DNA from: Candidatus Moanibacter sp.
Lineage (GTDB): Bacteria; Verrucomicrobiota; Verrucomicrobiia; Opitutales; UBA2987
Assembly (NCBI GenBank): GCA_965226025.1
Contig: CBDDCD010000001.1
Location: 74,104-138,103, forward strand
DNA: 64,000 nt
Direction of reading: 5' to 3'
Part shown: piece by piece, positions 1 through 64,000 of the stretch
How the letters are laid out: each line of letters starts with the position of its first letter
Numbering within the stretch: position 1 is the stretch's first letter
Translations under genes and position numbers: made by a program
The notes under the pieces: model-generated
The model's input: the letters and a program-made list of their open reading frames with translations, nothing else
Database searches by the model: none
What the model was told of the DNA's origin: nothing

Positions 1-2
1 GG

Positions 3-734
3 TTGGGCAGAGTGATGGTCCAGGGGAAGGGTCTGCTTTCGACGGAGGGCGTGGTGAGTGTGCCCATCGGGCCGGTTACCCAAGCCCCGGTACTGGCGTT
101 GACCTCTCATTTTTTCGAGTTTCGTGAAAGAGGAAACGGACGCATCCGATTGGCTGGTGAGCTGGGTTCGGGCCTCGATTACGAAGTGATTCTGACGACG
201 GGCGGTGGGCTCTACCGCTACGCAACGGGTGACGTGGTCAGGTCAGCCGGAGATTTTTCACTGCGTTTCCAGGGCAGGAGGGGGAGAAACTCCGATCTTG
301 TCGGAGAAAAGCTCGACGAGGTGCAGGTCATGGACGCGCTTGAAGGAATCAAGGGCGCCCGATTCCTCGCGGCCTATCACGGAGCGAACGGCTGTGGATA
401 CCGGCTTTATCTCGAAGAGAATGCTGATATTGGGCCTGCGCTCGATAGGGTGGAGCACCGTCTCATGCGAAACGGTTACTACCGTCAGGCATTGGCTTTG
501 GGGCAACTTCGGTGTCTCGAGGGAGAGATCCTGTCGGCGGAAGACGAGAGCGGTCTAGTCGAGAAACTGTCGATCCGCGAGAAAAGGAAGCTGGGCGATG
601 TGAAGGTGCCGCCGCTCTTTCGGACCGGTGAGATGGAGGAGCTTACAAGCAATGATGGCACCGCCGTTTGGGGGGATCAGGATTCTCGCCGCCAGGGCGT
701 TAAAACGCGGAAAAATGGACTTCGCAGTAATTAA
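3..734 (+). CDS. GH3 auxin-responsive-promoter family protein, C-terminal part (5' end outside window)
   Basis: The ORF is open from the window edge. Motifs 'GGGLYRYATGDVV' and 'GEKLDEVQV' are typical of the GH3 middle/C-terminal domain. Confidence 0.7.
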   Translation: MGRVMVQGKGLLSTEGVVSVPIGPVTQAPVLALTSHFFEFRERGNGRIRLAGELGSGLDYEVILTTGGGLYRYATGDVVRSAGDFSLRFQGRRGRNSDLVGEKLDEVQVMDALEGIKGARFLAAYHGANGCGYRLYLEENADIGPALDRVEHRLMRNGYYRQALALGQLRCLEGEILSAEDESGLVEKLSIREKRKLGDVKVPPLFRTGEMEELTSNDGTAVWGDQDSRRQGVKTRKNGLRSN

Positions 735-746
735 GCGCCCTGAAAA

Positions 747-1625
747 TCATTTCCGCCTGACATCCCAGATCAAGCCGGCCGCTTCTAACAAACAGATTAT
801 ATAATAAACAACATCTATCTCCCACCAAACACAGGAGGTATTAGCAGATGACGGACGATGATGGTGATTATTATGCCAGTTTTCGCCAAGTGCGATAGGG
901 AAAAGCCACCATACATTTCGACTTTCGTCACCATCTCTAAACCGTTGCGAACCACAATAATGTGAAACTGAATTAATTAGGCACGTCCCATGTAGAATTA
1001 ACAGTGTTGGTACAATGAATCCCCACGCGATGAGCTGTCCCCTCGATGTGTTCAGTTCAGGATAGGATTGGTCTAGCAAATATCCCAACAAAGCCAAAAA
1101 GCATATAAGTGTGACCGGTCCAATTGTATGAAATCGATTTAAAAAAACGATTTCTGGATATTGCTGGAAACGTTGTACGAATTTCCGGTCTGTTGGTAGA
1201 GCATTCTGTCTCCAAAGCCATCCAAGGTGAGCATATCCAATTGATTGCAGTTTAGGGGAATGTGGGTCCCCCGCTTTATCCGAGCTACAGTGGTGTTTCA
1301 TATGGCTTGTCGCCCACGAAAGGGGGCCCTTCTGCCCGGTAGTCGTTCCTAGAAAGGCAAGAATAAACTGAAAAACCCGAGAAATATTATAGCTTCGATG
1401 CGAGAAATAGCGATGGTAACCACCCGCAATGGCGAACATGCGAATAATAAAAGAGAGTAAGCACACAGACAGGCTCGTTAGACTGTAGCCGACATAAAAC
1501 AACAGGATGATGCTGGTGTGAAATAGAACGGTTCGAAAGATCGATACGATACTCCATGAGGAGAAAAATGGTGCTGTGGTAGTCACACTGTCGTTCATCT
1601 TTGGCAGGTTGGTATGCTTGGACAC
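747..1625 (-). CDS. acyl-CoA (delta-9-like) fatty acid desaturase, membrane-bound
   Basis: Three histidine boxes are present: 'HRYFSH', 'HMKHH' and 'HNNHHH'. There are hydrophobic N-terminal and middle segments. Confidence 0.88.
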   Translation of the reverse strand: MSKHTNLPKMNDSVTTTAPFFSSWSIVSIFRTVLFHTSIILLFYVGYSLTSLSVCLLSFIIRMFAIAGGYHRYFSHRSYNISRVFQFILAFLGTTTGQKGPLSWATSHMKHHCSSDKAGDPHSPKLQSIGYAHLGWLWRQNALPTDRKFVQRFQQYPEIVFLNRFHTIGPVTLICFLALLGYLLDQSYPELNTSRGQLIAWGFIVPTLLILHGTCLINSVSHYCGSQRFRDGDESRNVWWLFPIALGENWHNNHHHRPSSANTSCVWWEIDVVYYIICLLEAAGLIWDVRRK

Positions 1626-1689
1626 CGCATTTTAGCTCACTTTCAATGAGACAATCTCCGTGATTGTGGTTTCAGCGAAGGCTCCGGCG

Positions 1690-2331
1690 GAGGGAGTCCG
1701 GAGGACGACCGGAGCCGGAGCCTTGGTTCTTTGTTTTTCTTGTCAAATTGAGCCGGAGTTAGCAAGCCCTAGGAGCGATGAGTGCGAATGTTAATGTATC
1801 CTTCCCGCCAGTCTCCGATTACAACGCGGGATTCAGTGAGGGTCTAACGTAGCTCGCCGTCAAGGCATTCAGCCCGTAAGCGACTGTCGAAGCGTTCGGC
1901 ATATCCGTTCCGCCTGGGACAGCCAGGAACGATATAAATCGTGCCGATCTGGTGTTCGCGCAACAACCGTTGGAGATAGCTTTGGTGATAAACTCGGGGC
2001 CGTTGTCCGATCGAATGAACAGGGGTGCACCATGACGGGAAATCATCTGCTGCGACAGAGCCAGCACAATGGCTGCTTTGATTGCACGATCAGCATGAAG
2101 CACATGGCACTCCCGCCTGTATTCATCGATGATGCTGAGGACCCGCAGTTTGCCGCCTCGCTGAGTGTAGTCCGAAACGAAGTCCCATGCCAATACGTGA
2201 TTCTTGTGTTTGGCCTCTTGAGGCAAACCTGTAGACAGGCCGCGACGGCGCTTGCGTGGCTTCGTATAAACGTCGGGATAAAAACGGTCCGTGGGTCGGA
2301 GTTAAACCGGTACGCTTGGAATGAGGATTAG
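1690..2331 (-). pseudogene. IS3-family transposase OrfB (rve integrase core) remnant, N-truncated with several frameshifts
   Basis: ORF 1819..2226 contains 'FIRSDNGPEFI' and then becomes garbled. The adjacent frames continue with 'WREGYINIRTHRS'-like IS3 C-terminal sequence. Confidence 0.6.
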
Positions 2332-2407
2332 GAGTGTAATTGCCGGTGAGTCAGGGTTTCGGTCTTGCGAGGCTTGCGACCAGCGGGTTCGAATCCCGCC
2401 CTATCCG
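2325..2407 (+). other. pseudo-tRNA (type-II length): intact T-arm and 3' acceptor, degenerate interior, no CCA
   Basis: 2383-2407 'GCGGGTTCGAATCCCGCCCTATCCG' is a T-arm plus acceptor. 2325-2332 'GGATTAGG' would pair perfectly with 'CCTATCC' if one T were removed. No D arm or anticodon arm folds. Confidence 0.35.
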
Positions 2408-2417
2408 TAGTATTTAA

Positions 2418-3602
2418 GCCTGTCCTGCCAAAATAATCAGCCTAAAGGCAGAAGTCATTCGAATCAGGCAACTTGACGGAAGTAATACTTCAGCATGCCA
2501 CCCAACCTTTCTGTGCACGATATCTCCCCGTCCAGGCTCAGAGTTTCCGGTCTGATCAACCGGTTTCCGATTCCTCGATCGTTCCTCTCAGCGTTGTAAT
2601 GCTCGACATTCTCCTTGATCACCAGTTTCAAGTGCCTCTCTCCTAGCGGAATGATCCGATTCAAGCATTCATCCTTAATCGACCTCACAAACCGCTCCGC
2701 AAAAGCGTTACATTTCGGGGCTCGTACGGGACAAAGCACCGGATCGACGCCAAAGTCTCTCAAGAGCTGCTTGAAAGCATTTGTATACTTGGCATCTCGA
2801 TCCATGATCAAGTGGGTCTTACCCAGGCAGATGCCATCGAAGGCATCAGTCAGTCCACGTCCTACCTGTTTCATCCAGGTTCCATCGGGAGCGACCGTTG
2901 TTCCACAGATCAATACGTACCTTGTTGACAGTTCGATAACGAAGAGAGTGTAGAACCGAACCATACCTCTTAGACATAGAACTTCCGAAGTGAAGAAGTC
3001 GGCTGCCAGCAGTCCATCCCAATGTGCTTTCAGGAAAGTCTTCCAGGAACTCTTTCTCAACGGAGCTGGCTCAACTCCGTGTCGCTTCCTGATGTTATCG
3101 GCCGTCGTATCACTGATGTAAATACCGAGATTGGCCAGAGCGCCAACCACCCGATCCGCTCCCCCATAGTGGATTTTCGTGCAGCATCCTCACGACTAGC
3201 TCTTCGACCTCAGGATTCACCCGGGGCCTGCCTCGCTTTCTTTCCCCCTTGAAAGTCCATTTCACTGCCACCAACCTGCGGTACCATCTGAGTAGGGTGT
3301 CTGTCGTAACGATTGGTGTGATCCCACACAACACTCTGCGCCCGAGCTTCTTTGCTCTTCGTGCCAGTCGCATCCTCTGTGAATCGGTAAAGGTTCCAGG
3401 CTTGCCGCCAAGCTGCTCGATAAGGACCCGCCTTTCCTCCATCAGATATTCGATAGTCGTCTGCTGTTTCCGATTCATCCATCCTGCGACCATGCTCACC
3501 ATGAAGTGGAACTGTAGATTCATAGGTTGGGCCAGCTTTCATCCCAACTTCCACGTATTCAATGGCTTAATCTGCTCGGCTGATTATTTTGGCCCTACAG
3601 GC
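2418..3602 (-). mobile_element. 1.19-kb IS with 25-bp terminal inverted repeats (22/25 match) carrying an rve-type transposase
   Basis: 2418-2442 'GCCTGTCCTGCCAAAATAATCAGCC' matches the reverse complement of 3578-3602, 'GCCTGTAGGGCCAAAATAATCAGCC'. Confidence 0.7.
2464..3523 (-). pseudogene. DDE/rve integrase-core transposase split by a frameshift near 3110-3150
   Basis: ORF 3110..3523 (HTH-like N-terminus ending '...ENPLWGS') continues in another frame as ORF 2464..3150 ('VGALANLGIYIS...DRDAKY...NAFAERFVRSIKDE'). Confidence 0.65.
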
Positions 3603-3900
3603 TGTTAAACACCTATTCTGGATGACGGACGGTCAAGACAGGGCACGGCGCCTTCCGCACAACCCTTTCCGCGGTGCTACCTTCAAGGCGAATCTCCCAA
3701 GTTGGAGCGTCTCAGTTCGTAGCGAACACGCCCGTTGTCCATTGCCGCTCCTCCGATTGAGGTAACAATCATCGTGTCCTTAAAGGAACTTCATAGGTTT
3801 CCGCAGAATTCGCTGCGAGTATTGTAGAAGCTAACTGGATAATGGGGATGCTCTGGCGAAAAATCCCAAAAAATTAATTGACTCTAGTCTTTTTCAGAGC

Positions 3901-6073
3901 CTAGCCCAAACTGCGTACTGAAGGGCGGAAAGCACTGAACTTAGAGACGTTATTATTCGTAAGTCGTTGATGAGCAATGAATGTTTGTCCTGTATTGATC
4001 GTGTAGGGACTATAAGTTTCAGTAGTTCTTGACTCTCCCTATCTGCCCGCCCAGACTGGCGGGATATGTTTTTCCGTCTGAAGCATTCCAAGAGCGGCCA
4101 GGTCCTCCAACTGCTTGAATCTTACCGCAACAGCGAAGGTAAACCGCGACAGCGAGTGGTGGTCTCCCTGGGCGATGGGGCCATCAGTCGACCGGACTTT
4201 GGACCCATTGCCAAGGCGGTGCAAAAGCAGCTCTACGGGATCGAGGAACTTCTGGCCCCTGAGTATACGCGTCGACAGCAGAACTGGATTGAACTGATCC
4301 TGCGGCGGATTGATGGGGAGGGGCGGTGGCGAGGACTGCGCCAAAAGGCCGAGGCTTTTGCAGAGCAGCAGAACGCAATTGATGGGGTCTTGGCCGATAA
4401 AGTGGAGCATAGCGCCGCGGGAGTTTTATTGGGACCGATTCTGCTGGGGCTTAAGGGGTGGGAAAAGCTGAGGATGGATGAAGCCTTGCAGGAGGTGGGC
4501 TTGAACCGGGCGCAAAGGGATGCGGCTAAGGTATCGGTGATCAACCGGCTGGTGGATCCAGTGCCTGAGAACGCCTTGCCCCAGTGGGCCAGGCAGAGTG
4601 CCCTGGGAGATCTTCTGGGAGTGGCGGCGGTGAAGTCGGATCGGCATCGCTACTACCGGGTGAGCGATCGGTTGGTGGAGAACCGCGAAAGGATCGAAGA
4701 GCATATGCGCGAGCGCCAGGGGGAACTGTTCAGTTTGGATCGGACGGTACTACTGTATGATCTTACCAATACGCACTTCGAAGGGGTGGGTGCGAGCAAC
4801 GGCAAAGCGAAACGGGGAAAGAACAAACAGAAACGCCACGATTGTGTTCAGATTGTGGTGGGGATGGTGTTCGATACCGAAGGCTTTGAGTTGGGACATC
4901 GGATATTTGCGGGCAACCGCCATGACGCGACGACCCTGTTGGAGATGATCGCTGAATTGGAGAAAGCGGTGGGGGCCCAGGGCGAGCGTGAGAAGACCCT
5001 CATCATCATGGATGGAGGGATCGCGAGCCGGGAGAATGTGCAACTGTTGCGCGAGGAGGGATTCGGCTACCTGGTCAACCAGAGCCGCCGGGGGCGTAAG
5101 GCTTATCTTGCAGAGTTCCAGGAGGCTTCCGGTTTCGAAAAGGTAGAGGGGAGGGATTGGGACCGGGAAGTGAAGGTGAAGTGGATAAAAGAGCAGGTGG
5201 GAGAAGAAAATGAGAGTGAAGGGGACCAGGAGACAACGCAGGAGGAGTCGAGGCAAGCAGGCGAGGAGTATGTGCTGTTGTGTCAGAGCGTGCGCAGGCG
5301 GGCCAAGGAAGAGGCGATTTATTCAGGGGCCGAAGAGCGCTTTATGAAGGCGCTCGAGGGGCTTCAGAAAAGGGTCGATCAAGGCCATTTAAAGGAGCCC
5401 GCAAAAATCCATACCGCGATCGGGCGCTTACAGGGGCAACATTCCCGAGTGCAGCGCTTCTATTCTATTGAACTGGTCGAAGCCGCCAAGGGCTCTAAAG
5501 AGAAAAAGTGCGGCCTTTGCTGGACTCGAAGGGACCAGGCCTGTGATGAGAATGCTCAACTGTTGGGCTGCTCTGTGCTGCGCACCAATCGGCACAACTT
5601 CAGCGGGGCCCAGCTGTGGCGCCTCTACATGACTTTGACCCGGGCCGAAGACGGCTTCAAAGCGCTCAAGAGCGACTTGGGCCTCAGACCCAACCACCAC
5701 CAGATTGAACCGCGCGTTGAGGGCCACGTCTTTATCACCATTTTGGCCTACCAGCTTTTGCGCTTTATCGAATACACCTTGGAGCGGCACGGGGACACCC
5801 GCTGCTGGCAGACCATCAAGCGGGTCCTCCAAACCCATACCTATGCCACTGTCATATTGCCCACTCGACAGGGAGAAGTCTATCGTCTGCGCAAAGCGGG
5901 CATTCCCGAACAGAGCCACAAGCAGATTTACAATCTCTTCCAGATCCAATGGAAGAAATTGCCCGTTAAGAAGAGTATGAGCAAAATAAAAATCGAACCG
6001 ATTTTGTAGTGCCTTTCAAAAACGCGTGTTGATTATCAAGGACTTAACTTATAAAGTGCGAAACTAGGGCTAG
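3901..6073 (+). mobile_element. IS1634-family (IS4-related) insertion sequence
   Basis: The imperfect terminal IRs are 'CTAGCCCAAACTGCGTACT' (3901-) and the reverse complement of 6055-6073, 'CTAGCCCTAGTTTCGCACT'. They enclose a single transposase ORF. Confidence 0.65.
4066..6009 (+). CDS. IS1634-family DDE transposase (647 aa)
   Basis: The N-terminus 'KSGQVLQLLESYRNSEGKPRQRVVVSLG' and the overall length are typical of IS1634 transposases. Confidence 0.8.
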   Translation: MFFRLKHSKSGQVLQLLESYRNSEGKPRQRVVVSLGDGAISRPDFGPIAKAVQKQLYGIEELLAPEYTRRQQNWIELILRRIDGEGRWRGLRQKAEAFAEQQNAIDGVLADKVEHSAAGVLLGPILLGLKGWEKLRMDEALQEVGLNRAQRDAAKVSVINRLVDPVPENALPQWARQSALGDLLGVAAVKSDRHRYYRVSDRLVENRERIEEHMRERQGELFSLDRTVLLYDLTNTHFEGVGASNGKAKRGKNKQKRHDCVQIVVGMVFDTEGFELGHRIFAGNRHDATTLLEMIAELEKAVGAQGEREKTLIIMDGGIASRENVQLLREEGFGYLVNQSRRGRKAYLAEFQEASGFEKVEGRDWDREVKVKWIKEQVGEENESEGDQETTQEESRQAGEEYVLLCQSVRRRAKEEAIYSGAEERFMKALEGLQKRVDQGHLKEPAKIHTAIGRLQGQHSRVQRFYSIELVEAAKGSKEKKCGLCWTRRDQACDENAQLLGCSVLRTNRHNFSGAQLWRLYMTLTRAEDGFKALKSDLGLRPNHHQIEPRVEGHVFITILAYQLLRFIEYTLERHGDTRCWQTIKRVLQTHTYATVILPTRQGEVYRLRKAGIPEQSHKQIYNLFQIQWKKLPVKKSMSKIKIEPIL

Positions 6074-6088
6074 ATCGGTAACAGAAGA

Positions 6089-6098
6089 GGGGGGGGGG
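6089..6098. repeat. G10 homopolymer between the IS1634 end and the PEP-CTERM gene
   Basis: Counted directly: 'agaGGGGGGGGGGaaatc'. Confidence 0.9.
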
Positions 6099-6205
6099 AA
6101 ATCAAAGAGTATCATCGGTTCCTCCCATGTACTCGATTTAGAGAAGGAGGTCTACCAATCAAAAATCAACTGATTCGTAAATTCGCAATCGTTTCCATAG
6201 TCGCT

Positions 6206-6727
6206 TTGGGAACCGTCGCTTTAGGTGTAGGCAATTCTGAAGCTGCGCCCGTAATTTGGAACTTTACGTCTTCGGGCACGAGTCTTTCTGTCAGTGGGGT
6301 CGTCACAATAGAAAGCAGCGATTCCGGCTACGTTCCTGGCGGCACCGTTTCAAACACGTCTGGAATTCTGGATTTCACTTTTAGTGAGGACAATGAAGGG
6401 GACTATTTTGCCACACCCGCCGACAATTTTTTCCAGGACTTTGAGATTATTTTTGGTGGTTCAGTGCATCCGGATGATTTGTCATCAGTCACTTTTGAAG
6501 TGTCGGATGAAACCGCGCCGGTCGCAGCCGGATTGGTCGTCCTCATTTCCGGAACTAGCAATGGATCATTAAGCGTAGATGTTTTCGGAAGTGAGACTCA
6601 CACAAATGGCACCTTCTCGCTAGCCCCCGGTGTGGTCCCCGAACCTTCCACTTGCGTCCTAATTCTCACTGCTCTGGCCGCCGTGGGTTTCTATAGGTGG
6701 CGACAGAGGCAATATCTGCCCTTCTGA
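6206..6727 (+). CDS. PEP-CTERM sorting-domain secreted protein
   Basis: The C-terminus 'VPEPSTCVLILTALAAVGFYRWRQR' is a PEP motif, a TM segment and a basic tail. The signal-peptide-like sequence extends upstream in frame to ATC 6158, 7 nt after 'AAGGAGG', so the true start is probably non-canonical and upstream of 6206. Confidence 0.8.
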   Translation: MGTVALGVGNSEAAPVIWNFTSSGTSLSVSGVVTIESSDSGYVPGGTVSNTSGILDFTFSEDNEGDYFATPADNFFQDFEIIFGGSVHPDDLSSVTFEVSDETAPVAAGLVVLISGTSNGSLSVDVFGSETHTNGTFSLAPGVVPEPSTCVLILTALAAVGFYRWRQRQYLPF

Positions 6728-6846
6728 ACTCCCAAAATCGGATCGATCTAATTAGGTTAATTGATTCGCCGAACTGGTCACCATCTACGCGAACAGCTGT
6801 GATTTAGCAAGAGTTCCGTTCGGGGTAACTCGGTTTTGCCAAATTC

Positions 6847-8478
6847 TCATGTAGAGGATTTTCCTCTGGCATCCTCGAAACACCTGCGGAGAATGGTCGA
6901 GACTTGGCTGACATGAGGATCTCCGAGGAAATCGGCATGCGAGCCCGGGATGTCATAGACTTCAAGGCCGTTGGAAATGAACGGATCCCAGCCGTAAGAA
7001 GGATCGATAAACTCCATCCCGGCTTTGCGCATAGCAATCTGATCTATTGCGCGAAAGAGGACCGTTCGACCCTGGTAAGGCGCAAACTGGTAGCGCCGCT
7101 TTGCCTCCCCTCGGGTGATCGAGAGCGACGGGCACGAAGGCATCGGCGCTGTTGTTCTTAGTCGTTCGTCTTGATCTGTCACCTTTCGTCTCTGGCGTCG
7201 ATCCGCAATCCGGCGTTGGTAGTGCAGTACTCGCCGCCGAATTGCCTGAAAAATGTGCCGAAGGCCCGAATCGGTCATTCTTTTCATCAAGTGTATGCCC
7301 CTCCTGATATGGTGAATCTTCACTGCCGTGGCAAGGTAGGAGTCGAAGAGGACGAGAATAGCGACCTTTTCACCGCGACTCCTAAGCTGCTGCGCTATTT
7401 CGAAGGCGATCACGCCCGAGAATGAAAAACCGGCAAGATAGTACGGGCCATGTGGCTGAATCTCGAGGATCTGCTCTACGTAGCGCGAGGCGAGTACTTC
7501 AATCGGCGGAATCCCGGTGATCTTCACACCGGCGATGCTGTGATGCGGGAATTTCTGTTCCTGGGGCAGAACGATGGCATCGACTGGGATATCGGGCCCC
7601 AGCAATTCGGCCAGTCGCTGGTAATAAAAGACAAAGTAGATACAGATCAAGCTGGGACGTTCGCCGAGAGGCTGAAGGGTAACGATCGGCGATTCGGCTA
7701 CCTCGGTCTCATCGTTACGGAGGATCGCACCGAGCTGCGCGATCGTCGGATAGAGGAAGAGCGTAGTCGGATCGAGTTGCTCTCCGAATTTGCGTTCGAT
7801 TTCCGCAATCAGACGGATGCCCAACAGGGAGTGACCGCCAATTTCGAAGAAATTCTCATCGATACCGATACGCGATCGACCAAGCAGTTTCTCCCAGATA
7901 CCTGCCAGAGTCCTTTCCTCGGTGTTGCTCGGTTTGACGTAGACGCGGTCTTCTTTTTCGCTCTCTTTTTCCGGATCGGGAAGAGCCTTACGATCGATCT
8001 TTCCATTCGGGGTGAGAGGAAGTTCATCAAGGACGACAAAGATTGAGGGAATCATGTAGTCGGGAAGCTGAGTGGCGAGAAACCTGCGTAGATTCCCTCT
8101 TAACTGGGGTTGCCTGTTCGTGGGACAGACATAGGCCACAATGCGTAACTCCAATCCCGTCCGAGAAGAGGCGCTTCCCTTCACCTCAAACGGAAGAACG
8201 GCGCATTGTTGAACGGATCCATGGCTGGACAGCTGAGATTCAACCTCGTCGAGTTCGACCCGCATGCCGCGGACTTTTATCTGCCGATCTACCCGGCCGT
8301 ATATGGCGATGGTTCCATCCAGATCGTATCGTCCATAGTCTCCGGTAAGGTAAATGAGGTCATCGCTGTCCTCTGAACTTGGATTGTGTCTGAACTTTTC
8401 TTGCGTCAACACGGGATCTCGGAAGTAACCCTGACTTCGAAAAGGGGTACGGATGGCAATTTCACCCTTTTCGCCCAA
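6847..8478 (-). CDS. NRPS fragment: C-terminal part of A3 domain, T3 carrier domain, thioesterase
   Basis: Motifs 'YLTGDYGRY', 'GRVDRQIKVRGMRVELDEVE', 'FFEIGGHSLLG' and TE 'GFSFSG' are present. The ORF is the out-of-frame continuation of 8462..16501. Confidence 0.85.
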   Translation of the reverse strand: MGEKGEIAIRTPFRSQGYFRDPVLTQEKFRHNPSSEDSDDLIYLTGDYGRYDLDGTIAIYGRVDRQIKVRGMRVELDEVESQLSSHGSVQQCAVLPFEVKGSASSRTGLELRIVAYVCPTNRQPQLRGNLRRFLATQLPDYMIPSIFVVLDELPLTPNGKIDRKALPDPEKESEKEDRVYVKPSNTEERTLAGIWEKLLGRSRIGIDENFFEIGGHSLLGIRLIAEIERKFGEQLDPTTLFLYPTIAQLGAILRNDETEVAESPIVTLQPLGERPSLICIYFVFYYQRLAELLGPDIPVDAIVLPQEQKFPHHSIAGVKITGIPPIEVLASRYVEQILEIQPHGPYYLAGFSFSGVIAFEIAQQLRSRGEKVAILVLFDSYLATAVKIHHIRRGIHLMKRMTDSGLRHIFQAIRRRVLHYQRRIADRRQRRKVTDQDERLRTTAPMPSCPSLSITRGEAKRRYQFAPYQGRTVLFRAIDQIAMRKAGMEFIDPSYGWDPFISNGLEVYDIPGSHADFLGDPHVSQVSTILRRCFEDARGKSST

Positions 8479-11400
8479 TCCGCATTTGACGCCGTCCCGA
8501 TTGAGAATGAGGATCTGAGTATCGGGAAGCGGCCGGCCGATTGGTTGGACCGTAAAGATTGATCACTCGAGCGCATTCCGGGAAGGCTCGTCGCCACTGG
8601 TAGACGAGCGTGTCGGTGAGCGGTTCGCCCGCGAAGAAGACGGCGCGAAGAGACGAGGAAATTTCCTTTGGCGATGCATCGGCGAACCATGCTTGGGCCA
8701 GACTGGGTACGGAATGCAGAAGGGTAATGCGCTCGGATGCCAACCAGGAAAGGATGCTGCCCGAGGAGAGATCCTCGGCATCGCCCGGAATGCAAAGAGT
8801 TGCGCCGCTGGTCAGAGGAAGAAATATGTCTCGCAGAACAACGTCGAAAGAAAGCCCGGTCAGTTGCGCGATTCGATCACCCCCAACTGTCTGAATCTCT
8901 TCCCTCTGCCATTCAAGGAAATGTGCTAACCCTTTGTGAGTCCCAAGGATGGCTTTGGGCACACCGGTTGAACCGGAACTAAAGAACAGATAGGCCGGAT
9001 CGTCTCCAGAAAGAATCGCAAAGTCCTCTTGGCCGCTCGCGCCGTCAACTATCTGTCCCGAGTCGGCCTCGACCCGGCCGCGGAAAGATGCAGTCAGATC
9101 AAGGTCGTTTTCCGGCCAATCTTCTCTCGCGGCAACTGTGATCAACCCTTTCGCCTGAGAGATATCCAACATCTGCTTTCTCCGAGCCAAAGGAAGTCTG
9201 CGGTCCAGTGTGAGGAGGACTCCACCCGAGAGAAGAACGCCGACGATGGCACAGATCATACCGTAAGAGCGTCTCCCGGTAATGGCTACAAAATCGCCTC
9301 TGCCGACTCCCACTTTCCGGAGATGCGATGCGATCGCCGCTGCCTGGTTGAAGAGATCTGAGTAACTGTGGGTGCGATTCCCGTGCCTCACTGCGGGGTG
9401 CTCGGGATTCCTGGCGGTGCAAGATTCAATGCGGTTCAGGACGGTTTCCACCCTCCGTTCACGGATCGGTGAAGCGAGGTCAGGGAGGATCCGAAGGGCC
9501 ATCGGAGTGACCAACTGGAAACTTAACATCAATCCGTCCGGATTATCCACAACCTGACCCATGAGGCTGTCGAACTGACGGATAAAATCCTCCATTCGCG
9601 CGGCGGCAAAGAGATCGGCGTTGTAGACCAGATCGAAGACCAGCGATTCCCCCGACGCCTTGAAATAGAGAGTGAGATCGAACTTGGACTGAACCTGCGA
9701 AGCCGCCGATTTTTCGGTTTCGAGTCCTTCGAGAGCGAACGGCTCATCGTCGATTTCCGTCTGGTTTATGAGGATCTGAACGAGCGGGGTGTGGCTGAGG
9801 TCGCGTTCCGGCTGCAGCGCCTCGACCAGCTTTTCAAACGGCATATCTTCGTGAGCAAAGGCGTTTAGGACCGTTTCTTTGACATCACCCAGAAGGGTTC
9901 GAAAGGACTGATCCGAGGAGAGTCTGGTTCTCAAAACAAGCGTATTGATGAAGCAGCCGATAATCGATTCGGTTTCAATGTTCTGTCGACCGGACGTGGG
10001 CGTCCCGACAACGATATCGTCCATTCCCGTATGCCGCTGCAGGAGGATCTGAAATACGGCCAGCACTCCCATGAAAATCGAAGCTTCCTCTTTTCTGCAG
10101 AGCTCTCGAAAGCGCCGCGTGACGGCATCGGAGACCTTCAGAGATTCCCGATACCCGCGAAAGGTCTGAATGGCGGGACGCGGGTAATCGGTGGGAAGAT
10201 CCAGAAGCGGTGGAATGTCTTCAAGTTGGGCCTTCCAGTATCGGAGATTCCTTTCGAGGACTTCGTCGCGCATCCAGCTCTGCTGCCAGACGGCGTAATC
10301 TACATAGCGCCGCGCCGGACGGTTCACCACCCATTCTCCGCCGTTCAGATTGGCTCGGTAGCTCTCCTGCAGCTCATTGAGAAGGAGTGTCAACGACCAC
10401 CCGTCAGAGATGGTGTGGTGCATTTCAAGGAGAAGGAAGTAGGAGCGGGGTCCAACTTCCAGAAGCGTGGTTCGGAAGAGTGGTCCCTGATCCAGATCAA
10501 AGGGTGTCAGAGAAAGTCTCCCAAGGAGGCGGTTGGCTTCGGCCAATCGCGTCTCATGACTCGCACCTTGGACTTCAAGAACCCTCAGATCTGTCATCAG
10601 ATCCGGTTGTATTCTCTGATAGGGCTCACCTTCGACGAGCGTAAAGGTGGTGCGGAGGGATTCATGAGTGGCTGTAAGTTCGTTAATGCTTTTTCTCAGC
10701 GCGTCGATGTCGAGGCCGCCTCTTAGACGGAAAGTCTGGCGAATATTGTAAACTGAACTATTCGGTTCCATCCGGTGGAGAAACCAGAGTCTGCGCTGAC
10801 AGAAGGAGAGAGGGAAATGTGTTGAATCCGGTGTGCTTTCGATGGGGGGAAGACGGCGAGTACCGCCCGATCTTTGCTGTTCAACTATCTTTCGGCTCAG
10901 ATCTCGAATCGAGGGAGATTCGAATATGGCTCTGATCGATAGCTCCACATTGAATTCTTTCCGGATCCTGGATATGACGCGAATAGCGAGCAAGGAGTGA
11001 CCGCCAACTTCGAAGAAACTCTCATCAATACCGATACGCGATCGACCAAGCAGTTTCTCCCAGATCCCTGCAAGAGTGCTTTCCTCCCAGGTGCCCGGTT
11101 TGACGTAGACATTTCCTTCTTTCTCGCTCTCTTTTTCCGGGTCCGGAAGAGCCTTGCGATCGATCTTTCCATTCGGAGTGAGAGGGATTTCGTCAAGGAC
11201 GACAAAGATTGAGGGAACCATGTAGTCGGGAAGCTGGGCAGCGAGAAATTTGCGGAGATTCCCTCTTAACTGGGGTTGTCTGTTCGCGGGGTAGACATAG
11301 GCCACGATGCCTAATTCCAATACCGTCTCTGAAGAGGCACTTCCCTTAATCTCAAACGGAAGAACGGCGCATTGTTGAATGGAAGCATGACCGGAAAGCA

Positions 11401-14250
11401 GGGATTCGATCTCGTCGAGTTCCACGCGCATGCCTCGGACTTTTATCTGTCGATCGACCCGGCCGTATATGGCGATGGTTCCATCCAGATCGTATCGTCC
11501 ATAGTCTCCGGTATAGTAGATGAGGTCATCGATATCTTCTGATTCTGGATTGCGTCTGAACTTCTCTTGCGTCAACACGGGATCTCGGAGGTAACCCTGA
11601 GTTCGAAATGGGGTACGGATAGCGATTTGGCCCTTTTCGCCTAAGCCGCACCTGACGCCCTCCCAATTGAGAACGAGGATCTGAGTATCGGGAAGCGGCC
11701 GGCCGATTGGCTGGACTCCCGGCGGTGGCTTTTCCGGGACTTCGTAAAAGCACTTGGCAAGAGTAGTCTCGGTCGGACCGTAAAGATTGATCACTCGAGT
11801 GCATTCCGGGAAGGCTCGACGCCACTGGTAGACGAGCGTGTCGGTGAGCGGTTCGCCCGCGAAGAAGACGGCACGAAGAGAAGAGGAAGCTGTATCAGGC
11901 GAATGATCGGCGAGCCATGCCTGGGCGAGACTGGGAACGGAATGCAGAAGAGTGATCCGTTCCGATGCTAACCAGGAAAGGATGTTGCCTGAGGAAAGAT
12001 CCTCAGCATCGCCAGGAATGCAAAGAGTAGCGCCGCTGGTCAGGGGTAGAAATATGTCTCGCAGAACGACGTCAAAAGAAAGTCCCGTCAGTTGCGCGAT
12101 TCGATCGCCAGGAACTGCCTGGATTTCCTCCCTTTGCCAATCAAGGAAGTGGGCTAACCCTTTGTGAGTCCCAAGGACGGCTTTGGGCACACCGGTTGAA
12201 CCGGAACTAAAGAACAGATAGGCCGGATCGTCTCCAGAAAGAATCGCAAAGTCCTCTTGGCCGCTCGCGCCGTCAATTATATGTCCTGAGTCGGCCTCGA
12301 CCCGGGCACGGAAAGATGCAGTCAGATCAGAGTCGTTTCCCGGCGAATCTTCTCTGGCCGCAACCGTGATCTCCCCTTTCGCCTGAGAGATATCCAACAT
12401 CTGCTTTCTCCGAGCCAAAGGAAGTCTGCGGTCCAGTGTGAGCAGGATACCTCCCGAGAGAAGAACGCCGACTATAGCACAGATCATCCCGTAACAGCGT
12501 CTTCCGGTAACCGCTACGACATCGCCCCTGCCGACTCCCACTTTTCGGAGATTCGATGCGATCGCCGCCGCCTGGTTGAAGAGATCTGAGTAACTGTGGG
12601 TGCGATTCCCGTGCCTCACTGCGGGATGCTCGGGATTCCTGGCGGTGCAAGATTCAATGCGGTCCAGAACGGTCTCTACCTTCCGTTCACGGATAGGTGA
12701 AGCGGGGTCCGGCAGGATGCGAAGCGCCTCTGGAGTAACGAGCGAGAATTCTGAGGTGGATGCATCCGGATTCTTGACAACCTTCCCTATTAGGCTGTCA
12801 AACTGCTGGAGGAACTCTTCTATTCGCGAGGCGGCAAAGAGATCGGCGTTGTAGACCAGATCGAATACCAGCGATTCCCCCGACGCCTTGAAATAGAGAG
12901 TGAGATCGAACTTGGACTGTACCTGCAAAGCCGCCGATTTTTCGGTTTCGAGTCCTTCGAGAGCGAACGGCTCATCGTCGATTTCCGTCTGGTTTATGAG
13001 GATCTGAACGAGCGGGGTGTGGCTGAGGTCGCGTTCCGGCTGCAGCGCCTCGACCAGCTTTTCAAAGGGAAAATTTTCGTGAGCAAAGGCGTCGAGTACC
13101 GTTTCTCTGACATCGCGTATAAGAGTCCGAAAAGACCTATTTGGGGAGAGCCTGGTTCTCAGAACAAGCGTATTGATGAAGCAGCCGATAATCGATTCGG
13201 TTTCAATGTTCTGTCGACCGGACGTGGGCGTCCCGACAACGATATCGTCCATCCCCGTATGCCGTTGCAGAAGGACCTGAAATACGGCCAGCACTCCCAT
13301 GAAAATCGATGCTTCCTCTTTTCTGCAGAGCTCTCGAAAGCGCCGCGTGACGGCATCGGAGACCTTCAGAGATTCCCGATTCCCGCGAAAGGTCTGAATG
13401 GCGGGACGCGGGTAATCGGTGGGAAGATCCAGAAGCGGTGGAATGTCTTCAAGTTGGGCCTTCCAGTATCGGAGATTCCTTTCGAGGACTTCGTCGCGCA
13501 TCCAGCTCTGCTGCCAGACGGCGTAATCTACATAGCGGCGCGCCGGACGGTTCACCACCCGTTCTCCGCCGTTCAGATTGGCTCGGTAGCTCTCCTGCAG
13601 CTCATTGAGAAGGAGTGTCAACGACCACCCGTCAGAGATGGTGTGGTGCATTTCGAGGAGAAGGAAGTAGGAGCGGGGACCGATTTTCACAAGCGTGGTT
13701 CGGAAGAGTGGTCCCTGATCCAGATCAAAGGGTGTCAGAGAAAGTCTCTCCAGGAGGCGGTTGCCTTCGGCCAATCGTGCATCCCGGCTTGCACCTTCAA
13801 CCTCAACAATTTCCATCCCTATCTTCAGATCGGGTCTGATCCTCTGGTAGGGTTCGTCCTCGACGAGCGTGAAAGTGGTGCGCAGGGATTCATGAGTGGC
13901 CGTTAGCTGGTTGATGCTTTTTCTCAGCGCGTCGATGTCGAGAGCGCCATCTAGGCGTACAGTCTGGTGAATATTGTAAACCGAACTATCCGGTTCCATC
14001 CGATGGAGAAACCAGAGTCTGCGCTGACCGAAGGAGAGAGGGAAATGTGTGGTCTCCGAAGCGGTTTCGATGGGGGGGCGTCGTCGAGTGCCTCCTTCTG
14101 TTCTCTGCTCTGCGATCTGTTTGCTCAGATCTCGAATTGTCGGCGATTCAAATACGGACCTAACCGATAGCTCCACATACAGATTCTCCCGGATCCTGGA
14201 TAGGACCCGAGTGGCGAGAAGGGAGTGGCCGCCCAGATCGAAGAAACTGT
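7800..14250 (-). repeat. tandem direct duplication of a complete NRPS C-A-T module (period 3228 bp)
   Basis: Identical shadow-ORF strings lie at 9372/12600 and 10128/13356, an offset of 3228. Below the deletion the offset is 3166 (7831 vs 10997). Confidence 0.85.
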
Positions 14251-16501
14251 CTGTGACGCCGACCTCTTCCACTTCGAGTACAGATTCCCAGATCGCCGCG
14301 AGAGTGCTCTCGATCTGGTTCCGCGGTGGTTCCAGATGATCGGCCATTGCAGATCGCCGCCGGCTCCATTGTGGTTTCGGCAGGGCCTGTCGATCGATCT
14401 TGCCGCCGGGAGTGAGCGGGAGATCTTCCAGAGCGATGAATGCCGATGGTATCATGTAATCGGGTAAATAATCGGCCAGAAACTCTCGCATCTCTCTGCC
14501 GGTCGGCTCGGCCGATTGACCGGCAACCAAATAGGCAATCAGGTGGCGATGCCCTCCGGTATCATAGGTAGCGACCGCACTCTGGTTGATCTTCGAATGC
14601 CGATTGAGAGTGGCTTCGATTTCTCCCAGTTCGATACGAAAGCCCCGTACTTTCACCTGGGAATCTCTGCGCCCGAGGAATTCGATGTTTCCGTTCGTAC
14701 GATACCGCGCAATGTCGCCCGTGTTGTAGATTCTGCCCTCGTGAAACGGATTCTGGACAAAATGCTCCCGGTTGAGCTTGGGCCGATTGAGGTAGCCGCG
14801 GGCAAGGCCGTCGCCACCTATGTACAGATCTCCGGGCAGACCTATAGGGACCGGTTGCAGATTTGAATCCAGAATATAAACCGTCGTGTTGGCAATAGGT
14901 CGGCCGATCGATACCGTCCCGTTATCGGGAGTAACCTTCTCCACGGTCGACCAGATGGTCGTTTCGGTTGGACCATAGAGATTCCAGACCGTGCCACTCG
15001 AGGATAGCAGAGAGTCGGCCAGATCGCGCGGCAGCGTTTCGCCTCCGCATAAGACTCTTAATTTGGGTTTTCCATTCCAGCCTGAATCCAGCATCTTCCT
15101 CCAGGTCGCCGGAGTCGCCTGCATGGTCGTGACCCCATGTTCATCAAGGAGCGCTGAAAGGCGTTGTCCGTCGATCGCTTCTTCGCGGGTTGCTATGACG
15201 ATCTGCGCCTCGGAGACCAGCGGGAGGAAAAGCTCGAGCACGGAGATGTCAAATGAGATTGAGGTGACGGCCAAAAGGATGTCGTCCGCATTGAGTCCAG
15301 GCCGATCCCGCATCGACGTGAGAAAATTCATTACCGAACGATGCGAAATCTCGACACCTTTGGGAGTGCCGGTAGATCCGGATGTGTAAATTATGTAGGC
15401 AAGAGATTGTGAAGTCTGTTCATTCGTCCGAGGGGCCGATTTTGCCTTCTCGATCCCTTCCACGCAAATTGGATTCCAGGAACCCCTTGGTAATGCTTTC
15501 GCCAAACCCGCCTCCGTCACCACAGCGGCCGGCTGCGCGTCATTCAGTATTTGTTCGAGACGATACTGCGGAAATGCCGGGTCGAGGGGAACGTAACATC
15601 CTCCCGCCTTTAGGATACCTAGAGCAGCGACCAGCATATCATTCGACCGGTCGACAAAGAGACCCACCGGTCTATCGATCGTAATCCCTTCACTCTTCAA
15701 GCGCATGGCCACACCATTGGCTCTTTGCTCAAGCTCGATGCGGGTAATGGATTGGCCGCCACACCTCACTGCCGTGGCATCTGGTGCCCGTGATGCGTGT
15801 TCTTCGACGAGTTGATGCAAACAGGTCTCCCCCGGGTATTCCGAGGCCGTTGCATTCCAATCCACGACGAGCTTTCTGCGTTCATCCGCAGGGATTATTC
15901 TGAGATTCGAGACCGCACTATCCATCTGATCGAGGGCACTCTGGCCGATTGTTTCGAAGTGCTCGTAGAAATGTTCAATCGTATCTTCTTCGAATTGGTT
16001 CGCCACGTAGTCCAGCTGGGCCCAATACCCTTCCTCCTTCCTGGTGATCTTCAAATGCAGGTCGACCTCAGCTTGATCGCCGGCTGCAGCTGCCGATTTT
16101 GGAGGGCTTTCACTCGTTTCTGGAAGCGGGTGGTCCGTAAATGTGAAGCCAAGCGGTTGATGTTTTGCTTCCACTTTGCTTGGAAACTCGTTTCCCGAAG
16201 CGAAACTCTGTACTGCACCGTTGACCCGCTTGAGCAGCACCTCGAAAGGGGGATCATCCCCAAAATCGACGGAAAAAGGCTGAAGAGCGTACTTTTGCCC
16301 GGACCTCGATTCCCCTCCCTCGCTATCGCTCTCAATAAATCGTACTGAGAGAACAGTTCGGTTTTCTTGCCAATATCGATAGACCAGCGACTTGAAGATG
16401 GCCAGCAAAGTAACGCCGAACCGCACTCTGTATTTCCGAGAAACACTCTCAATTGCGGTACTGAGATTGTGGCAGAGTGGATATTCCTCTGCGGTCACCA
16501 A
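8462..16501 (-). CDS. non-ribosomal peptide synthetase (partial C)-A1-T1-C2-A2-T2-C3-A3', terminated early by a frameshift
   Basis: 'SGSTGxPKG' occurs three times, 'GGHSLLA' twice and 'HHTISDGWS' twice. The last A domain reads 'NLYGPT' and then out-of-frame residues up to the stop. Confidence 0.9.
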   Translation of the reverse strand: MVTAEEYPLCHNLSTAIESVSRKYRVRFGVTLLAIFKSLVYRYWQENRTVLSVRFIESDSEGGESRSGQKYALQPFSVDFGDDPPFEVLLKRVNGAVQSFASGNEFPSKVEAKHQPLGFTFTDHPLPETSESPPKSAAAAGDQAEVDLHLKITRKEEGYWAQLDYVANQFEEDTIEHFYEHFETIGQSALDQMDSAVSNLRIIPADERRKLVVDWNATASEYPGETCLHQLVEEHASRAPDATAVRCGGQSITRIELEQRANGVAMRLKSEGITIDRPVGLFVDRSNDMLVAALGILKAGGCYVPLDPAFPQYRLEQILNDAQPAAVVTEAGLAKALPRGSWNPICVEGIEKAKSAPRTNEQTSQSLAYIIYTSGSTGTPKGVEISHRSVMNFLTSMRDRPGLNADDILLAVTSISFDISVLELFLPLVSEAQIVIATREEAIDGQRLSALLDEHGVTTMQATPATWRKMLDSGWNGKPKLRVLCGGETLPRDLADSLLSSSGTVWNLYGPTETTIWSTVEKVTPDNGTVSIGRPIANTTVYILDSNLQPVPIGLPGDLYIGGDGLARGYLNRPKLNREHFVQNPFHEGRIYNTGDIARYRTNGNIEFLGRRDSQVKVRGFRIELGEIEATLNRHSKINQSAVATYDTGGHRHLIAYLVAGQSAEPTGREMREFLADYLPDYMIPSAFIALEDLPLTPGGKIDRQALPKPQWSRRRSAMADHLEPPRNQIESTLAAIWESVLEVEEVGVTDSFFDLGGHSLLATRVLSRIRENLYVELSVRSVFESPTIRDLSKQIAEQRTEGGTRRRPPIETASETTHFPLSFGQRRLWFLHRMEPDSSVYNIHQTVRLDGALDIDALRKSINQLTATHESLRTTFTLVEDEPYQRIRPDLKIGMEIVEVEGASRDARLAEGNRLLERLSLTPFDLDQGPLFRTTLVKIGPRSYFLLLEMHHTISDGWSLTLLLNELQESYRANLNGGERVVNRPARRYVDYAVWQQSWMRDEVLERNLRYWKAQLEDIPPLLDLPTDYPRPAIQTFRGNRESLKVSDAVTRRFRELCRKEEASIFMGVLAVFQVLLQRHTGMDDIVVGTPTSGRQNIETESIIGCFINTLVLRTRLSPNRSFRTLIRDVRETVLDAFAHENFPFEKLVEALQPERDLSHTPLVQILINQTEIDDEPFALEGLETEKSAALQVQSKFDLTLYFKASGESLVFDLVYNADLFAASRIEEFLQQFDSLIGKVVKNPDASTSEFSLVTPEALRILPDPASPIRERKVETVLDRIESCTARNPEHPAVRHGNRTHSYSDLFNQAAAIASNLRKVGVGRGDVVAVTGRRCYGMICAIVGVLLSGGILLTLDRRLPLARRKQMLDISQAKGEITVAAREDSPGNDSDLTASFRARVEADSGHIIDGASGQEDFAILSGDDPAYLFFSSGSTGVPKAVLGTHKGLAHFLDWQREEIQAVPGDRIAQLTGLSFDVVLRDIFLPLTSGATLCIPGDAEDLSSGNILSWLASERITLLHSVPSLAQAWLADHSPDTASSSLRAVFFAGEPLTDTLVYQWRRAFPECTRVINLYGPTETTLAKCFYEVPEKPPPGVQPIGRPLPDTQILVLNWEGVRCGLGEKGQIAIRTPFRTQGYLRDPVLTQEKFRRNPESEDIDDLIYYTGDYGRYDLDGTIAIYGRVDRQIKVRGMRVELDEIESLLSGHASIQQCAVLPFEIKGSASSETVLELGIVAYVYPANRQPQLRGNLRKFLAAQLPDYMVPSIFVVLDEIPLTPNGKIDRKALPDPEKESEKEGNVYVKPGTWEESTLAGIWEKLLGRSRIGIDESFFEVGGHSLLAIRVISRIRKEFNVELSIRAIFESPSIRDLSRKIVEQQRSGGTRRLPPIESTPDSTHFPLSFCQRRLWFLHRMEPNSSVYNIRQTFRLRGGLDIDALRKSINELTATHESLRTTFTLVEGEPYQRIQPDLMTDLRVLEVQGASHETRLAEANRLLGRLSLTPFDLDQGPLFRTTLLEVGPRSYFLLLEMHHTISDGWSLTLLLNELQESYRANLNGGEWVVNRPARRYVDYAVWQQSWMRDEVLERNLRYWKAQLEDIPPLLDLPTDYPRPAIQTFRGYRESLKVSDAVTRRFRELCRKEEASIFMGVLAVFQILLQRHTGMDDIVVGTPTSGRQNIETESIIGCFINTLVLRTRLSSDQSFRTLLGDVKETVLNAFAHEDMPFEKLVEALQPERDLSHTPLVQILINQTEIDDEPFALEGLETEKSAASQVQSKFDLTLYFKASGESLVFDLVYNADLFAAARMEDFIRQFDSLMGQVVDNPDGLMLSFQLVTPMALRILPDLASPIRERRVETVLNRIESCTARNPEHPAVRHGNRTHSYSDLFNQAAAIASHLRKVGVGRGDFVAITGRRSYGMICAIVGVLLSGGVLLTLDRRLPLARRKQMLDISQAKGLITVAAREDWPENDLDLTASFRGRVEADSGQIVDGASGQEDFAILSGDDPAYLFFSSGSTGVPKAILGTHKGLAHFLEWQREEIQTVGGDRIAQLTGLSFDVVLRDIFLPLTSGATLCIPGDAEDLSSGSILSWLASERITLLHSVPSLAQAWFADASPKEISSSLRAVFFAGEPLTDTLVYQWRRAFPECARVINLYGPTNRPAASRYSDPHSQSGRRQMRIGRKG

Positions 16502-17131
16502 CTTGAGGGACGGCGAAATACGCGGCCGGTCGGTGGGTAAGCTCGCTCGGGTAGATGCAACCGTACGTTGGGTTCGTGAGACCGAATCCTCCGCGGGATA
16601 AGATTCCCCCCCTGTCCTCGAGAAATTCTGCGTTTTTCATCTGGTCCCTAGAGAGACGATTGCAGTATGGATGTGCCCACGCGCAATCAGCAGGAGCAGA
16701 CGCCGGCGAATCGATATCGAGCTATATTCCTAGAGGATTAACCTTGATCTGTCGACTCGGGATTTTGCAGGAAATTCGGTTAGCTCAATCCCCGCGCGTC
16801 TGGCTACAGTGATCGACTCCGTGCAGCCCTACGCTTGAATGCAGAGCTTAGCGGAAGTTTGCGCTCCCATCCTGAGGATATTTTCGCCGGAAGAATCCCA
16901 GACATGGCGCAATGCGCGAGCACAAGTAGGATAGTAGTGTCCTTTAGTCCGACTGCCGCATCAGCTATTCCTCTCAGATTCCTCCCGAGTTTGCTGCAGG
17001 ACAATGCCCTTCGTTGCCTCTCCTTGCCACACCCCTAAAATCGATCAGACTCGTTTAAGGAGCTGATTTATAGATACTTGATTGAACAACAAAGACTTAC
17101 ATCAATAAACAGCCTAACGCAGGAGGGCGAT

Positions 17132-17154
17132 TTCGAATCCCGCCCTCTCCGCCA
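17132..17154 (+). other. tRNA-Ser-like 3' fragment (T-loop, acceptor and CCA), not a complete tRNA
   Basis: 'TTCGAATCCCGCCCTCTCCGCCA' is identical to the reverse complement of 27109-27131. No 5' acceptor 'GGAGAGG' lies upstream. Confidence 0.6.
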
Positions 17155-17881
17155 ATTCTCGCCGGAGGCGATAATTGAGCCCGCGCGAAGCGCGCGGAGA
17201 GGAAGGTATGAGCAATGTTTTCGAGTGCGCTGGCTTGACAGCGCTTTTCCCCAGCGAGGCTTGACTCGCCGATCTTGTCCACCCCTTTTCAATCCCAAGA
17301 ATCCAAACCTCATGCCGTCGAAAGGGCCGCGAACCTGGCTTCCTTTTGGTGGGTTCTTTCATGCAATAGAACGAGCGTACCGCAGCCGGAGCAATCAGAA
17401 GACGCGAAGCAACGATAATCAGCTGTTTAGCAAAATGCCTTTCTCGTCTGGCCTCCGCCAGTCTGTCCGCCCTCGTACTGGATGGGCCAGTACGAACCGA
17501 TTGCCGCAAGCGCAGCCGATTCAGGTAGCAATCGAAGCACCAAATTGAGAGGATGGTATGCCACTGACAAGACCCTACTTTTCGTTTCTACACTGTCAGA
17601 AACTCCACCTTCAAAAGACAGATCGCTAATCCGCAGCAACCACGCGAGGATGTTCAATTACCCCGAAGATGCCCCCTACTGCCATCTCCACTGGATCGCC
17701 GAAGCGGAAGGGAATCCTCTCCGGTCGCGTTGGGTCGAATGTTTGCGCGATCTCGAATGGATCAGGTAACGAGAGTTGCTCGAATTCCGAAGCGTGTGCG
17801 GTCACGGAAGGAGGTGGGAAAGAGGTCAGGCTTCCTATTTGGGGCTGGCCTGACGATGTTTATTTCCAAAGCCTGACCCGT

Positions 17882-18049
17882 TTACCCGCCTTTGCCTGAT
17901 TGGAGTCTATGAGTTAGGTGAAGTCCAATGTCCCTTGCCCCTCGATCATTCTCGTAATTTACGAATTCGCCAAATTGGCCCGCAAAGTGACGAAACTTCC
18001 CCATGTACTTCCTTTCAAAAGCATCGGTTTTGCCGACGATGATCATCAT
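17882..18049 (-). CDS. hypothetical 55-aa protein (weak call)
   Basis: An internal ATG of ORF 17882..18205 is preceded by 'GAGGAA'. It lies just downstream of the 374-aa cassette gene. No recognisable motif. Confidence 0.2.
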   Translation of the reverse strand: MMIIVGKTDAFERKYMGKFRHFAGQFGEFVNYENDRGARDIGLHLTHRLQSGKGG

Positions 18050-18158
18050 TGCTTCCTCGAGAGGTCCAACGTTGTAGGTGTGCGAGCGCGGAGTCAAACG
18101 CAGCAGAGCGAAGCGAACCAACGGCATTGCTCGCGCTTGGCACCACCGCCTTGTTGGC

Positions 18159-19283
18159 CTATTGTAGTGCTGCTTCAAGGCGAACAAGCGACTGCGACTC
18201 GCCAAACTGACTCTTCACCGATTTCTTCTTACCGGTGGCCCAGTGGATTGTGATCGAGCAGTCCCTCAAGCCCGATCGGTAGAGTGGTTCCAAAAGCCTC
18301 AATCCGTCAATCTGTTTAGACTGCAATTCGTTGTAACGCTTCAAGAACTCGGGTGAGGAAAATGTGCGAAGTTGTGTCGTGGGGAGGACTGAGGCCCGCG
18401 CACGATAAGTAAAGCGGCGACGCTCTCCGTTTTGAACTAGGCCGAACTCCTCGTCGTCTTCCTCTAGGATAAAAAGAACGGAGATGGAGTCGTTAGGTTT
18501 GGGCGAATCTGTCTTAACAGCCAGAGTGCCCACTGGATTAATGCTAGTTGGCTTCCCTCCAACATTTGAAACATCAATTGTCAGCGTAAAGGTAGGAACG
18601 GGCGAGGTAGGATCGACCCGGTCGATTACATCTGAAAGCGTTTGCAAGAACTCTTTTGTCTCAGTGACTACCTTGGTGTGGTGGGTGCCGACGAGCGCAA
18701 CAATATCCTTTGCGTTTGGTGGCGGAGGCCGATTTTGGTTAGCCCCCATCAACGCACCAATTATATTCATCGGATTGATTGGGCGTTGCAAATTCGTGCT
18801 CCGAAATTGTTGCGCCTTACGGCGATCTTGTACTGATACGCCTTTCAATCTGCTAGTATATTCGAGAACTGTATCAATATACTCACGGTTAGAAACGTAA
18901 AAGGCCGTATAATCAGTATTCGGTGCTATTTTCCACGCTGAATGGTTCTGGAGAGTTGGGTAGGCAATGTGGACGTTCTTAAGATCATCTCGTCTTTGGA
19001 GGATGTCTCCATAGGTAAGTTTGTTCGTATTGATCTTCTTCCGCCAATCATTGCCACCAATTTCTTTTGCGAGATTTGCCTGATCGGCGGGGGTGAGCGG
19101 CATGAGCCATTGGGACTTGAATGGTGTGGTCGATCTGATCTCCACCACATCGAACGACAGACGGGGACGATTAATCAGGTTCTTGATTGGCTCACCAACG
19201 AAGGCACCGAGTAAAACTCCAGCGAGCAGTAGTGTAACGTTTCCAAGTGGAGTATTGATGAAGCGTCTTTGATCGGAGGACAT
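18159..19283 (-). CDS. hypothetical single-pass membrane protein (374 aa), cassette cargo
   Basis: A long ORF with an N-terminal TM segment 'VTLLLAGVLLGAFVG'. I recognise no family. Confidence 0.6.
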   Translation of the reverse strand: MSSDQRRFINTPLGNVTLLLAGVLLGAFVGEPIKNLINRPRLSFDVVEIRSTTPFKSQWLMPLTPADQANLAKEIGGNDWRKKINTNKLTYGDILQRRDDLKNVHIAYPTLQNHSAWKIAPNTDYTAFYVSNREYIDTVLEYTSRLKGVSVQDRRKAQQFRSTNLQRPINPMNIIGALMGANQNRPPPPNAKDIVALVGTHHTKVVTETKEFLQTLSDVIDRVDPTSPVPTFTLTIDVSNVGGKPTSINPVGTLAVKTDSPKPNDSISVLFILEEDDEEFGLVQNGERRRFTYRARASVLPTTQLRTFSSPEFLKRYNELQSKQIDGLRLLEPLYRSGLRDCSITIHWATGKKKSVKSQFGESQSLVRLEAALQ

Positions 19284-19567
19284 CGTGTAGGGCTGTTTTC
19301 TAAGGCCAACTCTCTTATAGGCAGCGCTGACGCGTCTGCCGTTATGTCACGATAGCAATTTGGCCGCGTTGGGCAAGATTTCTCTCTAACCTCCTCTCAA
19401 CGAGTGGATTGCCTCACACCGGACGGCATGAACCGCGGATTTTTATTGATGCGTCAGCGCTGCCTATTCCGAAGCGTCGACGCTGCCTATCAAATTAATG
19501 AGATGCGCGGACGCATCATTTTATCACTTTGACCTCGCTGATTCTGATTCGCCTTCGGGCTGGCGAG

Positions 19568-19733
19568 TCAAAAGAGTTTGAGTTGGGGGTCTTGGGGGGA
19601 TGTCTTGCGGCGGCGATAGGGGCGGACTAGGCGGTTGGCTTCGGCGAGGAGGTCGACGGTTCTGTCGGTGGCTTCCGGATTTCGGCGGGAGGCGTCGAGA
19701 GCGAAAATGGCTCGCAATTAGGTTTGCGCTCTT
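19568..19733 (-). repeat. inter-cassette module copy R1 (micro-ORF copy with TTG start only)
   Basis: Hand translation gives 'RAIFALDASRRNPEATDRTVDLLAEANRLVRPYRRRKTSPQDPQLKLF*'. Confidence 0.7.
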
Positions 19734-19768
19734 TTGCAGAAGGTTTGGGAGGAGTTGGTTCAGGACTC

Positions 19769-19975
19769 TTAGAAGAGTTCGAGTTGGGGGACTTTGGGGG
19801 AGGGTTTGCGGCGGCGGCGGGGGCGGACGAGGCGGTTGGCGTCTGCTAGGATGTGGACGGTGAGGTCTTTCGCCTCTGGGGGAAGACGAGAGGGATCGAG
19901 GGCGAGTTCGATGGCGTTGCGGATGTGCTTGTGCGCATTGCAATTTGGTATAGGTTTGAGCTGATTAGGGCGCAA
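19769..19975 (-). CDS. module micro-ORF, most intact copy (R2, 68 aa)
   Basis: It has an ATG start. The sequence '...KHIRNAIELALDPSRLPPEAKDLTVHILADANRLVRPRRRRKPSPKVPQLELF*' is homologous to five other copies. Confidence 0.45.
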   Translation of the reverse strand: MRPNQLKPIPNCNAHKHIRNAIELALDPSRLPPEAKDLTVHILADANRLVRPRRRRKPSPKVPQLELF

Positions 19976-20130
19976 GAGGGCGGAAGTGTGCGAAGATCAA
20001 CGGGTTACGGAGTCAGGAAGAGGAAAAATCGAGTTTGGCCATTTTCAGGCGAAATCAGTCTGATTGCAAAGGGTTTGGCCGTAGGAATAGTCGAGTTTGC
20101 AATTAGGTTTGGCACCGAGAAGATCAGATG
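19976..20130 (-). promoter_or_regulatory. upstream half of module: repeated TTTGCAATTAGGTTTGG boxes and a conserved CAACGGGTTA block
   Basis: Boxes lie at 20062-20080 and 20093-20113, with a weaker one at 19940-19965. Confidence 0.4.
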
Positions 20131-20152
20131 CAGGGCTCCTGAATGTCCGCGC

Positions 20153-20692
20153 TCACGGGCCGGAAGTCCGCCGCTTCGCATCCTGCCGCCGGTCCGTGTG
20201 TGTTAAGGAGTGATCGCGCTGGCGAACTTCCTCAACGAGCCTTAGAGCTCTTAATTCGAAGGTCCTTAAGGATGCTAGAACCATCTCAGTCTGTACGATG
20301 CTAAGCGCTTCAACAACACCCATGTAGGTCTCAAGAAATTCCTTCTCCAGTTCCGAAAGCTCTCGAAAACCAAAGACTCTAAGGGCTGTCGATGCTCGCT
20401 TAGACACCGTCTCACGGTATCTATTGAGCTGTAATACTAATTTCTCCGAATCAAAATCTGTAAAATGCCTTTTCGACGTTTGCAGCCCAATTCGTTTCGC
20501 AAGCCATGGCAAGTATCCGTTTAACAACGCGATCGAAAAAGCTAGGAGAAGAGTCAGTACAAAGTACTCTGTTATTTTGATTCCCAGTATCGATACGTTT
20601 GTCAACGGAGGTAGCGTCCAAGCTATGGAGAGCACCAAAACCAACCAAGAAATGCAGTACATGACGACACGCGCCATGATGTGCCTCTGCAA
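20153..20692 (-). CDS. hypothetical membrane protein (2 TM N-terminus, helical C-terminus), cassette cargo
   Basis: TM segments are 'VVMYCISWLVLVLSIAW' and 'YFVLTLLLAFSIALL'. The ORF overlaps the upstream ORF by 55-70 nt. Confidence 0.5.
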   Translation of the reverse strand: MQRHIMARVVMYCISWLVLVLSIAWTLPPLTNVSILGIKITEYFVLTLLLAFSIALLNGYLPWLAKRIGLQTSKRHFTDFDSEKLVLQLNRYRETVSKRASTALRVFGFRELSELEKEFLETYMGVVEALSIVQTEMVLASLRTFELRALRLVEEVRQRDHSLTHTDRRQDAKRRTSGP

Positions 20693-20979
20693 AGTCTTGA
20701 TCGTGTAGTTGGCATGTGGCGTGATTTGCGTAGCTTATCTAGGATCGCTTTCACGTCATTGCGCGTCTCTCTTTTATCAATCGTAGTGACGTCGAGGAAA
20801 TACTCGTTCTCAACGACCTCCTTAACCTTCTTGTTGCTGCGAGAGAACTGAAACCCTGTTTGTCCAATTGAAAGAAATGCGGACAGACCCGAGAGAGCAG
20901 TGACTATTAACGTAAAGGTGGCGGGATCCACGTCCTGATCTTCTAATTTTCTTATAGGCAGCGCGAAAGCATCTGCCAT
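20623..20979 (-). CDS. hypothetical small membrane protein (118 aa), cassette cargo
   Basis: One TM segment, 'FTLIVTALSGLSAFLSIG'. The C-terminal ~30 aa look like read-through into the next gene. Confidence 0.4.
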   Translation of the reverse strand: MADAFALPIRKLEDQDVDPATFTLIVTALSGLSAFLSIGQTGFQFSRSNKKVKEVVENEYFLDVTTIDKRETRNDVKAILDKLRKSRHMPTTRSRLCRGTSWRVSSCTAFLGWFWCSP

Positions 20980-21054
20980 TTTGTGAGAATAACACTTCCG
21001 CCGCTTTCGGCAAGATCTCTGTATAACGTTCTCTTGACGAGTTGATTACACCAG

Positions 21055-21175
21055 ATTCTGGCTCGCAATCAGATTTGCGAACTTTCGCAGAAGGTTTGGA
21101 GGAAGCTGGTTCAGGATTCTCAGAAGAGATTAAGTTGGGGGTCGTAGGCGAAGGTTCTGTCGCTCGCAACGAGAT
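21055..21175 (-). repeat. truncated module copy (duplicate of the R2/R1 junction plus an internally deleted repeat)
   Basis: 21055-21130 parallels 19711-19790 ('GCTCGCAAT.AG.TTTGCG...GCAGAAGGTTTGG.AGGAG.TGGTTCAGGA.TCT.AGAAGAG'). Confidence 0.6.
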
Positions 21176-21246
21176 TTGGACATTTTCGCAGAGGGTTTGA
21201 GCTTTCCTGCGGATCTCGTAACTCGCGCAGACAGAAATCCGGGATG

Positions 21247-21415
21247 CTAAAAGAGCTCGAGTTGGGGGTCTTTCGGGGATTATTTGCGCCGGCGGTGGGG
21301 GCGGACGAGGCGGTTGGCTTCGGCTAGGATGTAGGCGGTTTGATCGGTGGCTTTGGGGGACAGTTTGGATGGATCGAAGGCGAGGTCGATGGCATTGCGG
21401 ATGGCTGGTCTGCGA
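21247..21415 (-). repeat. inter-cassette module copy R3 (micro-ORF with an in-frame TAA)
   Basis: 'AIRNAIDLAFDPSKLSPKATDQTAYILAEANRLVRPHRRRK*SPKDPQLELF*'. The internal stop is at 21280-21282. Confidence 0.7.
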
Positions 21416-21553
21416 CCAGGCTGGGCCGCTGTAATTGATGCGGGGACGACAGTGAAAGCAACTCAGTAACCGGATAGAATCAGCGTTTCGGGAACTGATG
21501 TTGTCGATAGAAGCAAATCAACGGCAGTATTCCACTTCCGGAGCATCCAACGG

Positions 21554-22075
21554 TTACTCCGCGCCGGCCGACCACCACAAGAGTTTTCTGATGAAATAGT
21601 AATTACCAACGCTAAGAAGACCAAAGCCCAAGAGGAAAGAAAAGGTCGTTAAGTAGCCAATCGGCACCCAAATAAGCCTATCAGTGAAACTTTGTTCACC
21701 ATCCTTAGTACTGAATGTTTTGGGTGGTAGAGCGGTGTTGTAGCTAATCCGGACGTTTCGAAGTCTCAAATATTCGGTATGAAGCAACCACGTTACCGCA
21801 ACACAGAGAGTAAGAGCCACACCTAGTATAAACTCGCCGACATCCTTTAACGGGGCGAAATCGTTAACTTTGAAGTGCGGGGCGACATTCAGCGTGATAA
21901 TCGAAAACCCAAGCCGATACGAACTGCGCCAGTAGTGAGTTTGTCTAAGCTGATATTCGTCAAAAATTAGCCGCGCCAGGTCAGGATCGTAATCTCGGGC
22001 TTCAGGAGACATCAAATTACCTACCACTGCGGCCGTTTGAAGGGAACTCAGCGAAATACAGGCATTCGTCGCCAC
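21554..22075 (-). CDS. hypothetical multi-TM protein (173 aa), cassette cargo
   Basis: The ORF has three or more hydrophobic segments, for example 'FILGVALTLCVAVTWLL' and 'LTTFSFLLGFGLLSVG'. Confidence 0.55.
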   Translation of the reverse strand: MATNACISLSSLQTAAVVGNLMSPEARDYDPDLARLIFDEYQLRQTHYWRSSYRLGFSIITLNVAPHFKVNDFAPLKDVGEFILGVALTLCVAVTWLLHTEYLRLRNVRISYNTALPPKTFSTKDGEQSFTDRLIWVPIGYLTTFSFLLGFGLLSVGNYYFIRKLLWWSAGAE

Positions 22076-22224
22076 CTGATGGAGCTTGGGTAGAATTGAG
22101 CGTCATAACTACAGTGAGATTGCTTATGCGCAATCGATGATCCTAAGAGGTAACACGGTCGGCATTCTGCGTCAAGAAACTGATCTCTGTATTTTATGCG
22201 TAGGCGATTGCCTACACCGGAGGC

Positions 22225-22395
22225 TCAAAAGAGTTCGAGTTGGGGGTCTTTGGGGGAGGTTTTGCGGCGGCCGTGGGGGCGGACGAGGCGGTTGGCTTCG
22301 GCGAGGATGTAGACGGTTTGATCGGTGGCCTCCTTGATTCGGCGGGAGTCGTCGAGGGCGAGATCGATGGCGTAGAATCTCGCACTTAGGTTTGG
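22225..22395 (-). repeat. inter-cassette module copy R4 (micro-ORF without canonical start)
   Basis: '...YAIDLALDDSRRIKEATDQTVYILAEANRLVRPHGRRKTSPKDPQLELF*'. The frame opens after a TAA with no ATG, GTG or TTG. Confidence 0.7.
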
Positions 22396-22560
22396 GCATT
22401 GGCGAATCAGCGCGATTTAGGGCGGAAGTACACGGATATCAACGACTTAGGTATCAGTCAAAAGTGAAATACGAGTTTGCGCACTTCTTGGGTCAGATCG
22501 GGGTGTTTGCAATTGGTTTGAGCACTGAGAAATGCGAGTTTGCAGTTAGGTTTGGGTACT
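22396..22560 (-). promoter_or_regulatory. upstream half of module with box repeats
   Basis: Boxes lie at 22503-22523 and 22536-22556. The block 'GGATATCAACGACTTAGG' is also present. Confidence 0.4.
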
Positions 22561-22685
22561 CAACAAGACAGAGGTGACCGGGTTGGCGGACCAACGGAGT
22601 TGACGCTGACGCACAGATAATCGTAAACGAAGGAAACGACATTGAAAGACGGAAAAGCGAGTCAACCCCTGTTCACCGTTTTGTT

Positions 22686-24146
22686 TCAGGAAAGGTGCGT
22701 TGTCGGAGGTGATTCTCTTGCAGAGTTGTCGGTTGCAAGTGCTTTGACCACCCTTTCGAGCTCGCGATCGAATAGGTCGCCGTTGTCTTTCCAACCATTG
22801 AAATCTGCTGCGAGGCGGGATGTTACTTGCATTGCCTTACCACTCTTCCATTGGCCGGAAAGCAAGAATCCGTCGAGGTCAAGGGGAATGAGTGCTAGCA
22901 CTTTTCTGCCGCGTTCTTTCATGAGTTTCTGTTCCTTCTTAAACGCGGCATCGATCTCATTATCAACCCACCAACTGGTCAGAGAATATTCTGATGCACA
23001 CAGAAGGATCTTGTCCCACAGCCGAATCCCGCGATCCACTTGGTCGTAAATGTCATCACCGGGTAACATTTGTTTTTCGTCTAGCCAGCACCGAATGCCG
23101 CGGCCCTGTAGCGCATCATGTAGCCGCCGTGCGAACGACTTGTCTTCATGGCTGTAACTAATGAAGCACGAATAGAACTCTAGAGCGTGGCCTGTTAACG
23201 AAGGGAGGTATGTGATGAGATTGTCCGTGATCCCGCAGCCGCGAAGAAAGTGATCAGGGATCTTACCTCTAGAACGAGTCAGTGTATCAACATCAATACT
23301 ACTCGGTCCAGAATGCACGATCGTGTCCAACCCTTTGACGGTCGAGAGGTCGATTCCACTTAATCTCACCTTCTCGAATTGAGCCTTGTCGAGTTGCACA
23401 TCGGTCATCACAGTGTTCTCAAGTTGTGCATGGGACAGGTTCGCGTTCGTTAGGTCTGCGCCCGACAGATCAGCGCCGATGCAAATACATGACAAATCCG
23501 CCCAAATGACATGCTGCGAGAGGTTTGCACATTCAAGGTCCGCATCAGTGAGGTTGGCGTTGCGAAGTTTAGCGCCAGATAACATGCTCCACCCCAAATC
23601 GGTATCGGTTAGCTCCGCCTCGGTGAAATCAACGAGCTGTAAGAAAGCACCCCTCAAATTCGCACCGCGTAGATTCGCCTCTCGAAATGACGCCCATTTC
23701 AGAATCGCCCCTGCAATGTTGCAGTAACTCAAGCTCGCCTTGGTGAGGTCCGTTCCGATAATGTTCCTCCTTCCTTCGGAATTCAGGATTTCATCCGCAT
23801 CTAGGTTAACCGTTCTTAGGTCGCATTGACTAAGATCCGCGCCACACATTATTGCCCCGCGCAGATCGAGGCCACGCAGGTCAATGTCGGTGAGGTCGGC
23901 TCCTGTCAAATCAAGACGAACATGTGAATCCTCGACACGCCGGGCTGCATTTTCGGTACGCCATTTCGTAACGGCTCCACAACCTCTCCGTAAGAGCGTG
24001 ACGTGCTCGGGATTTGCCATTGGTGTTGGCAGCTTCGTTCGCTGCGTTCGGCTGAATGTTGTGCGTATTTCAAGACACAACTCAAGATAGATTGCGTTTA
24101 CGCGATGGCTGTCTTGGAAAACAGCACTATCGCGAGCCACGGTCAA
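22686..24146 (-). CDS. pentapeptide-repeat protein fused to a C-terminal TIR domain (486 aa)
   Basis: There is a long run of A(D/N)LxG-type pentapeptides. The TIR-like region is 'FISYSHEDKSFARRLHDALQGRGIRCWLDEKQMLPGD...SWWVDNEI'. Confidence 0.8.
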   Translation of the reverse strand: MTVARDSAVFQDSHRVNAIYLELCLEIRTTFSRTQRTKLPTPMANPEHVTLLRRGCGAVTKWRTENAARRVEDSHVRLDLTGADLTDIDLRGLDLRGAIMCGADLSQCDLRTVNLDADEILNSEGRRNIIGTDLTKASLSYCNIAGAILKWASFREANLRGANLRGAFLQLVDFTEAELTDTDLGWSMLSGAKLRNANLTDADLECANLSQHVIWADLSCICIGADLSGADLTNANLSHAQLENTVMTDVQLDKAQFEKVRLSGIDLSTVKGLDTIVHSGPSSIDVDTLTRSRGKIPDHFLRGCGITDNLITYLPSLTGHALEFYSCFISYSHEDKSFARRLHDALQGRGIRCWLDEKQMLPGDDIYDQVDRGIRLWDKILLCASEYSLTSWWVDNEIDAAFKKEQKLMKERGRKVLALIPLDLDGFLLSGQWKSGKAMQVTSRLAADFNGWKDNGDLFDRELERVVKALATDNSARESPPTTHLS

Positions 24147-24189
24147 GAAGCCTCGCTATCTGATTCAAATACAAGGGATTGTGTAACTA

Positions 24190-24250
24190 GCATTCAGGTT
24201 TGCAAACTTTCGCAGAAGCGGAATTTGCAATTAGGTTTGGGCATTCAGTT
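24190..24250 (-). promoter_or_regulatory. partial module (box repeats only) between the DUF4062 and TIR genes
   Basis: 'AATTTGCAATTAGGTTTGGGC' at 24222-24242 and 'CAGGTTTGCAAAC' at 24196-24212. Confidence 0.4.
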
Positions 24251-24423
24251 GGGGAAAAGGGCCAGGATCGGTATGAATGGATTGTGAGAGTGATTGATCT
24301 CTGCATTTCTGGGATTGACGTTAGGATTGGGATGGTAGTGGATGAAGCTAGATACTTTCGCTTGGAGGAACTACTCCGTTTGCGGTAGAATCGCTTCAGA
24401 AGATATACTCGAAGTCTAACAGC

Positions 24424-25326
24424 TCACCAGGTTGATCCCTGTGGGTTGGAATCTCCCAAGGCCGCGGTCTTAACTTTCTCGGATTCAAGCTTGTTAAAGA
24501 AGATACGGCCCGCATCCGAGATAGTGTATTGAGAAGGACCTGTCCTGCTGAGCAGGCCGAGCCTGTAAAGCTGATCAGTTTCAGATCGGGCAAAACGGCC
24601 AGAACCTCTGTCGAAAAGTTGATCTCGATTTTCTTCCATCCATTCGAGCAGACCTTTATCGATCACGATATCCCTTAGTTCAGCGAAAGTGAGCCCATTA
24701 AGTAGCGTGTCTTGCCTACCACTTTCAACCTGGCTTCGTAGCAGGGAGTTCTCGCGACTCAGCCGGGTGATCTCATCGGTTACTGCAGGCATGTTCACCT
24801 GTGTCGAGGATCGTACCCAGCCTTCGAGATCTTCGCGACGAGAGAATTCACCGAGGGTCTGATGTATCGACAGCTGGATATCCTTCTCATCGTTCCAAAA
24901 TCCCACTGTCTTTTTTTGAACCAGATCTCGAAACTCTGCGAGTTTATCAGCTTCTTCGGTCTCCCTGGCTTCGGGTCCCAGACGGCGAACTTTCTCATCA
25001 AGCGCTGGCTGCTCGATCACACAGGAAAACAGAGCCAATCCTTTTTCCAAAGCGTATTTATACTCCACTTCTATGTAGCTTCTGCCTGTTTTCGGGTCGA
25101 TACTACCGTATCGACCTGCCAGGATCAGGAGGAACACGTCTGATTGGTTGATCCACTGCTTTATGACCTCCATCTGCGACTCATCGCCAGCTGCAAAAAG
25201 CTCCATACCAGCGGGAATGTGTCCAGCCGACAAGATTGCCTCGACTCCCGCCTGCCTTTCCACTTTTAGATCGGTGTACGTTGAGGAGACAAATACCTGC
25301 AGGCGTTTTTTAAGGAAGTCGACCAT
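24424..25326 (-). CDS. DUF4062 (TIR-like) domain protein with a helical/wHTH-like C-terminus (300 aa)
   Basis: The N-terminus 'VFVSSTYTDLKVERQAGVEAILSAGHIPAGMELF' matches the DUF4062 signature. Confidence 0.7.
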   Translation of the reverse strand: MVDFLKKRLQVFVSSTYTDLKVERQAGVEAILSAGHIPAGMELFAAGDESQMEVIKQWINQSDVFLLILAGRYGSIDPKTGRSYIEVEYKYALEKGLALFSCVIEQPALDEKVRRLGPEARETEEADKLAEFRDLVQKKTVGFWNDEKDIQLSIHQTLGEFSRREDLEGWVRSSTQVNMPAVTDEITRLSRENSLLRSQVESGRQDTLLNGLTFAELRDIVIDKGLLEWMEENRDQLFDRGSGRFARSETDQLYRLGLLSRTGPSQYTISDAGRIFFNKLESEKVKTAALGDSNPQGSTW

Positions 25327-25405
25327 AGGACGATTGTCGGAATTTCCCCCTTCCTTTCAAGGGAGTCAATCTACTTAGAGATCGTCGCGAATGAGCTTTG
25401 ATTCT

Positions 25406-25575
25406 TCAGCTGCCGAAAAGTTCCAGCTGCGAGATTTGTGTCATCTTGCGGCGGCGGGGGGGGGGCGGACGAGGCGGTTGGCTTCGGCGAGGATGTAGAC
25501 GGTTTGATCCGTGGCTTCCTTGATTCGGCGAGATGCGTCGAGAGCGAGGTCGATGGCGTTGCGGATGTGCTTCAT
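25406..25575 (-). pseudogene. inter-cassette module copy R5: micro-ORF with ATG, out of frame at a C10/G10 tract
   Basis: 'MKHIRNAIDLALDASRRIKEATDQTVYILAEANRLVRPPP' runs into the homopolymer. The conserved tail 'RRRKMTQISQLELFGS*' is in the +1 frame. Confidence 0.5.
25456..25465. repeat. G10 (C10 on coding strand) homopolymer inside micro-ORF copy R5
   Basis: Counted directly: 'gcggcggcGGGGGGGGGGcggac'. Confidence 0.9.
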
Positions 25576-25745
25576 GAGCCTTGCAAAGAAGCTTGAGCAT
25601 TCGCGAATTAGGACGGAATAGAGCGGAAGTCAGCGAATAGCAACGGGTTAGGGGACTCATGGGGTGAGAGATCGAGTTTGAGCACTTTGGGGCTATATTT
25701 TAGGGGGTTTGCACATGGTTTGAGCACTTTTCGAGTTATTGCAAG
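25576..25745 (-). promoter_or_regulatory. upstream half of module with box repeats
   Basis: 'GGTTTGCACATGGTTTGAGC' at 25706-25725, 'CGAGTTTGAGC' and 'AGCAACGGGTTAGG'. Confidence 0.4.
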
Positions 25746-25774
25746 GAGTCCGATAGACAGTTTCTGGACGATTG

Positions 25775-26200
25775 CTAACCAACCGGTTGGTTATCTTTCG
25801 CTCTAGGAGTTTCAGAACGAGGTGGGGCGGCGGCCGCACTGTCTTCAGCCTCTTGTACGTCAATTCTCTGCCGGATTGCTCTCACCACCTCAGCGATCGG
25901 TGTGCGCGTCCGCCACCAGGAGATTAAGAGATATACGCCCATCAGATTCCCAACCACGGAGACGACTATACACAAATTCTCAGCGATCTGACTCCGAAAG
26001 GTTGCCGTACACAGGGCCAATATACTTGAGAACGCCATTGTCAGCAGAAAGACCGCGAAATTCAGCTGGATTGATGCGGGGGACCCTTTCTCAAGCAGGT
26101 CCAGTTCGTTTTCCTTGACTTCAAAAAGGTCGACGGATGCGACTCGACCTCGTCGCACTTGGAGAGGCTTGCTATCCGTTGGGTGTGAGGGAGAACTCAT
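25775..26200 (-). CDS. hypothetical 2-TM protein (141 aa), cassette cargo
   Basis: TM segments are 'FAVFLLTMAFSSILALC' and 'LCIVVSVVGNLMGVYLLISWW'. Its start lies 1 nt after the stop of the upstream ORF. Confidence 0.55.
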   Translation of the reverse strand: MSSPSHPTDSKPLQVRRGRVASVDLFEVKENELDLLEKGSPASIQLNFAVFLLTMAFSSILALCTATFRSQIAENLCIVVSVVGNLMGVYLLISWWRTRTPIAEVVRAIRQRIDVQEAEDSAAAAPPRSETPRAKDNQPVG

Positions 26201-26201
26201 C

Positions 26202-26471
26202 CTATAGATTCTCCCTCAGCCACTTGTCGTATGCCTCGCCGAAGCTATTGAACCAAGCTGCTTCAGTACCAGATCTGACCACGAAGACGCGTTCTCCTTG
26301 GTCAAGGACATTCTGGATTTTGTCCCTAATCTCGACGGCCCTCTGTTCTGTGTTAATCGCCCAACAGTGGTCGTGTATGGGACAATAGTAACGATAGGAT
26401 TTCAGAAATTCCTGCACCTTATCATTGGATGCCTCAGAGTTCGTCTGAAATGTAACGATGTAGCAGGTCAT
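26202..26471 (-). CDS. hypothetical small soluble protein (89 aa), cassette cargo, translationally coupled to the 2-TM gene
   Basis: A compact ORF with alternating beta/alpha-like sequence. I recognise no family. Confidence 0.5.
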   Translation of the reverse strand: MTCYIVTFQTNSEASNDKVQEFLKSYRYYCPIHDHCWAINTEQRAVEIRDKIQNVLDQGERVFVVRSGTEAAWFNSFGEAYDKWLRENL

Positions 26472-26745
26472 CGCGATTCCTTTCCTATAGCTGTCAACAT
26501 GGAAATCTCGTCATTTGGAGAGGGTTGGTCGAGCAGGTCTTCGATGCTCTTCAGGCATAGAAGTGGCTTTCTTGCAGCATTTCAAGGGTCTTTGAGGAGT
26601 TTCTATGGTAAAGAGCCTGAGAGTCCAAATGAGATCCTCAGCATCGACTTTCCTGCACACTTTCTTGTCCTTTTACGCGTAGCTTTGTCGTCGCACTTCA
26701 AAGATGGGCAGTCGCGAGCGAATCCGTCGGGCGAGGAAAGTGAGC

Positions 26746-26830
26746 TTAGAATAGCTCGAGTTGGAGGTCTTTGGGGATTGTTTGCGGGGGCGGTGGGGTC
26801 GGATGAGGCGGTTGGCTTCGGCTAGGAGTT
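26746..26830 (-). repeat. truncated and frameshifted module copy R6 (3' ~85 bp only)
   Basis: 'LAEANRLIRPHRPRK', then a frame change, then 'QTIPKDLQLELF*'. Confidence 0.6.
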
Positions 26831-27108
26831 ACACGGTCGAGTCTAACGCTCATCGAATGGAAAATTTGGAACTTGGGTATTTGTGGGACCACTGAAGCTC
26901 GGAAAATTTGGGACAGAGGGCGCGTTTCCCATGTTTCTTTTTCTACGCTTTCTCCAATATCAGGAGAATCTAAGAGCTCCTTTCCGTCATCCTCAATACT
27001 CCGCGCCATCGGCGATTCTCGTCACATTTATTCTTACCGCCATTCTGAAACGGTCTACCTGCCGATCATAAAAGTATGTAAACATTTGAATAGAAATGTC
27101 TGACAAAA

Positions 27109-27136
27109 TGGCGGAGAGGGCGGGATTCGAACCCGC
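27109..27136 (-). other. tRNA-Ser-like 3' fragment (complete T-arm, acceptor, CCA), not a complete tRNA
   Basis: The reverse complement is 'GCGGGTTCGAATCCCGCCCTCTCCGCCA'. No matching 5' acceptor or foldable anticodon arm lies in the next 100 nt. Confidence 0.6.
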
Positions 27137-27440
27137 GGAACTCACTCAGCGGAGTCATGAGGATTGCGAGCTCCCAGCAGAGCGCTATAGCCGATTAGCA
27201 GGGATGAAGGTGTGCTCGAGCTAATCTGATCAATGCGTTCCAGGATTTTGGTAACGAATGTTTCCTACCCGGGAAGGCGACTTACTTCCTCTTGAGAGTC
27301 CAGATTCTGTTAGACGGAAATCCTGCCGCCTCCCGATTTCTGGCCGGCCCAAGTGGCCTCGAGCCCAACCTTCTCGCAACGTTCGCGAGCGTTCCCCTTA
27401 ATGGGAGAATCCTGAATAGGAAGAAAAGAGTTTGAGATCG

Positions 27441-28445
27441 ATGTCACCAGGGAAGCGAATAAACGGGAAGCCAGTCTATACAGTCCGTGCGAAATCGATA
27501 ATCAACTTTAACAGCGGATTCAGGCACAAGCTACTGTGTGATGGCCTGACCTTCAGCACCGGGACGGCCTGTGCCTTCAAATGCGCGTATTGCTATGTTG
27601 GGCCGATGATGGCTCGGAATCCTCAGACTAATCTCCTCAGAGATCAGGGACTTGCGCACAGCGAAGTGGTGATCCGAAGAAAAAATCCTTTAACGATTCT
27701 CGGACAGCAGCTCTTGGATTCGAAAGGCCGAGCCAAGTTCCTGGAAGACCCGAATGACCGGAGAGTGATTTACGCCAGTCCTCTTGTTGATGTAGCAGCG
27801 AATATGGAGCTGGTACAGGAAACGATCGTAGCCTGTCGAATTATCCTGGATCTGACCCATTGGCAGATTCGCCTCCTTTCGAAATCCAGTCTGCTTCTGA
27901 AAGTGGCAGAAGGACTACAAGATGCTGACAGAAAAAGGGTCATTTATGGATTCTCTACCGGCAGCACCGACGATGGTTTGGCGCGCTCATTTGAGGAAGG
28001 AACGCCGTTGGTCAGCAAGAGGCTGAAGGCTCTACGCACCTTGCAGGATGAAGGATTCCGAACATACGGGATGATCTGCCCGAGTCTGCCTCAGAAGGAC
28101 TATCGAGCTTTCGCTGCTGATATCGCGAGAGCCATACGGTATGAGAAATGCGAGCACGTCTGGGCTGAAGTCATCAACGTCCGTGGCCAATCCATGGTCC
28201 GAACTTGCAGCGCTTTATCCCGGGGAGGGTATCCAGAGGAGGCGGAGATGTTGAGATCGGTAAGTACGGACCGGAGACTCTGGGAAGAATACGCGCGAAA
28301 CACATTCCTCGCCCATACCGATTTTATCCCTCCAGAGAAATTATGGTTTCTGCAGTACGTGGCTGAACGAAACCTCAGCTGGTGGCGAGACCAAGTATCG
28401 AAAGGCGCTGTGTTGCTTGGGAAAGCAGGACAGCAGACGAAATGA
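27441..28445 (+). CDS. radical SAM protein (SplB/DNA-photolyase-like family)
   Basis: The CX3CX2C motif is 'CAFKCAYCYV'. The size is ~335 aa. A TTG at 27432 is an alternative start. Confidence 0.55.
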   Translation: MSPGKRINGKPVYTVRAKSIINFNSGFRHKLLCDGLTFSTGTACAFKCAYCYVGPMMARNPQTNLLRDQGLAHSEVVIRRKNPLTILGQQLLDSKGRAKFLEDPNDRRVIYASPLVDVAANMELVQETIVACRIILDLTHWQIRLLSKSSLLLKVAEGLQDADRKRVIYGFSTGSTDDGLARSFEEGTPLVSKRLKALRTLQDEGFRTYGMICPSLPQKDYRAFAADIARAIRYEKCEHVWAEVINVRGQSMVRTCSALSRGGYPEEAEMLRSVSTDRRLWEEYARNTFLAHTDFIPPEKLWFLQYVAERNLSWWRDQVSKGAVLLGKAGQQTK

Positions 28446-28855
28446 TGATCGATTCCGTAGCAGAAGAATCCTCTTCCTACTGCGAAGGGAAACCAGAACC
28501 AGAACAGTCGCCCGAAAGGTTCGGAAAAATCTCTGATGGTGAACGACGATCATTGGCCGAAGTTCTCTCGATTCTTTCCGGGCAACTGGCAGTACTGAAT
28601 AGCAGTCTCTCTCGGGTTCTGGAGTATCTGCCGGAGATATCCTCTCCTCCGATCCTGGTTAACGGTAAGATGACGCAGCTCGTCACAAGGGATGAACTCG
28701 CGGTGATCCTGGGAGTTCGACCGAATACCGTCGATCGCTGGGCGAAGAATGGTACTATTCCTGAGCCGCTCAATCCCGAGAAGGGAAGGCGCGGGCGGAA
28801 GTTCCTGCGCTACGATCTTTTCACCGTAATCGATTGGATTCAGAGATACCGGTAG
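28443..28855 (+). CDS. excisionase/MerR-like HTH DNA-binding protein
   Basis: The C-terminus 'VTRDELAVILGVRPNTVDRWAKNGTIPEP' is an HTH_17/Xis-type motif. The ATG overlaps the stop of the radical SAM gene. Confidence 0.55.
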
Positions 28856-29174
28856 AGGAGAGCTTTCTGTCGAAAATTGAGCACTGCTCAAGTTGTGTGA
28901 TATCCCAACTTTTCTTCACGCTCCCCATTTGCCAGGTGTCCAGCGTGAACAGGAAACCGCTCCACTTCGCCTAACCGGAGTCTCAAATCGGTTGCGATTG
29001 ATGCGCTCTGCGGAAGACACCGACCATTCGTGCTCCGAACGGTCCGATTTCAGGGAACAAATAAGGAACAAGAATTGATGAAAACAAGCCAATTTAGGAC
29101 ATTTTAGGCCAAATCGATATTTTGAGGGAACAGTAAGATACTTTTGTAAATATCTTATTAATAGGGATTTAAAT

Positions 29175-29251
29175 TGGTCGGGCTGGAGAGATTCGAACTC
29201 TCGACCCCTTGCACCCCATGCAAGTGCGCTTCCAGGCTGCGCCACAGCCCG
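29175..29251 (-). tRNA. tRNA-Pro (anticodon GGG), 77 nt with encoded CCA
   Basis: The reverse complement folds by hand. Acceptor CGGGCTG/CAGCCCG, D stem GCGC/GCGC, anticodon stem CTTGC/GCAAG with loop ATGGGGT, T stem GAGAG/CTCTC with loop TTCGAAT. Confidence 0.9.
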
Positions 29252-29505
29252 ACAATTGAAAGTGGGAAAAGAACTTAGATCGGGGAGGGAGGGCGGTCAA
29301 GAGGAATGGGAAGAGAACCACCGAGAGGAGGAGAGCGGGAGAGGACACTGGGGCAGGGGAGAAGACCACGAATGACACCGATTTTCAAGGATTGGAATAC
29401 GGAATGTGGAACCACGAATGGACACGAATGGGAGGAGGCGGAAAAGACTGCAGATAGCGTGGAGAACGAATACTACGGATGTCTTAGATGGAGACGGATT
29501 GCAGA

Positions 29506-29547
29506 GAACCCACCCCGGTCCTTCGGACCACCCCTCCGCGGAGGGGA
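29506..29547. repeat. REP-like element, 'CCCACCCC..CCCCTCC-NN-GGAGGGG' family
   Basis: 'GAACCCACCCCGGTCCTTCGGACCACCCCTCCGCGGAGGGGA'. Confidence 0.6.
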
Positions 29548-29630
29548 ACGACCTGTTTCGGTCTGATAGGTAAGTCCAGGTAATGCGGAGCCTGCATTAG
29601 ATTGAGGTTAGCGAGTTGAGGTGGCGAGGG

Positions 29631-29795
29631 CAGATTGCAAATCTGATGCAAGCCCTGAGTCGGGTCGAAAGACCTCACGGCTACGCCCCTCTGAATAACG
29701 GAGTCTTCCGGTGGAGTAGATTAGTAATCTGCTCGGAGCAGGGTAAAGGTAGCGGCAGATTGAAAATCTGCCCCACGGGCTCCGCCCCTCCCATT
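29631..29795. repeat. two copies of a hairpin repeat 'GGCAGATTG(C/A)AAATCTGCC...CGGAGTCTTC'
   Basis: Copies lie at 29631-29710 and 29756-29795. A third copy is at 49295-49346. Confidence 0.55.
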
Positions 29796-29955
29796 AGGAA
29801 TTCTTCTCTTCACATCCGCTGCTTACTGTCCCTCTCCTGCATTCATTGCCTTCTCGAATCCGTTGGTTCCGCTGAGCGGGATTTCCCTCTTTTTCGTGTT
29901 CATTCGTGTGCATTCGTGGTTTCAAAATTCCCTCTACTTGCTACCTTGAAGCACA

Positions 29956-31374
29956 ATGAAACCAACCAACCTTCTCTTCATTCTATCGGACGAACATACG
30001 CGGGACATTCTGGGCTGCTACGGGCATCCGATGGTCAAGACGCCGAACTTGGACGCTCTCGCCGCAAGGGGAACGCTTTTCTCAAACGCCTACACGAACT
30101 GTCCGATCTGTGTTCCCGCTCGGGCCTCGCTGGCGACGGGAAGGTATGTCCACCAGATCGGATTCTGGGACAATGGGATCGCCTACGACGGCAGCGTTCC
30201 GAGCTGGGGTCATCGGCTCAAGGAGAATGGCCATGGCGTGGATTCCATCGGCAAGCTGCATTTTAAGAGTGCGGAAAACGACAACGGATTTGTCGAGGAG
30301 CACGAGCCGCTCCATGTTGTTGATGGGGTAGGGGACATACTCGGTTGTATCCGGGAGAATCCGCCTTTTCGGAAGAAGCGGTTCGGTATCCTCGAAGCGG
30401 GGCTCGGGGACTCAACCTACTTGCAGTACGACGCGTTGAACGCAGACAAGGCCTGCGAATGGCTGCAAGAGCACGTCAATGACGAGAAACCGTGGTGCCT
30501 TTTTCTCTCTTTCGCCTGTCCCCATCCGCCCTACATTTCGCCTAGACGACTCTTTGAGGACTATCCGCTCGAGGCGGTTCCCTTACCGGCCCAGTGGCAT
30601 CCTGATGACTGGCCCATGCACCCTGCCCTCGATCATTTCCGACGCTACTTCGATTTCGCTGAACCATTCACGGAAGAGCAAATACGACAACTGACAGCGT
30701 CCTATCTGGCGACGTGCACCTTTCTGGACGAACAGATCGGGCGAGTGTTGGGGCAGATGGAATCCATTGGCCTCAATGAGCGAACGCGGGTCATATACTC
30801 AACCGACCACGGCGAGAATCTCGGGGCTCGAGGACTGTTTGGAAAGTTTACGATGTACGACGAATCCGCAGCCGTGCCCTTTATCATCGCGGGACCGGAT
30901 GTACCTATCGGGGAGCGGTGCGAAACACCGGTCTCACTGGTCGACTGCTATCCGAGCGTGCTGGAGGCGGTCGGAGTCGAAGCGGGAAACAATGAAGGTT
31001 CGTTACCCGGTCGATCTCTCTGGCAGACCGCGAAGGAAGAGAATCAGGATCGTACCGTTTTCAGCGAGTATCATGCTGTCGGATCCCGCTATGCCTACTA
31101 CATGCTGCGGGATCGGAAGTACAAGTATATCTACTATGTGGAGGAGGAACCGCAGCTCTTCAACCTCCTCGAGGACCCTGAAGAGGTGAACGACCTGGCA
31201 GGGAGAGAGGACTATCGGCCGGTCCTCGATCGTTTCGAGCGGGAGCTCCGATCCATCCTCGATCCGGAAGCGACGGTGGAAGCATATGGCGGCGAAGACG
31301 CAGTGCGAAAACGCGGCGCCTTTGACAACTCACCCGTCCCCGGCGAATCGCCGAAGTTTAAGGATGTGAGGTAG
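29956..31374 (+). CDS. sulfatase-family protein (formylglycine-dependent)
   Basis: 'LFILSDEH' plus the sulfatase signature 'CVPARASLATGRY'. Confidence 0.88.
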   Translation: MKPTNLLFILSDEHTRDILGCYGHPMVKTPNLDALAARGTLFSNAYTNCPICVPARASLATGRYVHQIGFWDNGIAYDGSVPSWGHRLKENGHGVDSIGKLHFKSAENDNGFVEEHEPLHVVDGVGDILGCIRENPPFRKKRFGILEAGLGDSTYLQYDALNADKACEWLQEHVNDEKPWCLFLSFACPHPPYISPRRLFEDYPLEAVPLPAQWHPDDWPMHPALDHFRRYFDFAEPFTEEQIRQLTASYLATCTFLDEQIGRVLGQMESIGLNERTRVIYSTDHGENLGARGLFGKFTMYDESAAVPFIIAGPDVPIGERCETPVSLVDCYPSVLEAVGVEAGNNEGSLPGRSLWQTAKEENQDRTVFSEYHAVGSRYAYYMLRDRKYKYIYYVEEEPQLFNLLEDPEEVNDLAGREDYRPVLDRFERELRSILDPEATVEAYGGEDAVRKRGAFDNSPVPGESPKFKDVR

Positions 31375-31763
31375 TAGGAGAGAAAGAGAGGACAACCACG
31401 AATGGACTTGGAGCAACGTAGCCGCAACCGAAGAGAGAGACGCCCGCGAAACACGCGAAAGGACGCGAAAATGGGATGAAGACACCACGGATTCGAGAAA
31501 ACCGCGGATCAATTGGAAATGTTGGTCCAAACGGATTCGAGAAGGCATCGGATCGGGACTGGCCGTGATAAATAGCAGATGCAAGGTTACTACGTAAATC
31601 GGAGTCACCTTCTCAACTCGATCAAGTAAGTAATCATTGTAAACCCGCTCAGAACTCAGCGGAGCAAACCTCGTCCCGAACCTTGTCCATTTGGTTGCGG
31701 CTCTGCTGATTCAGATTCAACCGTGGTTTACTATCTCTTCTTCGCACCGTCGCCTTCAGCAGC

Positions 31764-33776
31764 TCATCCGAGGTTGTCCGTCTCCAGATTGAGGTATTGG
31801 AGTTCTTCCGGCGTCAGTGAAACATCGACCGCGGGTATCGAAGTCCTGGTTTCGCTGAGGAGGCGGGGGCCGAAGAGGGGGAAGGTGGGAAAGGGTTGGC
31901 AGAGGACGTAGGCGAGGGCGATGTTGATGGGAAGGACACCTTTATCCTTGGCGAGCTGAATGGCCCTATCCCGTCGCTGGAAATTGTCGTCTGAATACCA
32001 GCTTCTGACTAGTGAATTGTCCTCCAGCTTATCAGGTCCGGCGCGCTCCGTGAAGAAACCGCGGGCCTGGCTCGACCATGGAAAGAGTGGCATCTGGTTC
32101 TTTTTTAGCCATTTCCGGGATTTCGGATCTGAAGCCGCGATGCAGCCGGCCCAAACCGGTTTGACCATTCTAGCGAGGCTGAAGTTGTTGCTCAGGACGG
32201 TGAATTTTTGGAGGCCATGCTTGTCCGCATACTTGTTGGCCTCCTCGACCCGTTTTAACGACCAGTTAGAACCACCGAATGCCCTGATGCGTCCGGCGCG
32301 ATAGTGCTCGTTGAGGACTTCAACGAAATCGCCGGCCGGAAGGTCAGGGTTGTCCCGGTGCAGAAAATAGATGTCCGCATAGTCCGTATACATGCGGTCG
32401 AGACTCTCATACAATTGCTTGGTCACGTACTCGGGGAAATTCAAGGGACTGTGTGCCCCTTTGACGATGAGGACGATGTCCTCACGGATGCCGCGATTTC
32501 GGATCCACTTCCCGAGCAGTTTTTCACGCAGGCCATGGCCGTAGTGATAAGCAGTGTCGAAGCAGTTACCCCCTTGTTCGATGAAATCATCGAACATGAC
32601 GGAGGCATGGGCCAGGTTCGGCTGATTATCAGTGCCCATGACAAGCCGAGAGATCGGTTTATCCACGCCCTCGATATGTCCATACGGGATCGGTGCGTTC
32701 TGAGCTTTCTCTAGTGGTCTGCCGTGGATGGTGGGCCGCTTGACTGTCATCCTTTCCTTCGGGTATTCGAGACCAATGGCTTCGCGCCAAAGGTCGAGCG
32801 TCTCCATGTTTCCAAGGGAATCCTCCCAACTCATGGCAGGAGACTCCGTCTTCCCCGCCGCCACACACTCCGCAGCCACATCGGCTTCGAGTCCGTAAAG
32901 ATTGGGAGTTTCGCCCTCTATTTCCTCGGGACCGTCTTTTGAAGGACGAGTGAGAGTAAACGACCAGCGACCACCATCCCGAGCCGCCGTCCATGGATCG
33001 GGAACCAGGATGTTTCCCTCGGTTCCAAAGATCTGTGCCGTATTCTCCTGCCTCACTTGAACCCCGGTCGAGACCTGAGCAATGATACCGCCCGGAAAGG
33101 TAAGAAGAGCGGCAGTGTACTCGTCGACCTTCGATTCCTTGCCGATCTTGCCCGAAGCCTCGATCTTAATTGGGTTGGCGAAGGCCTCGCCTCTTGCGAC
33201 ACCCGCAATCAGGCGCGCCATCGAGACTGCGTAGCAGCCGACATCGAGAATCCCTCCCCCTCCTAAATTCCTGTTCAGCAGTCGACTCTTCAGGTTGTAG
33301 GCAGAGTGGAAGCCAAAAGACGCTCTCACCATGCGAACCTCACCGATCGCCCCTTCGCGAATCAATTCGACGATCCTATCAGTTTGAGGTGAACAGCGGT
33401 ACATGAAGGCCTCCATGAGGAAGACGCCGCTTCTATGAGCCGCTTCCGTCACTGCCATGGATTCGGCGTGATTCAGGGTGAGCGGTTTCTCGCAGAGGAT
33501 GTGTTTTCCGGCCTCGGCCGCGCGAATCGCCCAGAGAGCATGGAGGGGATGTGGCGTTGCGATGTAAACCGCCTTCACCTCGGGCGCCTCCAGGAGCTTC
33601 TCATAGGAACCGTATCGATTTGGGATTGCATACTGGTCGGCGAAGGTATCTGCCCTCTTTTGCGAGCGGCTCCCTACCGCCACCAGTTCGCCGTGCTCCG
33701 ATTCCCTCACTCCGGTCGCAAACTTCCCTGCGATCCTTCCTGGTGCGAGGACGCCCCATTTCAGCTTTTTCTTCAT
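31764..33776 (-). CDS. fusion protein: N-terminal Gfo/Idh/MocA oxidoreductase and C-terminal aldo/keto reductase (670 aa)
   Basis: The N-terminus 'KWGVLAPGRIAGKF' is a Rossmann motif. The C-terminal half has 'GGNCFDTAYHYGHG...IVLIVKGAH' AKR motifs. Confidence 0.8.
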   Translation of the reverse strand: MKKKLKWGVLAPGRIAGKFATGVRESEHGELVAVGSRSQKRADTFADQYAIPNRYGSYEKLLEAPEVKAVYIATPHPLHALWAIRAAEAGKHILCEKPLTLNHAESMAVTEAAHRSGVFLMEAFMYRCSPQTDRIVELIREGAIGEVRMVRASFGFHSAYNLKSRLLNRNLGGGGILDVGCYAVSMARLIAGVARGEAFANPIKIEASGKIGKESKVDEYTAALLTFPGGIIAQVSTGVQVRQENTAQIFGTEGNILVPDPWTAARDGGRWSFTLTRPSKDGPEEIEGETPNLYGLEADVAAECVAAGKTESPAMSWEDSLGNMETLDLWREAIGLEYPKERMTVKRPTIHGRPLEKAQNAPIPYGHIEGVDKPISRLVMGTDNQPNLAHASVMFDDFIEQGGNCFDTAYHYGHGLREKLLGKWIRNRGIREDIVLIVKGAHSPLNFPEYVTKQLYESLDRMYTDYADIYFLHRDNPDLPAGDFVEVLNEHYRAGRIRAFGGSNWSLKRVEEANKYADKHGLQKFTVLSNNFSLARMVKPVWAGCIAASDPKSRKWLKKNQMPLFPWSSQARGFFTERAGPDKLEDNSLVRSWYSDDNFQRRDRAIQLAKDKGVLPINIALAYVLCQPFPTFPLFGPRLLSETRTSIPAVDVSLTPEELQYLNLETDNLG

Positions 33777-34207
33777 AAGGTCTCGTTTCTAATTCGATGC
33801 AATCCATCGGAAATTGGTTTCTTAAGACTTTTTGGAGGGTAAGCTATTCGTATTCAAAGTTGTGGAGTGGTCCCGGTGAGCAGGATCGGGACGAGGTTCG
33901 GGACAAGGTGGCCAGGGTATTCCGCGTTGCCTTCTGAATTCGCCTTCGGTGAACTTGCGTAGGAATCCAATCAGAATTGCCCTTTTAGCTAGCCAGCTCC
34001 GAATTCAGCGTAGCAAACCTCGTCCCGAACCTTGTCTAAATCCTCGTGCATGCAAGGTAGCATCGATATCCGTGCAACCAATGAAGTTCCGACATCAGAA
34101 CTGGGCACCTTCGTAAAGCAGACAAGGTTCGAGAGCAAGGTTCGAGACGAGGTTACCAGAGGAAGTCGAAGTAACCTTCGCCCTCCAGGCAAGGGGCCAA
34201 TCTGAAC

Positions 34208-35287
34208 CTACCCGCTCCATTCCATCGGGCTCGGCGGAGAAAAGCATGATGTGATTTCGATAACTTCGCCGGACTCTATCGATCGGTTGATGCTTTCAAT
34301 CACTTCCACAACATGGGCGGCCTGTTTGGCAGAAGCCCGGTGCGGACGATCGTTGAGAATGGCGTCCGCCAGATCCTCGATTCCCCTGGCAAACTCGATG
34401 CCGTCATAGGGTTCTTTGAGATAGGGCACAGACTGGTAATCCTCCCCGAATCGTGCATACTCGACCGGTGCCGAGAAACCCTGAAAGTCACCCAGGAAGA
34501 GCCGGCCCCCGTCACCGTGAATCTCCATCGATCCCCCCTGTTTCGATCCCTTGGCGTAAAAGTTAGCTGAAAGTCTGACCAACGGCCCCTCCTCCATCTC
34601 GATCGTGGCAAAGACGCAGTCAGGAACCTCGATCCGGAAGCTCCGCCCCTCTTCAGTTTTCCGATCTGGATGAATTACCCGCCCGAAGGCGCGCACCCTC
34701 GAGATCCTCCCGGAAAAGGTCGTAAGCAGAGTAAGAGGGTAGGGACCCACGTCCCAGAGTACGCCAACATCATAGAAAGCCTCAGGATTCGGATGCCACG
34801 TCTCGATTCGACCGTGATTGATCTCCGAGTAGACAAGGCGAATCTTTCCGAGTCCTCCATCTCGAATCACTTTCCACGCCGTCTGCTGGGCTTCACCCAT
34901 ATAGGTAATGGGGGCGCTGCTCAGCCGGAGATGCTTTCCTTCCGCGAGTTGGACGAGTCTGGAGGCATCTCGGTAGGTCATGGCGAAGGGCTTCTCGGTA
35001 TGGACGTGCTTTCCGCCTTCTAAGCAGCGAGTGATCACTTCGGCATGGGCATGATGAATCGTCAAATTGACCACCGCATCAACTCTCGTGTCGGAAAGAA
35101 CATCGTCGAGTCTGGGATACAGTTTTCCTCCGTACTGCTTGACGAATTGACGCGCCTTGTCCTCCAGAATATCGGAAAATCCAAGTAGGTTTACATGAGC
35201 GTAACACTGGATTTGTTCCGCGTACCGGGTGGCGATATTTCCGCATCCCACAATCGCAACATTCAGTGCATTTCCGGATTCTGCCAT
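34208..35287 (-). CDS. Gfo/Idh/MocA family oxidoreductase
   Basis: 'NVAIVGCGNIATRYA' and 'HVHTEKPFA' motifs. Confidence 0.85.
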   Translation of the reverse strand: MAESGNALNVAIVGCGNIATRYAEQIQCYAHVNLLGFSDILEDKARQFVKQYGGKLYPRLDDVLSDTRVDAVVNLTIHHAHAEVITRCLEGGKHVHTEKPFAMTYRDASRLVQLAEGKHLRLSSAPITYMGEAQQTAWKVIRDGGLGKIRLVYSEINHGRIETWHPNPEAFYDVGVLWDVGPYPLTLLTTFSGRISRVRAFGRVIHPDRKTEEGRSFRIEVPDCVFATIEMEEGPLVRLSANFYAKGSKQGGSMEIHGDGGRLFLGDFQGFSAPVEYARFGEDYQSVPYLKEPYDGIEFARGIEDLADAILNDRPHRASAKQAAHVVEVIESINRSIESGEVIEITSCFSPPSPMEWSG

Positions 35288-35445
35288 AGGCGCTCGAAGT
35301 ATCCCCTCGAAGGTTGAACGTCAGAACAACCAGCAGAATTGGCAAGCACTTCCTTTGGTGGTTAGATTCGAGGACCGGGAAATCTACTTCCCGGTGGGTC
35401 GAGGGAGCTACCCCTGAACCCTCCGAGGGCCAATCCTGGTGTGTC

Positions 35446-35647
35446 GGGCAACCCACCCCTGGCCCCTCCGAGGAGGGGAGAGTCCTGTATAGGGGTTCGA
35501 TGGTGAGAGCCCTTCCCGGAAGGAGGTAGTTGCCGGTTGAGGTATTGGGAATCCACGCTTGGATCTCCCGCGAAGAGACAGTCGATCCAAACCTTAATCA
35601 GGACCTTCCCCTCCTCGGAGGGGTGGCGCAGCCGGGGTGGGTTGCCC
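35446..35647. repeat. pair of REP-like 'GGGCAACCCACCCCTG.CCCCTCCGAGGAGGGGA' elements in inverted orientation
   Basis: Copies lie at 35446-35479 (forward) and 35607-35647 (reverse complement). Confidence 0.7.
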
Positions 35648-35666
35648 GGCCCACCACGATCAGTCT

Positions 35667-36542
35667 TTATGCCCTTTCCTTTACCAGCAACTGATCCAAC
35701 TCCTGCCACATTTCCAGAGGGATCGCCTCCGGGCGGGTCTGATGGGGGATATTGGCTTCTTTCAAGAGTTTAAGCCAAGGCTGCAGTCGAGGTTCGCTCT
35801 TGCAGATTCCTCGAATCTGTTTTCGGCGCTGGGTGAAAATCTTGCGCACGATGTCTTTTGCGGGTTCCGAGAAAAGATAGGGAACGGTTCTGAGGGAGAA
35901 ACGACAGAGGGAGGAGTCGACTGCAGGCGGAGGGTAGAAGCAACTTCGAGAGACTCTCTGTCGCTTATCCAGACTGAAGGCGGATTCGATTTGGAGGGTG
36001 ATAAAGCCGAGTTCCTTCCTTCCGGTTCGAGCTATAAAACGGTCGGCCGCTTCCTTTTGCAACATGAGAGTCATCGCATTGGGAAGAGGACCGCCAAGCA
36101 CCGCGTTCATCCAAGGCGACGAAATGGCGTAGGGAAGGTTGGCGACGATTTTGAACGGAGGGACAGATTCCTTGCTTCCGTGCCATCGAAAATCCGCTAG
36201 CGGCTCTTTCACTGCGTCTCCAGAGAGAAGCCTAAGATTTCTGGGAAAATTCGCTGCCAGTGTCTTGTTCAGATAGCCGTGCAGAGCAGGATCCAGCTCA
36301 ACCGCAAAGACCGTAGCCCCGGCGGCAAGCATCGGTCCGGTGATCGCGCCCAAACCCGGTCCGATCTCTACGACTGTGTCCCCTTTCCTTACCTGTGCCA
36401 GCTCAACCACCCGGCGGGCCATGTTTTTGTCGACGAGGAAGTTTTGGCCGAGTTTCTTTTTTGGGCGCAGGCCGATATCGGCGATCAGCTTTCGCGTCTC
36501 AGTAAGGGTCAGAGGGCAGACGGAAATCGGATGCGGCTTCAT
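35667..36542 (-). CDS. rsmA: 16S rRNA (adenine1518/1519-N6)-dimethyltransferase
   Basis: 'KKLGQNFLVDKN' and 'VVEIGPGLGAIT' are KsgA/RsmA signatures. Confidence 0.9.
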   Translation of the reverse strand: MKPHPISVCPLTLTETRKLIADIGLRPKKKLGQNFLVDKNMARRVVELAQVRKGDTVVEIGPGLGAITGPMLAAGATVFAVELDPALHGYLNKTLAANFPRNLRLLSGDAVKEPLADFRWHGSKESVPPFKIVANLPYAISSPWMNAVLGGPLPNAMTLMLQKEAADRFIARTGRKELGFITLQIESAFSLDKRQRVSRSCFYPPPAVDSSLCRFSLRTVPYLFSEPAKDIVRKIFTQRRKQIRGICKSEPRLQPWLKLLKEANIPHQTRPEAIPLEMWQELDQLLVKERA

Positions 36543-36757
36543 TGTTCGGTCGATTTTAGAAGAGATTCGAAATGCTGGCTCCCTTTCATAGTTGGGCAGT
36601 GGACAAGGTTCGAGAGCACCCAGAAATATTAACGATCACGGTCTAAACTACCAACATCGAATACGCAGTGTTCAGTTCTCAAGGGCTTCCGGAGATGCGC
36701 CAGCTGTTTACTTCAGTCTTCGGACTTTGGCCTTCGAAGTTGCATATTTCCCAACCG

Positions 36758-37552
36758 TTACAACACATGTAGCTCTTGTACAAACGGCTCCGGATCTTCG
36801 AGTCGCATAAGAGCCTCCCCAATCAGGACGGCGTCCGCGCCGGCCTGGCGAACTCTCTCCGCGTCGTCGATGGAAAGAATGCCGCTCTCACTGATTGAGA
36901 CGACGTCATCGGGGATCTGGGGAATCAGTTTTTCCGATACCTCCAGATCGATTTCGAACCGAGCGAGGTCCCGATTATTGACGCCGATGATTTTCGCGCC
37001 GGCCTCGATCGCGCGGTCTAATTCCGGTTCGCTGTGGACTTCGAAGAGACAGTCGAGCCCGGCCATGGGTGCGGCGTCGAAGAGCTGACGAACCTCGTCC
37101 CTAGTAAGAGCCCGAACGATTAGGAGGATAGCGCCGGCGTTGGCTTCAACCGACTCGACGACCTGAACAGGATGAAAGAAGAAATCCTTATGCAGGGTAG
37201 GGCGAGCGTCATCCCGGGACTGAAGGAAATCGTTGACCTCCCAGAGATCCTTCAAAGTCCCGGAAAAGAACTTGGAATCGGTGAGGACGGAGATCGCATC
37301 GGCCCTGGAGTTGTAGTACTTCCTCGCCTGTTCAGCGGATTCGATTTCCTCCGCGATGTTACCGGCAGAGGGCGAACGGCGTTTGATTTCGGCCACGACA
37401 CTGAGGCGATTCGGATCGGAAAGGGACTCGCCGAAAGAAGGGCCTCGCAGTTCCACGTCCGCGAGATTGAGCAGCTCACGCTCCGCCACGGGCCGGATCC
37501 GATCCGACAGTTCCCGCCGTTTCCACTGCATAATCTCATCGAGTTTGTCCAT
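36758..37552 (-). CDS. trpC: indole-3-glycerol phosphate synthase
   Basis: 'SVVAEIKRRSPSAG', 'ISVLTD' and 'IGVNNRDL' motifs. Confidence 0.9.
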   Translation of the reverse strand: MDKLDEIMQWKRRELSDRIRPVAERELLNLADVELRGPSFGESLSDPNRLSVVAEIKRRSPSAGNIAEEIESAEQARKYYNSRADAISVLTDSKFFSGTLKDLWEVNDFLQSRDDARPTLHKDFFFHPVQVVESVEANAGAILLIVRALTRDEVRQLFDAAPMAGLDCLFEVHSEPELDRAIEAGAKIIGVNNRDLARFEIDLEVSEKLIPQIPDDVVSISESGILSIDDAERVRQAGADAVLIGEALMRLEDPEPFVQELHVL

Positions 37553-37665
37553 GACATGCTCCGGATATCAAATCAGCTGGGCCCCCTGCAGGTCCGTGAC
37601 CACCGGTTTAGACGAGTGAGGAATTTTGGATTCACATTGGCACTTTGTGAATTGCACTCGTCAAA

Positions 37666-38352
37666 ATGTCTGAAATAGGTTTGCACTCCTATTCTATGAC
37701 AGGTTCGGGAAGTGAGATTCAAGACCTAAGGAAGACGGTAGCAAAACTTCGTGCTCCGGATGGTTGTCCCTGGGACCGGGAACAGACCCACCAGTCCCTG
37801 GCCGACTGCCTGATGGAAGAATGCGCCGAGTTGCTCGACACGATTGACCGGGACGACATTGAGCACATGAAAGAGGAACTCGGTGATGTGCTCTTGCAAG
37901 TCGTGATGCACGCGCAGTTGGCTGAGGAGGAAAGCGCCTTCGATCTGGAAGCGATCACGAAGCAGGTCAATGAAAAGCTGATTCGTCGCCATCCCCACGT
38001 TTTCGGTTCCAGAAAAGCAGCGAATGCCGAGGACGCGCTGCATCGATGGGACGAGATCAAGGCGGGAGAAAAAGGGGGTGGGATCGATTACCAAGGGAAA
38101 CTTGAGAAGCTCCCACCCCAACTCCCTGCGCTTCTCTATGCCAGGGATGTTTACAAGCTGATTCAGAAGGGTGAGTCGAATTGGTACGACATCGTGGACG
38201 TCGAAGTAGTCAACGAAATCAGCGACAAGATCGATGAAGAGGAAGCGGGTAAACGACTCTTCGAGTTCGCCGCAGCTTGTCGAGAGGCGAATATCGACCC
38301 GGAATCAGCCCTTCGACGCTACACAAGCAAACTGGTGAGAAATCTTGCCTGA
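37666..38352 (+). CDS. mazG: nucleoside triphosphate pyrophosphohydrolase MazG
   Basis: 'LRAPDGCPWDREQTHQSL' and 'EELGDVLLQVV'. The start could instead be the ATG at 37696. Confidence 0.88.
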   Translation: MSEIGLHSYSMTGSGSEIQDLRKTVAKLRAPDGCPWDREQTHQSLADCLMEECAELLDTIDRDDIEHMKEELGDVLLQVVMHAQLAEEESAFDLEAITKQVNEKLIRRHPHVFGSRKAANAEDALHRWDEIKAGEKGGGIDYQGKLEKLPPQLPALLYARDVYKLIQKGESNWYDIVDVEVVNEISDKIDEEEAGKRLFEFAAACREANIDPESALRRYTSKLVRNLA

Positions 38353-39077
38353 TGGATATCTGCACAGTGGAGACTTCGGAAGGAGCCATAATGGTTCCGT
38401 ATGAAGTCGTGCGCTCCAAGCGCAGCCGCAACCTTCATTTGAGTCTCGGAGAAGCGAAGCATGCAGTCCTTACGGTGCCTCGTTGGGCAACAATGGGTGA
38501 AGCGATCGAGTTTCTTAAGAAGCATGGAGATTGGTTCTCCAAGAACAGCGCTGCGACGAGAAAGAGCCCCAGTCTCCTTCGCTTCCTTCAAGAGCAGCCC
38601 TCTCTTTCCGCCTTCGGCGAAAATCTCGCGATCGATTTTGGATTCAATGCCAGCAAAGCTGCGATTCGATATTGCAGAACATCAAATAGAGTGGAGCTGA
38701 GGCTCGAATCGAACTCCCCATTTGATCCTCAACTCGCTTACCTCTTGAAGCGGATTGCCAAGGAAGTTGTCGCGGATCGAGCAAGGGAGTTGGCCGGCCG
38801 CCACCAGATTTCGGTTGAGCGGATCACCATTCGCGACCAGCGCCGATGTTGGGGATCCTGTTCCGACCGAAAAACGCTTTCCTTGAACTGGAGACTCGTT
38901 CTCCTGTCACCGGATCTGCATGATTACATCATCTACCACGAACTCGCTCACCTGACCCACCTGAACCATTCTCACAGCTACTGGAAGCTTCTCCGGCAGT
39001 ACGATCCCAAAGCCGTCCGCCACGATATGAAGATTACCCGTATGGCCGGTTCCATTATGGAATTAGGGAGAGGGTAG
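38352..39077 (+). CDS. YgjP-like (DUF45/M48-like) metal-dependent hydrolase
   Basis: 'RCWGSCS' and 'HELAHLTHLNHS'. I used the ATG at 38352 rather than the upstream in-frame extension from 38277, which overlaps mazG. Confidence 0.8.
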   Translation: MDICTVETSEGAIMVPYEVVRSKRSRNLHLSLGEAKHAVLTVPRWATMGEAIEFLKKHGDWFSKNSAATRKSPSLLRFLQEQPSLSAFGENLAIDFGFNASKAAIRYCRTSNRVELRLESNSPFDPQLAYLLKRIAKEVVADRARELAGRHQISVERITIRDQRRCWGSCSDRKTLSLNWRLVLLSPDLHDYIIYHELAHLTHLNHSHSYWKLLRQYDPKAVRHDMKITRMAGSIMELGRG

Positions 39078-39145
39078 GATGCTGTCGGACTTCTTGCGCC
39101 TTTCTTTCCTGCCGACAGCGCCGGATAGTGCAACCGTCAGGATTT

Positions 39146-39206
39146 GACGTTGGACGTTGAGCGTTGGATGTTGAACCCAGCCCTTATTCAACATCCAACA
39201 TCCAAG
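39146..39206. repeat. 'TTGGACGTTGAGCGTTGGATGTTGA' repeat with an 11-bp hairpin (TTGGATGTTGA/TCAACATCCAA)
   Basis: A second copy in reverse orientation is at 50371-50407. Confidence 0.6.
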
Positions 39207-39225
39207 TAACTTTGGCCGTAGCGCC

Positions 39226-39263
39226 CAAATAAATCGACGGCCGTCGATTTATTTGTCACATTG
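39226..39263. promoter_or_regulatory. operator-like perfect palindrome 'CAAATAAATCGACGG|CCGTCGATTTATTTG' plus 'TCACATTG', just upstream of the HDAC-like gene
   Basis: The 38 nt are identical to 46305-46342. The palindrome centre is 33 nt upstream of ATG 39273. Confidence 0.55.
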
Positions 39264-39272
39264 CAGACAACG

Positions 39273-40208
39273 ATGGACGGCGCATTCATCTACCACCCTG
39301 ACTATGAGTTACACGACACCGGTAGCCTTCATCCGGAGACCCCAGGGCGAGCCAAGGTTGTCCAGGAACACATCAAGGGAAGCCGAATTGCGGAGAGTCT
39401 CGAATTCATTGAGCCAGATCCGGCTGGACTTGAGTGGATCACACTCAATCACAGCCAAAAGTATGTAGAATCGGTCGAAGGTGCGGTCGGTTGTGGGCGA
39501 ACCGTCCTCGATTTCGGTGATACGCGAATTTCGACGGACTCCTTCCGGGTGGCGCGGTTGGCAGTGGGTGGAGCCCTTGCTGGTGTAGATGCGGTTCTTG
39601 AGCATGGGTATCACTTCGCCTTCTCCTGCGCCCGGCCGCCCGGGCATCACGCACGTCCAGAGGCGGCGATGGGTTTCTGTCTCTTCAACAACATTGCGAT
39701 TGCGGCCAGGTATGCTTTGCAGCGCCACGGTCTTGAAAGAGTATTGATCGTGGATTGGGATGTGCATCACGGAAACGGGACGCAGGAGAGTTTCTACGAG
39801 GAGAATTCAGTTTACTTTTTCAGCCTTCACCAGTTCCCCTATTACCCCGGCTCCGGTGCGGCTACCGAAATCGGGAGTGGGAAAGGTTCCGGTTTCACCC
39901 GAAACGTCCCAATGCCGGCAGGAACAGGGATGACCGATTATCGTAAGGCATTTGAGGAGATCCTTGTTCCCGTGGCAGCGGAATTCGCTCCCCAGCTCAT
40001 TCTGATCTCGGCGGGTTTCGACGCCCACGAGGCAGATCCCTTGGCCGGGATCAATCTGTCCGAGGAGGACTTTGCAGAACTGACGGGAAGAATCAGGGCA
40101 TTGGCCCAATCCCATTGCCAAGGTCGGATCGTCTCGATCATGGAAGGGGGTTACAACTTGAGAGCCTTGGCCGGGTCGGTGGAGGCTCACCTAGAGGCAC
40201 TACTTTAG
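39273..40208 (+). CDS. histone deacetylase-family (acetoin utilisation/acetylpolyamine amidohydrolase-like) protein
   Basis: 'HPETPGR', 'RPPGHHA', 'DWDVHHGNGTQ' and 'SAGFDAH'. The in-frame TTG at 39261 is an alternative start. Confidence 0.88.
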   Translation: MDGAFIYHPDYELHDTGSLHPETPGRAKVVQEHIKGSRIAESLEFIEPDPAGLEWITLNHSQKYVESVEGAVGCGRTVLDFGDTRISTDSFRVARLAVGGALAGVDAVLEHGYHFAFSCARPPGHHARPEAAMGFCLFNNIAIAARYALQRHGLERVLIVDWDVHHGNGTQESFYEENSVYFFSLHQFPYYPGSGAATEIGSGKGSGFTRNVPMPAGTGMTDYRKAFEEILVPVAAEFAPQLILISAGFDAHEADPLAGINLSEEDFAELTGRIRALAQSHCQGRIVSIMEGGYNLRALAGSVEAHLEALL

Positions 40209-40371
40209 GATCCTTTCCGGAGAGATGCGGATTCCACTGTTGTGCTTTTGGATTTCCTTCCGAATTCTGACCCTTAGGCCGATGTTGGAGCTCCCCGATC
40301 TTTGTCGCGACAAAGGGGCTAACGCCGGAGACAGGGACAGATTCGGATTAGATAACTTCACACTCTTAGAA

Positions 40372-41187
40372 ATGGCTGAAGGTATGGAAGCGCAAAAAGG
40401 AAGTCGAACGGTCAAGGCTTACCGGAATCGGGAGTTTCTGAATTCGGTATCGGCACGGTCGATTAGGGTGCAGTGCGAACTGAGCGAACCGAAGAAGCGC
40501 CTTGAGGAAAAGGGAGTATACAACACGATTGTATTCTTTGGTTCGGCTCGAATTCGAGAGGAGGGGATAACTTCTGAGCAAGGGCAACCCACCCCTGCGC
40601 CCCCCAAGGAGGGGATACCCACCCCTAACCCCTCCGAGGAGGGGAATGTGAATTACTATGATGCGGCACTCAGGCTGGCGAAGGAGCTGACGGAGTGGTC
40701 CCTGAAGATCGAGAATCCGAAGCATCGGTTTTTTATCTGTTCCGGAGGCGGGCCGGGGATCATGGAGGCGGCCAATCGGGGGGCGAGTGAGGCGAGTGGA
40801 GAATCCATTGGATTGGGGATCAGCCTGCCCCATGAACAATCTAACAATGCCTACGTTTCCGATGATCTGAGTTTCGAATTTCACTATTTTTTCATCCGGA
40901 AATATTGGTTCCTTTACCATGCCAAGAGTTTTGTGATCTTCCCCGGCGGCTTCGGAACCTTAGACGAAATGTTTGAAACGCTGACCCTGCTTCAGACCGG
41001 AAAGATAGGAAAGTACATGCCGATTGTTCTCTTTGGTTCCGAGTTTTGGAACTCCGCGGTAAATTTTGAGTTTCTGAGGGAGCGAGGAGTCATCTCGCAA
41101 AAGGATCTGGAACGATTCAGGATCATCGACTCGGTGGAGGAGGCGAGGGATTATATCGTGGGGGAACTGACGCGGATCTACTTATAG
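40372..41187 (+). CDS. LOG-family (TIGR00730) Rossmann-fold nucleotide-binding protein
   Basis: 'GGGPGIMEAANRGA' and 'PGGFGTLDE'. The ATG at 40372 was chosen over the long upstream in-frame extension. Confidence 0.82.
   Translation: MAEGMEAQKGSRTVKAYRNREFLNSVSARSIRVQCELSEPKKRLEEKGVYNTIVFFGSARIREEGITSEQGQPTPAPPKEGIPTPNPSEEGNVNYYDAALRLAKELTEWSLKIENPKHRFFICSGGGPGIMEAANRGASEASGESIGLGISLPHEQSNNAYVSDDLSFEFHYFFIRKYWFLYHAKSFVIFPGGFGTLDEMFETLTLLQTGKIGKYMPIVLFGSEFWNSAVNFEFLRERGVISQKDLERFRIIDSVEEARDYIVGELTRIYL
40582..40645 (+). repeat. two tandem REP-like units inserted in frame inside the LOG gene
   Basis: 'GGGCAACCCACCCCTGCGCCCCCCAAGGAGGGGA' followed by 'TACCCACCCCTAACCCCTCCGAGGAGGGGA' encodes 'GQPTPAPPKEGIPTPNPSEEG'. 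Confidence 0.7.
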
Positions 41188-41221
41188 CCCAAATCCCGGA
41201 GAAATTTAGGCGGTCTCCTGG

Positions 41222-42004
41222 TCAGACGCGTCCCTGGAAGGATTTCCCTCGCACCTGTTTGAATGGCGGCATCTTGGGGGCGTCGGTAACGGTTTCGTCC
41301 TTGAATGAGTTTGCCCGCATGTAATGGGTGGCGTAACCCCGGCGCCGGAGGCCGGATAGGTTGGCGTTGCTCTGGTGGAGCACGAGGCTGTGATGGAAAC
41401 TGATGCTGCCGCGCGGTAGTGGAGCCGGTTCCACCGGCCACCTCCGTGCATCCAGGTCGTCCGTGAAGGGCTCGAGTCGGGGTCCTCTGAGCATTCCCCA
41501 TCGCTGGGTGCCGAGGGCGAAGTTGAGGCAACCGTTTTCCATTGTGGCGTCATCGATCGCGGTCCAGGCCGTGACCAAGTCCATGGGGAGAATGTCACGC
41601 CAAGAAGCGGAGTCCTGGTGCCACGGCTGCGCGCTGCCGGTCTTCGGCGATTTCATGAAGAGCTGATCTCCGTAGAGCTTGATGTCATGCGAGCCCAGGA
41701 GGTCGGCAATGATGTCGACGACCCTTGGGTTCGAAACGTGAGCCCACATCGTGTCGTCGTAAACGGCGAGGTTGTATAGTTTTCGGACGGCAAGGACTCG
41801 ATCCTGAACCGTCTGTTTTCCCACTCGGAACACCGGCTCGAGTTGGATGCTCGTATCGGGAATGTGGTCCAATCGACCCGAAGCGATGAGGTCGCAGTGA
41901 TCTCCGAGGGTGCCGACCTCTGATGCGGACAGCACATTCTCGACGACGAGGTAGCCGTTCAATCGAAACTGTTTGATTTGGTCCTGGGTTAGCGACTTGG
42001 GCAT
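41222..42004 (-). CDS. phytanoyl-CoA dioxygenase (PhyH) family protein
   Basis: The N-terminus 'LTQDQIKQFRLNGYLVVENVLS' and the 'WHQD...H' layout fit the family. Confidence 0.75.
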   Translation of the reverse strand: MPKSLTQDQIKQFRLNGYLVVENVLSASEVGTLGDHCDLIASGRLDHIPDTSIQLEPVFRVGKQTVQDRVLAVRKLYNLAVYDDTMWAHVSNPRVVDIIADLLGSHDIKLYGDQLFMKSPKTGSAQPWHQDSASWRDILPMDLVTAWTAIDDATMENGCLNFALGTQRWGMLRGPRLEPFTDDLDARRWPVEPAPLPRGSISFHHSLVLHQSNANLSGLRRRGYATHYMRANSFKDETVTDAPKMPPFKQVRGKSFQGRV

Positions 42005-42449
42005 CGCGAGGCGAATTTAGATCTCTTCAACTTAAGGTTGAACAACAGAACTAAGGTTTCTGAATCATTTCATGTCAAAGGAGAATCCGGAGGATAAAGG
42101 AGCGGTTTCCCGAATCTTGCCCCGGAGGAAAATAGGAAGGAGGTGATTGTCGACTCAGCAATGTAGCCGCGGCTGCGAGGACGTGGTTGGTAGTAACGAT
42201 TTTCCTTCATCCACTCAACCGCTTTCTTGCGACCGCCGCTACAAGGGTGTGTCATCCCGATTCGTTCCGCGTTCCGAGGCCACGGACCACCAGTTCTTGA
42301 CCGTTCCGATTCTCAAGATATCTAACCGGCCCCCAACCGGCAGAATTCGACTGTCGCTTTGGGCATGTCGATTGGGGAAGCATGGATATCGATCCGGGCA
42401 AATCGATATTCGTAATCTCAAGCGAAATCGAAACTCGAAATCGAGATTC

Positions 42450-43286
42450 CTACGTCTGAGCAAACTTGTCGTATTCAGCGTTGATCCGATCCGGTTCGCC
42501 CGCACCGGAGTGGACGAAGATCCGATACTTGAGGTCGAGTTGGTCCCCGACATTGAGTTCGACCGGCCCGGTGAAATAGTTGTAGTTGGGTGAGAGGGGA
42601 CCATAATCCCTGGAAAACCAGTGAGCCTGGACCGGGTTTGAGGGGTGATCCAGTAGGGAGATCCCGATCAAGCGGCCGTCCGTTTCGGCCGTTTCGTCAA
42701 TCCATCGTGCGGGTTTGCCAAACATCGCTTTTTCGCCTCGACGTCCTTCGCTGTCGGTCAAGACACCGCCGTGGTTAGCCGTCAACCAATCGGCCGGCCG
42801 GACTAACGGCATCCCGGATTCGTTGGTGGGGTGAAAGACCACCTTCTGATCGACGGGTCGCAAACTGATAGCCGTGTCGAGGTAAAGTTCACCGTCCTCC
42901 AGGAGCTCCCATCGGTAGGAGCGGTGGTCGGTGATAAGAGCGTTACGGTCGGGCGCGATCCACTCGCTATCGTGGGCCAAAACAGCAACGTTATCCTCGG
43001 TATCGGTTTGCAGATCGCCCACCAGATTGATCTGGCCCAGGTTGCGCTTGTCCCGGTAGAGGTAGAAGTCGAGGTCGTCGTTGACGACGCCGTGTGAGAA
43101 GCAAACCCCGTGATGGTGCAGGTGATCGGCCGGTTGGTTTTCCAGCACGTTCCGTTTGCCCGGCCCTAAGAGACAGGTGATATGCGGGTGCAATTCCGGA
43201 TACCACGCATATCGCGAAATGGTGCCTATGTCCTCCGCGCGGATGTTCATCACATGAGGGTTTTCCTGCGCAAAGCTAAGTTGCAT
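42450..43286 (-). CDS. PmoA-like/DUF6807 family protein
   Basis: 'DHLHHHGVCFSHGVVND.DFY' resembles the family that often accompanies Gfo/Idh/MocA genes. This is from memory, not a search. Confidence 0.5.
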   Translation of the reverse strand: MQLSFAQENPHVMNIRAEDIGTISRYAWYPELHPHITCLLGPGKRNVLENQPADHLHHHGVCFSHGVVNDDLDFYLYRDKRNLGQINLVGDLQTDTEDNVAVLAHDSEWIAPDRNALITDHRSYRWELLEDGELYLDTAISLRPVDQKVVFHPTNESGMPLVRPADWLTANHGGVLTDSEGRRGEKAMFGKPARWIDETAETDGRLIGISLLDHPSNPVQAHWFSRDYGPLSPNYNYFTGPVELNVGDQLDLKYRIFVHSGAGEPDRINAEYDKFAQT

Positions 43287-43682
43287 GACGTTTCTTTTCT
43301 AAGGATCAGGTCGAGAAAACGGCAAGATGTATCAAATTCGGGGAATGGATGCCAATGGGATTCTTACCAGCCAATCCTGGTGGGGACGTGCAACCCACCC
43401 GGCGTGGTGGGCTTCTGGAGTCGGTTGCAGGCCGACGTCGCGGATCTGACGCTTCAGGCCGCGCTGGAAGGTAGTCTCGATAAGCTGATCCAAGCTCTCA
43501 GCCTCGATCCGGCAAGCGGACTGGCCGACTTTTCGCAACTGCCGCAGTTAGCGGACGACTTGCTTCTGGCGAATCGGGACTGGCTGCCGAGGTTCTTTGA
43601 GCAGTAAGTTCGTGCAAATTTGGAGGTGACTTCAACGAGAAGATTCGTAGTATTCAACTCCGTAGCAAAATTTAAGATCAGC

Positions 43683-44681
43683 ATGAAAAAGACCTTGTTA
43701 TACGTACTTTTCGCCTTCCAAGCCGGTAGCCTCCTCTTTGGTGGGGTCGGTTTCGTGGTATCATCCACAGAGCTAATTACAGGTGAGACCAGCAAAACCG
43801 AAATGCATGCTCAGTGGCCGTGGCTGAAGATCGAAATTCCCCCGGGAGAAGGAGAGAAGTCAGAGGGCTCGATGACTTATAATGCTGAGCGCAAGGAATT
43901 GATCGTGAATCAAGGATCCGAGGCCTACAGAGTGACTGAGAATTCCTTCAAGAGTCACAATGTTCAAAGTTTTCAACCGCAACTGGATGAAATTCGACGA
44001 CGCATGGCTGAAGCATATGAAAAGGTTCCCAAGGACCAGCTGCACATGCTTGATGGCTTGATTCCCGAAGAATACCGACCCTCAGGAACTCCTTATGGTC
44101 AATCCACAAACACTGAAACGGAAATCAGAAAAACGAACCGTAAGGGAAAGGAAAACGGTTTTTCATATACGGTCTATGAGGTTTGGCGCGGTGGAAGGAA
44201 GATTTTCGAACTCCATGTTACAGACTGGGGTGAAATTATAAACGGCAATGAAATAAGAAAGCTTATAGTAGGCTTTGCTGAATTTCTTACGGATTTGCAG
44301 GATTCCATGATGGGTGGAAAGGACAATCCATTCAGCCATAATAATATGTTTACCTACTTCAAGAAAGTAGATGGATATATCTCTGGAGGAAAGGATTTTG
44401 AGGACAACAGTTCCTTCCAGCTCGTATCCGTAGAAAAGAGAAAATTCCCGCCCGGATACTTCGCTGTCAAGGGTCCGGTGAGAGACATGGGGGCGGCCAT
44501 GGGCTCTCTTCAAGGAGATCTATACAGAAGTATGCAACAACGTCCGGCCGACTCTGGAAATAACATCCGCAAAGGTTACCCGCGCTATCCAACGGGTGGA
44601 TCCGGCAATCAGAATAGGGCAATCGAAGGCGACCGAGCGGTAACGGCCCCTGGAACTGCTACCTCTCAGGAGGGCAACTAA
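43683..44681 (+). CDS. hypothetical secreted protein
   Basis: Signal-peptide-like 'MKKTLLYVLFAFQAGSLLFGG'. I recognise no family. Confidence 0.55.
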   Translation: MKKTLLYVLFAFQAGSLLFGGVGFVVSSTELITGETSKTEMHAQWPWLKIEIPPGEGEKSEGSMTYNAERKELIVNQGSEAYRVTENSFKSHNVQSFQPQLDEIRRRMAEAYEKVPKDQLHMLDGLIPEEYRPSGTPYGQSTNTETEIRKTNRKGKENGFSYTVYEVWRGGRKIFELHVTDWGEIINGNEIRKLIVGFAEFLTDLQDSMMGGKDNPFSHNNMFTYFKKVDGYISGGKDFEDNSSFQLVSVEKRKFPPGYFAVKGPVRDMGAAMGSLQGDLYRSMQQRPADSGNNIRKGYPRYPTGGSGNQNRAIEGDRAVTAPGTATSQEGN

Positions 44682-44693
44682 CCCTGGATTGTA

Positions 44694-44788
44694 GGGCGAC
44701 CCACCCTAAACCCCTCCCAGGAGGGGATTTTCCAGAATCGGAGCTAAACTGTTAGATCCCCTCCTGGAAAGGGTAGGGGGTGGGTTGC
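44694..44788. repeat. inverted pair of REP-like 'CCCACCC..CCCCTCC..GGAGGGG' elements
   Basis: Copies lie at 44694-44727 (forward) and 44757-44788 (reverse), between convergent genes. Confidence 0.65.
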
Positions 44789-44793
44789 ACTAA

Positions 44794-45981
44794 TCACCTC
44801 GCTGCTAGACCCATCGCTCCCAGCGTCTCATAGCAAGCGGCCAGCGGGTGATAGTCCGTCTTGGAGGCCGGACTCTTCAGGTCGTCATACTTTTGATTGT
44901 CGGCATTCAAGATTCGGTACCATCCGCCGTACTCATGATCCACGAAATGTCGATCGGAGAATGACCAAGTTTTGTCGTACCAATCCCAATAAACCGGATC
45001 ACCGGTTCTAAGGGCCAGAAGGGCGGCGGCGGCAAAGGTTTCGGACAAGACCCAGTAGTACCGATCGGTGTCGAGGATACGCCCATCGGGCGAAAAGGTG
45101 TAATGCATTCCCCCCTTTTGGTCATCCCAACTCTTTTCCAGGGCGACGTCGAAAAGGCTACGGGCGTGCTCCAACATCCAGTCTTCCGGGCGGTAGCGCT
45201 CCAGAATGAGCAGCAGCTTGGCCCATTCCGTAAAATGACCCAGTAGATAGCCGTAGGGCTTGAACAGATTTTTTGGATCGTCCTTGTTGTAATCCCAATC
45301 GTGGGACCAATCGGTCTGGTAGTGTTCCCAGATCAATCCGTCCGCTTTCTCGGCCAAATCGACGCAAATACGTTTGGCCAAAAGGTGGGCCCGGTCCAGG
45401 AACTTCACTTCATTCGTGGCCTCAAAGGCTAACAGCATCGCCTCGCACATATGCATATTGGAGTTCTGGCCGCGGTAGGGCTCAATCGCATGCCAGCCGC
45501 CGGCCGCGATCTCATCGACATAGAGTTCGGCATCCGGCTCCCAGAAACGCTCCTCCAGTAGATCGTAGACCTGAGAGGCAAGCGCGGCGGCACCCCCAAC
45601 ACCGGCTTTTGTGGCGCCCGCGGCAGCAACCAAGGTAAAGGCGTGCCCGTAGCAATGGCGCGTATCGTCTTCGACCTCGCGACCCTGCAGGACCCAGGCG
45701 AAGGCGCCGTCGGGTTGTCGGTGCACCTCCTGGAGGAAACGCAAGCCGTGGGCCGCAGCCTCCTGGTAGGCCGAATCGTTCAGGACCAGGTAGGCCAGCG
45801 AATAGTTGTAGATGAAGCGGCACGTGCCAACAAGATGCTTCGTCTTCCGATCGAAGATCGAGCCGTCATCGCGGAGCTGGTTGATGTAGCCGCCGAACTC
45901 GTTATCGATACAGACCGGATGGTAGAACGAGATGATGCGCCGGATATGATCGCGCAGAAATTCAGATTCACGGTAAGACAT
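44794..45981 (-). CDS. N-acylglucosamine 2-epimerase (AGE) superfamily protein
   Basis: 'FYHPVCIDNEFGGY' with repeated alpha/alpha-barrel W/H motifs. The start is set at Met49 ('MSYRESEF') of the tracked ORF. Confidence 0.78.
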   Translation of the reverse strand: MSYRESEFLRDHIRRIISFYHPVCIDNEFGGYINQLRDDGSIFDRKTKHLVGTCRFIYNYSLAYLVLNDSAYQEAAAHGLRFLQEVHRQPDGAFAWVLQGREVEDDTRHCYGHAFTLVAAAGATKAGVGGAAALASQVYDLLEERFWEPDAELYVDEIAAGGWHAIEPYRGQNSNMHMCEAMLLAFEATNEVKFLDRAHLLAKRICVDLAEKADGLIWEHYQTDWSHDWDYNKDDPKNLFKPYGYLLGHFTEWAKLLLILERYRPEDWMLEHARSLFDVALEKSWDDQKGGMHYTFSPDGRILDTDRYYWVLSETFAAAALLALRTGDPVYWDWYDKTWSFSDRHFVDHEYGGWYRILNADNQKYDDLKSPASKTDYHPLAACYETLGAMGLAAR

Positions 45982-46299
45982 GCTAACGGCGTCAGGCAAT
46001 TGGTCGAAGACATCGAAATCTACATGGCCGAAAGGAACCTGAACTCCAAGCCCTACAGATGGAAGGCAAAGGGAGAGGAAATCCTGGGCAAAATCCAACG
46101 CGCAAAAAATGCCTTGGAAAAGCAACAGGAAGTAAACACATAATTTGGCTTAATTATCGGACGTCACACTACGGACCCGGTGAAGTCGAGGTGATACCTT
46201 ATCATTTTGGGACTCGCTACCGCCATTCCAGAGTCCAACTTCAGGGCTTTCAGAAAGAGCCACAAGATCCCCTCCATAGCCCCTACGGCATCCTCACCC

Positions 46300-46342
46300 T
46301 GTGACAAATAAATCGACGGCCGTCGATTTATTTGTCACATTG
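46300..46342. promoter_or_regulatory. 40-bp perfect palindrome 'TGTGACAAATAAATCGACGG|CCGTCGATTTATTTGTCACA' upstream of the PaaX-like regulator
   Basis: It lies in a divergent promoter region. The centre is 29 nt upstream of ATG 46348. The core is identical to 39226-39263. Confidence 0.6.
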
Positions 46343-46347
46343 ATGAT

Positions 46348-47154
46348 ATGGATTGGGTTCCGTTTCACCATCCGGATATTTCTCTACCGGTTCTACAGCG
46401 GCGACTCAGTGAGGAATTGCTGGACGTTTTGTCCATCCTTGGAAGCCCTTCGCCTCTAATAATGTTGGGGCGGATGCAATCCAGCTACCCTTCGCGAAGA
46501 GCCTATGATCGGGCCATCGATCGACTGAGGAGGAAGGGATTTATCGCCTACCGACGGGAAAAGGGACTGGATCCTGTTCTCGAACTGACGGCGGAAGGGA
46601 AGGCCCGGAGGCCGGAAGCCCTGCGACCAGGGAGACATTGGGACAAGAGTTGGAATGGGATTTGGTACGTCTTGGTCTATGATGTTTCTGAATCCAACCG
46701 GAGGTATCGGGAGGTCCTGCGGGTGCTTCTTCGTAAATTGCACATGGGTTGTCTCCAGGGAAGTGTCTGGGTCACACCCAATGACATCCGTCCTGATTAC
46801 GATGATTTGGATCGATCGGCCGGACTCGGAGGCTATGCCTTTCTGTTCGAATCACGGACTGTCCTTGGCCAACCTGCGGAAGATATTGTGGATCAAGCTT
46901 GGGACTTCGATCGCATTGAAGAAGCGCAGAAGTTCTATCAGCAAGTATTTGCGGAGAACCTAAGGCGCCTGAAAAACGCCACAGTCTCCAAGGAGGAGAT
47001 TGTAGATCTCGCTCGAAAGGAAATTGATGCTTACCTGTCCGTGATGAAACACGACCCTCTCCTCCCTCGTGACCTGTGGCCGGCGGGATACATGGGAGAA
47101 GAGATTTTCCTAATTCACCAGGAGTTCATAAGATTCGCCCGCGGGCGAATCTAG
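46348..47154 (+). CDS. PaaX-family transcriptional regulator
   Basis: 'WNGIWYVLVYDVSESNRRYREVLRVLLRKLHMGCLQGSVWVTPND' is typical of the PaaX middle domain. Confidence 0.68.
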   Translation: MDWVPFHHPDISLPVLQRRLSEELLDVLSILGSPSPLIMLGRMQSSYPSRRAYDRAIDRLRRKGFIAYRREKGLDPVLELTAEGKARRPEALRPGRHWDKSWNGIWYVLVYDVSESNRRYREVLRVLLRKLHMGCLQGSVWVTPNDIRPDYDDLDRSAGLGGYAFLFESRTVLGQPAEDIVDQAWDFDRIEEAQKFYQQVFAENLRRLKNATVSKEEIVDLARKEIDAYLSVMKHDPLLPRDLWPAGYMGEEIFLIHQEFIRFARGRI

Positions 47155-47418
47155 TCAGCGCGGTCGCTGACCACGCTAGAGCATCAAACCAATGTGACAG
47201 TCAATCGGCAATGTAGCCTTGGTCGTGAGGGACTACGTGGAGAGACTAAGTGTTGCGGACGAAGTGTGGGGACTAAATGTGAGTATTCTGAACACTGAAA
47301 CCTGAAATCCGAAACCTATAAACTCCTTTCGACTTTTGATCCGGACTGGACGCTTCAGAATCTGTTCAAGTGACCGAGTCTTGACGGATTGTAGAACAGA
47401 GCCGGCGACATTAATTCG

Positions 47419-48933
47419 CTAGGACTCTTTGCTTAGCAAGTCCTTGGCGCATATCAGCAGATTGGCGGCCAGACCGATAATACCGGCGTGAAAGCCCCAC
47501 AGGGTCTTGTAGTTTTGTTGGGCAATGCCGAGCGACGCTGCAAAGGTGAGTCCGAGGCTGATCAGGCAGCCAACGAGAATCCCCGCCAAGACCGTGTGCC
47601 CTCGCAATTTTCCCCAGTAGCAGCCTAGAAAGAAAGCGGGGACGCACTGTACCAGCATCTCGAATTTGATTTCGATCAGCCGGATGAGATTTCCCTGGTA
47701 TTCGAGTGCGAACCAAACCAGGGGAAGGATCAATATCCAGACCGCCAACCTGCCCACAAGAGTCAGATGACGCTCGCTTGAATCCGGTTTGAGGTAGGGT
47801 TTGTAGATATCATGGATCACCATGGAGCTGATACTCAGAATGGCCGAATCGGCGGTCGACATGATGGCGGTTAGCACGGCCGCGAAAATAGCGACGACAA
47901 GCCAGTATCCCAGCGTGGAACTCTGCATCACCTGAAGGCACAGCAGGGGAAGGACGGTTTCCGAAATATTGACGTTTCGAGGCGTTTCCCCGGCCTGGTC
48001 TAACCTATCCAACCCGGGATGGTAGGCGGCCATGATGATTCCAAGCGTGACGACAACCAGAGTGGTTACCAGCGGCATGAACGCCATAACGGACAGAGAT
48101 TTCTTCAGGACCTGCACGCTCCCGGCAGCGTAGATGCGTTGAATTGCTTGAGGGTAAATCGCGCCACCGAATCCAACCAGGAGGATGAAGCTGAGCCAGT
48201 AGCGACAGCCTGACGGGTCGGGGCGGGCGATTTTGTGCGCGGTCTCCGGATTCTCAGCGAGGATGGCCACCGCCTCCGGAAAGGTGCCTACTTCGATCAA
48301 GGTGAGCACTAGAATGAGGGCGAACCCAAAGAGAAGAATGACACCCTGAATCGCATCCGTCCAAGCAACGCTGCGCATCCCTCCCAATGTTTCATAAGCC
48401 AGCATCACTACCGCGAGACCGACCACCCCGACCCACATGGGTATGCGACCCTGAGAAATCCCATCAAATGCCGTTCCCAGGGCCTTCATTTGTGCAATCA
48501 CAAAATTGCATAGCACAAACAGCATGATCAGAGTCACGATGAGCTGAAGAGTTCGATGGTTGAAGCGCTGGGCGATGAAATCTGCCGGCGTGACAAACTC
48601 ATGCTCGCGGCTGAGCCTGAAAAGCGCCGGGGCATAGAGCAGGTAGGCAACCACGATGGCGGTCATGAAGTGAAGACAGACCAGAAAGCCCAGGCCGTTT
48701 CGATAAGTGGCGCCGCTGAAACCGAACAGGGTGTTGCCGCTGTATTGAGTCGCGTAAAGGGTGAGGAGCAAGACCAGGAAACCCATGCCTCGGCCCGCCA
48801 GATAGAAATCGCTCGGGCTCTCTTCCTGTCGCTTGAGATAGCCCAGGTACCCGACCCCAAGCAGACTCAATACGTAGATGCCCACTACCCCAAGCGCGCC
48901 CGGGCCAAAGGGGAGACTCTCAATCAGATTCAT
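47419..48933 (-). CDS. sodium:solute symporter (SSS) family transporter
   Basis: About 13 hydrophobic segments, plus 'FYLAGRGMG' and 'GGMRSVAWTDAIQG'. The start is set at 'MNLIESL'. Confidence 0.85.
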   Translation of the reverse strand: MNLIESLPFGPGALGVVGIYVLSLLGVGYLGYLKRQEESPSDFYLAGRGMGFLVLLLTLYATQYSGNTLFGFSGATYRNGLGFLVCLHFMTAIVVAYLLYAPALFRLSREHEFVTPADFIAQRFNHRTLQLIVTLIMLFVLCNFVIAQMKALGTAFDGISQGRIPMWVGVVGLAVVMLAYETLGGMRSVAWTDAIQGVILLFGFALILVLTLIEVGTFPEAVAILAENPETAHKIARPDPSGCRYWLSFILLVGFGGAIYPQAIQRIYAAGSVQVLKKSLSVMAFMPLVTTLVVVTLGIIMAAYHPGLDRLDQAGETPRNVNISETVLPLLCLQVMQSSTLGYWLVVAIFAAVLTAIMSTADSAILSISSMVIHDIYKPYLKPDSSERHLTLVGRLAVWILILPLVWFALEYQGNLIRLIEIKFEMLVQCVPAFFLGCYWGKLRGHTVLAGILVGCLISLGLTFAASLGIAQQNYKTLWGFHAGIIGLAANLLICAKDLLSKES

Positions 48934-49171
48934 GGTTGTCGTTGGACCTCTCCTCTTCGGAATCCGGCCAGGAACAGAAAATAACAAAGGTGGCAAAAAG
49001 GCTCAGGAGGACACTCATGAAAACCGCGAATGCAGCCCAGGTGGGGACTCCAAAAATGAGCCCTTCGATCGGCCACATGGGAATCAGCCCGGCGAGCAGG
49101 AGGAGGAATGCGACCCATACCCATGGTCTCTGGGCAGGATCGCGATTGTTGGGGGCGGAGTTTTGATTCAT
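48920..49171 (-). CDS. DUF3311-like small membrane protein accompanying the SSS transporter
   Basis: 83 aa with 2 TM. It lies immediately upstream of the symporter gene and overlaps its start. Confidence 0.6.
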   Translation of the reverse strand: MNQNSAPNNRDPAQRPWVWVAFLLLLAGLIPMWPIEGLIFGVPTWAAFAVFMSVLLSLFATFVIFCSWPDSEEERSNDNHESD

Positions 49172-49787
49172 TTGCTATTGGTGGATGATAATTGAACCGG
49201 CGGATTGGCGGAAAGGTAAGAATCATCACTATTGGGTATGGTGGCGGAGAGCTTCAAGTGCCGAAATCAGGTTCGGCCTTTTAGGAGAGTAGGGAGATTG
49301 CAAATCTGCCCCACGGGATTCGCCCCATTGATATCGGAGTCTTCTATGTTCGTCCCTCAAGGGTGAGAGAGGTTCTGATGATAATCGACCGATATGGAAC
49401 CGGTCAGTCTGAAATTCCTCCAAACTGAGATTGAAATGACGACGGGTGCTCCTTTCATCAACCCAGCTTGGGAATGAAACCTTACGAACTATGATTCGTA
49501 AGGTTTCTGAATAATTAGTACCTCCGGCAGCGGTAGTGTCGAGAAACCTGAGTCCTCCCCCAGGCTCCTCCTGGGGATGATTAGGTTCCTTTTGAACTGA
49601 ATTGTTTAGCTCGCCGGATCAATCAAGGGCGAAACGGTCGGCGTCCACTAAGACGAAGAGCTGTCCTCCAGCTGAACGGTATTTCGAATCAGCCGAGAAT
49701 TCCCACGTTAGGTAGCGAATACCTTGCTCCCCATCCGTTGCCGTGCTTTCATCCGCTGCCATTAAAACAATCCCAACTTCCAGTCCA

Positions 49788-50414
49788 ATGTTCTCCAGAA
49801 CGATAGACGATAAGACCCACGTAAGTCTCGCTGTTCCGCAATTCGCGGATGAGCTATTCAGGCTTACCGATAAGAATCGCGCCTTCCTGCGGCGTTGGCT
49901 CCCCTGGCTGGATGGCGTAAAGAAGGCTGGGGATACCGAGAGCTTCATAAAAGGTGAGCTGGCCAAGTTCGCCCGTGGCGAAGCTCTGACCGAGACGGTT
50001 TTGCACGAGGGACGTATCGCCGGCGTCCTGGGATTCAACTCGATTGAGCGATCCAACCGAATCGGATACATCGGCTATTGGCTAGGCGAGGAGTTCAATG
50101 GACGTGGCATTATGACGGCGTGCGTGCGGGATCTCATCAGCTTGGGAACGGAGTACTATTCGTTAGAGAGGTTCGATATTCGATGCGCGGTCCAGAATGA
50201 AAAGAGTAGGGCGATACCGGAAAGGCTGAGGTTTTCGGAGGAATGCACGCTCCGGAGAGCTGAGAAAGTAAACGACAGTTGGTACGATCACGTGGTCTAT
50301 GGGCTCCTTGTAAATCAACACAACGAAGAAGGCAGTTCAAGTGGCAAAGGAGACGCACGCAGAAATGAGCATCAACATCCAACGCTCAACGTCCAACATC
50401 CAACGTCGAAGTGA
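49788..50414 (+). CDS. GNAT family N-acetyltransferase (RimJ/RimL-like)
   Basis: 'IGYWLGEEFNGRGIMT' is acetyl-CoA motif A. The last ~15 codons run into the 50371-50407 repeat. Confidence 0.78.
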   Translation: MFSRTIDDKTHVSLAVPQFADELFRLTDKNRAFLRRWLPWLDGVKKAGDTESFIKGELAKFARGEALTETVLHEGRIAGVLGFNSIERSNRIGYIGYWLGEEFNGRGIMTACVRDLISLGTEYYSLERFDIRCAVQNEKSRAIPERLRFSEECTLRRAEKVNDSWYDHVVYGLLVNQHNEEGSSSGKGDARRNEHQHPTLNVQHPTSK

Positions 50415-50541
50415 GGAGAGTCGGCTTTCTATGTTGGATCGCGGAATCCCTACCGTGATGAAGACAGATAGATCGGGGCCGCTCGAGAACGACTGCTGTG
50501 ATTCTTGGTTCTTGTCCATCGACTTCTAGAAATCGTCTAGG

Positions 50542-52311
50542 ATGTTATCTGACCCAGACCCCGGTGCACGCGTACCGCTTCGGCATTACGCTTCGCTTCT
50601 AGCCCGCTATCTGGCTCCCTACAAGGGGCGGGTTGGGCTCCTGGCTGTGAGCATGCTCACAGGGATCGGGCTAAACCTCCTCAACCCACAGATTTTTCGC
50701 TATTTCATCGACACAGCGACAACAGACGGACCCCTCGAGCATCTCGTCTGGGCGGGGTTCGCCTTTCTTGGCCTCGGAATTGGTCGGCAGATCGTCCAAG
50801 TCGTTAGTTCCTATCTCGGCCAGGATGTGGGCTGGCGAGCTACTAACGAGATGCGCAACAATCTTGCCCTCCATTGTCTGAAACTTGACATGGGGTTCCA
50901 CCACCAGCGAACTCCGGGCGAAATGATGGAGAGAGTGGACGGCGACACGACCGCGCTCTCCAGTTTCTTTTCTCAGTTCGTCATTCAAGTGTTGGGAGGT
51001 GCGATTTTGCTCTTCGGTGTGCTGGTCCTGGTATTTTTCGAGGATTGGCGGGTGGGTGCGGCGCTAACCTTATTTTCGGCTATTGCATTCGTGGTCCTCA
51101 ATCTCACCCGGAACATCGCTGTTCCCATCTATACGGCCGAGAGGGAGGGCTATGCTCGGCTCTTCGGATTCCTTGAAGAGCGGCTCGTTGGCCTTGAGGA
51201 CATACGGACGTGCGGCGCCGCTGACTACGCCGTAAACCGATTCCACAGCGTCAACAACGAAGTATTTAAACGCGTCAAGAAATCGGAACTCATGAACGAG
51301 CTGCTGCGTGCCATTACCGGCATAATGTACGTCCTCGGGTTTGCCCTAGCCATGGGAATGGGCATCTGGCTCTACCGAGAAGGAATCTTCACCATTGGCG
51401 GCGTATTTCTGATCGTCCACTACTCTACGATGCTTCACGAACCGCTCTTCCAGATTAGCCGGCAGATCAACGAACTGCAGCGGGCCACCGCCGGTCTTAA
51501 ACGAATCGAAGAGCTTCATCGTATTGAGACCAAAGTTCGACCGGGCCACGAGAGATTGACAACGAGACATCCCTTCGGCGTCCAGTTCAATCACGTCACC
51601 TTCTCCTACAACCCCGGAGAGTTGGTCCTCGACGACGTCGATCTTACGATCAATCCCGGCGAGACATTGGGACTGCTCGGAAGAACGGGCAGCGGCAAGA
51701 CGACCCTGACACGTCTCCTCTTCCGACTTCACGACATCAAGGAGGGTGACATTCGGATCGGCCAACAGTCGATCCGTGATGTCCGAGTCGAGGAGCTGCG
51801 CCGCAACGTCGGATTGGTTACGCAGGACGTACAGCTTTTCAACGCTTCCCTGCGCCAGAACCTGACCCTTTTCCAACCGGGAATATCCGATCTGAAGATT
51901 ATCTCAATATTGAGAGATCTGGGCCTTGGAAACTGGTTTGAATCCCTATCGAACGGGCTCGACAGCGAGCTCATTTCCGGGAGTAGCGGTCTCTCTGCGG
52001 GCGAGGCTCAGCTCCTTGCTTTCACCCGTATCTTCCTCAAAGATCCGGGGCTGGTCATTCTCGACGAACCCTCCTCGAGGCTCGATCCCACAACCGAGCG
52101 AACAATAAATCTGGCTGTCGAGCGGCTCCTCGAGAACAGGACGGGTATCATTATCGCCCACCGCCTTGAAACCGTAGAGAGGGTCGACCGCATCCTCATC
52201 CTGGAGAGTGGACGCATTCAGGAGCATGGACGGCGCTCAGACCTGGCGGCGGATCCGAACTCTCAATTCTCGAGGCTGTTGCAGACAGGATTGGAGGAAC
52301 TGACTGTATGA
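50542..52311 (+). CDS. ABC exporter, fused permease/ATPase subunit 1
   Basis: Six-TM N-terminal half, Walker A 'GRTGSGKTT', signature 'LSAGEAQ' and Walker B 'LVILDE'. Confidence 0.88.
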
Positions 52312-54062
52312 ATCGACCTATGTCCATGCGGCAGACGACCTGGAGGCTCTTGAAGTTCCGGCCTCTTCTCTTCCTGTCGACCATCTTCTTTCGAGGTATC
52401 GACGACGTCGCACCTTTCCTGGCCGGACTCATTCTGAAGGGCTTTTTCGATGCTCTAACCGGTCAAGCAGAAGCGGGATTCACTGCCGTCACCTTCGTCG
52501 CCCTTTTTGTTGCAGTCGAATTGGGGGATCGCGTCGCTCTTTTCGGGTCCGCTTTCACCTGGCCGCGCTGGTGGTACTCGATCGAGACGCTGTTGAGGCG
52601 CAACCTCATGACCGCCATTCTAGAGGTTCGAGACCCCAATCGCGTATCGGCGTCTTCGGGAGAAGTAACCAATCGTTTTCGCGACGACGTCAGTGGAATC
52701 ATCTACTACTTAAACCAATATATCCACTTGTGGGGCAATCTGATCTTCGCAGTCCTCGCCATCCGCTACATGGCCGGTATCGATCCCGGTATCACCCTCG
52801 TAACTATCGTCCCTGCCATATGCGTGGTCATTATCGTGGATGCATGTCGGAAACTGATCCATAGGTACCGCATCGCTCAACGCGTCGCCACGGAGCGGGC
52901 CACCAACTTGATCAATGAGATGTTTCAGTCGGTCCTCGCCATAAAGGTGGCCACCGCGGAGACCGATGTCGTGAAGCATTTTCGCGGACTAAATGACCAG
53001 CGCCGCAAATCTACTTTGATCGACAACATTTTCAATGAGGTGCTCCAGTCCATCAATGCGAACCTGGGACATATCGCAACCGGAGTGATCCTCATTCTGG
53101 TTGCGCAGAAAATGAAATCTGGAAGCTTCACGGTCGGCGACATGGCCCTCTTTGCGACCTACGTCGGTCAGGTTGCGCGAAGCGGTTCCCTTCTTGGCAC
53201 ACTCCTCGCCCAACATAAAAGGGCGGAGGTCTCCTACGAGCGTATGACGAACACAATCGAGGAGATTCCCCGCCATCGTCTCTCGGATGACGCACCTCTC
53301 TACCTGACCGAATCGCCGCCGCCTATGCTAGAAGGATGGGATCGGTTGCGGGAGCTCGTGGTCGAAGGGATCAGATATACCTATCCGGAGTCGAGCGTCG
53401 GCATTGCTGATATCTCGTTTCGACTACCCGTAGGATCCTTCACTGTAATTACCGGTCAGATCGGCGCCGGCAAGACGACCTTGCTTCGTTCCATTCTCGG
53501 AACCCTCCCTCTCGAAACAGGCGCGGTCAAATGGAACGGTCAGACGATTGACGACCCGAAGACCTTTCTCACGCCTCCACGATGCGCCTACACTTCTCAG
53601 ATACCACATCTCTTCAGTGAATCTTTGCGCGATAACATACTTCTGGGTCTGCCTGACGATTCCTTAGCTCTGGACAGGGCGCTTCATCACGGTGTCATGG
53701 AGAAGGAGGTCTCGTCGCTCGAGGAGGGTCTCGACTCGATCGTGGGTCCGCGCGGTGTAAAACTCTCCGGTGGCCAGATTCAACGCGCCGCCGCCGCGCG
53801 GATGTTTATCCGGGATGCAGACCTTCTCGTCTTTGACGACCTGTCATCCGCTCTCGACGTCGAAACCGAACGAATTCTGTGGACCCGCTTATTCGAGCGG
53901 CGCCAGGCCACATGCTTGGTCGTCTCCCACCGAAGGCCGGTCCTCCGCCGGGCCGATCAAATCGTGGTCCTAAAGAACGGGAGAGTGGACTCCGTCGGCA
54001 CTTTGGATGAACTGCTCGAAGCGTCCATAGAAATGAGAGCGCTGTGGAATGTGGACGCCTAG
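52308..54062 (+). CDS. ABC exporter, fused permease/ATPase subunit 2
   Basis: Walker A 'GQIGAGKTT', 'LSGGQIQR' and 'LLVFDD'. A 4-nt ATGA overlap joins it to subunit 1. Confidence 0.88.
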
Positions 54063-54253
54063 GAATCTGTCGGTTCTGAGTTTCGAATCTATTATTGTGA
54101 GCGTAATTTACTTGCTCGTTCAGGCATTTCTTGGTGTCGAGCACCGACATCTTCGCCGCCCCGATGTCCGGTCCGAATGTCGATTTGTCTCGTCTTTAGT
54201 TCGACCATTGAGAGTATCCCGCTTTTTCATCAGAAGACTTATACAATGCGACT

Positions 54254-54673
54254 ATGAATACCCTGGAGATCGTCCACGATTTCCAGGGTATTCAGGAGGG
54301 AATCGAGACAATGGAAAAGGCAACATTAAGTCGTGCCGACCAAGCTAAGACGGTCCCGTTTGACTGGGGAACACTGACGTGGTTTGCAAATGCGGAAATT
54401 GGGAACTCAACCGATATGACGGTGGGGAAGTGCGTTTTGAAGCCTGGCCAGGAGAATCCGCTTCATCGACATCCCAATTGCTCGGAAATGCTGGTCGTCC
54501 TTCAGGGTACGATTGAGCATGTCATAGAAGAGGGACGCGAAGTACGGATGGGTCCCGGCGACTGCATCAACCTGCCTGTCAATCTTCCCCACAGAGCGCG
54601 CAATGTCGGTTCCGATGATGCGCTTCTGATGATCTCGTTCTCGTCAGCTTATCGAGAAACGGTTGAAGTTTAG
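54254..54673 (+). CDS. cupin domain protein
   Basis: 'G..NPLHRHPNCSEMLVVLQG' and 'PHRARN' are cupin motifs 1 and 2. Confidence 0.75.
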   Translation: MNTLEIVHDFQGIQEGIETMEKATLSRADQAKTVPFDWGTLTWFANAEIGNSTDMTVGKCVLKPGQENPLHRHPNCSEMLVVLQGTIEHVIEEGREVRMGPGDCINLPVNLPHRARNVGSDDALLMISFSSAYRETVEV

Positions 54674-54799
54674 GAAATTGGGATACGGGGCAACGTTCCT
54701 TACCTACCCTGTTGGAACCGCTTCCATTCCGGCCCAAGTTGTCGCTGATCTGGAGATCCCACTACTGCCCGGCGAATTCCATACCCAGTAGGCAGTAAT

Positions 54800-56434
54800 T
54801 CAAAATCTCGAAACCTCGACCTCCTTGCTGGTCATGAACTCGAGGAGAGCAGGCGCGCCTTCTTCAGTTTTTTGGATGCCACGTTTGATAGCGGGAATGA
54901 TCTCATTCGGAGATTCGATGCGTTCCCCATAGCCTCCGAAGGCTTCGGCCATTTTCGAGTAGTTTCCTGAGATGTCGGTCGAGCGGTATTTCTCCGTGGA
55001 AACAGGCATGATCTTCAGTTCAATGGCCATGGAGAGGTTGTTGAACAGAACTGAAAGGATCGGGATGCGTTCGCGCACCGCTGTTTCAAAATCCATTCCC
55101 GTAAATCCGATCGCGGCATCTCCCCAGACGTTGATACAGAGTTTGTCCGGACAGGCCAGCTTCGCTCCCATGGCCAAGCCCAAGCCGTAGCCGAGTTGGG
55201 TAGTCTTGCCCCATCCAATATAGGATAGGGGAGTTGTGCTGGTCCAGAAGGGCGAAAGCTGGTCTCGAGGACTTCCTGCGTCATGGGTGATGATGGTGTT
55301 GTCGATGTCGACCGTGTGCATGAGGTCCCAGATCACCCGATAGGGTGAAAAAGGTGTGGATGCGTCCGTCAGTTTCGGCATCCATTTGTCCATGAATGTC
55401 TTCTTCAGCGTCTCGATCTCGCCTGTGACCTCTTCCAGGCGGCCGCGCGGTTTGCCACCCAGGTGATCGGAGATACACTCGATCAGAGCTTTTAAAGTGA
55501 GGTCCGCATCACCTACCAGCGCGTGACTCACTGCAACGTCCTTGTTGATATCGGCCGGATCGAGAGTTGCGTGGACAACTTTTTTGCCTTCGGGGATATC
55601 GATGGCGAACGAAGATCGTGTGAAGCTACAGCCAATGCCAAAAATGACGTCGGCTCTGGCCACGAATTCGTGCATCGCCAGCGGTACCGCAACGCCTCCC
55701 GCGCCGAGAGCTAGAGGATGATTCTCAGGAATGGAGCTCTTCCCACCGAGGCTGGTCGCGACCGGCGCCTCGAGGAGCTCCGCCAGCGCCTTCAGGGAAT
55801 CCCATGCTTCCGCATAGTGAATACCCTGTCCGGCGTAAATGACAGGTCTTTCCGCGTCCAGCAGAACTCGAGAAGTTTCCTCAACGGCGTCCGGATCCGG
55901 AGCGGACCGTGTGACCGGAACAGGAGAGTAATTGAATGGACCCGGCAATTCCTCTCCGAATAGATCAAAAGGAATCTCCACCAAAACAGGACCCGGGCGT
56001 CCGTTTCGCAACCGGGTGAAAGCACGGCGCATGACCTCCTCGACGGCTCCGCTGGTGCTGAGGGCCTCGCAGGACTTGGTGACGTGTTGGAAATTCAGGA
56101 AGGAACTGAAGTTCGGATTGATATGGGCCAGTTCGCGTTTGAATCCGGCCGGCAGTACCAGAACCGGAGAGGATTCTCCGTATGCTTGGGCGACGCCACC
56201 AAATGCGTTCTCCGAGCCCGGCCCGTGCTGCATACAGAAGACACCGATGCGTTTCCCAGAAGAAATTCGGCCGAGGGCATCTGCCATATGAAGCCCAATC
56301 CGCTCCTGGCGCACGATAATCGGACGGATATCCTGTTTCGCTGCCGCCTCGATGAGGTGATTTACAGGATAGGCGAAGAGAAATTCGACTCCTTCGGCCT
56401 TTAGTGTACTGGCGATGGCATCAGCTACTGTCAT
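54800..56434 (-). CDS. thiamine-pyrophosphate-dependent enzyme (acetolactate synthase-like)
   Basis: The N-terminal PYR domain has 'VEFLFAYP'. The C-terminal region has the TPP-binding 'GDAAIGFTGMDFETAV...NN'. The start is set at 'MTVADAI'. Confidence 0.82.
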   Translation of the reverse strand: MTVADAIASTLKAEGVEFLFAYPVNHLIEAAAKQDIRPIIVRQERIGLHMADALGRISSGKRIGVFCMQHGPGSENAFGGVAQAYGESSPVLVLPAGFKRELAHINPNFSSFLNFQHVTKSCEALSTSGAVEEVMRRAFTRLRNGRPGPVLVEIPFDLFGEELPGPFNYSPVPVTRSAPDPDAVEETSRVLLDAERPVIYAGQGIHYAEAWDSLKALAELLEAPVATSLGGKSSIPENHPLALGAGGVAVPLAMHEFVARADVIFGIGCSFTRSSFAIDIPEGKKVVHATLDPADINKDVAVSHALVGDADLTLKALIECISDHLGGKPRGRLEEVTGEIETLKKTFMDKWMPKLTDASTPFSPYRVIWDLMHTVDIDNTIITHDAGSPRDQLSPFWTSTTPLSYIGWGKTTQLGYGLGLAMGAKLACPDKLCINVWGDAAIGFTGMDFETAVRERIPILSVLFNNLSMAIELKIMPVSTEKYRSTDISGNYSKMAEAFGGYGERIESPNEIIPAIKRGIQKTEEGAPALLEFMTSKEVEVSRF

Positions 56435-56614
56435 GATTTTCTCGTTGTCGTATTGAGGAGGTGTTGAAGCTTCTGAGGAAACCGCTGATATGATACTACG
56501 CAACGCGAATCGGTAGCGACGAGAAAATTCCTTCCGTGACCAGAGAGGAATCTCTTGTCACGGGAATGCCAGGAGATCGAAGAATCGAAAAGGGCCGAGT
56601 CGATGAATCGGTCA

Positions 56615-56750
56615 GCGGCGCGTCCGGCGGCCACGCCCTACCTCCTCACGGTTGAACATGAACGGACTCGGTCCAATTCGCTCATCTCGATTAAGAGAAA
56701 AGTGTCCTATGAACCATTGGGTGGTAGGGCGTGGCCGCCGGACGCGCCGC
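56615..56750. repeat. perfect 28-bp inverted repeat separated by 80 bp
   Basis: 56615-56642 'GCGGCGCGTCCGGCGGCCACGCCCTACC' is the exact reverse complement of 56723-56750. Confidence 0.85.
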
Positions 56751-56932
56751 GGAACCCTTGAGCGTGTCAAAGACTCTAATCGATTCGACCTTGAGCCTAC
56801 CTGCCTCAGTCCATTCATATAGAAGGGAGAAAATCATGGAACGAGTCGAATTGATCAAACCGGATTTCCCTAAAGACGCTTTTGCCGGCACAGCGACCTA
56901 CTATGCCCGCTACCGAGTAGCCTATCCTAAAG

Positions 56933-58752
56933 TAGAGGCTGTCCCAAATCCGAGAGGATTTGGGTGGAAGCCTGATACCGATATCAATCTTCGTCACGTT
57001 ATGTAGACCACGACATGCCTTCCGTCCTCGGTAGCTTACCTTTTATCCGTTATGCACCTTTCCAGCACCCTTCCTCTCGCTTTGAGTCGATAGTTCTCCC
57101 AAGGAAGCGCCTCTGACTCGATTCTTGGATCCCTATGCCGCCTGCGTTGCCTCTTTCTCATGTTCTTGCGCAAGTCTCTGCGCGATTTTCCATAGATTGT
57201 GGGACAGAACCGACCAGGCCACGCTAAGGTTACGGTTGTCAAAGCCTTTGCTGCGTATCTTGCCCCCGTGCCATCGGTTCTTGAGCACTCCGATCCGGCC
57301 TTCGGTGCTCCCTCGTCGTCGCTGCAACCGGACAAAGCGCGGCTCCTCCATCCGCTCCTTGAGCTCTTGTGGATTGCGGGGCGTAAGGGCGTCAAAAATC
57401 CCCTCTGCCTGGAGCCGCTTGCTGGCCGCCTTCGAGGCATAGCCCCGATCCCCACTGATCGCTTCGATCTTCTCCTCTAAAGCGAAGCCCTTTTGCCTCT
57501 CCAGACTTTCCCAAAGCTGCTTCAATTCGCTCGGGGCCTGCCCCCCATACAGTTTCCAGTCCAACAGATATCCCTCTGCGCTCTCGCATAAATAAAGGGT
57601 GTTGCCAAACTCCACCTCCCGATCTGCCTTGCCTCGCACGATGACGTCAATCTCAGGTTCGTAGGCGCTCAGGATCTTCTCCTCATTCTTCACCTGCCGC
57701 CCCCCTATGATCCGTTCGTGCGCCTGTTTCATGACCTGCGGTATCTGCTCTAACATACCATCCATTCGCTCGATGATTCGGCTCGCCTTCTTCTCGGTGT
57801 AATCGCTTTGCATCCACATAGCTTCCAATAAGTCACGGTGGCGAAGGGCATGGCCCTCAATCTTCTTGAGCAATAGCTTCATCCGCCGCAGGATCCCTTT
57901 ACGCGCTTTGCCCGCCTCCCGGCGCCGACGCGCATGCGTCATCTCCAGGCACCGTTTGTTCATCTCCCGAGCCAATCCCTTTGCTCCCTGGGGCATGCGC
58001 TGTTTCATTCCCGCCTGCCGGATCAGACTGATCGCCTTGAGCAGTGTTGCTCCCACATCCTTGAGCAAGACCCAGTCCACGGGCCAGTGGATGTTCGCTT
58101 CCAGGCAAGTGGCGTCGATCAGGCATTCCCTCGTATCGATCGGCTTCTCTAATCCTGCCTCACCACAATGTTCAGCATTGCCCACCACCTCGGTCATCCT
58201 TGCATGCAGCTGTCTCAGATACGCTTCGTCGAAGAATTTCGAATCCCGTTCCAGACTGCTCTTCGATATTTTCCGGATCCCGTCTACCTCACGCACCCGG
58301 CAAAAATTAGCCAGAAGCTCACTGCGTCCCAACTCCTGCGACAGACAACGAAAGGATATCCCTCCGAGTAAATGACGCACCACCTCCACCCGCAGCGCTT
58401 TTATCGCTCTTAGAGCGCGTCGCTCCCGATCCTTCCCTCCCGCTTCATCCCATCCTTCCAAGGCTTTTACGATCGCCTCCCTTTCCAGCGAGGAGTCGAT
58501 CAAAACCCGGTCAATCCGCTCCATTGTTTCCAGAAACACGGTGTAGTCTTTGCATCGAATGACTGGAGTTAGGGCTGGACGCAGGAAGCTTTGTACGGCA
58601 ATATTTTTCATGAGAAGGGCGTGCTTTGTATTTGACTAACGCAAGCATAAGCGCCCCTTTTCGCCGGATCGAGCTTTTTGCAGCTCTATCCGGCCTTTTT
58701 TTTGCCCATAACTCATTAAAATCAATTGTTTCCACCACTGGGACGGGCTCTA
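56933..58752 (-). mobile_element. 1.82-kb IS, copy A (terminal IRs TAGAGGCTGTCCCA / TAGAGCCCGTCCCA), 3-bp AAG target duplication
   Basis: The boundaries were defined by alignment to copy B. 'AAG' directly flanks both ends. Confidence 0.8.
57133..58611 (-). CDS. DDE transposase (IS4/IS5-superfamily-like, family uncertain), 492 aa
   Basis: 'SGDRGYASK' and 'STEGRIGVLKN' are DDE-type motifs. A near-identical second copy is present. Confidence 0.75.
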   Translation of the reverse strand: MKNIAVQSFLRPALTPVIRCKDYTVFLETMERIDRVLIDSSLEREAIVKALEGWDEAGGKDRERRALRAIKALRVEVVRHLLGGISFRCLSQELGRSELLANFCRVREVDGIRKISKSSLERDSKFFDEAYLRQLHARMTEVVGNAEHCGEAGLEKPIDTRECLIDATCLEANIHWPVDWVLLKDVGATLLKAISLIRQAGMKQRMPQGAKGLAREMNKRCLEMTHARRRREAGKARKGILRRMKLLLKKIEGHALRHRDLLEAMWMQSDYTEKKASRIIERMDGMLEQIPQVMKQAHERIIGGRQVKNEEKILSAYEPEIDVIVRGKADREVEFGNTLYLCESAEGYLLDWKLYGGQAPSELKQLWESLERQKGFALEEKIEAISGDRGYASKAASKRLQAEGIFDALTPRNPQELKERMEEPRFVRLQRRRGSTEGRIGVLKNRWHGGKIRSKGFDNRNLSVAWSVLSHNLWKIAQRLAQEHEKEATQAA

Positions 58753-59093
58753 AAGTAATGTTGGATGACCTCCTCAAGAGGGCCAGAATTTCTGCTGAAA
58801 GTAGGCTCCTCGATCTCGCCACCGGTCCCGGCCGCATCGCCATTCCTTTGGCCTCCTCGTTTCGTGAAGTATGGACCGTGGACCTTGAACCCGAGATGAT
58901 TGAAGTGGGGCGGAAAGAGGCAGCGAATAGGGGAATAAACAACATCAGGAGTGGTTCAAAGCCGTGGCAGCGCATTGTCGCGGACTGAATTTTCGGAAAC
59001 CGCAATTTAGAGGAGGGAAGAGACCGGATGGAAGTTTACGAGAATTACGAGGTAGCTAATCGAGTGACTTTTGTTCAACACTTAGGTATCTAA

Positions 59094-59840
59094 ATGCCCC
59101 TTCGAGAGGAGTTGGAAAAACAGGGCAATTGGCTTTTCAGGAGGAGAAGCTACATCTTGCCGTTTGCATTTCCATTTCTGCTCATTGCCCTAGTCAGTTC
59201 TCCCAGTTCCGAAGCGGTGCAGGGGGATGTGGGAGGGAGGGTATACATCGGTCTTTGCCTCGCAGTTTCCTTCTTCGGGCTGACGATTCGTTGCATCACT
59301 GTGGGCCATGTTCCCAAGGGCACATCAGGCCGAAACACAACCGGGCAGATTGCGGAATCGCTCAATACTACCGGACTGTACTCGGTCCACCGCCACCCGC
59401 TTTACCTTGGAAATTTCGTCATCTACGTCGGTATAGTTCTCTCTGTTCAAGTTTGGTGGTTCGCTGCCTTAATGATATTGGCGATCTTTTTATATCTCGA
59501 GCGGATCATGTTGGCCGAGGAAGAGTTTCTGCGAGGCAGATTTGGAGCTCCCTACCTCGAGTGGGCTGACAAGACACCGGCTTATTGGCCGAACTTCAAG
59601 CAGTGGCAGCCACCCGGTTTACCATTTTCGTTTAGAAACGTATTGAAAAGAGAATACACGGGATTTTTCGCCATCATCGCCGCCTACACCTTCCTCGAGG
59701 TCCTGCGGAATTATTCTTCTCAAGGGACTCTGAACTTGGAATCGGAATGGCTGGTTCTGTTTTCCGTTGGATTGCTGACCTATTTGGTTCTAAGGACTCT
59801 GAAGAAAAAGACGGGACTGCTGGATGTGGAGGGAAGGTAG
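59094..59840 (+). CDS. isoprenylcysteine carboxyl methyltransferase (ICMT/PEMT-like) family membrane protein
   Basis: 'TTGLYSVHRHPLYLGNFVIYVG' with several TM segments. Confidence 0.72.
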   Translation: MPLREELEKQGNWLFRRRSYILPFAFPFLLIALVSSPSSEAVQGDVGGRVYIGLCLAVSFFGLTIRCITVGHVPKGTSGRNTTGQIAESLNTTGLYSVHRHPLYLGNFVIYVGIVLSVQVWWFAALMILAIFLYLERIMLAEEEFLRGRFGAPYLEWADKTPAYWPNFKQWQPPGLPFSFRNVLKREYTGFFAIIAAYTFLEVLRNYSSQGTLNLESEWLVLFSVGLLTYLVLRTLKKKTGLLDVEGR

Positions 59841-59914
59841 CTCCAGATCCAGCGATTTAGGCGGTTCGAGTATGGCCTTGCGCATACGTTTCGAACAGGA
59901 CATAACGAGATTAA

Positions 59915-61090
59915 GTGACCACGGCGCAAAAAGCAGACATCCGAATCGGCAAACCAGGATCCGCGCCCGTATCGGCGCCCGGTTGGACTAAGAGGCCTAA
60001 GGAGGACGTCGCGATCATCGATTGTGACGTCCACCACGCTTTTCGCAGCCCCGAGCAACTTCTGCCTTACCTATCAACATTCTACCAGAATCACCTTCAC
60101 GACCAAGGTCTCCATTTGCCGGGTCAGGGCTACGCCAACATTCCCTATCGATTGACACGCACGGATCTGAAAGATCCTGAATTGAAAGAACGGGATTTCA
60201 ATTTCTCCCTGGAATTCCTCCAGAAAGAGCATCTCGATCCGTGGAACATCGACTACGCCCTCTTGACCGGCCCGCCGCCCTTCTACGGGTATTCGGGACT
60301 ACCCGACCCGGATTGGGCGGCTGCCCTGTGTCGGGCCTTCAATGATTGGACTATCGAGCACTGGCTTGAACACGACGGTCGTTGCATCAACTCCATCCTT
60401 GTTTCGCCCTCCGATCCCGCCCAAGCGGTGGACGAGATCAAACGGCTCGCTGACCGTAAGGATACTGTTGCTGTGATGATTCCGATTGGTTCCAGTATGC
60501 CATTCGGAAACCGCTTCTATCATCCCATCTGGGAGGCCTGCGATAACCACGGACTACCAGTCATTTCGCATATCGGCGGCGGGGGAGGGGCAGCCAGGAA
60601 TGTTCCGACGCCGGTGGGCTTTCCCACCTACTACATGGAATCGAGAATGGCCCGGCCCCACGCTGCCAGTGCCCACGCCGCCTCGCTGATCTGCGAGGGG
60701 GTTTTTGAGAAATTCCCCAACTTCAAATTCGGCTTCATCGAAGTACAACAGTTCTGGGCCGTCCCGCTGATGTGGCATATGGATGCGGACTGGAAGTCTA
60801 TTCGCGATCAGACGCCTTGGCTTAAACGCAAACCGAGCGAGTATTTCCGTGATCACATCAGGGTCGGAACACAGCCGATGCACGAGCCGGAGCGGCCGGA
60901 ACAACTCTACCAGATGCTGGAGATGTTGCACGCCGATGAGACGCTCATCTACTGCTCGGACTTCCCCCACTTCGACTGGAATGATCCCGTCACCATCTTT
61001 CCCAAACTATCGGATCACCTGCACCACCGCATCTTCGCGGGCAATGCCCTCGATATGCTTCGGATTGATGACGCGCGTGGTCGTCGGTAG
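59915..61090 (+). CDS. amidohydrolase-2 (ACMSD-like) family metal-dependent hydrolase
   Basis: 'IDCDVHH' metal-binding start, with 'SDFPH.D' near the C-terminus. GTG start. Confidence 0.72.
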   Translation: MTTAQKADIRIGKPGSAPVSAPGWTKRPKEDVAIIDCDVHHAFRSPEQLLPYLSTFYQNHLHDQGLHLPGQGYANIPYRLTRTDLKDPELKERDFNFSLEFLQKEHLDPWNIDYALLTGPPPFYGYSGLPDPDWAAALCRAFNDWTIEHWLEHDGRCINSILVSPSDPAQAVDEIKRLADRKDTVAVMIPIGSSMPFGNRFYHPIWEACDNHGLPVISHIGGGGGAARNVPTPVGFPTYYMESRMARPHAASAHAASLICEGVFEKFPNFKFGFIEVQQFWAVPLMWHMDADWKSIRDQTPWLKRKPSEYFRDHIRVGTQPMHEPERPEQLYQMLEMLHADETLIYCSDFPHFDWNDPVTIFPKLSDHLHHRIFAGNALDMLRIDDARGRR

Positions 61091-61162
61091 GGCTTCCGAG
61101 ATTCCGCCGGGTAAGCGTAAAATCGTTGTGCCATTCAAGGGAAGGGCAGGTATCGGCGTATG

Positions 61163-62983
61163 TAGAGCCCGTCCCAGTGGTGGAAACAATTGATTTTTAA
61201 TGAGTTATGGGCAAAAAAAAGGCCGGATAGAGCTGCAAAAAGCTCGATCCGGCGAAAAAGGGCGCTTATGCTTGCGTTAGTCAAATACAAAGCACGCCCT
61301 TCTCATGAAAAATATTGCCGTACAAAGCTTCCTGCGTCCAGCCCTAACTCCAGTCATTCGATGCAAAGACTACACCGTGTTTCTGGAAACAATGGAGCGG
61401 ATTGACCGGGTTTTGATCGACTCCTCGCTGGAAAGGGAGGCGATCGTAAAAGCCTTGGAAGGATGGGATGAAGCGGGAGGGAAGGATCGGGAGCGACGCG
61501 CTCTAAGAGCGATAAAAGCGCTGCGGGTGGAGGTGGTGCGTCATTTACTCGGAGGGATATCCTTTCGTTGTCTGTCGCAGGAGTTGGGACGCAGTGAGCT
61601 TCTGACTAATTTTTGCCGGGTGCGTGAGGTAGACGGGATCCGGAAAATATCGAAGAGCAGTCTGGAACGGGATTCGAAATTCTTCGACGAAGCGTATCTG
61701 AGACAGCTGCATGCAAGGATGACCGAGGTGGTGGGCAATGCTGAACATTGTGGTGAGGCAGGATTAGAGAAGCCGATCGATACGAGGGAATGCCTGATCG
61801 ACGCCACTTGCCTGGAAGCGAACATCCACTGGCCCGTGGACTGGGTCTTGCTCAAGGATGTGGGAGCAACGCTGCTCAAGGCGATCAGTCTGATCCGGCA
61901 GGCGGGAATGAAACAGCGCATGCCCCAGGGAGCAAAGGGATTGGCTCGGGAGATGAACAAACGGTGCCTGGAGATGACGCATGCGCGTCGGCGCCGGGAG
62001 GCGGGCAAAGCGCGTAAAGGGATCCTGCGGCGGATGAAGCTATTGCTCAAGAAGATTGAGGGCCATGCCCTTCGCCACCGTGACTTATTGGAAGCTATGT
62101 GGATGCAAAGCGATTACACCGAGAAGAAGGCGAGCCGAATCATCGAGCGAATGGATGGTATGTTAGAGCAGATACCGCAGGTCATGAAACAGGCGCACGA
62201 ACGGATCATAGGGGGGCGGCAGGTGAAGAATGAGGAGAAGATCCTGAGCGCCTACGAACCTGAGATTGACGTCATCGTGCGAGGCAAGGCAGATCGGGAG
62301 GTGGAGTTTGGCAACACCCTTTATTTATGCGAGAGCGCAGAGGGATATCTGTTGGACTGGAAACTGTATGGGGGGCAGGCCCCGAGCGAATTGAAGCAGC
62401 TTTGGGAAAGTCTGGAGAGGCAAAAGGGCTTCGCTTTAGAGGAGAAGATCGAAGCGATCAGTGGGGATCGGGGCTATGCCTCGAAGGCGGCCAGCAAGCG
62501 GCTCCAGGCAGAGGGGATTTTTGACGCCCTTACGCCCCGCAATCCACAAGAGCTCAAGGAGCGGATGGAGGAGCCGCGCTTTGTCCGGTTGCAGCGACGA
62601 CGAGGGAGCACCGAAGGCCGGATCGGAGTGCTCAAGAACCGATGGCACGGGGGCAAGATACGCAGCAAAGGCTTTGACAACCGTAACCTTAGCGTGGCCT
62701 GGTCGGTTCTGTCCCACAATCTATGGAAAATCGCGCAGAGACTTGCGCAAGAACATGAGAAAGAGGCAACGCAGGCGGCATAGGGATCCAAGAATCGAGT
62801 CAGAGGCGCTTCCTTGGGAGAACTATCGACTCAAAGCGAGAGGAAGGGTGCTGGAAAGGTGCATAACGGATAAAAGGTAAGCTACCGAGGACGGAAGGCA
62901 TGTCGTGGTCTACATAACGTGACGAAGATTGATATCGGTATCAGGCTTCCACCCAAATCCTCTCGGATTTGGGACAGCCTCTA
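61163..62983 (+). mobile_element. 1.82-kb IS, copy B, inverted relative to copy A, no matching target duplication
   Basis: It is the same element as 56933-58752, differing by a few substitutions and a 1-nt T-run difference. The flanks are 'ATG' and 'TTT'. Confidence 0.8.
61305..62783 (+). CDS. DDE transposase, second copy (492 aa)
   Basis: It differs from the 57133..58611 product at one residue that I could find (A to T in 'ELL(A/T)NFCRV'). Confidence 0.75.
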   Translation: MKNIAVQSFLRPALTPVIRCKDYTVFLETMERIDRVLIDSSLEREAIVKALEGWDEAGGKDRERRALRAIKALRVEVVRHLLGGISFRCLSQELGRSELLTNFCRVREVDGIRKISKSSLERDSKFFDEAYLRQLHARMTEVVGNAEHCGEAGLEKPIDTRECLIDATCLEANIHWPVDWVLLKDVGATLLKAISLIRQAGMKQRMPQGAKGLAREMNKRCLEMTHARRRREAGKARKGILRRMKLLLKKIEGHALRHRDLLEAMWMQSDYTEKKASRIIERMDGMLEQIPQVMKQAHERIIGGRQVKNEEKILSAYEPEIDVIVRGKADREVEFGNTLYLCESAEGYLLDWKLYGGQAPSELKQLWESLERQKGFALEEKIEAISGDRGYASKAASKRLQAEGIFDALTPRNPQELKERMEEPRFVRLQRRRGSTEGRIGVLKNRWHGGKIRSKGFDNRNLSVAWSVLSHNLWKIAQRLAQEHEKEATQAA

Positions 62984-63396
62984 TTTAACGTGGGCGGTTC
63001 CTACTACGCGCTACGCAACATATGTCCCCACCGTCTCGGCCCGGTCTGTACTGGAGAGCTAACCGGTCGCGTGGCCACCGATGCTCCCCCGTCATCCAGC
63101 GGCGCCGCCATCTCCGTCCAAGGCGAGGGTGAAATCCTTCGCTGCCCATGGCACCAATGGGCCTTCGAGATCGCAACCGGGCGCTGTCTGCAAGACTCGG
63201 ATGCGAGCCTCACAACTTTCCCCGTAGAGATCGATGGCGACCATCTTATCGTAGAATACGAGGAGTAGGAATCTGCCGTTTCCAGAATCACCAGCACTGA
63301 CAGTGTGAATTCGAATTTCTGGGACTTGACGTTCTCTTTTCTTACATCTATCTTATCGACATTAAAACTGTAAAACAGTCCTCTCGCAAGGGTCGT

Positions 63397-63636
63397 TTGT
63401 CCGCCACTCGGAGAGGGAAATCCGTATCCGTAGTATCCAGCAAGTATCAGGTTGTAATTCCACGGGAGGTTCGAAATGCAGCCGGCATCGAAGTGGGGGA
63501 CCGACTGGCGTTCATACCTTGGGGTGGGTCCTTGCAGGTCGTAAAAGTACCGGGTGTCCGAGAGGCGTTCGGAATGTTCCCAGACCTCAAGGCAAACTTT
63601 GACCGAAACGAAGACGACGGCGACCGAGAATTCTGA
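63397..63636 (+). CDS. vapB: AbrB/SpoVT-type antitoxin (VapB-like)
   Basis: 'SSKYQVVIPREVRNAAGIEVGDRLAF' is a swapped-hairpin AbrB motif. The stop overlaps the next start. Confidence 0.7.
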   Translation: MSATRRGKSVSVVSSKYQVVIPREVRNAAGIEVGDRLAFIPWGGSLQVVKVPGVREAFGMFPDLKANFDRNEDDGDREF

Positions 63637-64000
63637 TGGATGTCCTCGACTCCTCTGGCTGGATCGAATGGTTCAGAGGTTCGGATCTGGGCCGAAACTA
63701 CGAGGGCCTCTTTCAGACACCGGAGGAGGTCATTGTTCCTTCTATCGTGATCGTCGAAGTTGTGAAGGTAATTGCGCGGGACGATGGATGGGAGTGCGCT
63801 GGGGCATGTCTTGGGGTGATGCGTCAGGTTCGAATCATTCCGCTCGACGAAACTCTGTCTTTGGCTGCGGCAGAGATCGGTCTGACCCATCGGTTGCCTC
63901 TAGCCGATTCAGTCATTTACGCTACGGCACGGGCCTTTGACGCTGTCCTTTGGACTCAGGACGACCATTTTAGGGACCTTTGGGGCGTGAAGTATTTTTC
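63636..64000 (+). CDS. vapC: PIN-domain toxin (VapC-like), 3' end outside window
   Basis: Hand translation gives 'MDVLDSSGWIEWFRGS...VPSIVIVEV...LPLADSVIYATA'. The ORF is absent from the track because it has no stop in the window. Confidence 0.7.
   Translation, partial: MDVLDSSGWIEWFRGSDLGRNYEGLFQTPEEVIVPSIVIVEVVKVIARDDGWECAGACLGVMRQVRIIPLDETLSLAAAEIGLTHRLPLADSVIYATARAFDAVLWTQDDHFRDLWGVKYF

Follow-up and report, generated by a model that had tools for sequence, protein, structure and literature searches.

Leftover 3' ends of tRNA-Ser genes in an expanded Opitutales genome: probable orphan att-type scars

Why does a stretch of genome without any tRNA-Ser gene hold three short pieces resembling the 3' end of one, two of them facing each other across a block of about 10 kb? 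The window analyzed here is a stretch of 64,000 nucleotides from Candidatus Moanibacter sp. (contig CBDDCD010000001.1, positions 74,104 to 138,103). The three pieces, and the one intact tRNA gene in the same window, are:

17132-17154, plus strand: copy 1, the final 23 nt of tRNA-Ser(GGA)/(GCT), starting in the T-loop and ending with CCA
27109-27138, minus strand: copy 2, the final 30 nt of tRNA-Ser(GGA), starting on the 5' side of the T-stem and ending with CCA
2383-2407, plus strand: copy 3, a diverged tRNA-Ser 3' fragment (T-arm and acceptor strand), matching at 24 of 25 positions, without CCA
29175-29251, minus strand: intact tRNA-Pro(GGG), recognized by ARAGORN and Rfam

The 23-mer TTCGAATCCCGCCCTCTCCGCCA occurs exactly at 17132-17154 (plus strand) and at 27109-27131 (minus strand). 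Its chance expectation is 0 matches and none of 100 shuffled sequences contained it. The earlier note was right in reading the copies as tRNA-Ser 3' ends and the first two as an exact inverted pair. Together, copies 1 and 2 make up a 31-nt inverted repeat (90%) around the block of about 10 kb. Copy 2 corresponds to positions 62-91 of tRNA-Ser(GGA), identical in 30 of 30 nt: the T-arm that had been traced to 27136 is present, and the identity reaches 27138, 2 nt further. The third copy is as it had been described (24/25, no CCA) and has CCGTAG in place of the expected CCGCCA.

The tRNA-Pro(GGG) gene is the sole tRNA that ARAGORN and Rfam find in the window; neither program folds any of the three copies, in agreement with the initial view that none is a complete tRNA. 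With permissive thresholds, Rfam detects only a T-arm hairpin and no cloverleaf at the three fragment sites. Upstream of each copy the likeness to tRNA-Ser bodies is no better than that of shuffled sequence. We also considered decayed whole tRNAs, aligning the upstream flanks with tRNA-Ser, Leu, Tyr and Sec bodies, and discarded them: the scores were again no better than those of shuffles. The three sequences are remnants from the 3' ends of tRNA-Ser genes, neither tRNAs nor decayed tRNAs.

An intact donor tRNA-Ser had been expected elsewhere in the genome. A genome-wide tRNA search located two, both outside the window and with an identical terminal 29-mer:

C1:1714085-1714175: intact tRNA-Ser(GGA)
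C3:3158923-3159015: intact tRNA-Ser(GCT)

No intact tRNA-Ser lies next to any copy in the window. Orphan Ser 3' pieces number six genome-wide and have recurrent 5' limits: copy 2, C3:3171393 and C1:430749 are 30, 30 and 31 nt long, respectively, and two 23-nt pieces (copy 1 and C1:1410980) stand behind the same 15-nt tag. The 30/30/31-nt limit occurs at three junctions with different flanks, and such recurrence of limits fits site-specific recombination better than random truncation. The fragment at C1:430749-430779 has the three base differences of tRNA-Ser(TGA) and begins 113 nt past tRNA-Leu. Downstream of tRNA-Ser(GCT), at a distance of 12.4 kb, the piece at C3:3171393 stands in direct orientation; this is the classic island layout, but the repeat similarity is longer than usual att identity. 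A direct-repeat partner, that is, an intact same-strand tRNA at the other island end, is absent from the window and is seen only at C3:3158923/3171393. Further typical scars in the genome derive from the 3' parts of tmRNA and of tRNA-Gln, -Gly and -Met; tRNA-Thr has left 5' pieces beside an integrase at C3:1197131. IS copies abut several of the Ser fragments.

Copies 1 and 2 are embedded in distinct flanking sequences:

17117-17131, plus strand: 15-nt tag GCAGGAGGGCGAT..., directly 5' of copy 1
17155-17311, plus strand: module of 157 nt, directly after copy 1, a paralogue of the sequence 3' of intact tRNA-Ser genes
26876-27108, minus strand: arm of about 240 nt, following copy 2

Tag and copy 1 form a 38-mer whose only other occurrence (97%) is at C1:1410979-1411016 on the minus strand, inside the C-terminal tail, a part without homology, of a 731-aa accessory ORF; homology of this C1:1410980 junction to the module past the 38-mer was not convincing. 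A tRNA-like minihelix composed of tag and copy 1 was rejected: the window copy does fold (z = -2.05), but its sibling, which carries a disrupting change, fails to do so (z = -0.72). Neither a 30-mer across the tag and fragment of copy 1 nor the conserved 23-mer block of the arm has an exact match in the public genome and metagenome collections scanned.

The module stands behind each of the intact genes as well as behind copy 1 and the orphan piece at C3:3171393, and contains two hairpins and a dispersed repeat of REP-like type. It is 91.8% identical to the sequence downstream of tRNA-Ser(GGA) (182-nt alignment including the 23-mer) and 81% identical to that downstream of tRNA-Ser(GCT), and the module copies are alike for 160-250 nt past the tRNA end at 82-95% identity. 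Such a stretch exceeds what att sites normally share; homologous recombination or a segmental duplication could account for it. None of the eight further genomes of this family that were examined contains the module. The arm is 73.5% identical to the sequence after the Ser(TGA)-type fragment at C1:430749-430779 (268-nt alignment including the fragment); related arms stand behind GGA- and TGA-type fragments, so flanks of one kind adjoin 3' ends from more than one isoacceptor. Conservation between copy 2 and C1:430749 on the other, tRNA-5' side was dismissed, as 356 of 500 shuffles scored as well, and no conserved element body was found past module or arm. Copies 1 and 2 differ in the length of identity (23 versus 30 nt) and in both flanks, and each has its own sibling junction. 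Because they belong to different junction classes, this comparison of sequences makes it unlikely that they bound a single insertion.

The earlier note had placed the fragments exactly at both ends of a cassette array. This holds for copy 2, which alone adjoins the repeats; copy 1 sits 2.15 kb past the last repeat and tail (19306), with a 374-aa ORF between. The array is delimited by:

26744-26849, minus strand: first array repeat, left from the final codons of the protein X gene (...AEANRL...QLELF*)
19306-19600, minus strand: last array repeat with a 265-nt tail, matching the X gene 3' end and downstream sequence

The last repeat and tail are 96.6% identical to the 3' end of a full-length X gene and its downstream sequence at C3:2162286-2162580, next to tRNA-His, and the identity of the tail with this X locus stops at ...CTGCCTATAAGAG(A/G)GTTGG. 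The micro-ORF repeated through the array represents the 3' terminus of gene X, the third in an rve + AAA_22 IS-like element. The array genes beside copy 2 include TIR and DUF4062. An X element or X remnant is found just downstream of tRNA-His and tRNA-Asn in this genome, of tRNA-Asp in L042, where the element starts 112 nt after the tRNA, and of tRNA-Ile in L074. The rve and AAA_22 genes of the X element have no homologue anywhere in this genome, X-element loci in other genomes have no tRNA 3' direct repeats around the elements, and the array at C1:430 kb has neither a second fragment nor an inverted partner. Two X remnants are preceded by a motif resembling a T-loop, for which Rfam gave no tRNA-like match, and the arm was rejected as an inverted end of the X element, there being no terminal inverted repeat between arm and array tail. 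Protein X appears to fall outside described families, and rve + AAA_22 + X would constitute an undescribed IS-like family, often beside tRNA genes. Its identification may prove more useful than the fragments themselves.

Further features of the window bear on mobility:

2417-3603, minus strand: IS copy abutting copy 3, with 43-nt inverted repeats at 2417-2459 and 3561-3603 and HTH_32 and rve ORFs
1819-2226: rve remnant near this IS
27432-28855, plus strand: radical-SAM (SplB-like) gene and 157-aa HTH_17 gene, between copy 2 and tRNA-Pro

The IS has other copies at C1:1448335 and C3:2189872, and the HTH_17 (excisionase/AlpA-type DNA-binding) ORF occupies 28382-28855. The window ORFs scanned against Pfam yielded only this HTH_17 protein and no tyrosine or serine recombinase, and the PF00589 and PF00239 matches listed for the whole genome are all far from every Ser fragment. 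The block between copies 1 and 2 contains no transposase, the inverted pair shows no clear or convincing target duplication, and no second element carrying both inverted ends was found. As for a DDE transposon with terminal inverted repeats, the 31-nt inverted repeat is present, and transposase, duplication and further copies are absent. A site-specific invertible segment has no recombinase here and a single orientation in two metagenome contigs. As for an integron, the PF00589 matches listed for the whole genome include none inside the window, and the repeats between cassettes are fragments left from the protein X gene.

At 8.27 Mb, the genome is three times as large as those of its 2.6-Mb congeners. 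In two same-genus genomes (G001 and G002) tRNA-Ser(GGA) has neither an encoded CCA nor the module, and the ancestral downstream blocks of tRNA-Ser(GGA) and tRNA-Ser(GCT) are located elsewhere in the present genome; the 3' ends and the sequence following them have therefore been replaced. Synteny with same-genus genomes breaks at the 3' ends of tRNA-Ser(GGA), tRNA-Ser(GCT) and tRNA-Pro. At tRNA-Pro, which has the same orientation in G002 (ARAGORN), synteny is kept on the 5' side and lost about 8 nt past CCA, only the 3' side being non-syntenic, which marks the window left of tRNA-Pro as accessory or rearranged DNA. The same-genus relatives lack the whole region in which the window fragments lie, the breaks being seen at the donor genes and tRNA-Pro. 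Two near-identical metagenome contigs have the same arrangement as the window, in one orientation only.

A likely explanation, to which we assign a probability of about 0.6, is that the three sequences are orphan att-type scars of recombination between integrative elements and tRNA-Ser(GGA)/(GCT). Integrative elements would carry a replacement tRNA 3' end, so that each integration would leave a tRNA 3' piece at the element boundary; subsequent accretion, together with rearrangement and the activity of IS elements, would have parted these pieces from the tRNA bodies and removed the recombinase genes. Copy 1 (tag, 23 nt and module) and copy 2 (30 nt, arm and array) would be unpaired junctions of different classes facing each other, and the ~10 kb between them, along with the whole window left of tRNA-Pro, would be an accessory patchwork 3' of tRNA-Pro(GGG). 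We infer that an integrase made the junctions and, since there is no integrase nearby, we infer the order of events as well. The suggestion of att-like tRNA 3' ends is strengthened by the finding of exact copies of resident tRNA 3' parts with recurrent limits. The proposals that the pair represents the ends of a single element, or that two integrations were followed by an inversion, are not supported as such, given the differing lengths, flanks and sibling junctions; an inversion between the two copies cannot be the source of their inverted orientation, though one with other breakpoints might be.

How do other explanations fare? A single island at a tRNA-Ser-type site, flanked by direct repeats, could have suffered a local inversion with one breakpoint between the copies and one outside, flipping the copy-1 end. 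Both copies do point into the same ~10-kb block, tRNA loci of this genome are heavily rearranged, and flipping just 17117-17311 would yield direct repeats; we nonetheless hold this scenario to be unlikely, given the 23 versus 30 nt, the unlike flanks with separate siblings elsewhere, the lack of an inverted repeat or IS pair at suitable breakpoints, the C1:430 kb array without a second fragment and the two population contigs with the present arrangement only. An equally unlikely origin dispenses with site-specific recombination: homologous or IS-mediated duplication would have copied the 3' part of tRNA-Ser with its downstream sequence, leaving truncated tRNA-Ser paralogues. That five fragments share two 5' limits (30/30/31 nt and 23/23 nt), that TGA-type and GGA-type fragments stand on homologous arms and that tRNA-Ser(GGA) gained its CCA relative to the congeners all speak against it, while the module likeness (160-250 nt past the tRNA, 82-95%) is consistent with an evenly diverged duplicated segment, IS copies adjoin several fragments and the congeners have genomes a third as large.

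The tRNA-like ends might instead be working parts of the element that built the array, either terminal inverted repeats or an att-site mimic for a transposon homing to tRNA 3' ends. This we consider very unlikely: the block has no transposase, the rve and AAA_22 of the X element have no homologue in the genome, a target duplication is not convincing, the second array has no inverted partner, X-element loci elsewhere lack tRNA 3' repeats, and the fragments follow host isoacceptor sequences exactly. In its favor are the 31-nt, 90% inverted repeat bracketing the block, the array repeats being protein X remnants, with X element or remnant downstream of tRNAs at several loci, and the similar spacing of the Ser(TGA) fragment after tRNA-Leu (113 nt) and of the L042 element after tRNA-Asp (112 nt). 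Slightly less doubtful, though still a long shot, is that the 30-nt Ser end and arm form the leading end of a recombinase-less array founded by a T-arm/acceptor-recognizing rve + AAA_22 + X transposon, for which orphan scars would serve as att sites like intact tRNAs, or with which they would travel; if true, such a founder would account for array starts at tRNA-His, at tRNA-Asn and at two distinct tRNA-Ser fragments in this genome. Coincidental matching, or a repeat scattered through the genome with no link to tRNA, has nothing but the short sequence length to recommend it and is scarcely credible. The shuffles refute this, as do the exact copies of the 23-mer genome-wide, every one of which is a tRNA-Ser gene or one of these fragments, and this settles the concern of the earlier note about such a repeat.

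The fragments should not be annotated as tRNA genes, nor should the cassette array be read as an element bounded by them. They mark an 8.27-Mb Opitutales genome whose expansion and reshuffling relative to its 2.6-Mb congeners took place largely at tRNA 3' ends, and the 30-nt and 23-nt limits, the module and the arm provide fixed landmarks for tracing the responsible elements in closer relatives.

Among known systems, Tn7-like transposons home to tRNA attachment sites and amass cargo, including defence genes (bioRxiv 10.1101/2021.02.06.429022; PMC8649781). The array beside copy 2, with TIR and DUF4062 and end remnants of the tRNA-adjacent rve + AAA_22 family, is similar to such cargo; TnsA, TniQ and Cas genes were not found. 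Tn7-like insertion spares the tRNA and is not known to copy its 3' end. In Mesorhizobium, tripartite ICEs reportedly possess inverted att sites at which integrases invert chromosome segments. The present genome recalls these elements in having a tRNA-type att site in inverted copies and a chromosome rearranged at att sites; however, they have three dedicated integrases and reversible assembly, neither of which is seen here. Elements can also accrete in tandem at a single att site, as in phage-ICE tandems (PMC13651849). Copies 1 and 2 and C3:3171393 resemble the internal junctions so formed, a tRNA 3' piece between element DNA with no tRNA body, whereas accreted elements are direct-oriented with at least one recombinase and the window copies are convergent with none. 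Finally, partial tRNA genes generated by integration are documented and pervasive in prokaryotic genomes, as with the island PYG1 between a partial and a complete tRNA-Gln in Pyrococcus yayanosii (PMC9897764, citing Reiter 1989, Williams 2002). The window fragments differ in having neither an intact partner nor an integrase, in two of them being inverted, and in a repeat continuing well past the tRNA end. They share with PYG1-type att repeats the exact copying of resident tRNA 3' ends, the limit in the T-arm region and the setting in accessory DNA, and tRNA-Ser(GCT) with its fragment 12.4 kb downstream resembles textbook direct repeats of such islands. The scars are most likely a common type of relic in a heavily rearranged genome, not a new mechanism.

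Exact copies of the 23-mer TTCGAATCCCGCCCTCTCCGCCA lie at 17132-17154 (+) and 27109-27131 (-), with no match in 100 dinucleotide-preserving shuffles. A comparison against every tRNA gene in the genome shows copy 2 to be identical to the last 30 nt of tRNA-Ser(GGA) and copy 1 to its last 23 nt only; copy 3 matches at 24 of 25 positions and lacks CCA. Both the opposite-strand pair and the third copy described in the earlier note are thus borne out. The features of the window are:

2383-2407, plus: copy 3, in a ~150-nt gap that has an rve remnant on one side and, on the other, an IS with 43-nt inverted repeats at its ends
17132-17154, plus: copy 1
17155-17311: 157-nt module following copy 1
19562-26849: array repeat, six to seven copies
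27108-26876: 240-nt arm following copy 2
27109-27138, minus: copy 2
29175-29251, minus: tRNA-Pro(GGG), the sole tRNA in the window (ARAGORN, Rfam)

Permissive Rfam scans yield only a T-arm hairpin around copies 1-3, and alignment of the 80-90 nt upstream of each copy to a tRNA-Ser body stays at the shuffled level. The copies are therefore true 3' fragments. This rules them out as tRNAs or decayed tRNAs, and the earlier statement that none is complete holds.

ARAGORN predicts 48 tRNAs and one tmRNA in the genome (8.27 Mb, contigs C1-C3), of which the window is C1:74104-138103. Two intact tRNA-Ser genes end in the same 29-mer as the fragments, and genome-wide there are three more orphan Ser pieces outside the window:

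C1:1714085-1714175: intact tRNA-Ser(GGA)
C3:3158923-3159015: intact tRNA-Ser(GCT)
C3:3171393-3171422, plus: orphan piece, 30 nt
C1:1410980-1411002, minus: orphan piece, 23 nt
C1:430749-430779, minus: orphan piece, 31 nt, carrying the three bases that set tRNA-Ser(TGA) apart

Two kinds of 5' limit come up more than once. Three junctions whose outer flanks are unrelated have pieces of 30, 30 and 31 nt; two others have pieces of 23 nt preceded by a common 15 nt, together a 38-mer with 97% identity.

Behind copy 1 comes the module, which contains two hairpins and a REP-like repeat dispersed through the genome. The 23-mer plus module aligns over 182 nt, at 91.8% identity, with the end of intact tRNA-Ser(GGA) and the DNA downstream of it, and identity is ~81% to what follows tRNA-Ser(GCT) and the C3:3171393 fragment; similarity among module copies reaches far past the tRNA end. 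Copy 2 and its arm share 73.5% identity over 268 nt with the TGA-type fragment (C1:430749) and the sequence behind it; on the opposite side of these two fragments no similarity was found. Inverted copies 1 and 2 (module versus arm) thus fall into separate junction classes, and each has a sibling of its own at another site in the genome. In its own locus (L010), the TGA-type fragment lies exactly 113 nt downstream of intact tRNA-Leu(CAA) (C1:430780-430892); after it come the arm and another repeat array, the second in the genome, which includes an IS66 TnpB gene; this tRNA-Leu is at a synteny breakpoint versus G002.

Synteny was compared with two same-genus genomes of 2.6-2.7 Mb, G001 and G002. 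In all three genomes tRNA-Ser(GGA) comes after the nqr operon; in the relatives it ends ...CTCTCCG followed by TTTTTT, without encoded CCA and without the module. The relatives' genes after tRNA-Ser(GGA) are here at C1:1859-1870 kb (C1:1859192-1869932) in inverted order, and the G002 genes after tRNA-Ser(GCT) at C1:1451-1454 kb (C1:1451851-1454121), the tRNA itself being on another contig (C3:3159015). Both tRNA-Ser genes have therefore retained what lay upstream and been parted from what lay downstream; the module now follows each of them, and one has gained CCA. Shared module, CCA gain and downstream loss would be the product expected of tRNA 3'-end replacement by incoming DNA. The displaced tRNA-Ser(GGA) block lies ~145 kb from the tRNA end at C1:1714175.

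The 5' side of tRNA-Pro(GGG) is collinear with G002 except for one inserted sulfatase gene, similarity ends ~8 nt past its CCA, and several former 3'-side neighbours, including a 199-aa gene, are now at C3:1.99-2.00 Mb; the ancestral locus appears split between C1 and C3. A 23-nt tRNA-Pro(GGG) T-arm piece (22/23; C3:2003298-2003320, minus) is 180 nt away from the orthologue of that 199-aa gene; in G002 the gene is found on the 3' side of tRNA-Pro, at a distance of two genes. Within positions 1-20000 of the window, the only counterpart in G001 or G002 is a 66% match in an adenylation domain. Together with the 3'-side synteny loss, this places all three fragments in accessory DNA beyond the 3' end of tRNA-Pro. 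Ser fragments sit inside DNA attached to tRNA-Pro and tRNA-Leu, and the expansion of this genome seems to have centred on the 3' ends of tRNA genes.

Two metagenome contigs (ENA ERZ26167216, ERZ25071132) are collinear with 13598-27869 and 22408-31166 at 99.7% identity, with a one-base difference near copy 2; in the populations sampled, then, the arrangement is fixed. Two overlapping ORFs at 20153-20979 (118 and 179 aa) correspond to one 275-aa ORF in a near-identical metagenome contig (L032:6873-7700), either a strain frameshift difference or an assembly error. The single 2679-aa NRPS ORF at 8462-16501 corresponds to ORFs of 1011 and >2288 aa (L032:11213-19694), the alignment breaking around a 3228-nt module repeat.

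The window ORFs scanned against Pfam encode IS transposases, NRPS, TIR, DUF4062, radical-SAM and HTH_17 proteins, and no integrase was found among them. Scans of the whole genome list ten PF00589 matches and one large serine recombinase, and no listed match is beside a Ser fragment. The genome carries other classic scars, 3' pieces of tRNA-Gln, -Gly, -Met and tmRNA, and tRNA-Thr 5' pieces adjoin an integrase; tRNA-targeting integration has thus operated in this lineage.

C2:642509-660483: tRNA-Gly(TCC) 3' piece, 30 nt, 18 kb downstream of its own gene
C3:850912-890756: tmRNA 3' pieces, 24 and 20 nt, 36-40 kb from ssrA
C1:1597511-1597568: tRNA-Gln 3' piece, 58 nt

The array repeat also occurs near tRNA-Leu, tRNA-His and tRNA-Asn, and beside tRNA-His it is part of a complete gene of ~165 aa encoding protein X (L011:10549-11067, minus), whose final 35-75 codons are the conserved micro-ORF of the array. 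The final repeat with its tail (19306-19600) has 96.6% identity to the tRNA-His locus. X proteins are unnamed, match no Pfam family, come mostly from Opitutales, and share a block under strong conservation, FPxYLLKCLQDFFxxHGDDLYxxLKHIRNAL, as well as a terminal QLxLF. In other Verrucomicrobia (loci L023, L024 and L034-L077) X closes an IS-like element of 3.7-4 kb as its third or fourth gene; the element consists of a Zn-ribbon ORF, rve, AAA_22 and X and is bounded by 10-nt terminal inverted repeats (GCCAGCAAAG). The element sometimes adjoins a tRNA, lying 112 nt downstream of one in L042, and a bare X 3' remnant directly follows one in L074. As the repeats match X gene ends and this genome has no homologue of the element's rve or AAA_22, they are end remnants of X-type elements. 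In a 4.1-kb contig with one X-type element (L059, JANYBX010000372.1), the same 115-nt right-end tail is found at 17-131 and 3975-4089, placing a solo right end 265 nt before the left end. This layout suggests insertion beside a pre-existing right end, a step from which arrays such as that of the window could start.

The best-supported reading is that the three copies represent orphan att-type scars of recombination at tRNA-Ser genes, the inverted pair being two unrelated junctions that face each other. Incoming DNA would replace the tRNA-Ser 3' end and what follows, and a recombinase with a fixed crossover position would set the recurrent 30- and 23-nt limits. The earlier note compared the pair bracketing the array with att sites and proposed two integrations plus an inversion, or something other than simple insertion by an integrase. 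Recurrent 5' limits and identified donors favour the att-like character; that the inverted pair are one element's two ends is made unlikely by the different junction classes and their siblings, and one island plus an inversion accordingly fits fewer of the facts. So does non-site-specific duplication: the recurrent limits are not what random truncation of a 90-nt gene would give, and are what a fixed crossover would. A working role of the Ser fragments in an array-building transposon also accounts for less, as the X-element loci of other genomes have no tRNA 3' repeats, so that the X family alone does not explain the fragments.

Integration-derived tRNA fragments are well documented (PMC9897764), and tandem accretion produces junctions that lack a tRNA body (PMC13651849), the state of copies 1 and 2 and of C3:3171393 here.

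Follow-up and report, generated by a model that had tools for sequence, protein, structure and literature searches.

A tRNA-adjacent array of unrelated cargo genes divided by a composite junction, possibly a fossil stack of mobile-element ends

One-directional arrays of unrelated small cassettes with one repeated separator are characteristic of sedentary chromosomal integrons and CALIN, and in CALIN, as at the locus described here, no integrase lies beside the array. The separators of this locus differ from attC sites in length (200-560 nt versus 57-141 nt), have no R''/R' cores, hairpin or dyad symmetry, and contain a gene remnant; moreover, the cassettes have their own leaders, the array adjoins a tRNA fragment, and no intI was found in the 64 kb of DNA analysed (the window). 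In one-ended capture of the ISCR/IS91 and ISEcp1 types a constant end just past the 3′ end of the element's gene is followed by variable captured DNA, and different genes can stand in arrays, each preceded by the same end, as here. The gene whose remnants occur in our array (gene X) differs in having no HUH/Y2 or IS1380 transposase signature, X being known here from its last 145 codons at most. In the defence hotspots at phage-satellite and prophage ends and in the recombinase-associated immunity arrays of Bacteroidales, a single conserved slot, bounded by a backbone gene and the end of the element, holds a varied set of immune-type genes, with conserved intergenic repeats, as here. At our locus, by contrast, backbone and recombinase are missing and several slots are stacked head to tail.

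The tycheposons of Prochlorococcus are tRNA-adjacent islands in which newer elements push older ones inward, and remnants and fragmented backbone genes lie among the cargo (bioRxiv 10.1101/2020.12.28.424599). The present locus shares with them the position next to a tRNA and the degenerate remnants between accessory or defence-type genes. In tycheposons, however, partial tRNAs form the inter-unit repeats and fragments of integrases can be recognised, whereas here the separators are box arrays with X remnants, the tRNAs are of three kinds, and an integrase could not be detected. Tn7-like transposons, including the CRISPR-associated ones, have several direct ~20-bp repeats at two mutually inverted ends, TG...CA termini and defence-type cargo, and insert a short distance (a few tens of bp) past a conserved gene (PMC8649781, PMC10293859, PMC11014353); some Tn7 proteins also carry a clamp-binding motif (PMC3971601). 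Our ends are compatible with TG...CA, and at one sister locus (L010) two ends are mutually inverted and one lies 26 nt past tRNA-His. In contrast to Tn7-like elements, there is no tnsA, tnsB, tnsC or tniQ here, no 5-bp duplication was found, and the ends in the window all point one way.

The array occupies a ~10-kb island between two inverted tRNA-Ser-like fragments. It consists of six low-GC genes or gene pairs with no relation to one another, which all lie on the minus strand and are separated by copies of a single repeated junction, in which a multi-box end resembling that of a mobile element (RE) is combined with a remnant of gene X. Read along the minus strand, its features are:

27106-27198, minus: tRNA-Ser(GCU)-like 3′ portion, an incomplete tRNA; the array begins downstream
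26746-26851, minus: first X remnant, a ~32-codon stub (...DLQLELF*) that has a frame defect inside it; preceded by degenerate box-like sequence
25775-26471, minus: cargo 1, an 89-aa ORF (phage family phrog_1090, function unknown) and a 141-aa ORF having two hydrophobic segments
25573-25758, minus: RE copy with boxes, a CCGTTG...ACTTCCGC block and a terminal box; end ...TTGCAAGGCTCA
25404-25572, minus: X remnant from KHIRNAI, frameshifted at a C-run; called gene P0002
24424-25326, minus: cargo 2, a DUF4062 protein of 300 aa
24187-24241, minus: short terminal box pair without X remnant; end ...CAAACCTGAATGCTAGTTACACAA
24079-24159, minus: leader P2, upstream of the TIR gene, homologous to two pieces flanking an IS insertion in sister locus L006
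22686-24146, minus: cargo 3, a pentapeptide-repeat and TIR protein, called as 444-484 aa in other assemblies
22379-22577, minus: RE copy with four boxes; end CAAACCTAAGTGCGAG
22225-22371, minus: X remnant, 48 codons from AIDLALD, without start codon
21554-22075, minus: cargo 4, a 173-aa protein with two hydrophobic segments
21247-21423, minus: degenerate 3′ half of RE, then a 51-codon X remnant with an internal stop
21062-21202, minus: short box pair, 12-codon X stub (DPQLNLF*), second short box pair
20153-20979, minus: cargo 5, a membrane protein, 118 + 179 aa in the window through a frameshift, intact (275 aa) in assembly L008
19937-20133, minus: RE copy
19769-19930, minus: X remnant, 53 codons; open as a 68-aa ORF only if TTG is taken as the start
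19711-19750, minus: short box pair 20 nt past an X stop; end ...CAAACCTAATTGCGAG
19568-19702, minus: X remnant, 45 codons, joined directly to the preceding box
19284-19567, minus: leader P1, containing ATAGGCAGCGCTGACGC palindromes; leader plus X tail match L010 at 94% identity, with another gene following there
18159-19283, minus: cargo 6, a 374-aa protein with no family match; a small ORF (17882-18205) follows
17127-17157, plus: inverted copy of the tRNA-Ser 3′ end, two mismatches in a 25-nt core; far boundary of the region

The two inverted 31-nt fragments (17127-17157 and 27106-27136) are 90% complementary. The right-hand one is the last 31 nt of the tRNA-Ser(GCU)-like 3′ portion, which extends over ~90 nt; neither ARAGORN nor Rfam detected a full tRNA at 27106-27198. 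At all three loci a tRNA or tRNA fragment lies just upstream of the repeat: the Ser fragment in the window, Asn in L006, where a T-arm copy of tRNA-Asn (17/18 nt) abuts X, and His in L010. The GC3 of the cargo (0.51-0.59) lies below that of the three flanking genes measured (0.59 for the NRPS gene, 0.66-0.67 for two genes on the other flank), indicating foreign composition. Because independent assemblies (L007, L008/L012 and L009) carry the same array at 99.7-100% identity, it is no assembly artefact.

The initial annotation had described a unidirectional array framed by inverted tRNA-like fragments, and both features were confirmed. Of the two origins it had considered, accretion at a tRNA att site came closer to the evidence, with the tRNA neighbourhood and the lower cargo GC3 in its favour, but the separators are not tRNA repeats; the resemblance to integrons or CALIN held for the architecture and failed for cores, hairpin, conserved RNA structure and intI. 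On its question whether strains differ by whole cassettes, no presence/absence variant was found among the available assemblies of the array.

A complete RE is ~200 bp long and has four ~20-bp direct boxes and a fixed terminus at its end. A repeat search, run alongside an nhmmer model built from three copies, recovered the annotated modules, all on the minus strand: full copies at 25758-25404, 22577-22216 and 20133-19763 (nhmmer, E ~1e-103 to 1e-110), partial copies at 21423-21237, 19750-19559 and 26864-26738, and a stub at 21156-21115. No further copy occurs elsewhere in the 64 kb. Box CCAAACCTAATTGCAAAC had four matches (0.04 expected) and box CAAAYCTNANTGCGAG eight (1.0 expected), every one of them between 19.7 and 24.3 kb on the minus strand. 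Constraint on the boxes is evident: in 10-column windows of alignment A3 the second and third boxes reached 0.73-0.85 and the outer boxes 0.45-0.70, as against 0.23-0.53 for the spacers. Homology ends no more than ~10 nt past the last box, with CA at each end, and the flanking sequence beyond varies by copy. The boxes behave like mobile-element termini and may be bound by an enzyme. As had been proposed, the repeat is not attC: no RYYYAAC/GTTRRRY pair occurs inside the modules (the array has two, both outside the repeat, one within the TIR gene and one across the stop of the 173-aa cargo gene), the modules showed no hairpin propensity (z = +1.0 and -0.56), and no conserved RNA structure was found in the box region. 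The region is not an integron.

The module had been taken for a single unit containing a micro-ORF. The repeat is real, but it is a junction of two separable parts, an element-like terminus that adjoins the remnant of a gene. L010 has an RE with no X (12344-12530, with unrelated DNA after it), both L006 and L010 have X without an RE, and box pairs are also present after the X stop codon, which lies 20-50 nt upstream of the pair in three copies. The box pair 26 nt past tRNA-His in L010 is situated at the near end of a ~4-kb island and is inverted relative to the RE 4 kb away; no target-site duplication was identifiable at the ends of this island.

The micro-ORF turned out to be what is left of a longer gene, its truncated 3′ end. 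In a profile search the last 51 residues of P0003 (165 aa) matched the micro-ORF profile, and P0001 also shares X residues upstream of the micro-ORF region. Nine copies of the X tail were found, 5′-truncated to 145, 62, 53, 53, 51, 48, 45, 32 and 12 codons; the seven in the window have 12-53 codons, and in another locus of this species X runs to 145 codons or more. In five of the nine (45-53 codons) the starts are no more than 8 codons apart. An open frame with its start codon survives in three copies (TTG for 68 aa and for 49 aa, ATG for P0001), whereas five of the nine cannot yield a peptide ending in the C-terminal QLxLF motif owing to a missing start, frameshift, internal stop or truncation. 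Pairwise differences by codon position were 0.195, 0.154 and 0.301. QLxLF is under constraint: all changes in its Q, L, L and F codons are synonymous across the nine copies, with variation at the x residue and in the stop codon. Given this coding-type constraint, the copies diverged as working genes, and local duplication of a dead fragment was rejected as their source.

The QLxLF terminus, preceded by a flexible, basic and proline-containing tail, looks like a putative beta-clamp-binding tail. Motifs of the QLSLF type, situated at flexible C-termini, are beta-clamp binders known from Tn7 and from the transposases of numerous IS families (PMC3971601; PMC4549789). X may thus have been a mobile-element protein. 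It had no detectable homology to transposases or recombinases, and its predicted structure (pLDDT 48.6) was too poor for use. No homologue of X or of the boxes was present in the collections searched, the family being confined to one species, nor was any copy that had a full-length X or an enzyme gene.

Pfam scans of 40 ORFs of the window (most of those with 150 aa or more that lie outside the NRPS gene, and smaller ones in or beside the array) revealed no integrase, serine recombinase or resolvase, in agreement with the initial annotation, and no recombinase was found in the 64-kb window or the sister loci. The closest transposase genes are those of insertion sequences, at 2464-3150 and 4066-6009; two more lie beyond 56.9 kb.

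The cargo genes had been called mutually dissimilar, and no related pair was found among their products (best BLASTP E-value 0.095). Their supposed immune or abortive-infection character stood for the TIR domain only, neither the DUF4062 protein nor the membrane proteins having a PADLOC match. The 141-, 173- and 275-aa proteins, each with one or two hydrophobic segments, and the 374-aa protein had no family match. A globin-like and a DUF1059-like gene are among the cargo of a sister locus. X tail and leader P1 together form a 374-nt segment that is 94% identical in the window and L010 and precedes different genes in the two, a recent patch common to both loci. Leader P2 points to exchange as well, being shared with L006.

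We tentatively interpret the island, with a probability of about 0.45, as a fossil stack of cargo-bearing distal ends left by diverged members of one orphan, undescribed family of mobile elements that sit downstream of tRNAs. In the ancestral element X would have been the last backbone gene, reading outward to a terminus of repeated ~20-bp boxes, the putative binding sites of the element's transposase or recombinase. Cargo-bearing members would have carried a leader with its own promoter and one or two accessory genes between the X stop and the four-box RE. Successive elements may have inserted in or beside the resident X end, or recombined there, in an order that we can only infer. Each event would leave an X 3′ remnant, leader, cargo and RE, the next unit opening once more with X in truncated form. 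The left halves would have been lost together with the enzyme gene, or the enzyme may be supplied in trans. The family is deduced from its ends only, because neither full-length X nor an enzyme gene was found; and since all termini in the window run in the same direction and no left end is present, the fossil-stack reading needs extra deletions.

The clustered X starts could mean that one ancestral RE-X junction was propagated as a unit, by a circular cassette or homologous recombination, and not by independent insertions. They are what the closed junction of a circle would produce, and so agree with an active platform of integron-like design, in which the ~360-bp RE-X module is the recombination site of a recombinase encoded elsewhere, and circles of X remnant, leader, cargo and RE excise and re-insert at a resident module. 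The one-directional array of unrelated cargo, the constrained boxes and the recurrence of one leader before different genes in different loci fit such a platform, as do the first copy after the tRNA fragment, which has no RE, and the far-end RE of L010, which has no X, an attL- and attR-like pair. We nevertheless consider it unlikely: no recombinase accompanies window or sister loci, the modules have neither dyad symmetry nor hairpin nor attC-like cores, RE identity among their copies is only ~70%, with many copies truncated or rearranged, the available assemblies do not differ in cassettes, and the family is limited to one species.

The 94% identical, conversion-like patch, the three start-bearing open frames, the purifying selection on QLxLF and direct-repeat half-sites (TGCNCAAAC / TGCAAAC) more conserved than their spacers would also suit a cis-regulatory unit duplicated with the island genes. 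The boxes would then be operators of a transcription factor and the micro-ORF a clamp-binding or regulatory peptide, homologous recombination shuffling the downstream genes with no dedicated mobility. This seems quite unlikely, as most of the copies cannot make the peptide, P0003 identifies the ORF as the end of a longer gene, and the boxes lie past the stop of the upstream gene, a long way from the start of the gene downstream, every cargo gene having a leader of its own. A sigma-70 consensus scan was unenriched (6 sites, 8.4 expected), and the inverted boxes past tRNA-His in L010 are left unexplained. Some plasmid initiators, such as TrfA of RK2, carry QLSLF motifs, and X could accordingly be read as the remnant of a replication initiator, with the boxes as iterons of plasmid-like episomes that integrated and collapsed. 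The clamp-binding-like tail and the ~20-bp direct repeats on both sides of the X remnant accord with this, but the irregular box spacing (~33-90 nt), the fixed boundary past the last box, the inverted near-end boxes of L010 and the lack of any match of P0003 to Rep families, plasmids or phages make it very improbable.

The anatomy of the island, its composite module and its location downstream of a tRNA or tRNA fragment are direct observations. Under the fossil-stack interpretation each cassette's own leader probably drives its expression, and the repeated junctions would provide portable homology for gene conversion between islands.

The array of mutually dissimilar cargo genes separated by one repeated module, as described in the initial annotation, is real. 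Six genes or gene pairs lie between 17.1 and 27.1 kb, all on the minus strand; their proteins are mutually unrelated, and the two inverted 31-nt tRNA-like fragments reported there are genuine as well. Independent assemblies (L007, L008/L012 and L009) have identical gene calls at the locus, at 99.7-100% identity, and all assemblies of the window locus that we compared carry the same array. An nhmmer model of the module recovered three full copies, three partial copies and one stub, and no further copies elsewhere in the 64 kb. The box motifs occur on a single strand only, far in excess of chance expectation. The full module copies and the cargo products are as follows:

25758-25404, minus strand: full module copy
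22577-22216, minus strand: full module copy
20133-19763, minus strand: full module copy
Pentapeptide and TIR protein (cargo 3): domain matches
DUF4062 protein (cargo 2): domain match
89-aa protein: matches a phage family of unknown function
141-, 173- and 275-aa proteins: one or two hydrophobic segments each
374-aa protein (cargo 6): no match to any family

The GC3 of the cargo genes (0.51-0.59) was compared with that of the flanking NRPS gene (0.59) and of two genes on the other flank (0.66-0.67). PADLOC models matched the TIR domain of one protein only (ThsB-like and other models, E-values down to 1.8e-13); the remaining nine scanned ORFs gave no match and partner genes for the TIR protein were not found. 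With the TIR domain of a single protein matched, the cargo was rejected as a complete known anti-phage defence system. The membrane-protein gene (cargo 5) is one 275-aa ORF in L008, and is split by a frameshift (20623-20692) into 118 and 179 aa in the window; either the gene has become a pseudogene here or the sequence contains an error. Transposases in the window are confined to IS genes, at least 8 kb from the array. The surroundings contain the following features:

2464-3150 and 4066-6009: IS genes, farther out than the NRPS and thioesterase genes
6847-16501, minus strand: giant NRPS gene (2679 aa) and a thioesterase-containing 543-aa gene, directly past the far tRNA fragment
27441-28855, plus strand: overlapping pair formed by a gene for a radical-SAM protein, which weakly resembles the Rv2578c family and 'radical SAM mobile pair protein B', and the HTH_17 ORF listed next
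28382-28855: ORF with an HTH_17 excisionase-like domain, overlapping the radical-SAM gene, outside the array
29175-29251, minus strand: tRNA-Pro(GGG), on which the radical-SAM/HTH_17 pair converges
46348-47154, plus strand: PaaX-like regulator with a central Cas2-like domain, apparently unrelated to the array
56930-58721 and 61195-62986: inverted 1792-bp IS copies, 100% identical, each with a 492-aa DDE transposase
59094-61090: PEMT-like methyltransferase and amidohydrolase genes between these IS copies, with the look of a composite transposon

The radical-SAM/HTH_17 pair may be a separate small island.

The module consists of a box-bearing terminus (RE) and a micro-ORF, whose consensus translation is KHIRNAIDLALDASRRIKEATDQTVYILAEANRLVRPHRRRKTSPKDPQLELF*. 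The micro-ORF is a defunct 3' remnant of what was once a longer gene, X. The X remnant at 22371-22225 has no start codon, that at 21402-21247 is interrupted by a stop codon, that at 25572-25404 is frameshifted, and two others are stubs of 32 and 12 codons; several copies of the X tail are not expressible in the consensus frame. Only two relatives, P0001 (65 aa, from a second locus) and P0002, the window's own copy, came up when 5.8 billion protein clusters were searched by word index. Running the full HMMER profile against 1.84 billion representatives brought in P0003 (165 aa), whose C-terminal 51 residues fit the micro-ORF profile. P0001 and P0003 share residues just upstream of the micro-ORF (SHHG.DL...LKHIRN), and X therefore had about 145 codons or more. 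P0003 lacks homologues as well as Pfam, PHROG and NCBIfam matches; used as queries, it and its antisense ORF retrieve only themselves, and its predicted structure is unreliable (pLDDT 48.6). Plasmid and phage collections gave no match to P0003. P0004, in which SILYEANRL is repeated, and P0005 were considered as further relatives; both appear to be chance or low-complexity matches.

Pairwise differences between X copies at the three codon positions are 0.195, 0.154 and 0.301. The motif QL(E/K/N)LF is present in all nine copies and forms the extreme C-terminus in eight of them; the frameshifted copy has two further codons past it. The final codons are the most informative: among the nine copies the Q, L, L and F codons vary synonymously only (CAA/CAG; CTC/CTG/CTT; CTC/CTA/CTT; TTT/TTC), the middle residue changes between E, K and N, and all three stop codons are seen. 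From the codon-position pattern and the synonymous-only variation in the motif we infer that X diverged as a working gene and that the remnants derive from distinct, once-functional alleles of a mobile-element protein and not from duplication of a pseudogene in place. PMC3971601 and PMC4549789 describe Q-L-S-L-F/L at a flexible C-terminus as the beta-sliding-clamp-binding motif, and report it as functional in peptides derived from the transposases of Tn7 and of numerous IS families. By motif, with the QL[SD]LF-type pentapeptide consensus taken from PMC3971601, the tail of X looks clamp-binding-like.

The RE is about 200 bp long, lies upstream of the X remnant, and carries four direct boxes of about 20 bp (GTGCTCAAACC-N3-4-TGCAAAC type) together with a CCGTTGAT...ACTTCCGCCCT block. 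In 10-column windows of the four-copy RE alignment the second and third boxes scored 0.73-0.85, the outer boxes 0.45-0.70 and the spacers 0.23-0.53. A short two-box form, CCAAACCTTCTGCGAAA-N5-CAAAYCTNATTGCGAG, is found 20-50 nt after the X stop in three places and stands alone at 24187-24241. In every case homology ends at most about 10 nt past the last box, and the flanking sequence is then specific to the copy: X remnants cut at various points, the cargo 5 leader P1' or the TIR-gene leader P2. RNAalifold found no conserved RNA structure in the four RE copies, and promoter and terminator consensus scans showed no enrichment. The boxes were also considered as IS ends; the IS elements at these loci have ends unlike them. 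Between the boxes of the stand-alone pair (24203-24229), L007 (6926-6936, 3x coverage) is about 38 nt shorter, which could be box slippage or an assembly error. Leader P1, which precedes cargo 6, contains three copies of the palindromic motif ATAGGCAGCGCTGACGC(ATC) (19317-19336, 19448-19467 and about 19475-19495), and a fourth lies at the start of cargo 5 (20954-20973); the motif is conserved in L010 (10585-10750) and is a candidate operator.

Parts of the repeat also occur at two sister loci, L006 and L010, which belong to the same species as the window because the IS of L006 is 100% identical to that of the window. At all three loci the repeat is downstream of a tRNA gene or tRNA portion. 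Comparison of the sister loci gave these features:

Window 27106-27198: tRNA-Ser-like 3' portion
L006 2540-2608: degenerate tRNA-Asn-like pseudo-copy, directly upstream of the intact gene
L006 2610-2684: tRNA-Asn
L006 2925-2943: 17/18-nt T-arm copy, 240 nt downstream of tRNA-Asn and joined directly to X (62 codons)
L006, about 200 nt past X: leader P2 homologue, interrupted by an inserted IS
L010 8412-8486: tRNA-His
L010, 26 nt after tRNA-His: two-box form, in opposite orientation relative to X
L010 9757: second two-box copy
L010, in this order: X (145 codons), leader P1, globin-like gene, DUF1059-like gene
L010 12344-12530: full RE, followed by unrelated DNA

L010 thus has oppositely oriented boxes at both ends of an island of about 4 kb just downstream of tRNA-His, and its RE shows that an RE can occur without X. 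The ends in the window all have one orientation. The X tail and leader P1 of L010 are 94% identical over 374 nt to those of the window (19679-19306), and a different gene then follows at each locus. Other copies are 70-90% identical, and the patch is therefore a recent exchange. A minus-strand gene has also left its 3' end twice in L010 (9549-9625 and 9919-9995, diverged, 79%): one copy adjoins an inverted box pair and the other borders X at its 5' break. Here too a truncated gene remains at the junctions. A second, unrelated intergenic repeat of about 290 nt (11289-11568 and 11900-12188, 90% identical) follows the globin-like and DUF1059-like genes, carries a hairpin and a TTGACA-type promoter-like stretch, and is absent from the window. 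The tRNA-Asn pseudo-copy and the T-arm copy of L006 are signs of repeated recombination there. Assemblies of this tRNA-Asn locus from different samples (L001-L006) differ by IS insertions and inversions involving the 492-aa IS, a 448-aa DDE IS and, in L001, an rve+IstB IS21-like element; the 1792-bp IS takes varying positions and orientations, and the leader P2 homologue is interrupted by a 741-aa transposase-like gene (weak Transposase_29 match).

The right tRNA-like arm of the window is part of an incomplete tRNA, some 90 nt that resemble the 3' portion of tRNA-Ser(GCU). Rfam (gathering and E-value thresholds) detected only tRNA-Pro (29178-29251) and, in antisense, an echo of this tRNA-Ser-like fragment. 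The possibility that a block of the module is a decayed tRNA-Ser end was rejected (p = 0.03 in one copy, > 0.5 in four). The repeat family is an orphan: it was found in one species only, known from ENA long-read metagenome assemblies, and no match came from DNA and peptide pattern scans, which covered viral contigs and JGI metagenomes as well as species-representative genomes. Searches for strain variation with the DUF4062 protein, the radical-SAM protein, a 95-aa ORF, P0002 and the protein P0006 returned the same arrangement only.

An attC site spans 57-141 bp, is an imperfect inverted repeat with RYYYAAC...GTTRRRY cores, and folds as a hairpin. A complete integron has an intI tyrosine recombinase with attI and Pc adjoining the array; a CALIN needs none. 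Pattern scanning detected no attC core pairs within any module; the only two pairs fall beyond the repeat, the first within the TIR gene and the second spanning the stop codon of cargo 4 (173 aa). Single-strand DNA folding of a module gave z = +1.0 and -0.56 for the two strands, and no inverted repeats of at least 20 nt are present inside the modules. Pfam scans of 40 window ORFs yielded no Phage_integrase-type match and no integrase, serine recombinase or resolvase, in agreement with the initial annotation, and no integrase is among the genes called in L001-L013. With no attC cores, no structure (core-pair scan, ssDNA folding, RNAalifold) and no intI, integron and CALIN were rejected; the array is not built like an integron, as had been suspected.

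Islands that integrate into tRNA genes lie at the 3' end of the gene, are bounded by direct tRNA repeats and carry an integrase gene, whole or in fragments. The window shares the position at a 3' tRNA portion but has no integrase, and its only two tRNA fragments are mutually inverted; units bounded by direct repeats of a tRNA 3' segment were not found. Tn7-like elements encode tnsB/tnsC (and tnsA) with tniQ/tnsD, have ends with direct binding repeats that are inverted between the two ends, and make a 5-bp target duplication. The two-box and four-box ends of L010, 4 kb apart, are inverted relative to each other, and no convincing target-site duplication is recognisable at them; tnsB/tnsC/tnsA or tniQ/tnsD domains were not found in the window or the sister loci. 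One-ended capture by IS91/ISCR or IS1380 involves an HUH Y2 or an IS1380 DDE transposase adjoining the constant end; it was rejected, P0003 (165 aa, X remnant only) having no Pfam, PHROG or NCBIfam match.

The best-supported reading is that mobile-element ends piled up beside a tRNA fragment and that the array is their fossil. The module would be a junction between the terminus of one unit and the truncated 3' end of X of the next, giving cassettes in the order X remnant, leader, cargo, RE. Each cassette would represent the distal end of a cargo-carrying element whose last backbone gene, X, reads towards the multi-site terminus. Stacking of such ends, by nested insertion into a resident X end or by recombination there, would produce the right-hand series; the left halves would then have to have been lost. 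The repeated junctions could serve as substrates for exchange between islands, as in the 374-nt patch common to two loci. As to the type of element, a DDE transposon of Tn7, Mu or IS21 style would fit the TG...CA-compatible ends, the subterminal repeats, the position 26 nt after a tRNA and the clamp-binding-like tail; arm-type sites of a tyrosine integrase would also fit the tRNA neighbourhood and the T-arm copy of L006.

Alternatively, an active and so far undescribed cassette-capture system could use the RE-X module for recombination and do in this under-sampled bacterial lineage what integrons do elsewhere; in it, a trans-encoded enzyme (possibly full-length X or a partner) would add promoter-bearing cassettes one after another at a multi-box site downstream of tRNA genes, with neither attC-like structure nor an adjacent integrase. 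This would account for the start points of five X remnants, which fall within 8 codons of one another as those of a closed circle junction should, and for the absence of an RE from the copy closest to the tRNA-Ser fragment and of X from the far-end RE of L010; the missing recombinase and site symmetry, the heavy decay and the fact that no cassette polymorphism was seen nevertheless make this reading unlikely. A purely regulatory role, the boxes being operators accompanied by a small peptide, is at odds with P0003, with the disrupted ORFs and with the opposite orientation of the boxes 26 nt past tRNA-His in L010, and an iteron/Rep interpretation of the boxes lacks any Rep similarity.

If the stack of element ends is the right reading, the array would be a variant of the tRNA-adjacent island, and the elements would form an undescribed cargo-carrying family downstream of tRNAs in a poorly sampled lineage, known from its ends only. 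Stacked element ends could then look like an integron and yield accessory and immune genes that have their own promoters and all point one way. If the cassette-capture reading is right instead, the array would represent a second, structurally unrelated solution to cassette capture. Under either reading the clamp-binding-like tail of X would provide a testable link between the element and the replisome, and the box repeats a handle for finding the enzyme.

Follow-up and report, generated by a model that had tools for sequence, protein, structure and literature searches.

The transposon Tn7 encodes TnsE, a target selector that binds the beta sliding clamp. This non-catalytic accessory protein of 538 aa works together with an AAA+ ATPase and a DDE (rve-type) transposase; it carries an internal clamp-binding motif, which Parks et al. 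reportedly gave in 2009 as PQLELARALFL. Tn7-like islands at attTn7 are said (Parks and Peters, 2007) to undergo repeated insertion and decay at one site. In IS21 (IstA/IstB), Tn552 and Tn5053 (TniA/TniB) and phage Mu (A/B), a single operon combines an rve transposase with a downstream P-loop helper ATPase. TnsE is also a subject of PMC12153342, and clamp motifs in Tn3-family TnpA, in transposases of many insertion sequence families and in IS608 TnpA link transposition to the replisome (PMC11417375, PMC4549789, PMC3971601, PMC5027513). The published clamp-binding consensus is QL[S/D]LF, of which QLxLF forms bind best while position 3 is freely variable; in Pol II and Pol IV the motif is placed at the C-terminus (PMC11139829). 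Among phage proteins, Mu C/Mor and T4 gp33 combine a small helical body with a terminal clamp-binding motif (PMC12867686, PMC7892883).

We analyzed a 64,000-nt stretch of DNA, here called the window, for which the original prediction had described six related minus-strand peptides as a self-contained micro-ORF family. Translation reproduces all six peptides exactly, but they correspond to the C-terminal third of a protein of approximately 170 aa. On sequence comparison, they are 5'-truncated C-terminal pieces of an uncharacterised all-alpha family, here named X, which has 455 database matches and a median length of 170 aa among the 119 members that were fetched. A profile built from the window peptides finds P0003, a 165-aa protein from another locus of the window's lineage whose last 53 residues are the micro-ORF (5.8e-26), and P0006 (70 aa, terminating in QLSLF). 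P0003 in turn is 46% identical over 134 aa to an intact 169-aa homologue encoded on L044 (E 1e-38). The earlier statement that no family could be assigned holds for Pfam and NCBIfam (no match) and for the PDB (no sequence match below E 0.4 and no Foldseek match below E 1.8), yet a homologous family of 455 members exists, and the relic copies reveal this uncharacterised protein family. The predicted layout, in which a helical part and a basic patch precede a conserved C-terminus, was upheld. In X, the helical core is well conserved and the last helix variable; a disordered, basic linker then leads to the terminal Q-L/M-x-L/M-F. The full-length protein has a conserved N-terminal core, FHRDRRMLLYALTWP...YLLKCLQDWFQH, that is missing from all window copies. 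The tblastn search with P0003 recovered copies R1-R6 (E 1.6e-21 to 2.9e-6) and found no N-terminal part of X anywhere in the window; every copy begins at or after KHIRNAI.

All copies lie on the minus strand and share a 26-nt core that occurs six times (plus-strand positions 19620, 19821, 21299, 22277, 25463 and 26797), with no occurrence expected from shuffles. R1 (19568..19717) is a 3' fragment of the X gene that matches approximately residues 122-165 of P0003 and terminates in QLKLF; together with its downstream flank it is 94% identical to the P0003 copy (L040, 10387-10760). R2 (19769..19975) has an open frame that terminates in QLELF and is homologous to X from KHIRNAI (19930). It had been singled out as the only copy with both an ATG and an intact frame; the frame is indeed open, but an in-frame ATG is missing: the junction does contain an ATG, though in another frame, and the sole canonical in-frame start is a TTG at 19975. 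R3 (21247..21414) contains an in-frame TAA and has no start codon, and R4 (22225..22380) has an intact frame without a canonical start; both terminate in QLELF. R5 (25406..25575) is a mini-ORF with an ATG at 25575 that terminates in QLELFGS and is frameshifted in the window at a C10 run (plus-strand G10, approximately 25452-25466). In L038, an independent assembly of the R1-R6 array that is 99.67% identical to the window over 13.4 kb, R5 has a C8 run and is an intact 55-aa ORF terminating in QLELYGS, and the frameshifted form is present also in L039 and P0002. The description of the other copies as lacking a start, stopped or frameshifted is right for most of them, whereas R5 has its ATG and is intact in L038. 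R6 (26746..26849), which terminates in QLELF, is the shortest of the multi-helix remnants; its frame is interrupted by one stop codon and by a -1 frameshift within a run of C, and its homology runs slightly further, to approximately 26849, than had been described. A seventh fragment, R7 (21120..21158), had been overlooked and is a 12-codon remnant, RTFAYDPQLNLF, followed directly by a stop codon. The ORFs at 19524-19943, 22172-22399 and 25406-25660 are the Pro/Arg-rich wrong frame, as stated originally. Most window copies are dead relics today.

The pattern Q[LM]x[LMWF][FL] forms the C-terminus of 116 of the 119 fetched members (QLSLF in 65, QMSLF in 19 and QLPLF in 15), and R1-R7 terminate in QLELF, QLKLF or QLNLF. 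Among 15 DNA copies, the Q, L, L and F codons vary synonymously only (CAA/CAG; CTC/CTT/CTG/TTG/TTA/CTA; TTT/TTC), position 3 of the motif alone changes its residue (E, K, N, S, Q), all three stop codons are used, and in 14 copies the stop directly follows F. In both AlphaFold2 models the last 14-18 residues or so are coil of low pLDDT, and the tail is predicted to be disordered. The motif, its position and its conservation make the X tail a candidate beta-sliding-clamp-binding motif. The structure prediction suggested earlier, run on the window-type fragment, gave a model of moderate confidence (pLDDT 68). The original prediction had noted the ending PQLELF and had overlooked that it is a textbook beta-clamp-binding motif.

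Intact X genes are found in Verrucomicrobia-type metagenomic contigs (L042 and L048-L055) in the gene order DUF6431, DDE (rve) transposase, AAA_22 ATPase and X. X is the fourth and last gene; it is translationally coupled and overlaps the ATPase gene by 4 nt. The genes form a 3.5-kb insertion sequence with TGT...ACA ends and 7-bp target duplications (AAATTGG; AAAACAT); its limits in L048 (207-3737) were set from one identical element present in at least four different flanks, and its right end lies 91 nt past the X stop codon. The transposase has a Mu-transposase-C-like tail and is most similar to IS481-type enzymes. Assignment to the IS481 family was rejected, since the best match to NCBIfam transpos_IS481 (194.4 bits) is below the curated cut-off of 224 and the element has four genes, not one. 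The IS21 family was rejected as well: the ATPase matches AAA_22/AAA_30 and not IstB_IS21, and the IS21 model scores 67 bits against a cut-off of 160. This transposon origin of the intact gene had also been overlooked.

The element resembles IS21, Tn552, Tn5053 and Mu in its transposase and helper ATPase, but differs from them in the type of ATPase, in the extra DUF6431 and X genes and in having no TniQ or resolvase. X itself resembles TnsE in being a transposon-encoded, non-catalytic accessory beside a DDE transposase and an AAA+ ATPase, with a (putative) clamp-binding motif and a predicted role in directing insertion to replicating DNA. In contrast to TnsE, X is all-alpha and only about 170 aa long, and its motif forms the very end of a disordered C-terminal tail; unlike Tn7, its 3.5-kb, four-gene element has no TnsA or TnsD. 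In Tn3-family and insertion sequence transposases the motif is on the catalytic transposase, whereas here it is on a separate, dedicated small subunit. The identity of X with TnsE or with a TniQ-TnsD selector was rejected, as neither Pfam/NCBIfam nor PDB/Foldseek homology was detected.

It is probable that the window copies are 3' ends of the X gene and relics of X-bearing elements, with X acting as a putative clamp tether. According to this joint reading, the X pentapeptide would dock in the hydrophobic cleft of DnaN, the beta sliding clamp, and, by analogy with the systems above, X could hold the transposase and ATPase on replicating DNA that carries the clamp. The window copies, which lie in a tRNA-linked island of defence-like cargo, would be leftovers of X-bearing elements that arrived and were deleted time and again, and their synonymous-biased divergence the imprint of selection on functional ancestors. 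Membership of the window copies in the four-gene insertion sequence is extrapolated from relatives of approximately 45% identity, because neither intact X nor a linked transposase or ATPase was found by tblastn in the window's lineage. Searches with the L048 and L042 proteins detected no DUF6431, rve or AAA_22 remnants in the window, L001-L006, L040 or L041, and the lineage's own copies are preceded instead by a 185-nt box module. Simple decay of an insertion sequence fits poorly, since its right end should have been kept, yet similarity stops at the stop codon. Pure decay also predicts fewer open ORFs than the three seen (R2, R5 in L038 and P0001), which counts against the relic reading.

The protein-level constraint that had been proposed was borne out. 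For the peptide frame, the pooled pN/pS comes to 0.49, not near 1, whereas the two alternative frames give 1.13 and 1.59; substitutions at codon positions 1, 2 and 3 number 32, 26 and 44, and three of five indels are in frame. The reported count of five synonymous third-position changes among six R4-R5 differences is nearly matched by our own reading, which over the 32 codons shared by the two copies gives five such changes and one non-synonymous codon (GAC/GCA) that differs by 2 nt. The sequence is, or recently was, protein-coding under purifying selection. This frame-specific signal speaks against the very improbable alternative that the conservation is at the DNA or RNA level (a recombination site, transposon end, attC-like site or structured RNA) and the frame accidental. 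Such a repeat could account for the sharp common 3' boundary and variable 5' extents of all copies, for their placement between same-orientation cargo genes, which resembles cassette boundaries, and for a 17-nt stretch, AAGCACATCCGCAACGC, that is unchanged even in distant relatives. But homologues at 43-46% amino acid identity show extensive synonymous codon replacement, and the intact insertion sequence has its terminus 91 nt past the stop and not within the motif codons. There is no attC-like hairpin, because none of the four modules examined contains an inverted repeat longer than 11 nt; an integron attC array was rejected for want of imperfect inverted repeats at the cassette boundaries, and the region 17-29 kb has no inverted repeats of 30 nt or more besides the tRNA fragments. 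Rfam gave no family match apart from one tRNA. The existence of protein homologues effectively refutes a purely DNA- or RNA-level repeat.

The tandem, same-orientation, 3'-anchored pattern could also suggest that successive integrative elements duplicated the 3' end of a chromosomal target gene as att sites. Further copies, found elsewhere in this organism or in a very close one, lie near tRNA-Asn (P0001, L006) and tRNA-His (P0003, L040), and those of the window lie near a tRNA-Ser-like fragment. Against this, the copies diverge by dS 0.3-0.8, which is far too high for duplications of one resident target, and their 5' break points are heterogeneous. The two whole-array assemblies differ by just 0.3%. 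The intact X gene belongs to a transposon and not to the host, and a scan of ten array or flanking ORFs detected no Phage_integrase domain. We consider such att duplication extremely improbable.

A further possibility, which we regard as unlikely though less so than the two above, is that the R2/R4/R5 type is a domesticated mini-protein, a currently or recently functional, putative clamp-binding peptide of approximately 55 aa. Its proposed origin is an internal deletion that placed a promoter/operator-like module, together with a new ATG, directly in front of the final 54 codons of X. By competing with full-length X or with other clients of the clamp, the product might confer transposition immunity or couple regulation of the island to replication. 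The junction between module and KHIRNAI is the same to within one nucleotide in R2 and R5, so their common ancestor was already truncated. R2, R4 and R5 descend from one truncated ancestor. The dN/dS after truncation is 0.25 for R2-R5 (Fisher p 1.5e-4) and 0.27 for R4-R5 (p 1.4e-3), and the non-coding module diverged far more (K 0.5-0.56) than dN (just 0.14-0.21). In addition, the R5 ATG is exactly at the junction, the frame is open in R2, P0001 and the L038 form of R5, and Mu C (PMC12867686) and T4 gp33 (PMC7892883) are precedents for small proteins with clamp-binding tails. If a functional mini-X exists, these proteins would be its closest analogues, although they share no sequence similarity with it. 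However, R2 has lost the ATG, R4 the junction region and R5 its frame (in the window, L039 and P0002). The intact R5 of L038 carries Y in place of the motif's F and is extended past the motif by two residues. No convincing ribosome-binding site is present, the conserved X core is missing from the fragment, whose predicted structure reaches a pLDDT of only 68, and gene conversion from full-length copies could imitate purifying selection.

The non-coding modules upstream of R2 (19931..20115), R4 (22381..22560) and R5 (25576..25745, with its 3' end joined directly to the mini-ORF ATG) are all on the minus strand. The R2 module consists of CAAACC-N3-5-TGCRA boxes and a conserved spacer; the R4 and R5 modules and one in L040 (12344-12530) are homologous to it, and the modules are 61-70% identical. 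The TTTGCAATTAGGTTTGG boxes had earlier been suggested as a putative binding target of the peptide, an idea for which the analysis yielded no support. A box pair, CCAAACCTTCTGCAAAAGAGCGCAAACCTAATTGCGAGC (19710..19747, minus strand), lies 22 nt past the R2 stop, and its similarity ends at ...GCGAGC, which is the start of truncated R1, so that the 5' end of R1 adjoins the terminal box. R7 is followed by the same 22 nt and box pair as R2; additional pairs are at 21061-21098, 21162-21199 and 24186-24240, and L040 has the same pair, inverted, 33 nt after tRNA-His. The box pair may be an element terminus. The sequences downstream of the fragments represent at least five different contexts, and in each of these the similarity goes no further than the stop codon.

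The array is bounded by a tRNA-Ser-like 3' fragment (27106..27136, minus strand), located approximately 260-280 nt upstream of R6 in the minus-strand reading, with an inverted partner at 17127-17157. The cargo genes among the fragments (18159..26471, all minus strand) encode a 374-aa protein, a 275-aa membrane protein (frameshift-split here), a 173-aa membrane protein, a pentapeptide-TIR protein (22686-24146), a DUF4062 protein (24424-25326), and proteins of 141 and 89 aa. The array is similar to Tn7-like attTn7 islands in being tRNA-linked and in having defence-like cargo genes (TIR, DUF4062) among which end-like repeats and remnants of transposition genes are scattered, but it has only one end type in one orientation (15 boxes, every one on the minus strand) and no surviving transposase remnants. 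Finally, a conserved leader or 5'-UTR-like element (19308..19410, minus strand) lies upstream of unrelated cargo genes; it recurs at 20945-21047 and, in L040, ahead of a globin-like gene.

The 26-nt core of the repeat, GGGCGGACGAGGCGGTTGGCTTCGGC, has six plus-strand matches in the window with at most two mismatches, against none in 100 shuffled sequences, and a repeat finder grouped the same six sites. Minus-strand translation of these copies (R1, 19568-19717; R2, 19769-19975; R3, 21247-21414; R4, 22225-22380; R5, 25406-25575; R6, 26746-26849) reproduced the six related peptides of the original prediction letter for letter, and ORF translation agreed that the long ORFs over the copies represent a Pro/Arg-rich wrong frame. 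A seventh, previously missed remnant (R7, 21120-21158) reads RTFAYDPQLNLF followed by a stop codon; tblastn found no further copies in the window beyond R1-R7. R1 and R7 are truncated, R3 contains an in-frame TAA, R4 has no start codon, and R6 is short, with one stop and a -1 frameshift. R2 had been described as possessing both an ATG and an intact frame; its frame is indeed open, but the ATG at its junction is out of frame, no in-frame ATG exists, and TTG at 19975 is its sole canonical in-frame start. The other copies were said to lack a start, carry a stop or be frameshifted; R5 does have an in-frame ATG, located at 25575.

The R5 frame is shifted within a run of ten C in the window, whereas the run is C8 (difference at 25464-25465) in L038, a second assembly of the same array (99.67% identity over 13.4 kb), resulting in an intact 55-aa ORF (MKHIRNAIDLALDASRRIKEATDQTVYILAEANRLVRPPRRRKMTQISQLELYGS, then stop). 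The frameshifted form is independently backed by another assembly, L039 (100% identical), and by P0002, a truncated R5 ORF. The window further differs from L038 by 1 nt at 20728, where a 275-aa membrane-protein gene is split into 118-aa and 179-aa ORFs, and by a 16-nt indel at 21409-21424, just upstream of R3. These indels are either strain polymorphisms or long-read homopolymer errors.

The predicted protein-level constraint is borne out by frame-specific pN/pS, codon-position bias and the codons of the C-terminal motif, and the window repeat is coding. In a codon-aware alignment of five window copies and one copy from another locus, substitutions at codon positions 1, 2 and 3 number 32, 26 and 44, the peptide frame has a pooled pN/pS of 0.49, compared with 1.13 and 1.59 for the two alternative frames, pairwise dN/dS ranges from 0.25 to 0.68, and three of five indels have lengths divisible by three. 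Most telling are the last six codons. In 15 copies, drawn from the window and from relatives, the residues Q, L, L and F persist despite codon variation (CAA/CAG; CTC/CTT/CTG/CTA/TTG/TTA; TTT/TTC), only the middle motif residue varies (E, K, N, S or Q), and the position of the stop is common to the copies, with all three stop codons occurring there.

Neither the micro-ORF nor its full-length counterpart matched Pfam, PHROGs or NCBIfam. Window-peptide seeds, used in a word-indexed protein search and in scans of GTDB and JGI contigs, returned the same lineage only and otherwise chance matches; a scan of IMG/VR with P0003 (described below) gave no relatives. A degenerate DNA pattern had 31 matches in GTDB genomes, all rejected as chance since similarity was confined to the pattern itself. 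The family was reached only through an exhaustive HMMER search and then through one of its hits. This search identified P0003, a 165-aa protein encoded near a tRNA-His in the same metagenome series, whose last 53 residues are the micro-ORF, and P0006, a 70-aa relative with 44% identity that ends in QLSLF. A JGI scan with P0006 then yielded intact genes for proteins of 175 and 169 aa (L042, L044), the latter sharing 46% identity with P0003 over 134 residues (E 1e-38). It follows that the micro-ORF makes up the C-terminal third of a larger protein, which we call X, and the copies, proposed to be a micro-protein family, instead represent the end of a transposon accessory protein that has no annotation. 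A profile of the intact proteins gave 455 matches, and the 119 of them that were fetched have a median length of 170 aa; all carry the annotation hypothetical and none has a Pfam domain. An AlphaFold2 model of X from a 60-sequence alignment is all-alpha (helices 7-21, 29-57, 64-81, 91-126 and 128-155; mean pLDDT 73), with high confidence at approximately residues 40-120 and a disordered tail. Fold searches with this model and with that of the short peptide returned no significant PDB relatives, nor did sequence profiles.

The most invariant feature of this widespread, uncharacterised family of at least 455 all-alpha proteins is a perfect sliding-clamp-binding motif at the C-terminus. Among the fetched members, 116 of 119 end exactly in Q[L/M]x[L/M/W/F][F/L], most commonly QLSLF (65), QMSLF (19) and QLPLF (15). 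A C-terminal peptide of X reads ...RRRKTSPKDPQLELF, and the linker before the motif is basic and predicted to be disordered. The window endings QLELF, QLKLF and QLNLF also fit the beta-clamp-binding motif, for which the consensus is QL(S/D)LF; QLxLF peptides are the strongest clamp binders, position 3 is tolerant, and at a C-terminus, as in Pol II and Pol IV, the free carboxylate contributes (PMC11139829). On the basis of this motif, we infer that X may dock on DnaN. It would then act as a separate small clamp adaptor serving a transposase/ATPase pair. Clamp recruitment by mobile elements has precedents in Tn7 TnsE, Tn3 TnpA, several IS transposases, IS608 TnpA and a group II intron protein. 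Coupling of transposition to the replisome is already known from TnsE, Tn3 TnpA and the IS transposases; if X binds the clamp, its role as a separate adaptor beside the transposase/ATPase pair would represent a new kind of architecture.

The home of family X is a compact, clearly mobile four-gene insertion sequence. The gene order, a DUF6431 protein (~180-200 aa), an rve DDE transposase with HTH_32, an AAA_22 ATPase and X, was found in L042 and in eight contexts of the identical protein P0024, and the X start overlaps the ATPase stop by 4 nt. The transposase scores highest as IS481-like, below the curated cut-off, and in L042 it also has a weak Mu-transposase-C-like match. A repeat search in L042 alone found no terminal inverted repeats. 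Comparison of the flanks around identical copies of the element delimited it as 3.53 kb (L048 207-3737) with termini TGT...ACA, a right terminus 91 nt past the X end, and 7-bp duplications of AAATTGG at one site and AAAACAT at another; one contig is exactly the element plus 3 nt (L048 207-3740). Its small size (3.5 kb), well-defined termini and motif of only five residues make the element experimentally tractable. Full-length X also occurs free of the transposase, as a solo gene in an Opitutaceae contig (L046 9001-9519) and after a 139-aa ORF and an AAA_22 gene beside a tyrosine-recombinase gene (L047 3527-6448); the module is therefore subject to decay or recombination in other lineages as well. 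The orphan-looking micro-ORFs of the window are now explicable as transposon gene tails, and they call for caution, as a short conserved ORF may show good dN/dS and yet be a piece of a longer gene.

On the minus strand, the array starts with a tRNA-Ser-like 3' fragment (27136-27106) and R6, followed by cargo units with X remnants between them. Several small membrane proteins are encoded in the cargo, together with a pentapeptide-TIR protein (22686-24146) and a DUF4062 protein (24424-25326), both of types typical of anti-phage defence islands; a related contig, L041, has a SIR2_2 gene in the equivalent region. Non-coding modules of ~185 nt, homologous at 61-70% identity and containing CAAACC-N3-5-TGCRA boxes, precede R2, R4 and R5, and the same module precedes a longer, decayed X fragment in L040. 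A related box pair (19710-19747 and elsewhere) lies 22 nt past the stops of R2 and R7 and ~50 nt past R3. Its similarity ends at ...TTGCGAGC, directly abutting the truncated R1 and R7, and the same pair is found inverted in L040, 33 nt after a tRNA-His. All 15 array boxes share one orientation, which makes it doubtful that they are classical inverted transposon ends. Integron attC sites were excluded because no hairpin-forming inverted repeats are present, and promoter and terminator scans of the array showed no enrichment over shuffled sequences.

In our reading, X-bearing elements arrived at a tRNA-linked hotspot, and the array is their graveyard. No remnants of DUF6431, transposase or ATPase survive in the lineage of the window. 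With at least five different sequences downstream, similarity between copies goes no further than the stop codon, a boundary that simple decay of the four-gene element does not predict. The junctions (box pair with R1 and with R7, module with R2, R4 and R5) gave no unique scenario of nested insertion and deletion.

R2 and R5 share the junction of the module with KHIRNAI to within one nucleotide, and the truncation therefore predates their divergence. Their dN/dS is 0.25 (Fisher p 1.5e-4) and that of R4 and R5 is 0.27 (p 1.4e-3), while the adjacent non-coding module has diverged to K ~0.5. These values indicate that the truncated 54-55-aa form was probably under selection for some time, and the R5 ATG, situated exactly at the junction, is consistent with such selection. 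A presently functional mini-protein is nevertheless unlikely: R2 has lost its ATG and R4 the junction, two or more assemblies show the R5 frameshift, and the intact L038 allele of R5 carries an F to Y change in the motif. The window copies are probably relics. It is a similarly doubtful proposition, taken as a whole, that X is a new dedicated clamp-tethering subunit of a so far undescribed four-gene insertion sequence and that its last 54 codons, caught behind a box module with a new ATG in this planctomycete-like lineage, became a free clamp-binding peptide of ~55 aa under purifying selection. Such a peptide could be a dominant-negative 'immunity' factor against X-dependent insertions or a replication-coupled regulator of the defence-gene island; if functional, it would exemplify a peptide of transposon origin whose target is a hub central to replication.

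X fragments repeatedly break off near ...FPxYLLKCLQ... and just after KHIRNA(I/L) (L045 1-130; L041 8268-8375 and 8571-8813; L040 12571-12711). AT-rich DNA breaks up an intact-looking X in L045 at precisely the R2/R5 start point, and L045, L040 and the window share the 17-nt AAGCACATCCGCAACGC without a difference, despite ~45% overall protein identity. This pattern may reflect a favoured site of insertion or recombination within X.

Further tRNA-Ser-like 3'-end fragments, like the first not called by ARAGORN, are located at 17127-17157 (+) and 2387-2408 (+). Those at 17127-17157 and 27106-27136 (-) are mutually inverted and bracket the ~10-kb cargo array; the fragments may be att-site remnants and may point to an inversion. 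A 374-nt stretch (window 19306-19679, L040 10387-10760; 94% identical) comprises the R1 tail and a leader-like element with repeated TAGGCAGCG and CGCTGCCTA motifs, also present at 20945-21047. It precedes unrelated genes, for a 374-aa protein in the window and a secreted globin-like protein in L040, and is a candidate for a portable promoter or 5'-UTR module.

At another locus, the 65-aa relative P0001 is encoded ~240 nt downstream of a tRNA-Asn. A 17-nt repeat of the tRNA T-arm (16/17; L006 2926-2942), at this same distance, is fused directly to the P0001 ORF start, and the N-terminus of P0001 as called is therefore partly tRNA-derived; a degenerate tRNA-like duplicate precedes the tRNA-Asn (L006 2532-2684). 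A 741-aa 'Transposase_29-like' ORF downstream of P0001 was rejected as a partner, having a weak Pfam match below the cut-off and no window relative, and is probably merely another cargo or neighbour gene. The window contains two inverted ~1.82-kb IS copies (56933-58752 and 61163-62983), whose 492-aa product has a faint DDE_Tnp_1 match. The same IS, at 99.5-99.9% identity, ties contigs L001-L006 to the organism of the window; the copy at the P0001 locus matches both window copies in this range, and that locus therefore belongs to the same or a very close organism. Finally, ORFs 6847-8478 and 8462-16501 (-) overlap by 17 nt (8462-8478), where the reading frame of the 2679-aa NRPS ORF is lost within the conserved 'NLYGPTETT' adenylation motif (...NLYGPTNRPAAS...); the junction looks like a frameshift in a larger NRPS gene, whether genuine or introduced by assembly.

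What the first reader, a model, noticed from the sequence alone, without database searches (positions are those of the whole stretch)
22686..25326. DUF4062 protein and pentapeptide-repeat-TIR fusion as an adjacent pair: candidate NAD-targeting defence module
The 300-aa DUF4062 (TIR-like fold) protein lies upstream. A 486-aa protein lies downstream, in which about 300 aa of pentapeptide repeats precede a TIR domain ('FISYSHEDKSF...SWWVDNEI', with a candidate catalytic Glu). The two genes are separated only by a partial module (boxes, no micro-ORF), so they may form one cassette or operon.

Bacterial TIR domains are NADases or signal generators in Thoeris, CBASS-like and other immune systems. 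Here there is no ThsA/SIR2/SLOG partner. A pentapeptide beta-helix (a DNA mimic or sensor?) fused to TIR is not a described system as far as I know.
Basis: partly seen in the sequence, partly recalled or inferred. Interest (0 to 1): 0.6.

Follow-up and report, generated by a model that had tools for sequence, protein, structure and literature searches.

The report
Two separate NAD-cleaving defence genes, not a pair
Two neighbouring genes each look like a self-contained one-protein anti-virus system that would destroy the cell's NAD+; one belongs to a family described in 2026, the other to a large untested family, and they are neighbours only because both sit in a variable gene-cassette array.

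Summary
Both genes are real and intact. The upstream 300-aa protein is a full-length relative of Swarozyc/Evangelion, the single-gene DUF4062 NADase phage-defence systems described in 2026 preprints. Its family profile matches the solved KpSwz structure (E 2.5e-36), and Glu88 aligns with the catalytic E97.

The downstream protein is 444 aa, not 486; every homologue starts at MANPEH. It has a helical cap, about 200 aa of pentapeptide beta-helix, a conserved 50-aa linker and a TIR domain. Its invariant Glu355 aligns with the catalytic Glu of AbTIR and PdTIR.

- None of 80 pentapeptide-TIR loci holds a DUF4062 gene.
- Only 2 of 80 DUF4062 loci hold any TIR or pentapeptide sequence, and neither repeats this pair.
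- Of 400 other genomes sampled from the phylum, none has both.
- Neither family has a conserved neighbour.

A 403-nt spacer separates the genes and carries two of the array's repeat boxes, so they are adjacent independent cassettes.

The pentapeptide-TIR family is large (1,184 clusters at E <= 1e-30). I found no paper that characterises it, so it remains a reasonable untested candidate for single-gene defence.

This scan has already noted Swarozyc-type genes and pentapeptide-TIR fusions on other genomes.

The parts
24424..25326 (-). Gene for a 300-aa DUF4062 protein of the Swarozyc/Evangelion type, a single-protein TIR-like NADase
   Evidence: Pfam PF13271, E 9.8e-28. About 55% identical full-length homologues occur in many phyla. 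The family profile hits PDB 10wc_A (KpSwz) at E 2.5e-36.
24838..25299 (-). TIR-like catalytic core of the DUF4062 protein (residues 10-163)
   Evidence: AF2 model at pLDDT about 90, with alternating beta-alpha elements. Best Foldseek PDB matches are TIR domains (RPS4, SARM1, SPARTA) and DNPH1/NDT.
25063..25065 (-). Codon of Glu88, the predicted catalytic residue of the DUF4062 domain
   Evidence: Invariant in 29 homologues. It aligns with the Ala of the E97A mutant chain of KpSwz. It matches the E-Y motif reported for Evangelion.
24721..24792 (-). Stalk helix (residues 179-202, 'ITRLSRENSLLRSQ')
   Evidence: AF2 helix 179-202. The motif is conserved in the family and lies within the stretch aligned to KpSwz.
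24427..24714 (-). C-terminal auxiliary (presumed sensor) domain, residues 205-300, variable across the family
   Evidence: AF2 predicts a small helical domain with a beta-hairpin, winged-helix-like. Conservation is low. There is no significant PDB sequence match on its own.
24021..24423 (-). 403-nt spacer between the two genes. Positions 24021-24146 are the false 5' extension of the ORF.
   Evidence: Homologues fix the start at 24020. Promoter- and terminator-like sites in 22000-26000 are no more frequent than chance.
24194..24245 (-). Two repeat boxes ('CCCAAACCTAATTGCAAA' and 'CTTCTGCGAAAGTTTGCAAACCTGA') shared with the array's other inter-cassette modules
   Evidence: Repeat families D5 and D12. 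Short-word blastn of the spacer against the other modules finds only these two boxes.
22686..24020 (-). Gene for a 444-aa pentapeptide-repeat/TIR protein (stop codon included)
   Evidence: Pfam Pentapeptide and TIR_2. Full-length homologues at about 50% identity all start M-A/P-N, mostly MANPEH.
23337..23942 (-). Pentapeptide-repeat beta-helix (residues 27-228), the variable presumed sensor part
   Evidence: AF2 shows a regular one-strand-per-5-residue solenoid. Foldseek and HMM hits are to HetL, MfpA, Qnr and synthetic solenoids. Length varies about 160-330 aa among homologues, with 42% mean identity.
23184..23336 (-). Conserved linker (residues 229-279, 'GLDTIVHSGPSSIDVDTL...FLRGCGI')
   Evidence: 62% mean pairwise identity with many invariant residues. 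It always travels with the TIR domain in the family.
22731..23183 (-). TIR domain (residues 280-430)
   Evidence: TIR_2, E 1.4e-21. PDB sequence hits are AbTIR 8g83 (2.2e-7), PdTIR 3h16 and a TIR-STING. Mean identity is 77% among homologues from several phyla.
22956..22958 (-).
   Evidence: Invariant. It aligns with the Glu of AbTIR 'WTNYELD' and PdTIR 'WPQKELD'. The Trp four residues before it is also kept.

Best explanation
The two genes are two independent single-protein defence units that lie side by side in a horizontally acquired, variable cassette array (about 17.1-27.1 kb of the window).

Gene 1 (DUF4062) is a Swarozyc/Evangelion-type protein with three parts:
- an N-terminal TIR-like NADase core with catalytic Glu88;
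- a helical stalk that holds the enzyme as an autoinhibited oligomer;
- a variable C-terminal sensor domain.
By analogy with KpSwz, the sensor binds a phage structure, which realigns the stalks and switches on NAD+ hydrolysis. The infected cell then dies or arrests before the phage matures.

Gene 2 (pentapeptide-TIR) most likely works on the same logic with different parts:
- The variable-length pentapeptide beta-helix is the sensor or scaffold.
- The conserved linker transmits the signal.
- Trigger-induced clustering brings the TIR domains together so that Glu355 cleaves NAD+.

Shown here: domain identities, catalytic residues, family sizes, and the lack of any conserved partner or of co-occurrence.
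Inferred: NADase activity, phage triggering, abortive infection, and the sensor role of the pentapeptide helix.
For: DUF4062 gene:
- Pfam hit.
- The family profile matches solved KpSwz at E 2.5e-36 over positions 6-205, with Glu88 on the E97(A) position.
- The AF2 model shows a TIR-like core, a stalk helix and a small C-terminal domain.
- Foldseek finds TIR and NDT folds.
- Single-gene NADase defence is shown experimentally for relatives.
- There is no recurrent neighbour in 80 loci.

Pentapeptide-TIR gene:
- TIR_2 and Pentapeptide domains.
- Glu355 and Trp351 align with the AbTIR and PdTIR NADase residues.
- The TIR part is 77% conserved against 42% for a pentapeptide part of variable length.
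- There are 1,184 clusters at 50% identity with E <= 1e-30, nearly all with the linker-TIR unit at the C-terminus.
- There is no conserved neighbour. 8 of 80 loci carry tandem TIR paralogues, and scattered neighbours are defence-type (PDC-M41/M30, GajB-like, methylases, integrases).

Independence of the two genes:
- 0 of 80 pentapeptide-TIR loci hold DUF4062.
- 2 of 80 DUF4062 loci hold any TIR or pentapeptide sequence, and neither is this pair.
- In the phylum sample, 11 of 401 genomes have DUF4062 and 2 of 401 have pentapeptide-TIR. Only this genome has both.
- Both genes are single-copy here, and none of the 8 family relatives has a close homologue of either (only weak partial-domain matches).
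- The spacer carries the array's inter-cassette boxes.
- The array has lower GC than the rest of the window (0.51 against 0.54).
Against: - Nothing here is experimental for these two proteins.
- The DUF4062 C-terminal domain has no significant sequence match to the KpSwz sensor domain, so the trigger is unknown.
- I found no paper showing that a pentapeptide-TIR protein defends against phage.
- PADLOC models match only its TIR part.
No terminator is predicted in the spacer. Co-transcription therefore cannot be excluded.
- One DUF4062 protein elsewhere is fused to pentapeptide repeats (L069), and one is followed by a TIR-SIR2 gene (L087). Some functional affinity between these domain types is therefore possible.
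Confidence: 0.75

Rival explanations
1. The two genes form one cooperative two-gene NAD-targeting system. One protein would sense or produce a signal, and the other would amplify NAD+ destruction.
For: - The genes are adjacent and co-oriented, with no predicted terminator between them.
- Both have TIR-type folds.
- A DUF4062-pentapeptide fusion exists in L069, and a DUF4062 gene next to TIR-SIR2 exists in L087.
- 8 of 80 pentapeptide-TIR loci carry a second TIR gene.
Against: - The pair was not found in any of 160 related loci or in 400 other genomes sampled from the phylum.
- DUF4062 relatives work as single genes.
- The 403-nt spacer carries the array's inter-cassette boxes.
- The L069 fusion is the only protein with both domains among the best 120 hits of its search.
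Confidence: 0.07
2. The pentapeptide-TIR protein is a signal generator of the Thoeris ThsB type. It would make a cyclic ADP-ribose isomer that activates an effector encoded elsewhere, rather than depleting NAD+ itself.
For: - The Trp four residues before the catalytic Glu is kept. From my own knowledge, unchecked here, this position is linked to cyclic product formation in AbTIR.
- There are weak partial hits to ThsB models.
- A SIR2_2 gene exists elsewhere in the genome.
Against: - No ThsA, SLOG, Macro or SIR2 gene recurs next to family members in 80 loci.
- The genome's SIR2_2 gene is on another contig.
- ThsB model matches cover only part of the TIR domain at modest scores.
Confidence: 0.1
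3. The pentapeptide-TIR protein is not an anti-phage gene. It could be an effector aimed at eukaryotic cells, like TIR virulence factors and pentapeptide type III effectors. It could instead be a DNA-mimic regulator of topoisomerases with a TIR domain used only for protein contacts.
For: - The pentapeptide part resembles PipB/PipB2, Qnr and MfpA models, far below their cut-offs.
- One source names a homologue 'secreted effector'.
- No defence phenotype has been published.
Against: - The catalytic Glu is invariant and the TIR domain is under strong constraint.
- Homologues occur in free-living soil, water and sediment bacteria of many phyla.
- No secretion system or signal was seen nearby.
- The distribution is patchy and accessory, and the gene lies in a cassette array next to a defence gene.
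Confidence: 0.08

Closest known systems
Swarozyc (KpSwz, Klebsiella pneumoniae; PDB 10wc/11cq/11cv; Osinski et al., bioRxiv 10.64898/2026.05.01.722283)
   Same: - It has a DUF4062 TIR-like core with the catalytic Glu at the same alignment position.
- The conserved motifs (SST, IPAGMELF, GGRYG) are present.
- A helical stalk follows the core, then a C-terminal domain of about 100 aa.
- It is a single gene without a fixed partner, with patchy horizontal distribution.
   Different: The C-terminal sensor domain has no significant sequence similarity to the portal-binding winged-helix domain of KpSwz. The trigger may therefore differ. No activity data exist for this protein.
Evangelion (Eva01-Eva04; Ibarra-Chavez et al., bioRxiv 10.64898/2026.06.25.731849)
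   Same: It is a single-gene system with a DUF4062 core plus a diversified auxiliary region. The Phe near the N-terminus and the E-Y catalytic motif are kept: F12 and E88-Y89 here, against F11 and E87-Y88 in Eva01.
   Different: Evangelion lineages are described mainly from plasmids and other mobile elements of staphylococci and enterobacteria. I could not place this protein in their tree. By sequence it is close to the Swarozyc structure.
Bacterial TIR NADases AbTIR (PDB 8g83, 7uwg) and PdTIR (3h16)
   Same: The TIR fold matches at sequence level, with the catalytic Glu and the preceding Trp aligned.
   Different: Those proteins carry coiled-coil or other N-terminal parts. Here the TIR domain sits behind a pentapeptide beta-helix and a family-specific 50-aa linker. 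NADase activity is untested.
Thoeris (ThsB TIR sensor plus ThsA effector)
   Same: A TIR domain gives weak ThsB-model similarity.
   Different: There is no ThsA-type gene next to this gene or next to 80 relatives. The ThsB matches are partial.
Pentapeptide-repeat proteins MfpA, Qnr, AlbG and HetL
   Same: The same right-handed quadrilateral beta-helix is predicted.
   Different: Those are stand-alone helices of about 180-240 aa that act on gyrase or in cell differentiation. None carries a TIR domain. Scores are far below the family cut-offs.

Membership tests
Swarozyc/Evangelion (single-gene DUF4062 NADase defence) | DUF4062 (PF13271) TIR-like domain | tested here: met
   96.6 bits against a cut-off of 24.7. 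TIR/NDT fold by Foldseek.
Swarozyc/Evangelion (single-gene DUF4062 NADase defence) | Catalytic Glu (E97 of KpSwz; E87-Y88 of Eva01) | tested here: met
   Glu88-Tyr89 is invariant. Glu88 aligns with the mutated E97A position of chain 10wc_A.
Swarozyc/Evangelion (single-gene DUF4062 NADase defence) | Helical stalk after the core | tested here: met
   AF2 helix 179-202, inside the region aligned to KpSwz.
Swarozyc/Evangelion (single-gene DUF4062 NADase defence) | C-terminal auxiliary sensor domain (HTH/winged-helix in KpSwz) | tested here: inconclusive
   A domain of the right size and helix/hairpin content is predicted. The profile match to the KpSwz AUX is 1.9 bits, and the domain alone finds nothing.
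Swarozyc/Evangelion (single-gene DUF4062 NADase defence) | Acts alone, with no conserved partner gene | tested here: met
   The largest recurrent neighbour cluster is in 4 of 79 loci.
Swarozyc/Evangelion (single-gene DUF4062 NADase defence) | Phage-triggered NAD+ hydrolysis and abortive infection | not testable with these tools
   Needs expression, phage challenge and an NAD+ assay.
Catalytic bacterial TIR NADases | TIR domain above the curated cut-off | tested here: met
   TIR_2 scores 77.7 bits against a cut-off of 28.
Catalytic bacterial TIR NADases | Catalytic Glu in the 'W-x-x-x-E' helix | tested here: met
   Glu355 aligns with the Glu of AbTIR and PdTIR and is invariant in the family.
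Catalytic bacterial TIR NADases | NAD+ cleavage on oligomerisation | not testable with these tools
   A biochemical assay is needed.
Thoeris | ThsB TIR gene adjacent to a ThsA effector (SIR2, Macro or TM with SLOG) | tested here: not met
   There is no such gene in the window around the pair or among 150 neighbours of relatives. The SIR2_2 gene is on another contig.
PADLOC candidate PDC-S66 | Full-length match to the model | tested here: not met
   Only profile positions 147-232 of 282 match, which is the TIR part.
   0 of 80 and 2 of 80 loci, neither of the two being the same pair. None of the 400 other genomes sampled has both.

The most novel reading that the evidence does not exclude
The pentapeptide-TIR family would be an undescribed, widespread single-gene abortive-infection system. 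In it, a DNA-mimicking pentapeptide beta-helix of rapidly varying length acts as bait for phage DNA-binding proteins. Capture of the bait would cluster the highly conserved linker-TIR unit into an active NADase.
Probability: 0.35. Interest if true: 0.6.

Novelty: new member of a known kind. Interest (0 to 1): 0.3.

Why it matters
The result removes a false two-gene system from the list and assigns the DUF4062 gene to a defence family that was only recognised in 2026. It also singles out the pentapeptide-TIR family as a cheap, well-defined candidate for testing. The family is large (over a thousand 50%-identity clusters), has a very conserved TIR effector behind a variable repeat helix, and has no partner gene. 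If it defends against phage, it would show that pentapeptide helices can serve as immune sensors. The locus further shows that the repeat-module cassette array in this genome carries defence-type cargo.

Tried and rejected
- Third DUF4062 preprint (10.64898/2026.09.04.749371, NIR domain and TEP1): it was listed but could not be opened. Only its title and the start of its abstract were used.
- Last large protein search, with the L069 DUF4062-pentapeptide fusion: it was swamped by pentapeptide-only proteins. Only the query itself carried both domains among the best 120. It shows rarity at best.
- Foldseek against the PDB for the DUF4062 model: the library stops in April 2026 and lacks KpSwz, so it gave only generic TIR and NDT folds. 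The sequence-profile search supplied the KpSwz match instead.
- Foldseek for the pentapeptide-TIR model: it was dominated by beta-helix hits and said nothing about the TIR part.
- Phage and plasmid collections: no phage carries the full architecture, and one plasmid (Skermanella rosea) has the linker-TIR unit.
- Promoter and terminator scan of 22-26 kb: no more sites than chance.
- Rfam: nothing in the spacer.
- Thoeris, PDC-S66 and SAVED-TIR assignments were considered and rejected because only the TIR part matches.
Full report
**Observation**

The ORF list shows both genes on the minus strand: 24424..25326 (300 aa) and 22686..24146 (486 aa from a TTG).
- Pfam assigns DUF4062 to residues 10-92 of the first protein (E 9.8e-28).
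- Pfam assigns Pentapeptide (E 1.8e-40) plus TIR_2 (E 1.4e-21) to the second.
- PADLOC has no model for the first and only partial, TIR-only matches for the second (PDC-S66, SAVED-TIR, ThsB).
- NCBIfam names neither protein.

Aligning the second protein with 28 full-length homologues shows that every one begins M-A/P-N, mostly MANPEH. The real start is therefore the ATG at 24020, and the protein is 444 aa. The gap between the genes is then 403 nt.

**The DUF4062 gene**

Thousands of homologues exist, and the best are about 55% identical over the whole length. They come from Verrucomicrobiota, Planctomycetota, Bacteroidota, Proteobacteria, Firmicutes, Cyanobacteria, Chloroflexi and an archaeon.

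The first 200 residues are very conserved, with many invariant positions including Phe12 and Glu88-Tyr89. The last 100 residues vary.

A literature search found three 2026 preprints.
- Osinski et al. show that DUF4062 is a TIR-like NADase and that single DUF4062 proteins (Swarozyc, KpSwz) defend E. coli against phages by abortive infection. The catalytic residue is Glu97. A helical stalk holds an autoinhibited oligomer. A winged-helix C-terminal domain binds the phage portal.
- Ibarra-Chavez et al. describe Evangelion, single-gene systems with a DUF4062 core and a diversified auxiliary region.
- The third preprint (NIR domain and TEP1) could be seen only as a title and the start of its abstract.

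The family profile matches the solved KpSwz chain 10wc_A at E 2.5e-36 over positions 6-205. Glu88 of the window protein falls on the Ala of the E97A mutant used for the structure.

The AlphaFold model (pLDDT 83) shows a beta-alpha core, a long helix at 179-202 and a small helical domain with a hairpin. Foldseek finds TIR domains and DNPH1/NDT.

The C-terminal domain has no significant match to the KpSwz sensor. The trigger of this protein is therefore unknown.

**The pentapeptide-TIR gene**

The best 120 homologues all carry Pentapeptide plus TIR_2 and are about 50% identical. The family has five parts:
- a conserved 26-aa cap;
- a pentapeptide helix whose length varies from about 160 to 330 aa, with 42% mean identity;
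- a conserved 50-aa linker (62% identity);
- a TIR domain with 77% mean identity across phyla;
- a short conserved tail.

The linker-TIR unit alone finds 1,184 representatives of 50%-identity clusters at E <= 1e-30. Almost all have the match at the C-terminus of proteins of 200-720 aa.

The TIR part matches AbTIR (8g83, E 2.2e-7), PdTIR (3h16) and a TIR-STING. The invariant Glu355 lies on their catalytic Glu, and Trp351 on the Trp four residues earlier.

The AlphaFold model (pLDDT 80) gives a regular solenoid followed by helices and a TIR fold.

I found no paper that characterises a stand-alone pentapeptide-TIR protein. Pentapeptide repeats are mentioned only as superstructure-forming sensor or scaffold modules in conflict systems.

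The full architecture is absent from 50,697 phage records. It is present as a linker-TIR unit on one plasmid.

**Is it a pair?**

I fetched 80 genome loci with DUF4062 relatives and 80 metagenome loci with pentapeptide-TIR relatives, each with up to 10 kb of flank.
- No pentapeptide-TIR locus contains a DUF4062 gene.
- Two DUF4062 loci contain TIR or pentapeptide sequence, and neither repeats this pair.
  - In L087 a TIR-SIR2 gene follows the DUF4062 gene.
  - In L069 the DUF4062 core and stalk are fused to C-terminal pentapeptide repeats in one 531-aa protein.
- Clustering the two nearest genes on each side shows no recurrent partner for either family.
- Among 150 neighbours of pentapeptide-TIR genes, the commonest families are further pentapeptide and TIR proteins. 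After those come a few defence-type or mobility genes (DUF5131/PDC-M41, PDC-M30, GajB-like, methylases, integrases).
- Eight of 80 pentapeptide-TIR loci carry two to four TIR genes in tandem.

Genome-level counts agree.
- In a 401-genome sample of the phylum, 11 genomes have a DUF4062 relative and 2 have the linker-TIR unit. Only this genome has both.
- Both genes are single-copy here. None of the eight genomes of the same family holds a close homologue; only weak partial-domain matches appear.
- The genome holds one other TIR_2 gene and a SIR2_2 gene, both on another contig.

**Local context**

The pair lies inside an array of minus-strand cassettes separated by a repeated module. Other findings of this scan describe that array.

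The 403-nt spacer shares only two boxes (24194-24245) with the other modules, and the rest is unique. By the array's own grammar the two genes are therefore separate cassettes.

GC content of the array is 0.51 against 0.54 for the rest of the window.

Promoter and terminator scans are uninformative, and transcript data could not be obtained. Co-transcription is therefore not excluded, but nothing argues for it.

**Mechanism**

For the DUF4062 protein I adopt the Swarozyc mechanism. Sensor binding to a phage component realigns the stalks, releases autoinhibition and activates NAD+ hydrolysis at Glu88. The domain identities and the catalytic residue are shown here. The activity and the trigger are inferred.

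For the pentapeptide-TIR protein I propose the same sensor-effector logic. The variable beta-helix would be the sensor or clustering scaffold, and the linker-TIR unit the NADase. This rests on four observations:
- the invariant catalytic Glu;
- the contrast between a constrained effector and a variable repeat part;
- the lack of any partner gene;
- the accessory, horizontally spread distribution.
It remains untested.

**Verdict**

The defence and NAD reading is reasonable for each gene. The proposed two-gene module is not supported.
- The DUF4062 gene is a new member of a family described in 2026.
- The pentapeptide-TIR gene belongs to a large uncharacterised family that deserves a direct test.

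The scan has already reported Swarozyc-type genes and pentapeptide-TIR fusions on other genomes. I had found the Swarozyc papers independently before reading those notes.

Noticed in passing
L069:10001-11596: In a Thermoanaerobaculia MAG, a DUF4062 core and stalk are fused to about 300 aa of C-terminal pentapeptide repeats in one 531-aa protein. Here a pentapeptide helix takes the place of the usual sensor domain. It was the only such fusion among the best 120 hits of its search.
   Followed up: partly
L087:10004-12552: In a Polyangiaceae MAG, a 309-aa DUF4062 gene is followed 225 nt downstream by a 464-aa protein. That protein has an N-terminal TIR domain and, as I read its sequence (no domain search was run), a SIR2-like C-terminal part.
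   Followed up: no
L117:10724-15361; L130:10604-13292: Tandem arrays of three or four co-oriented TIR genes follow a pentapeptide-TIR gene. The extra copies are only about 34% identical in the TIR part. 8 of 80 loci have at least two copies.
   Followed up: partly
window 17127-17157 and 27106-27136: 31-nt inverted arms (90% complementary) that look like tRNA 3' ends bracket the cassette array. An intact tRNA-Pro(GGG) lies at 29175-29251.
   Followed up: no
window 19560-19920, 21240-21400, 22219-22400, 25405-25660, 26745-26850: The repeat module between cassettes contains a short reading frame ending '...QLELF' in several copies. It is absent from the spacer between the two genes studied here.
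   Followed up: no
own genome, contig 2, 605121-605387: The only other TIR_2 match in the genome lies in a 465-aa open frame that contains one in-frame TAG. It may be a broken gene.
   Followed up: no
L133:10078-11664; L160:4603-6195; L159:5261-5983: DUF5131 genes, and in two loci their upstream partner gene (matching PADLOC candidates PDC-M41/M30), sit next to pentapeptide-TIR genes in three metagenome loci.
   Followed up: no
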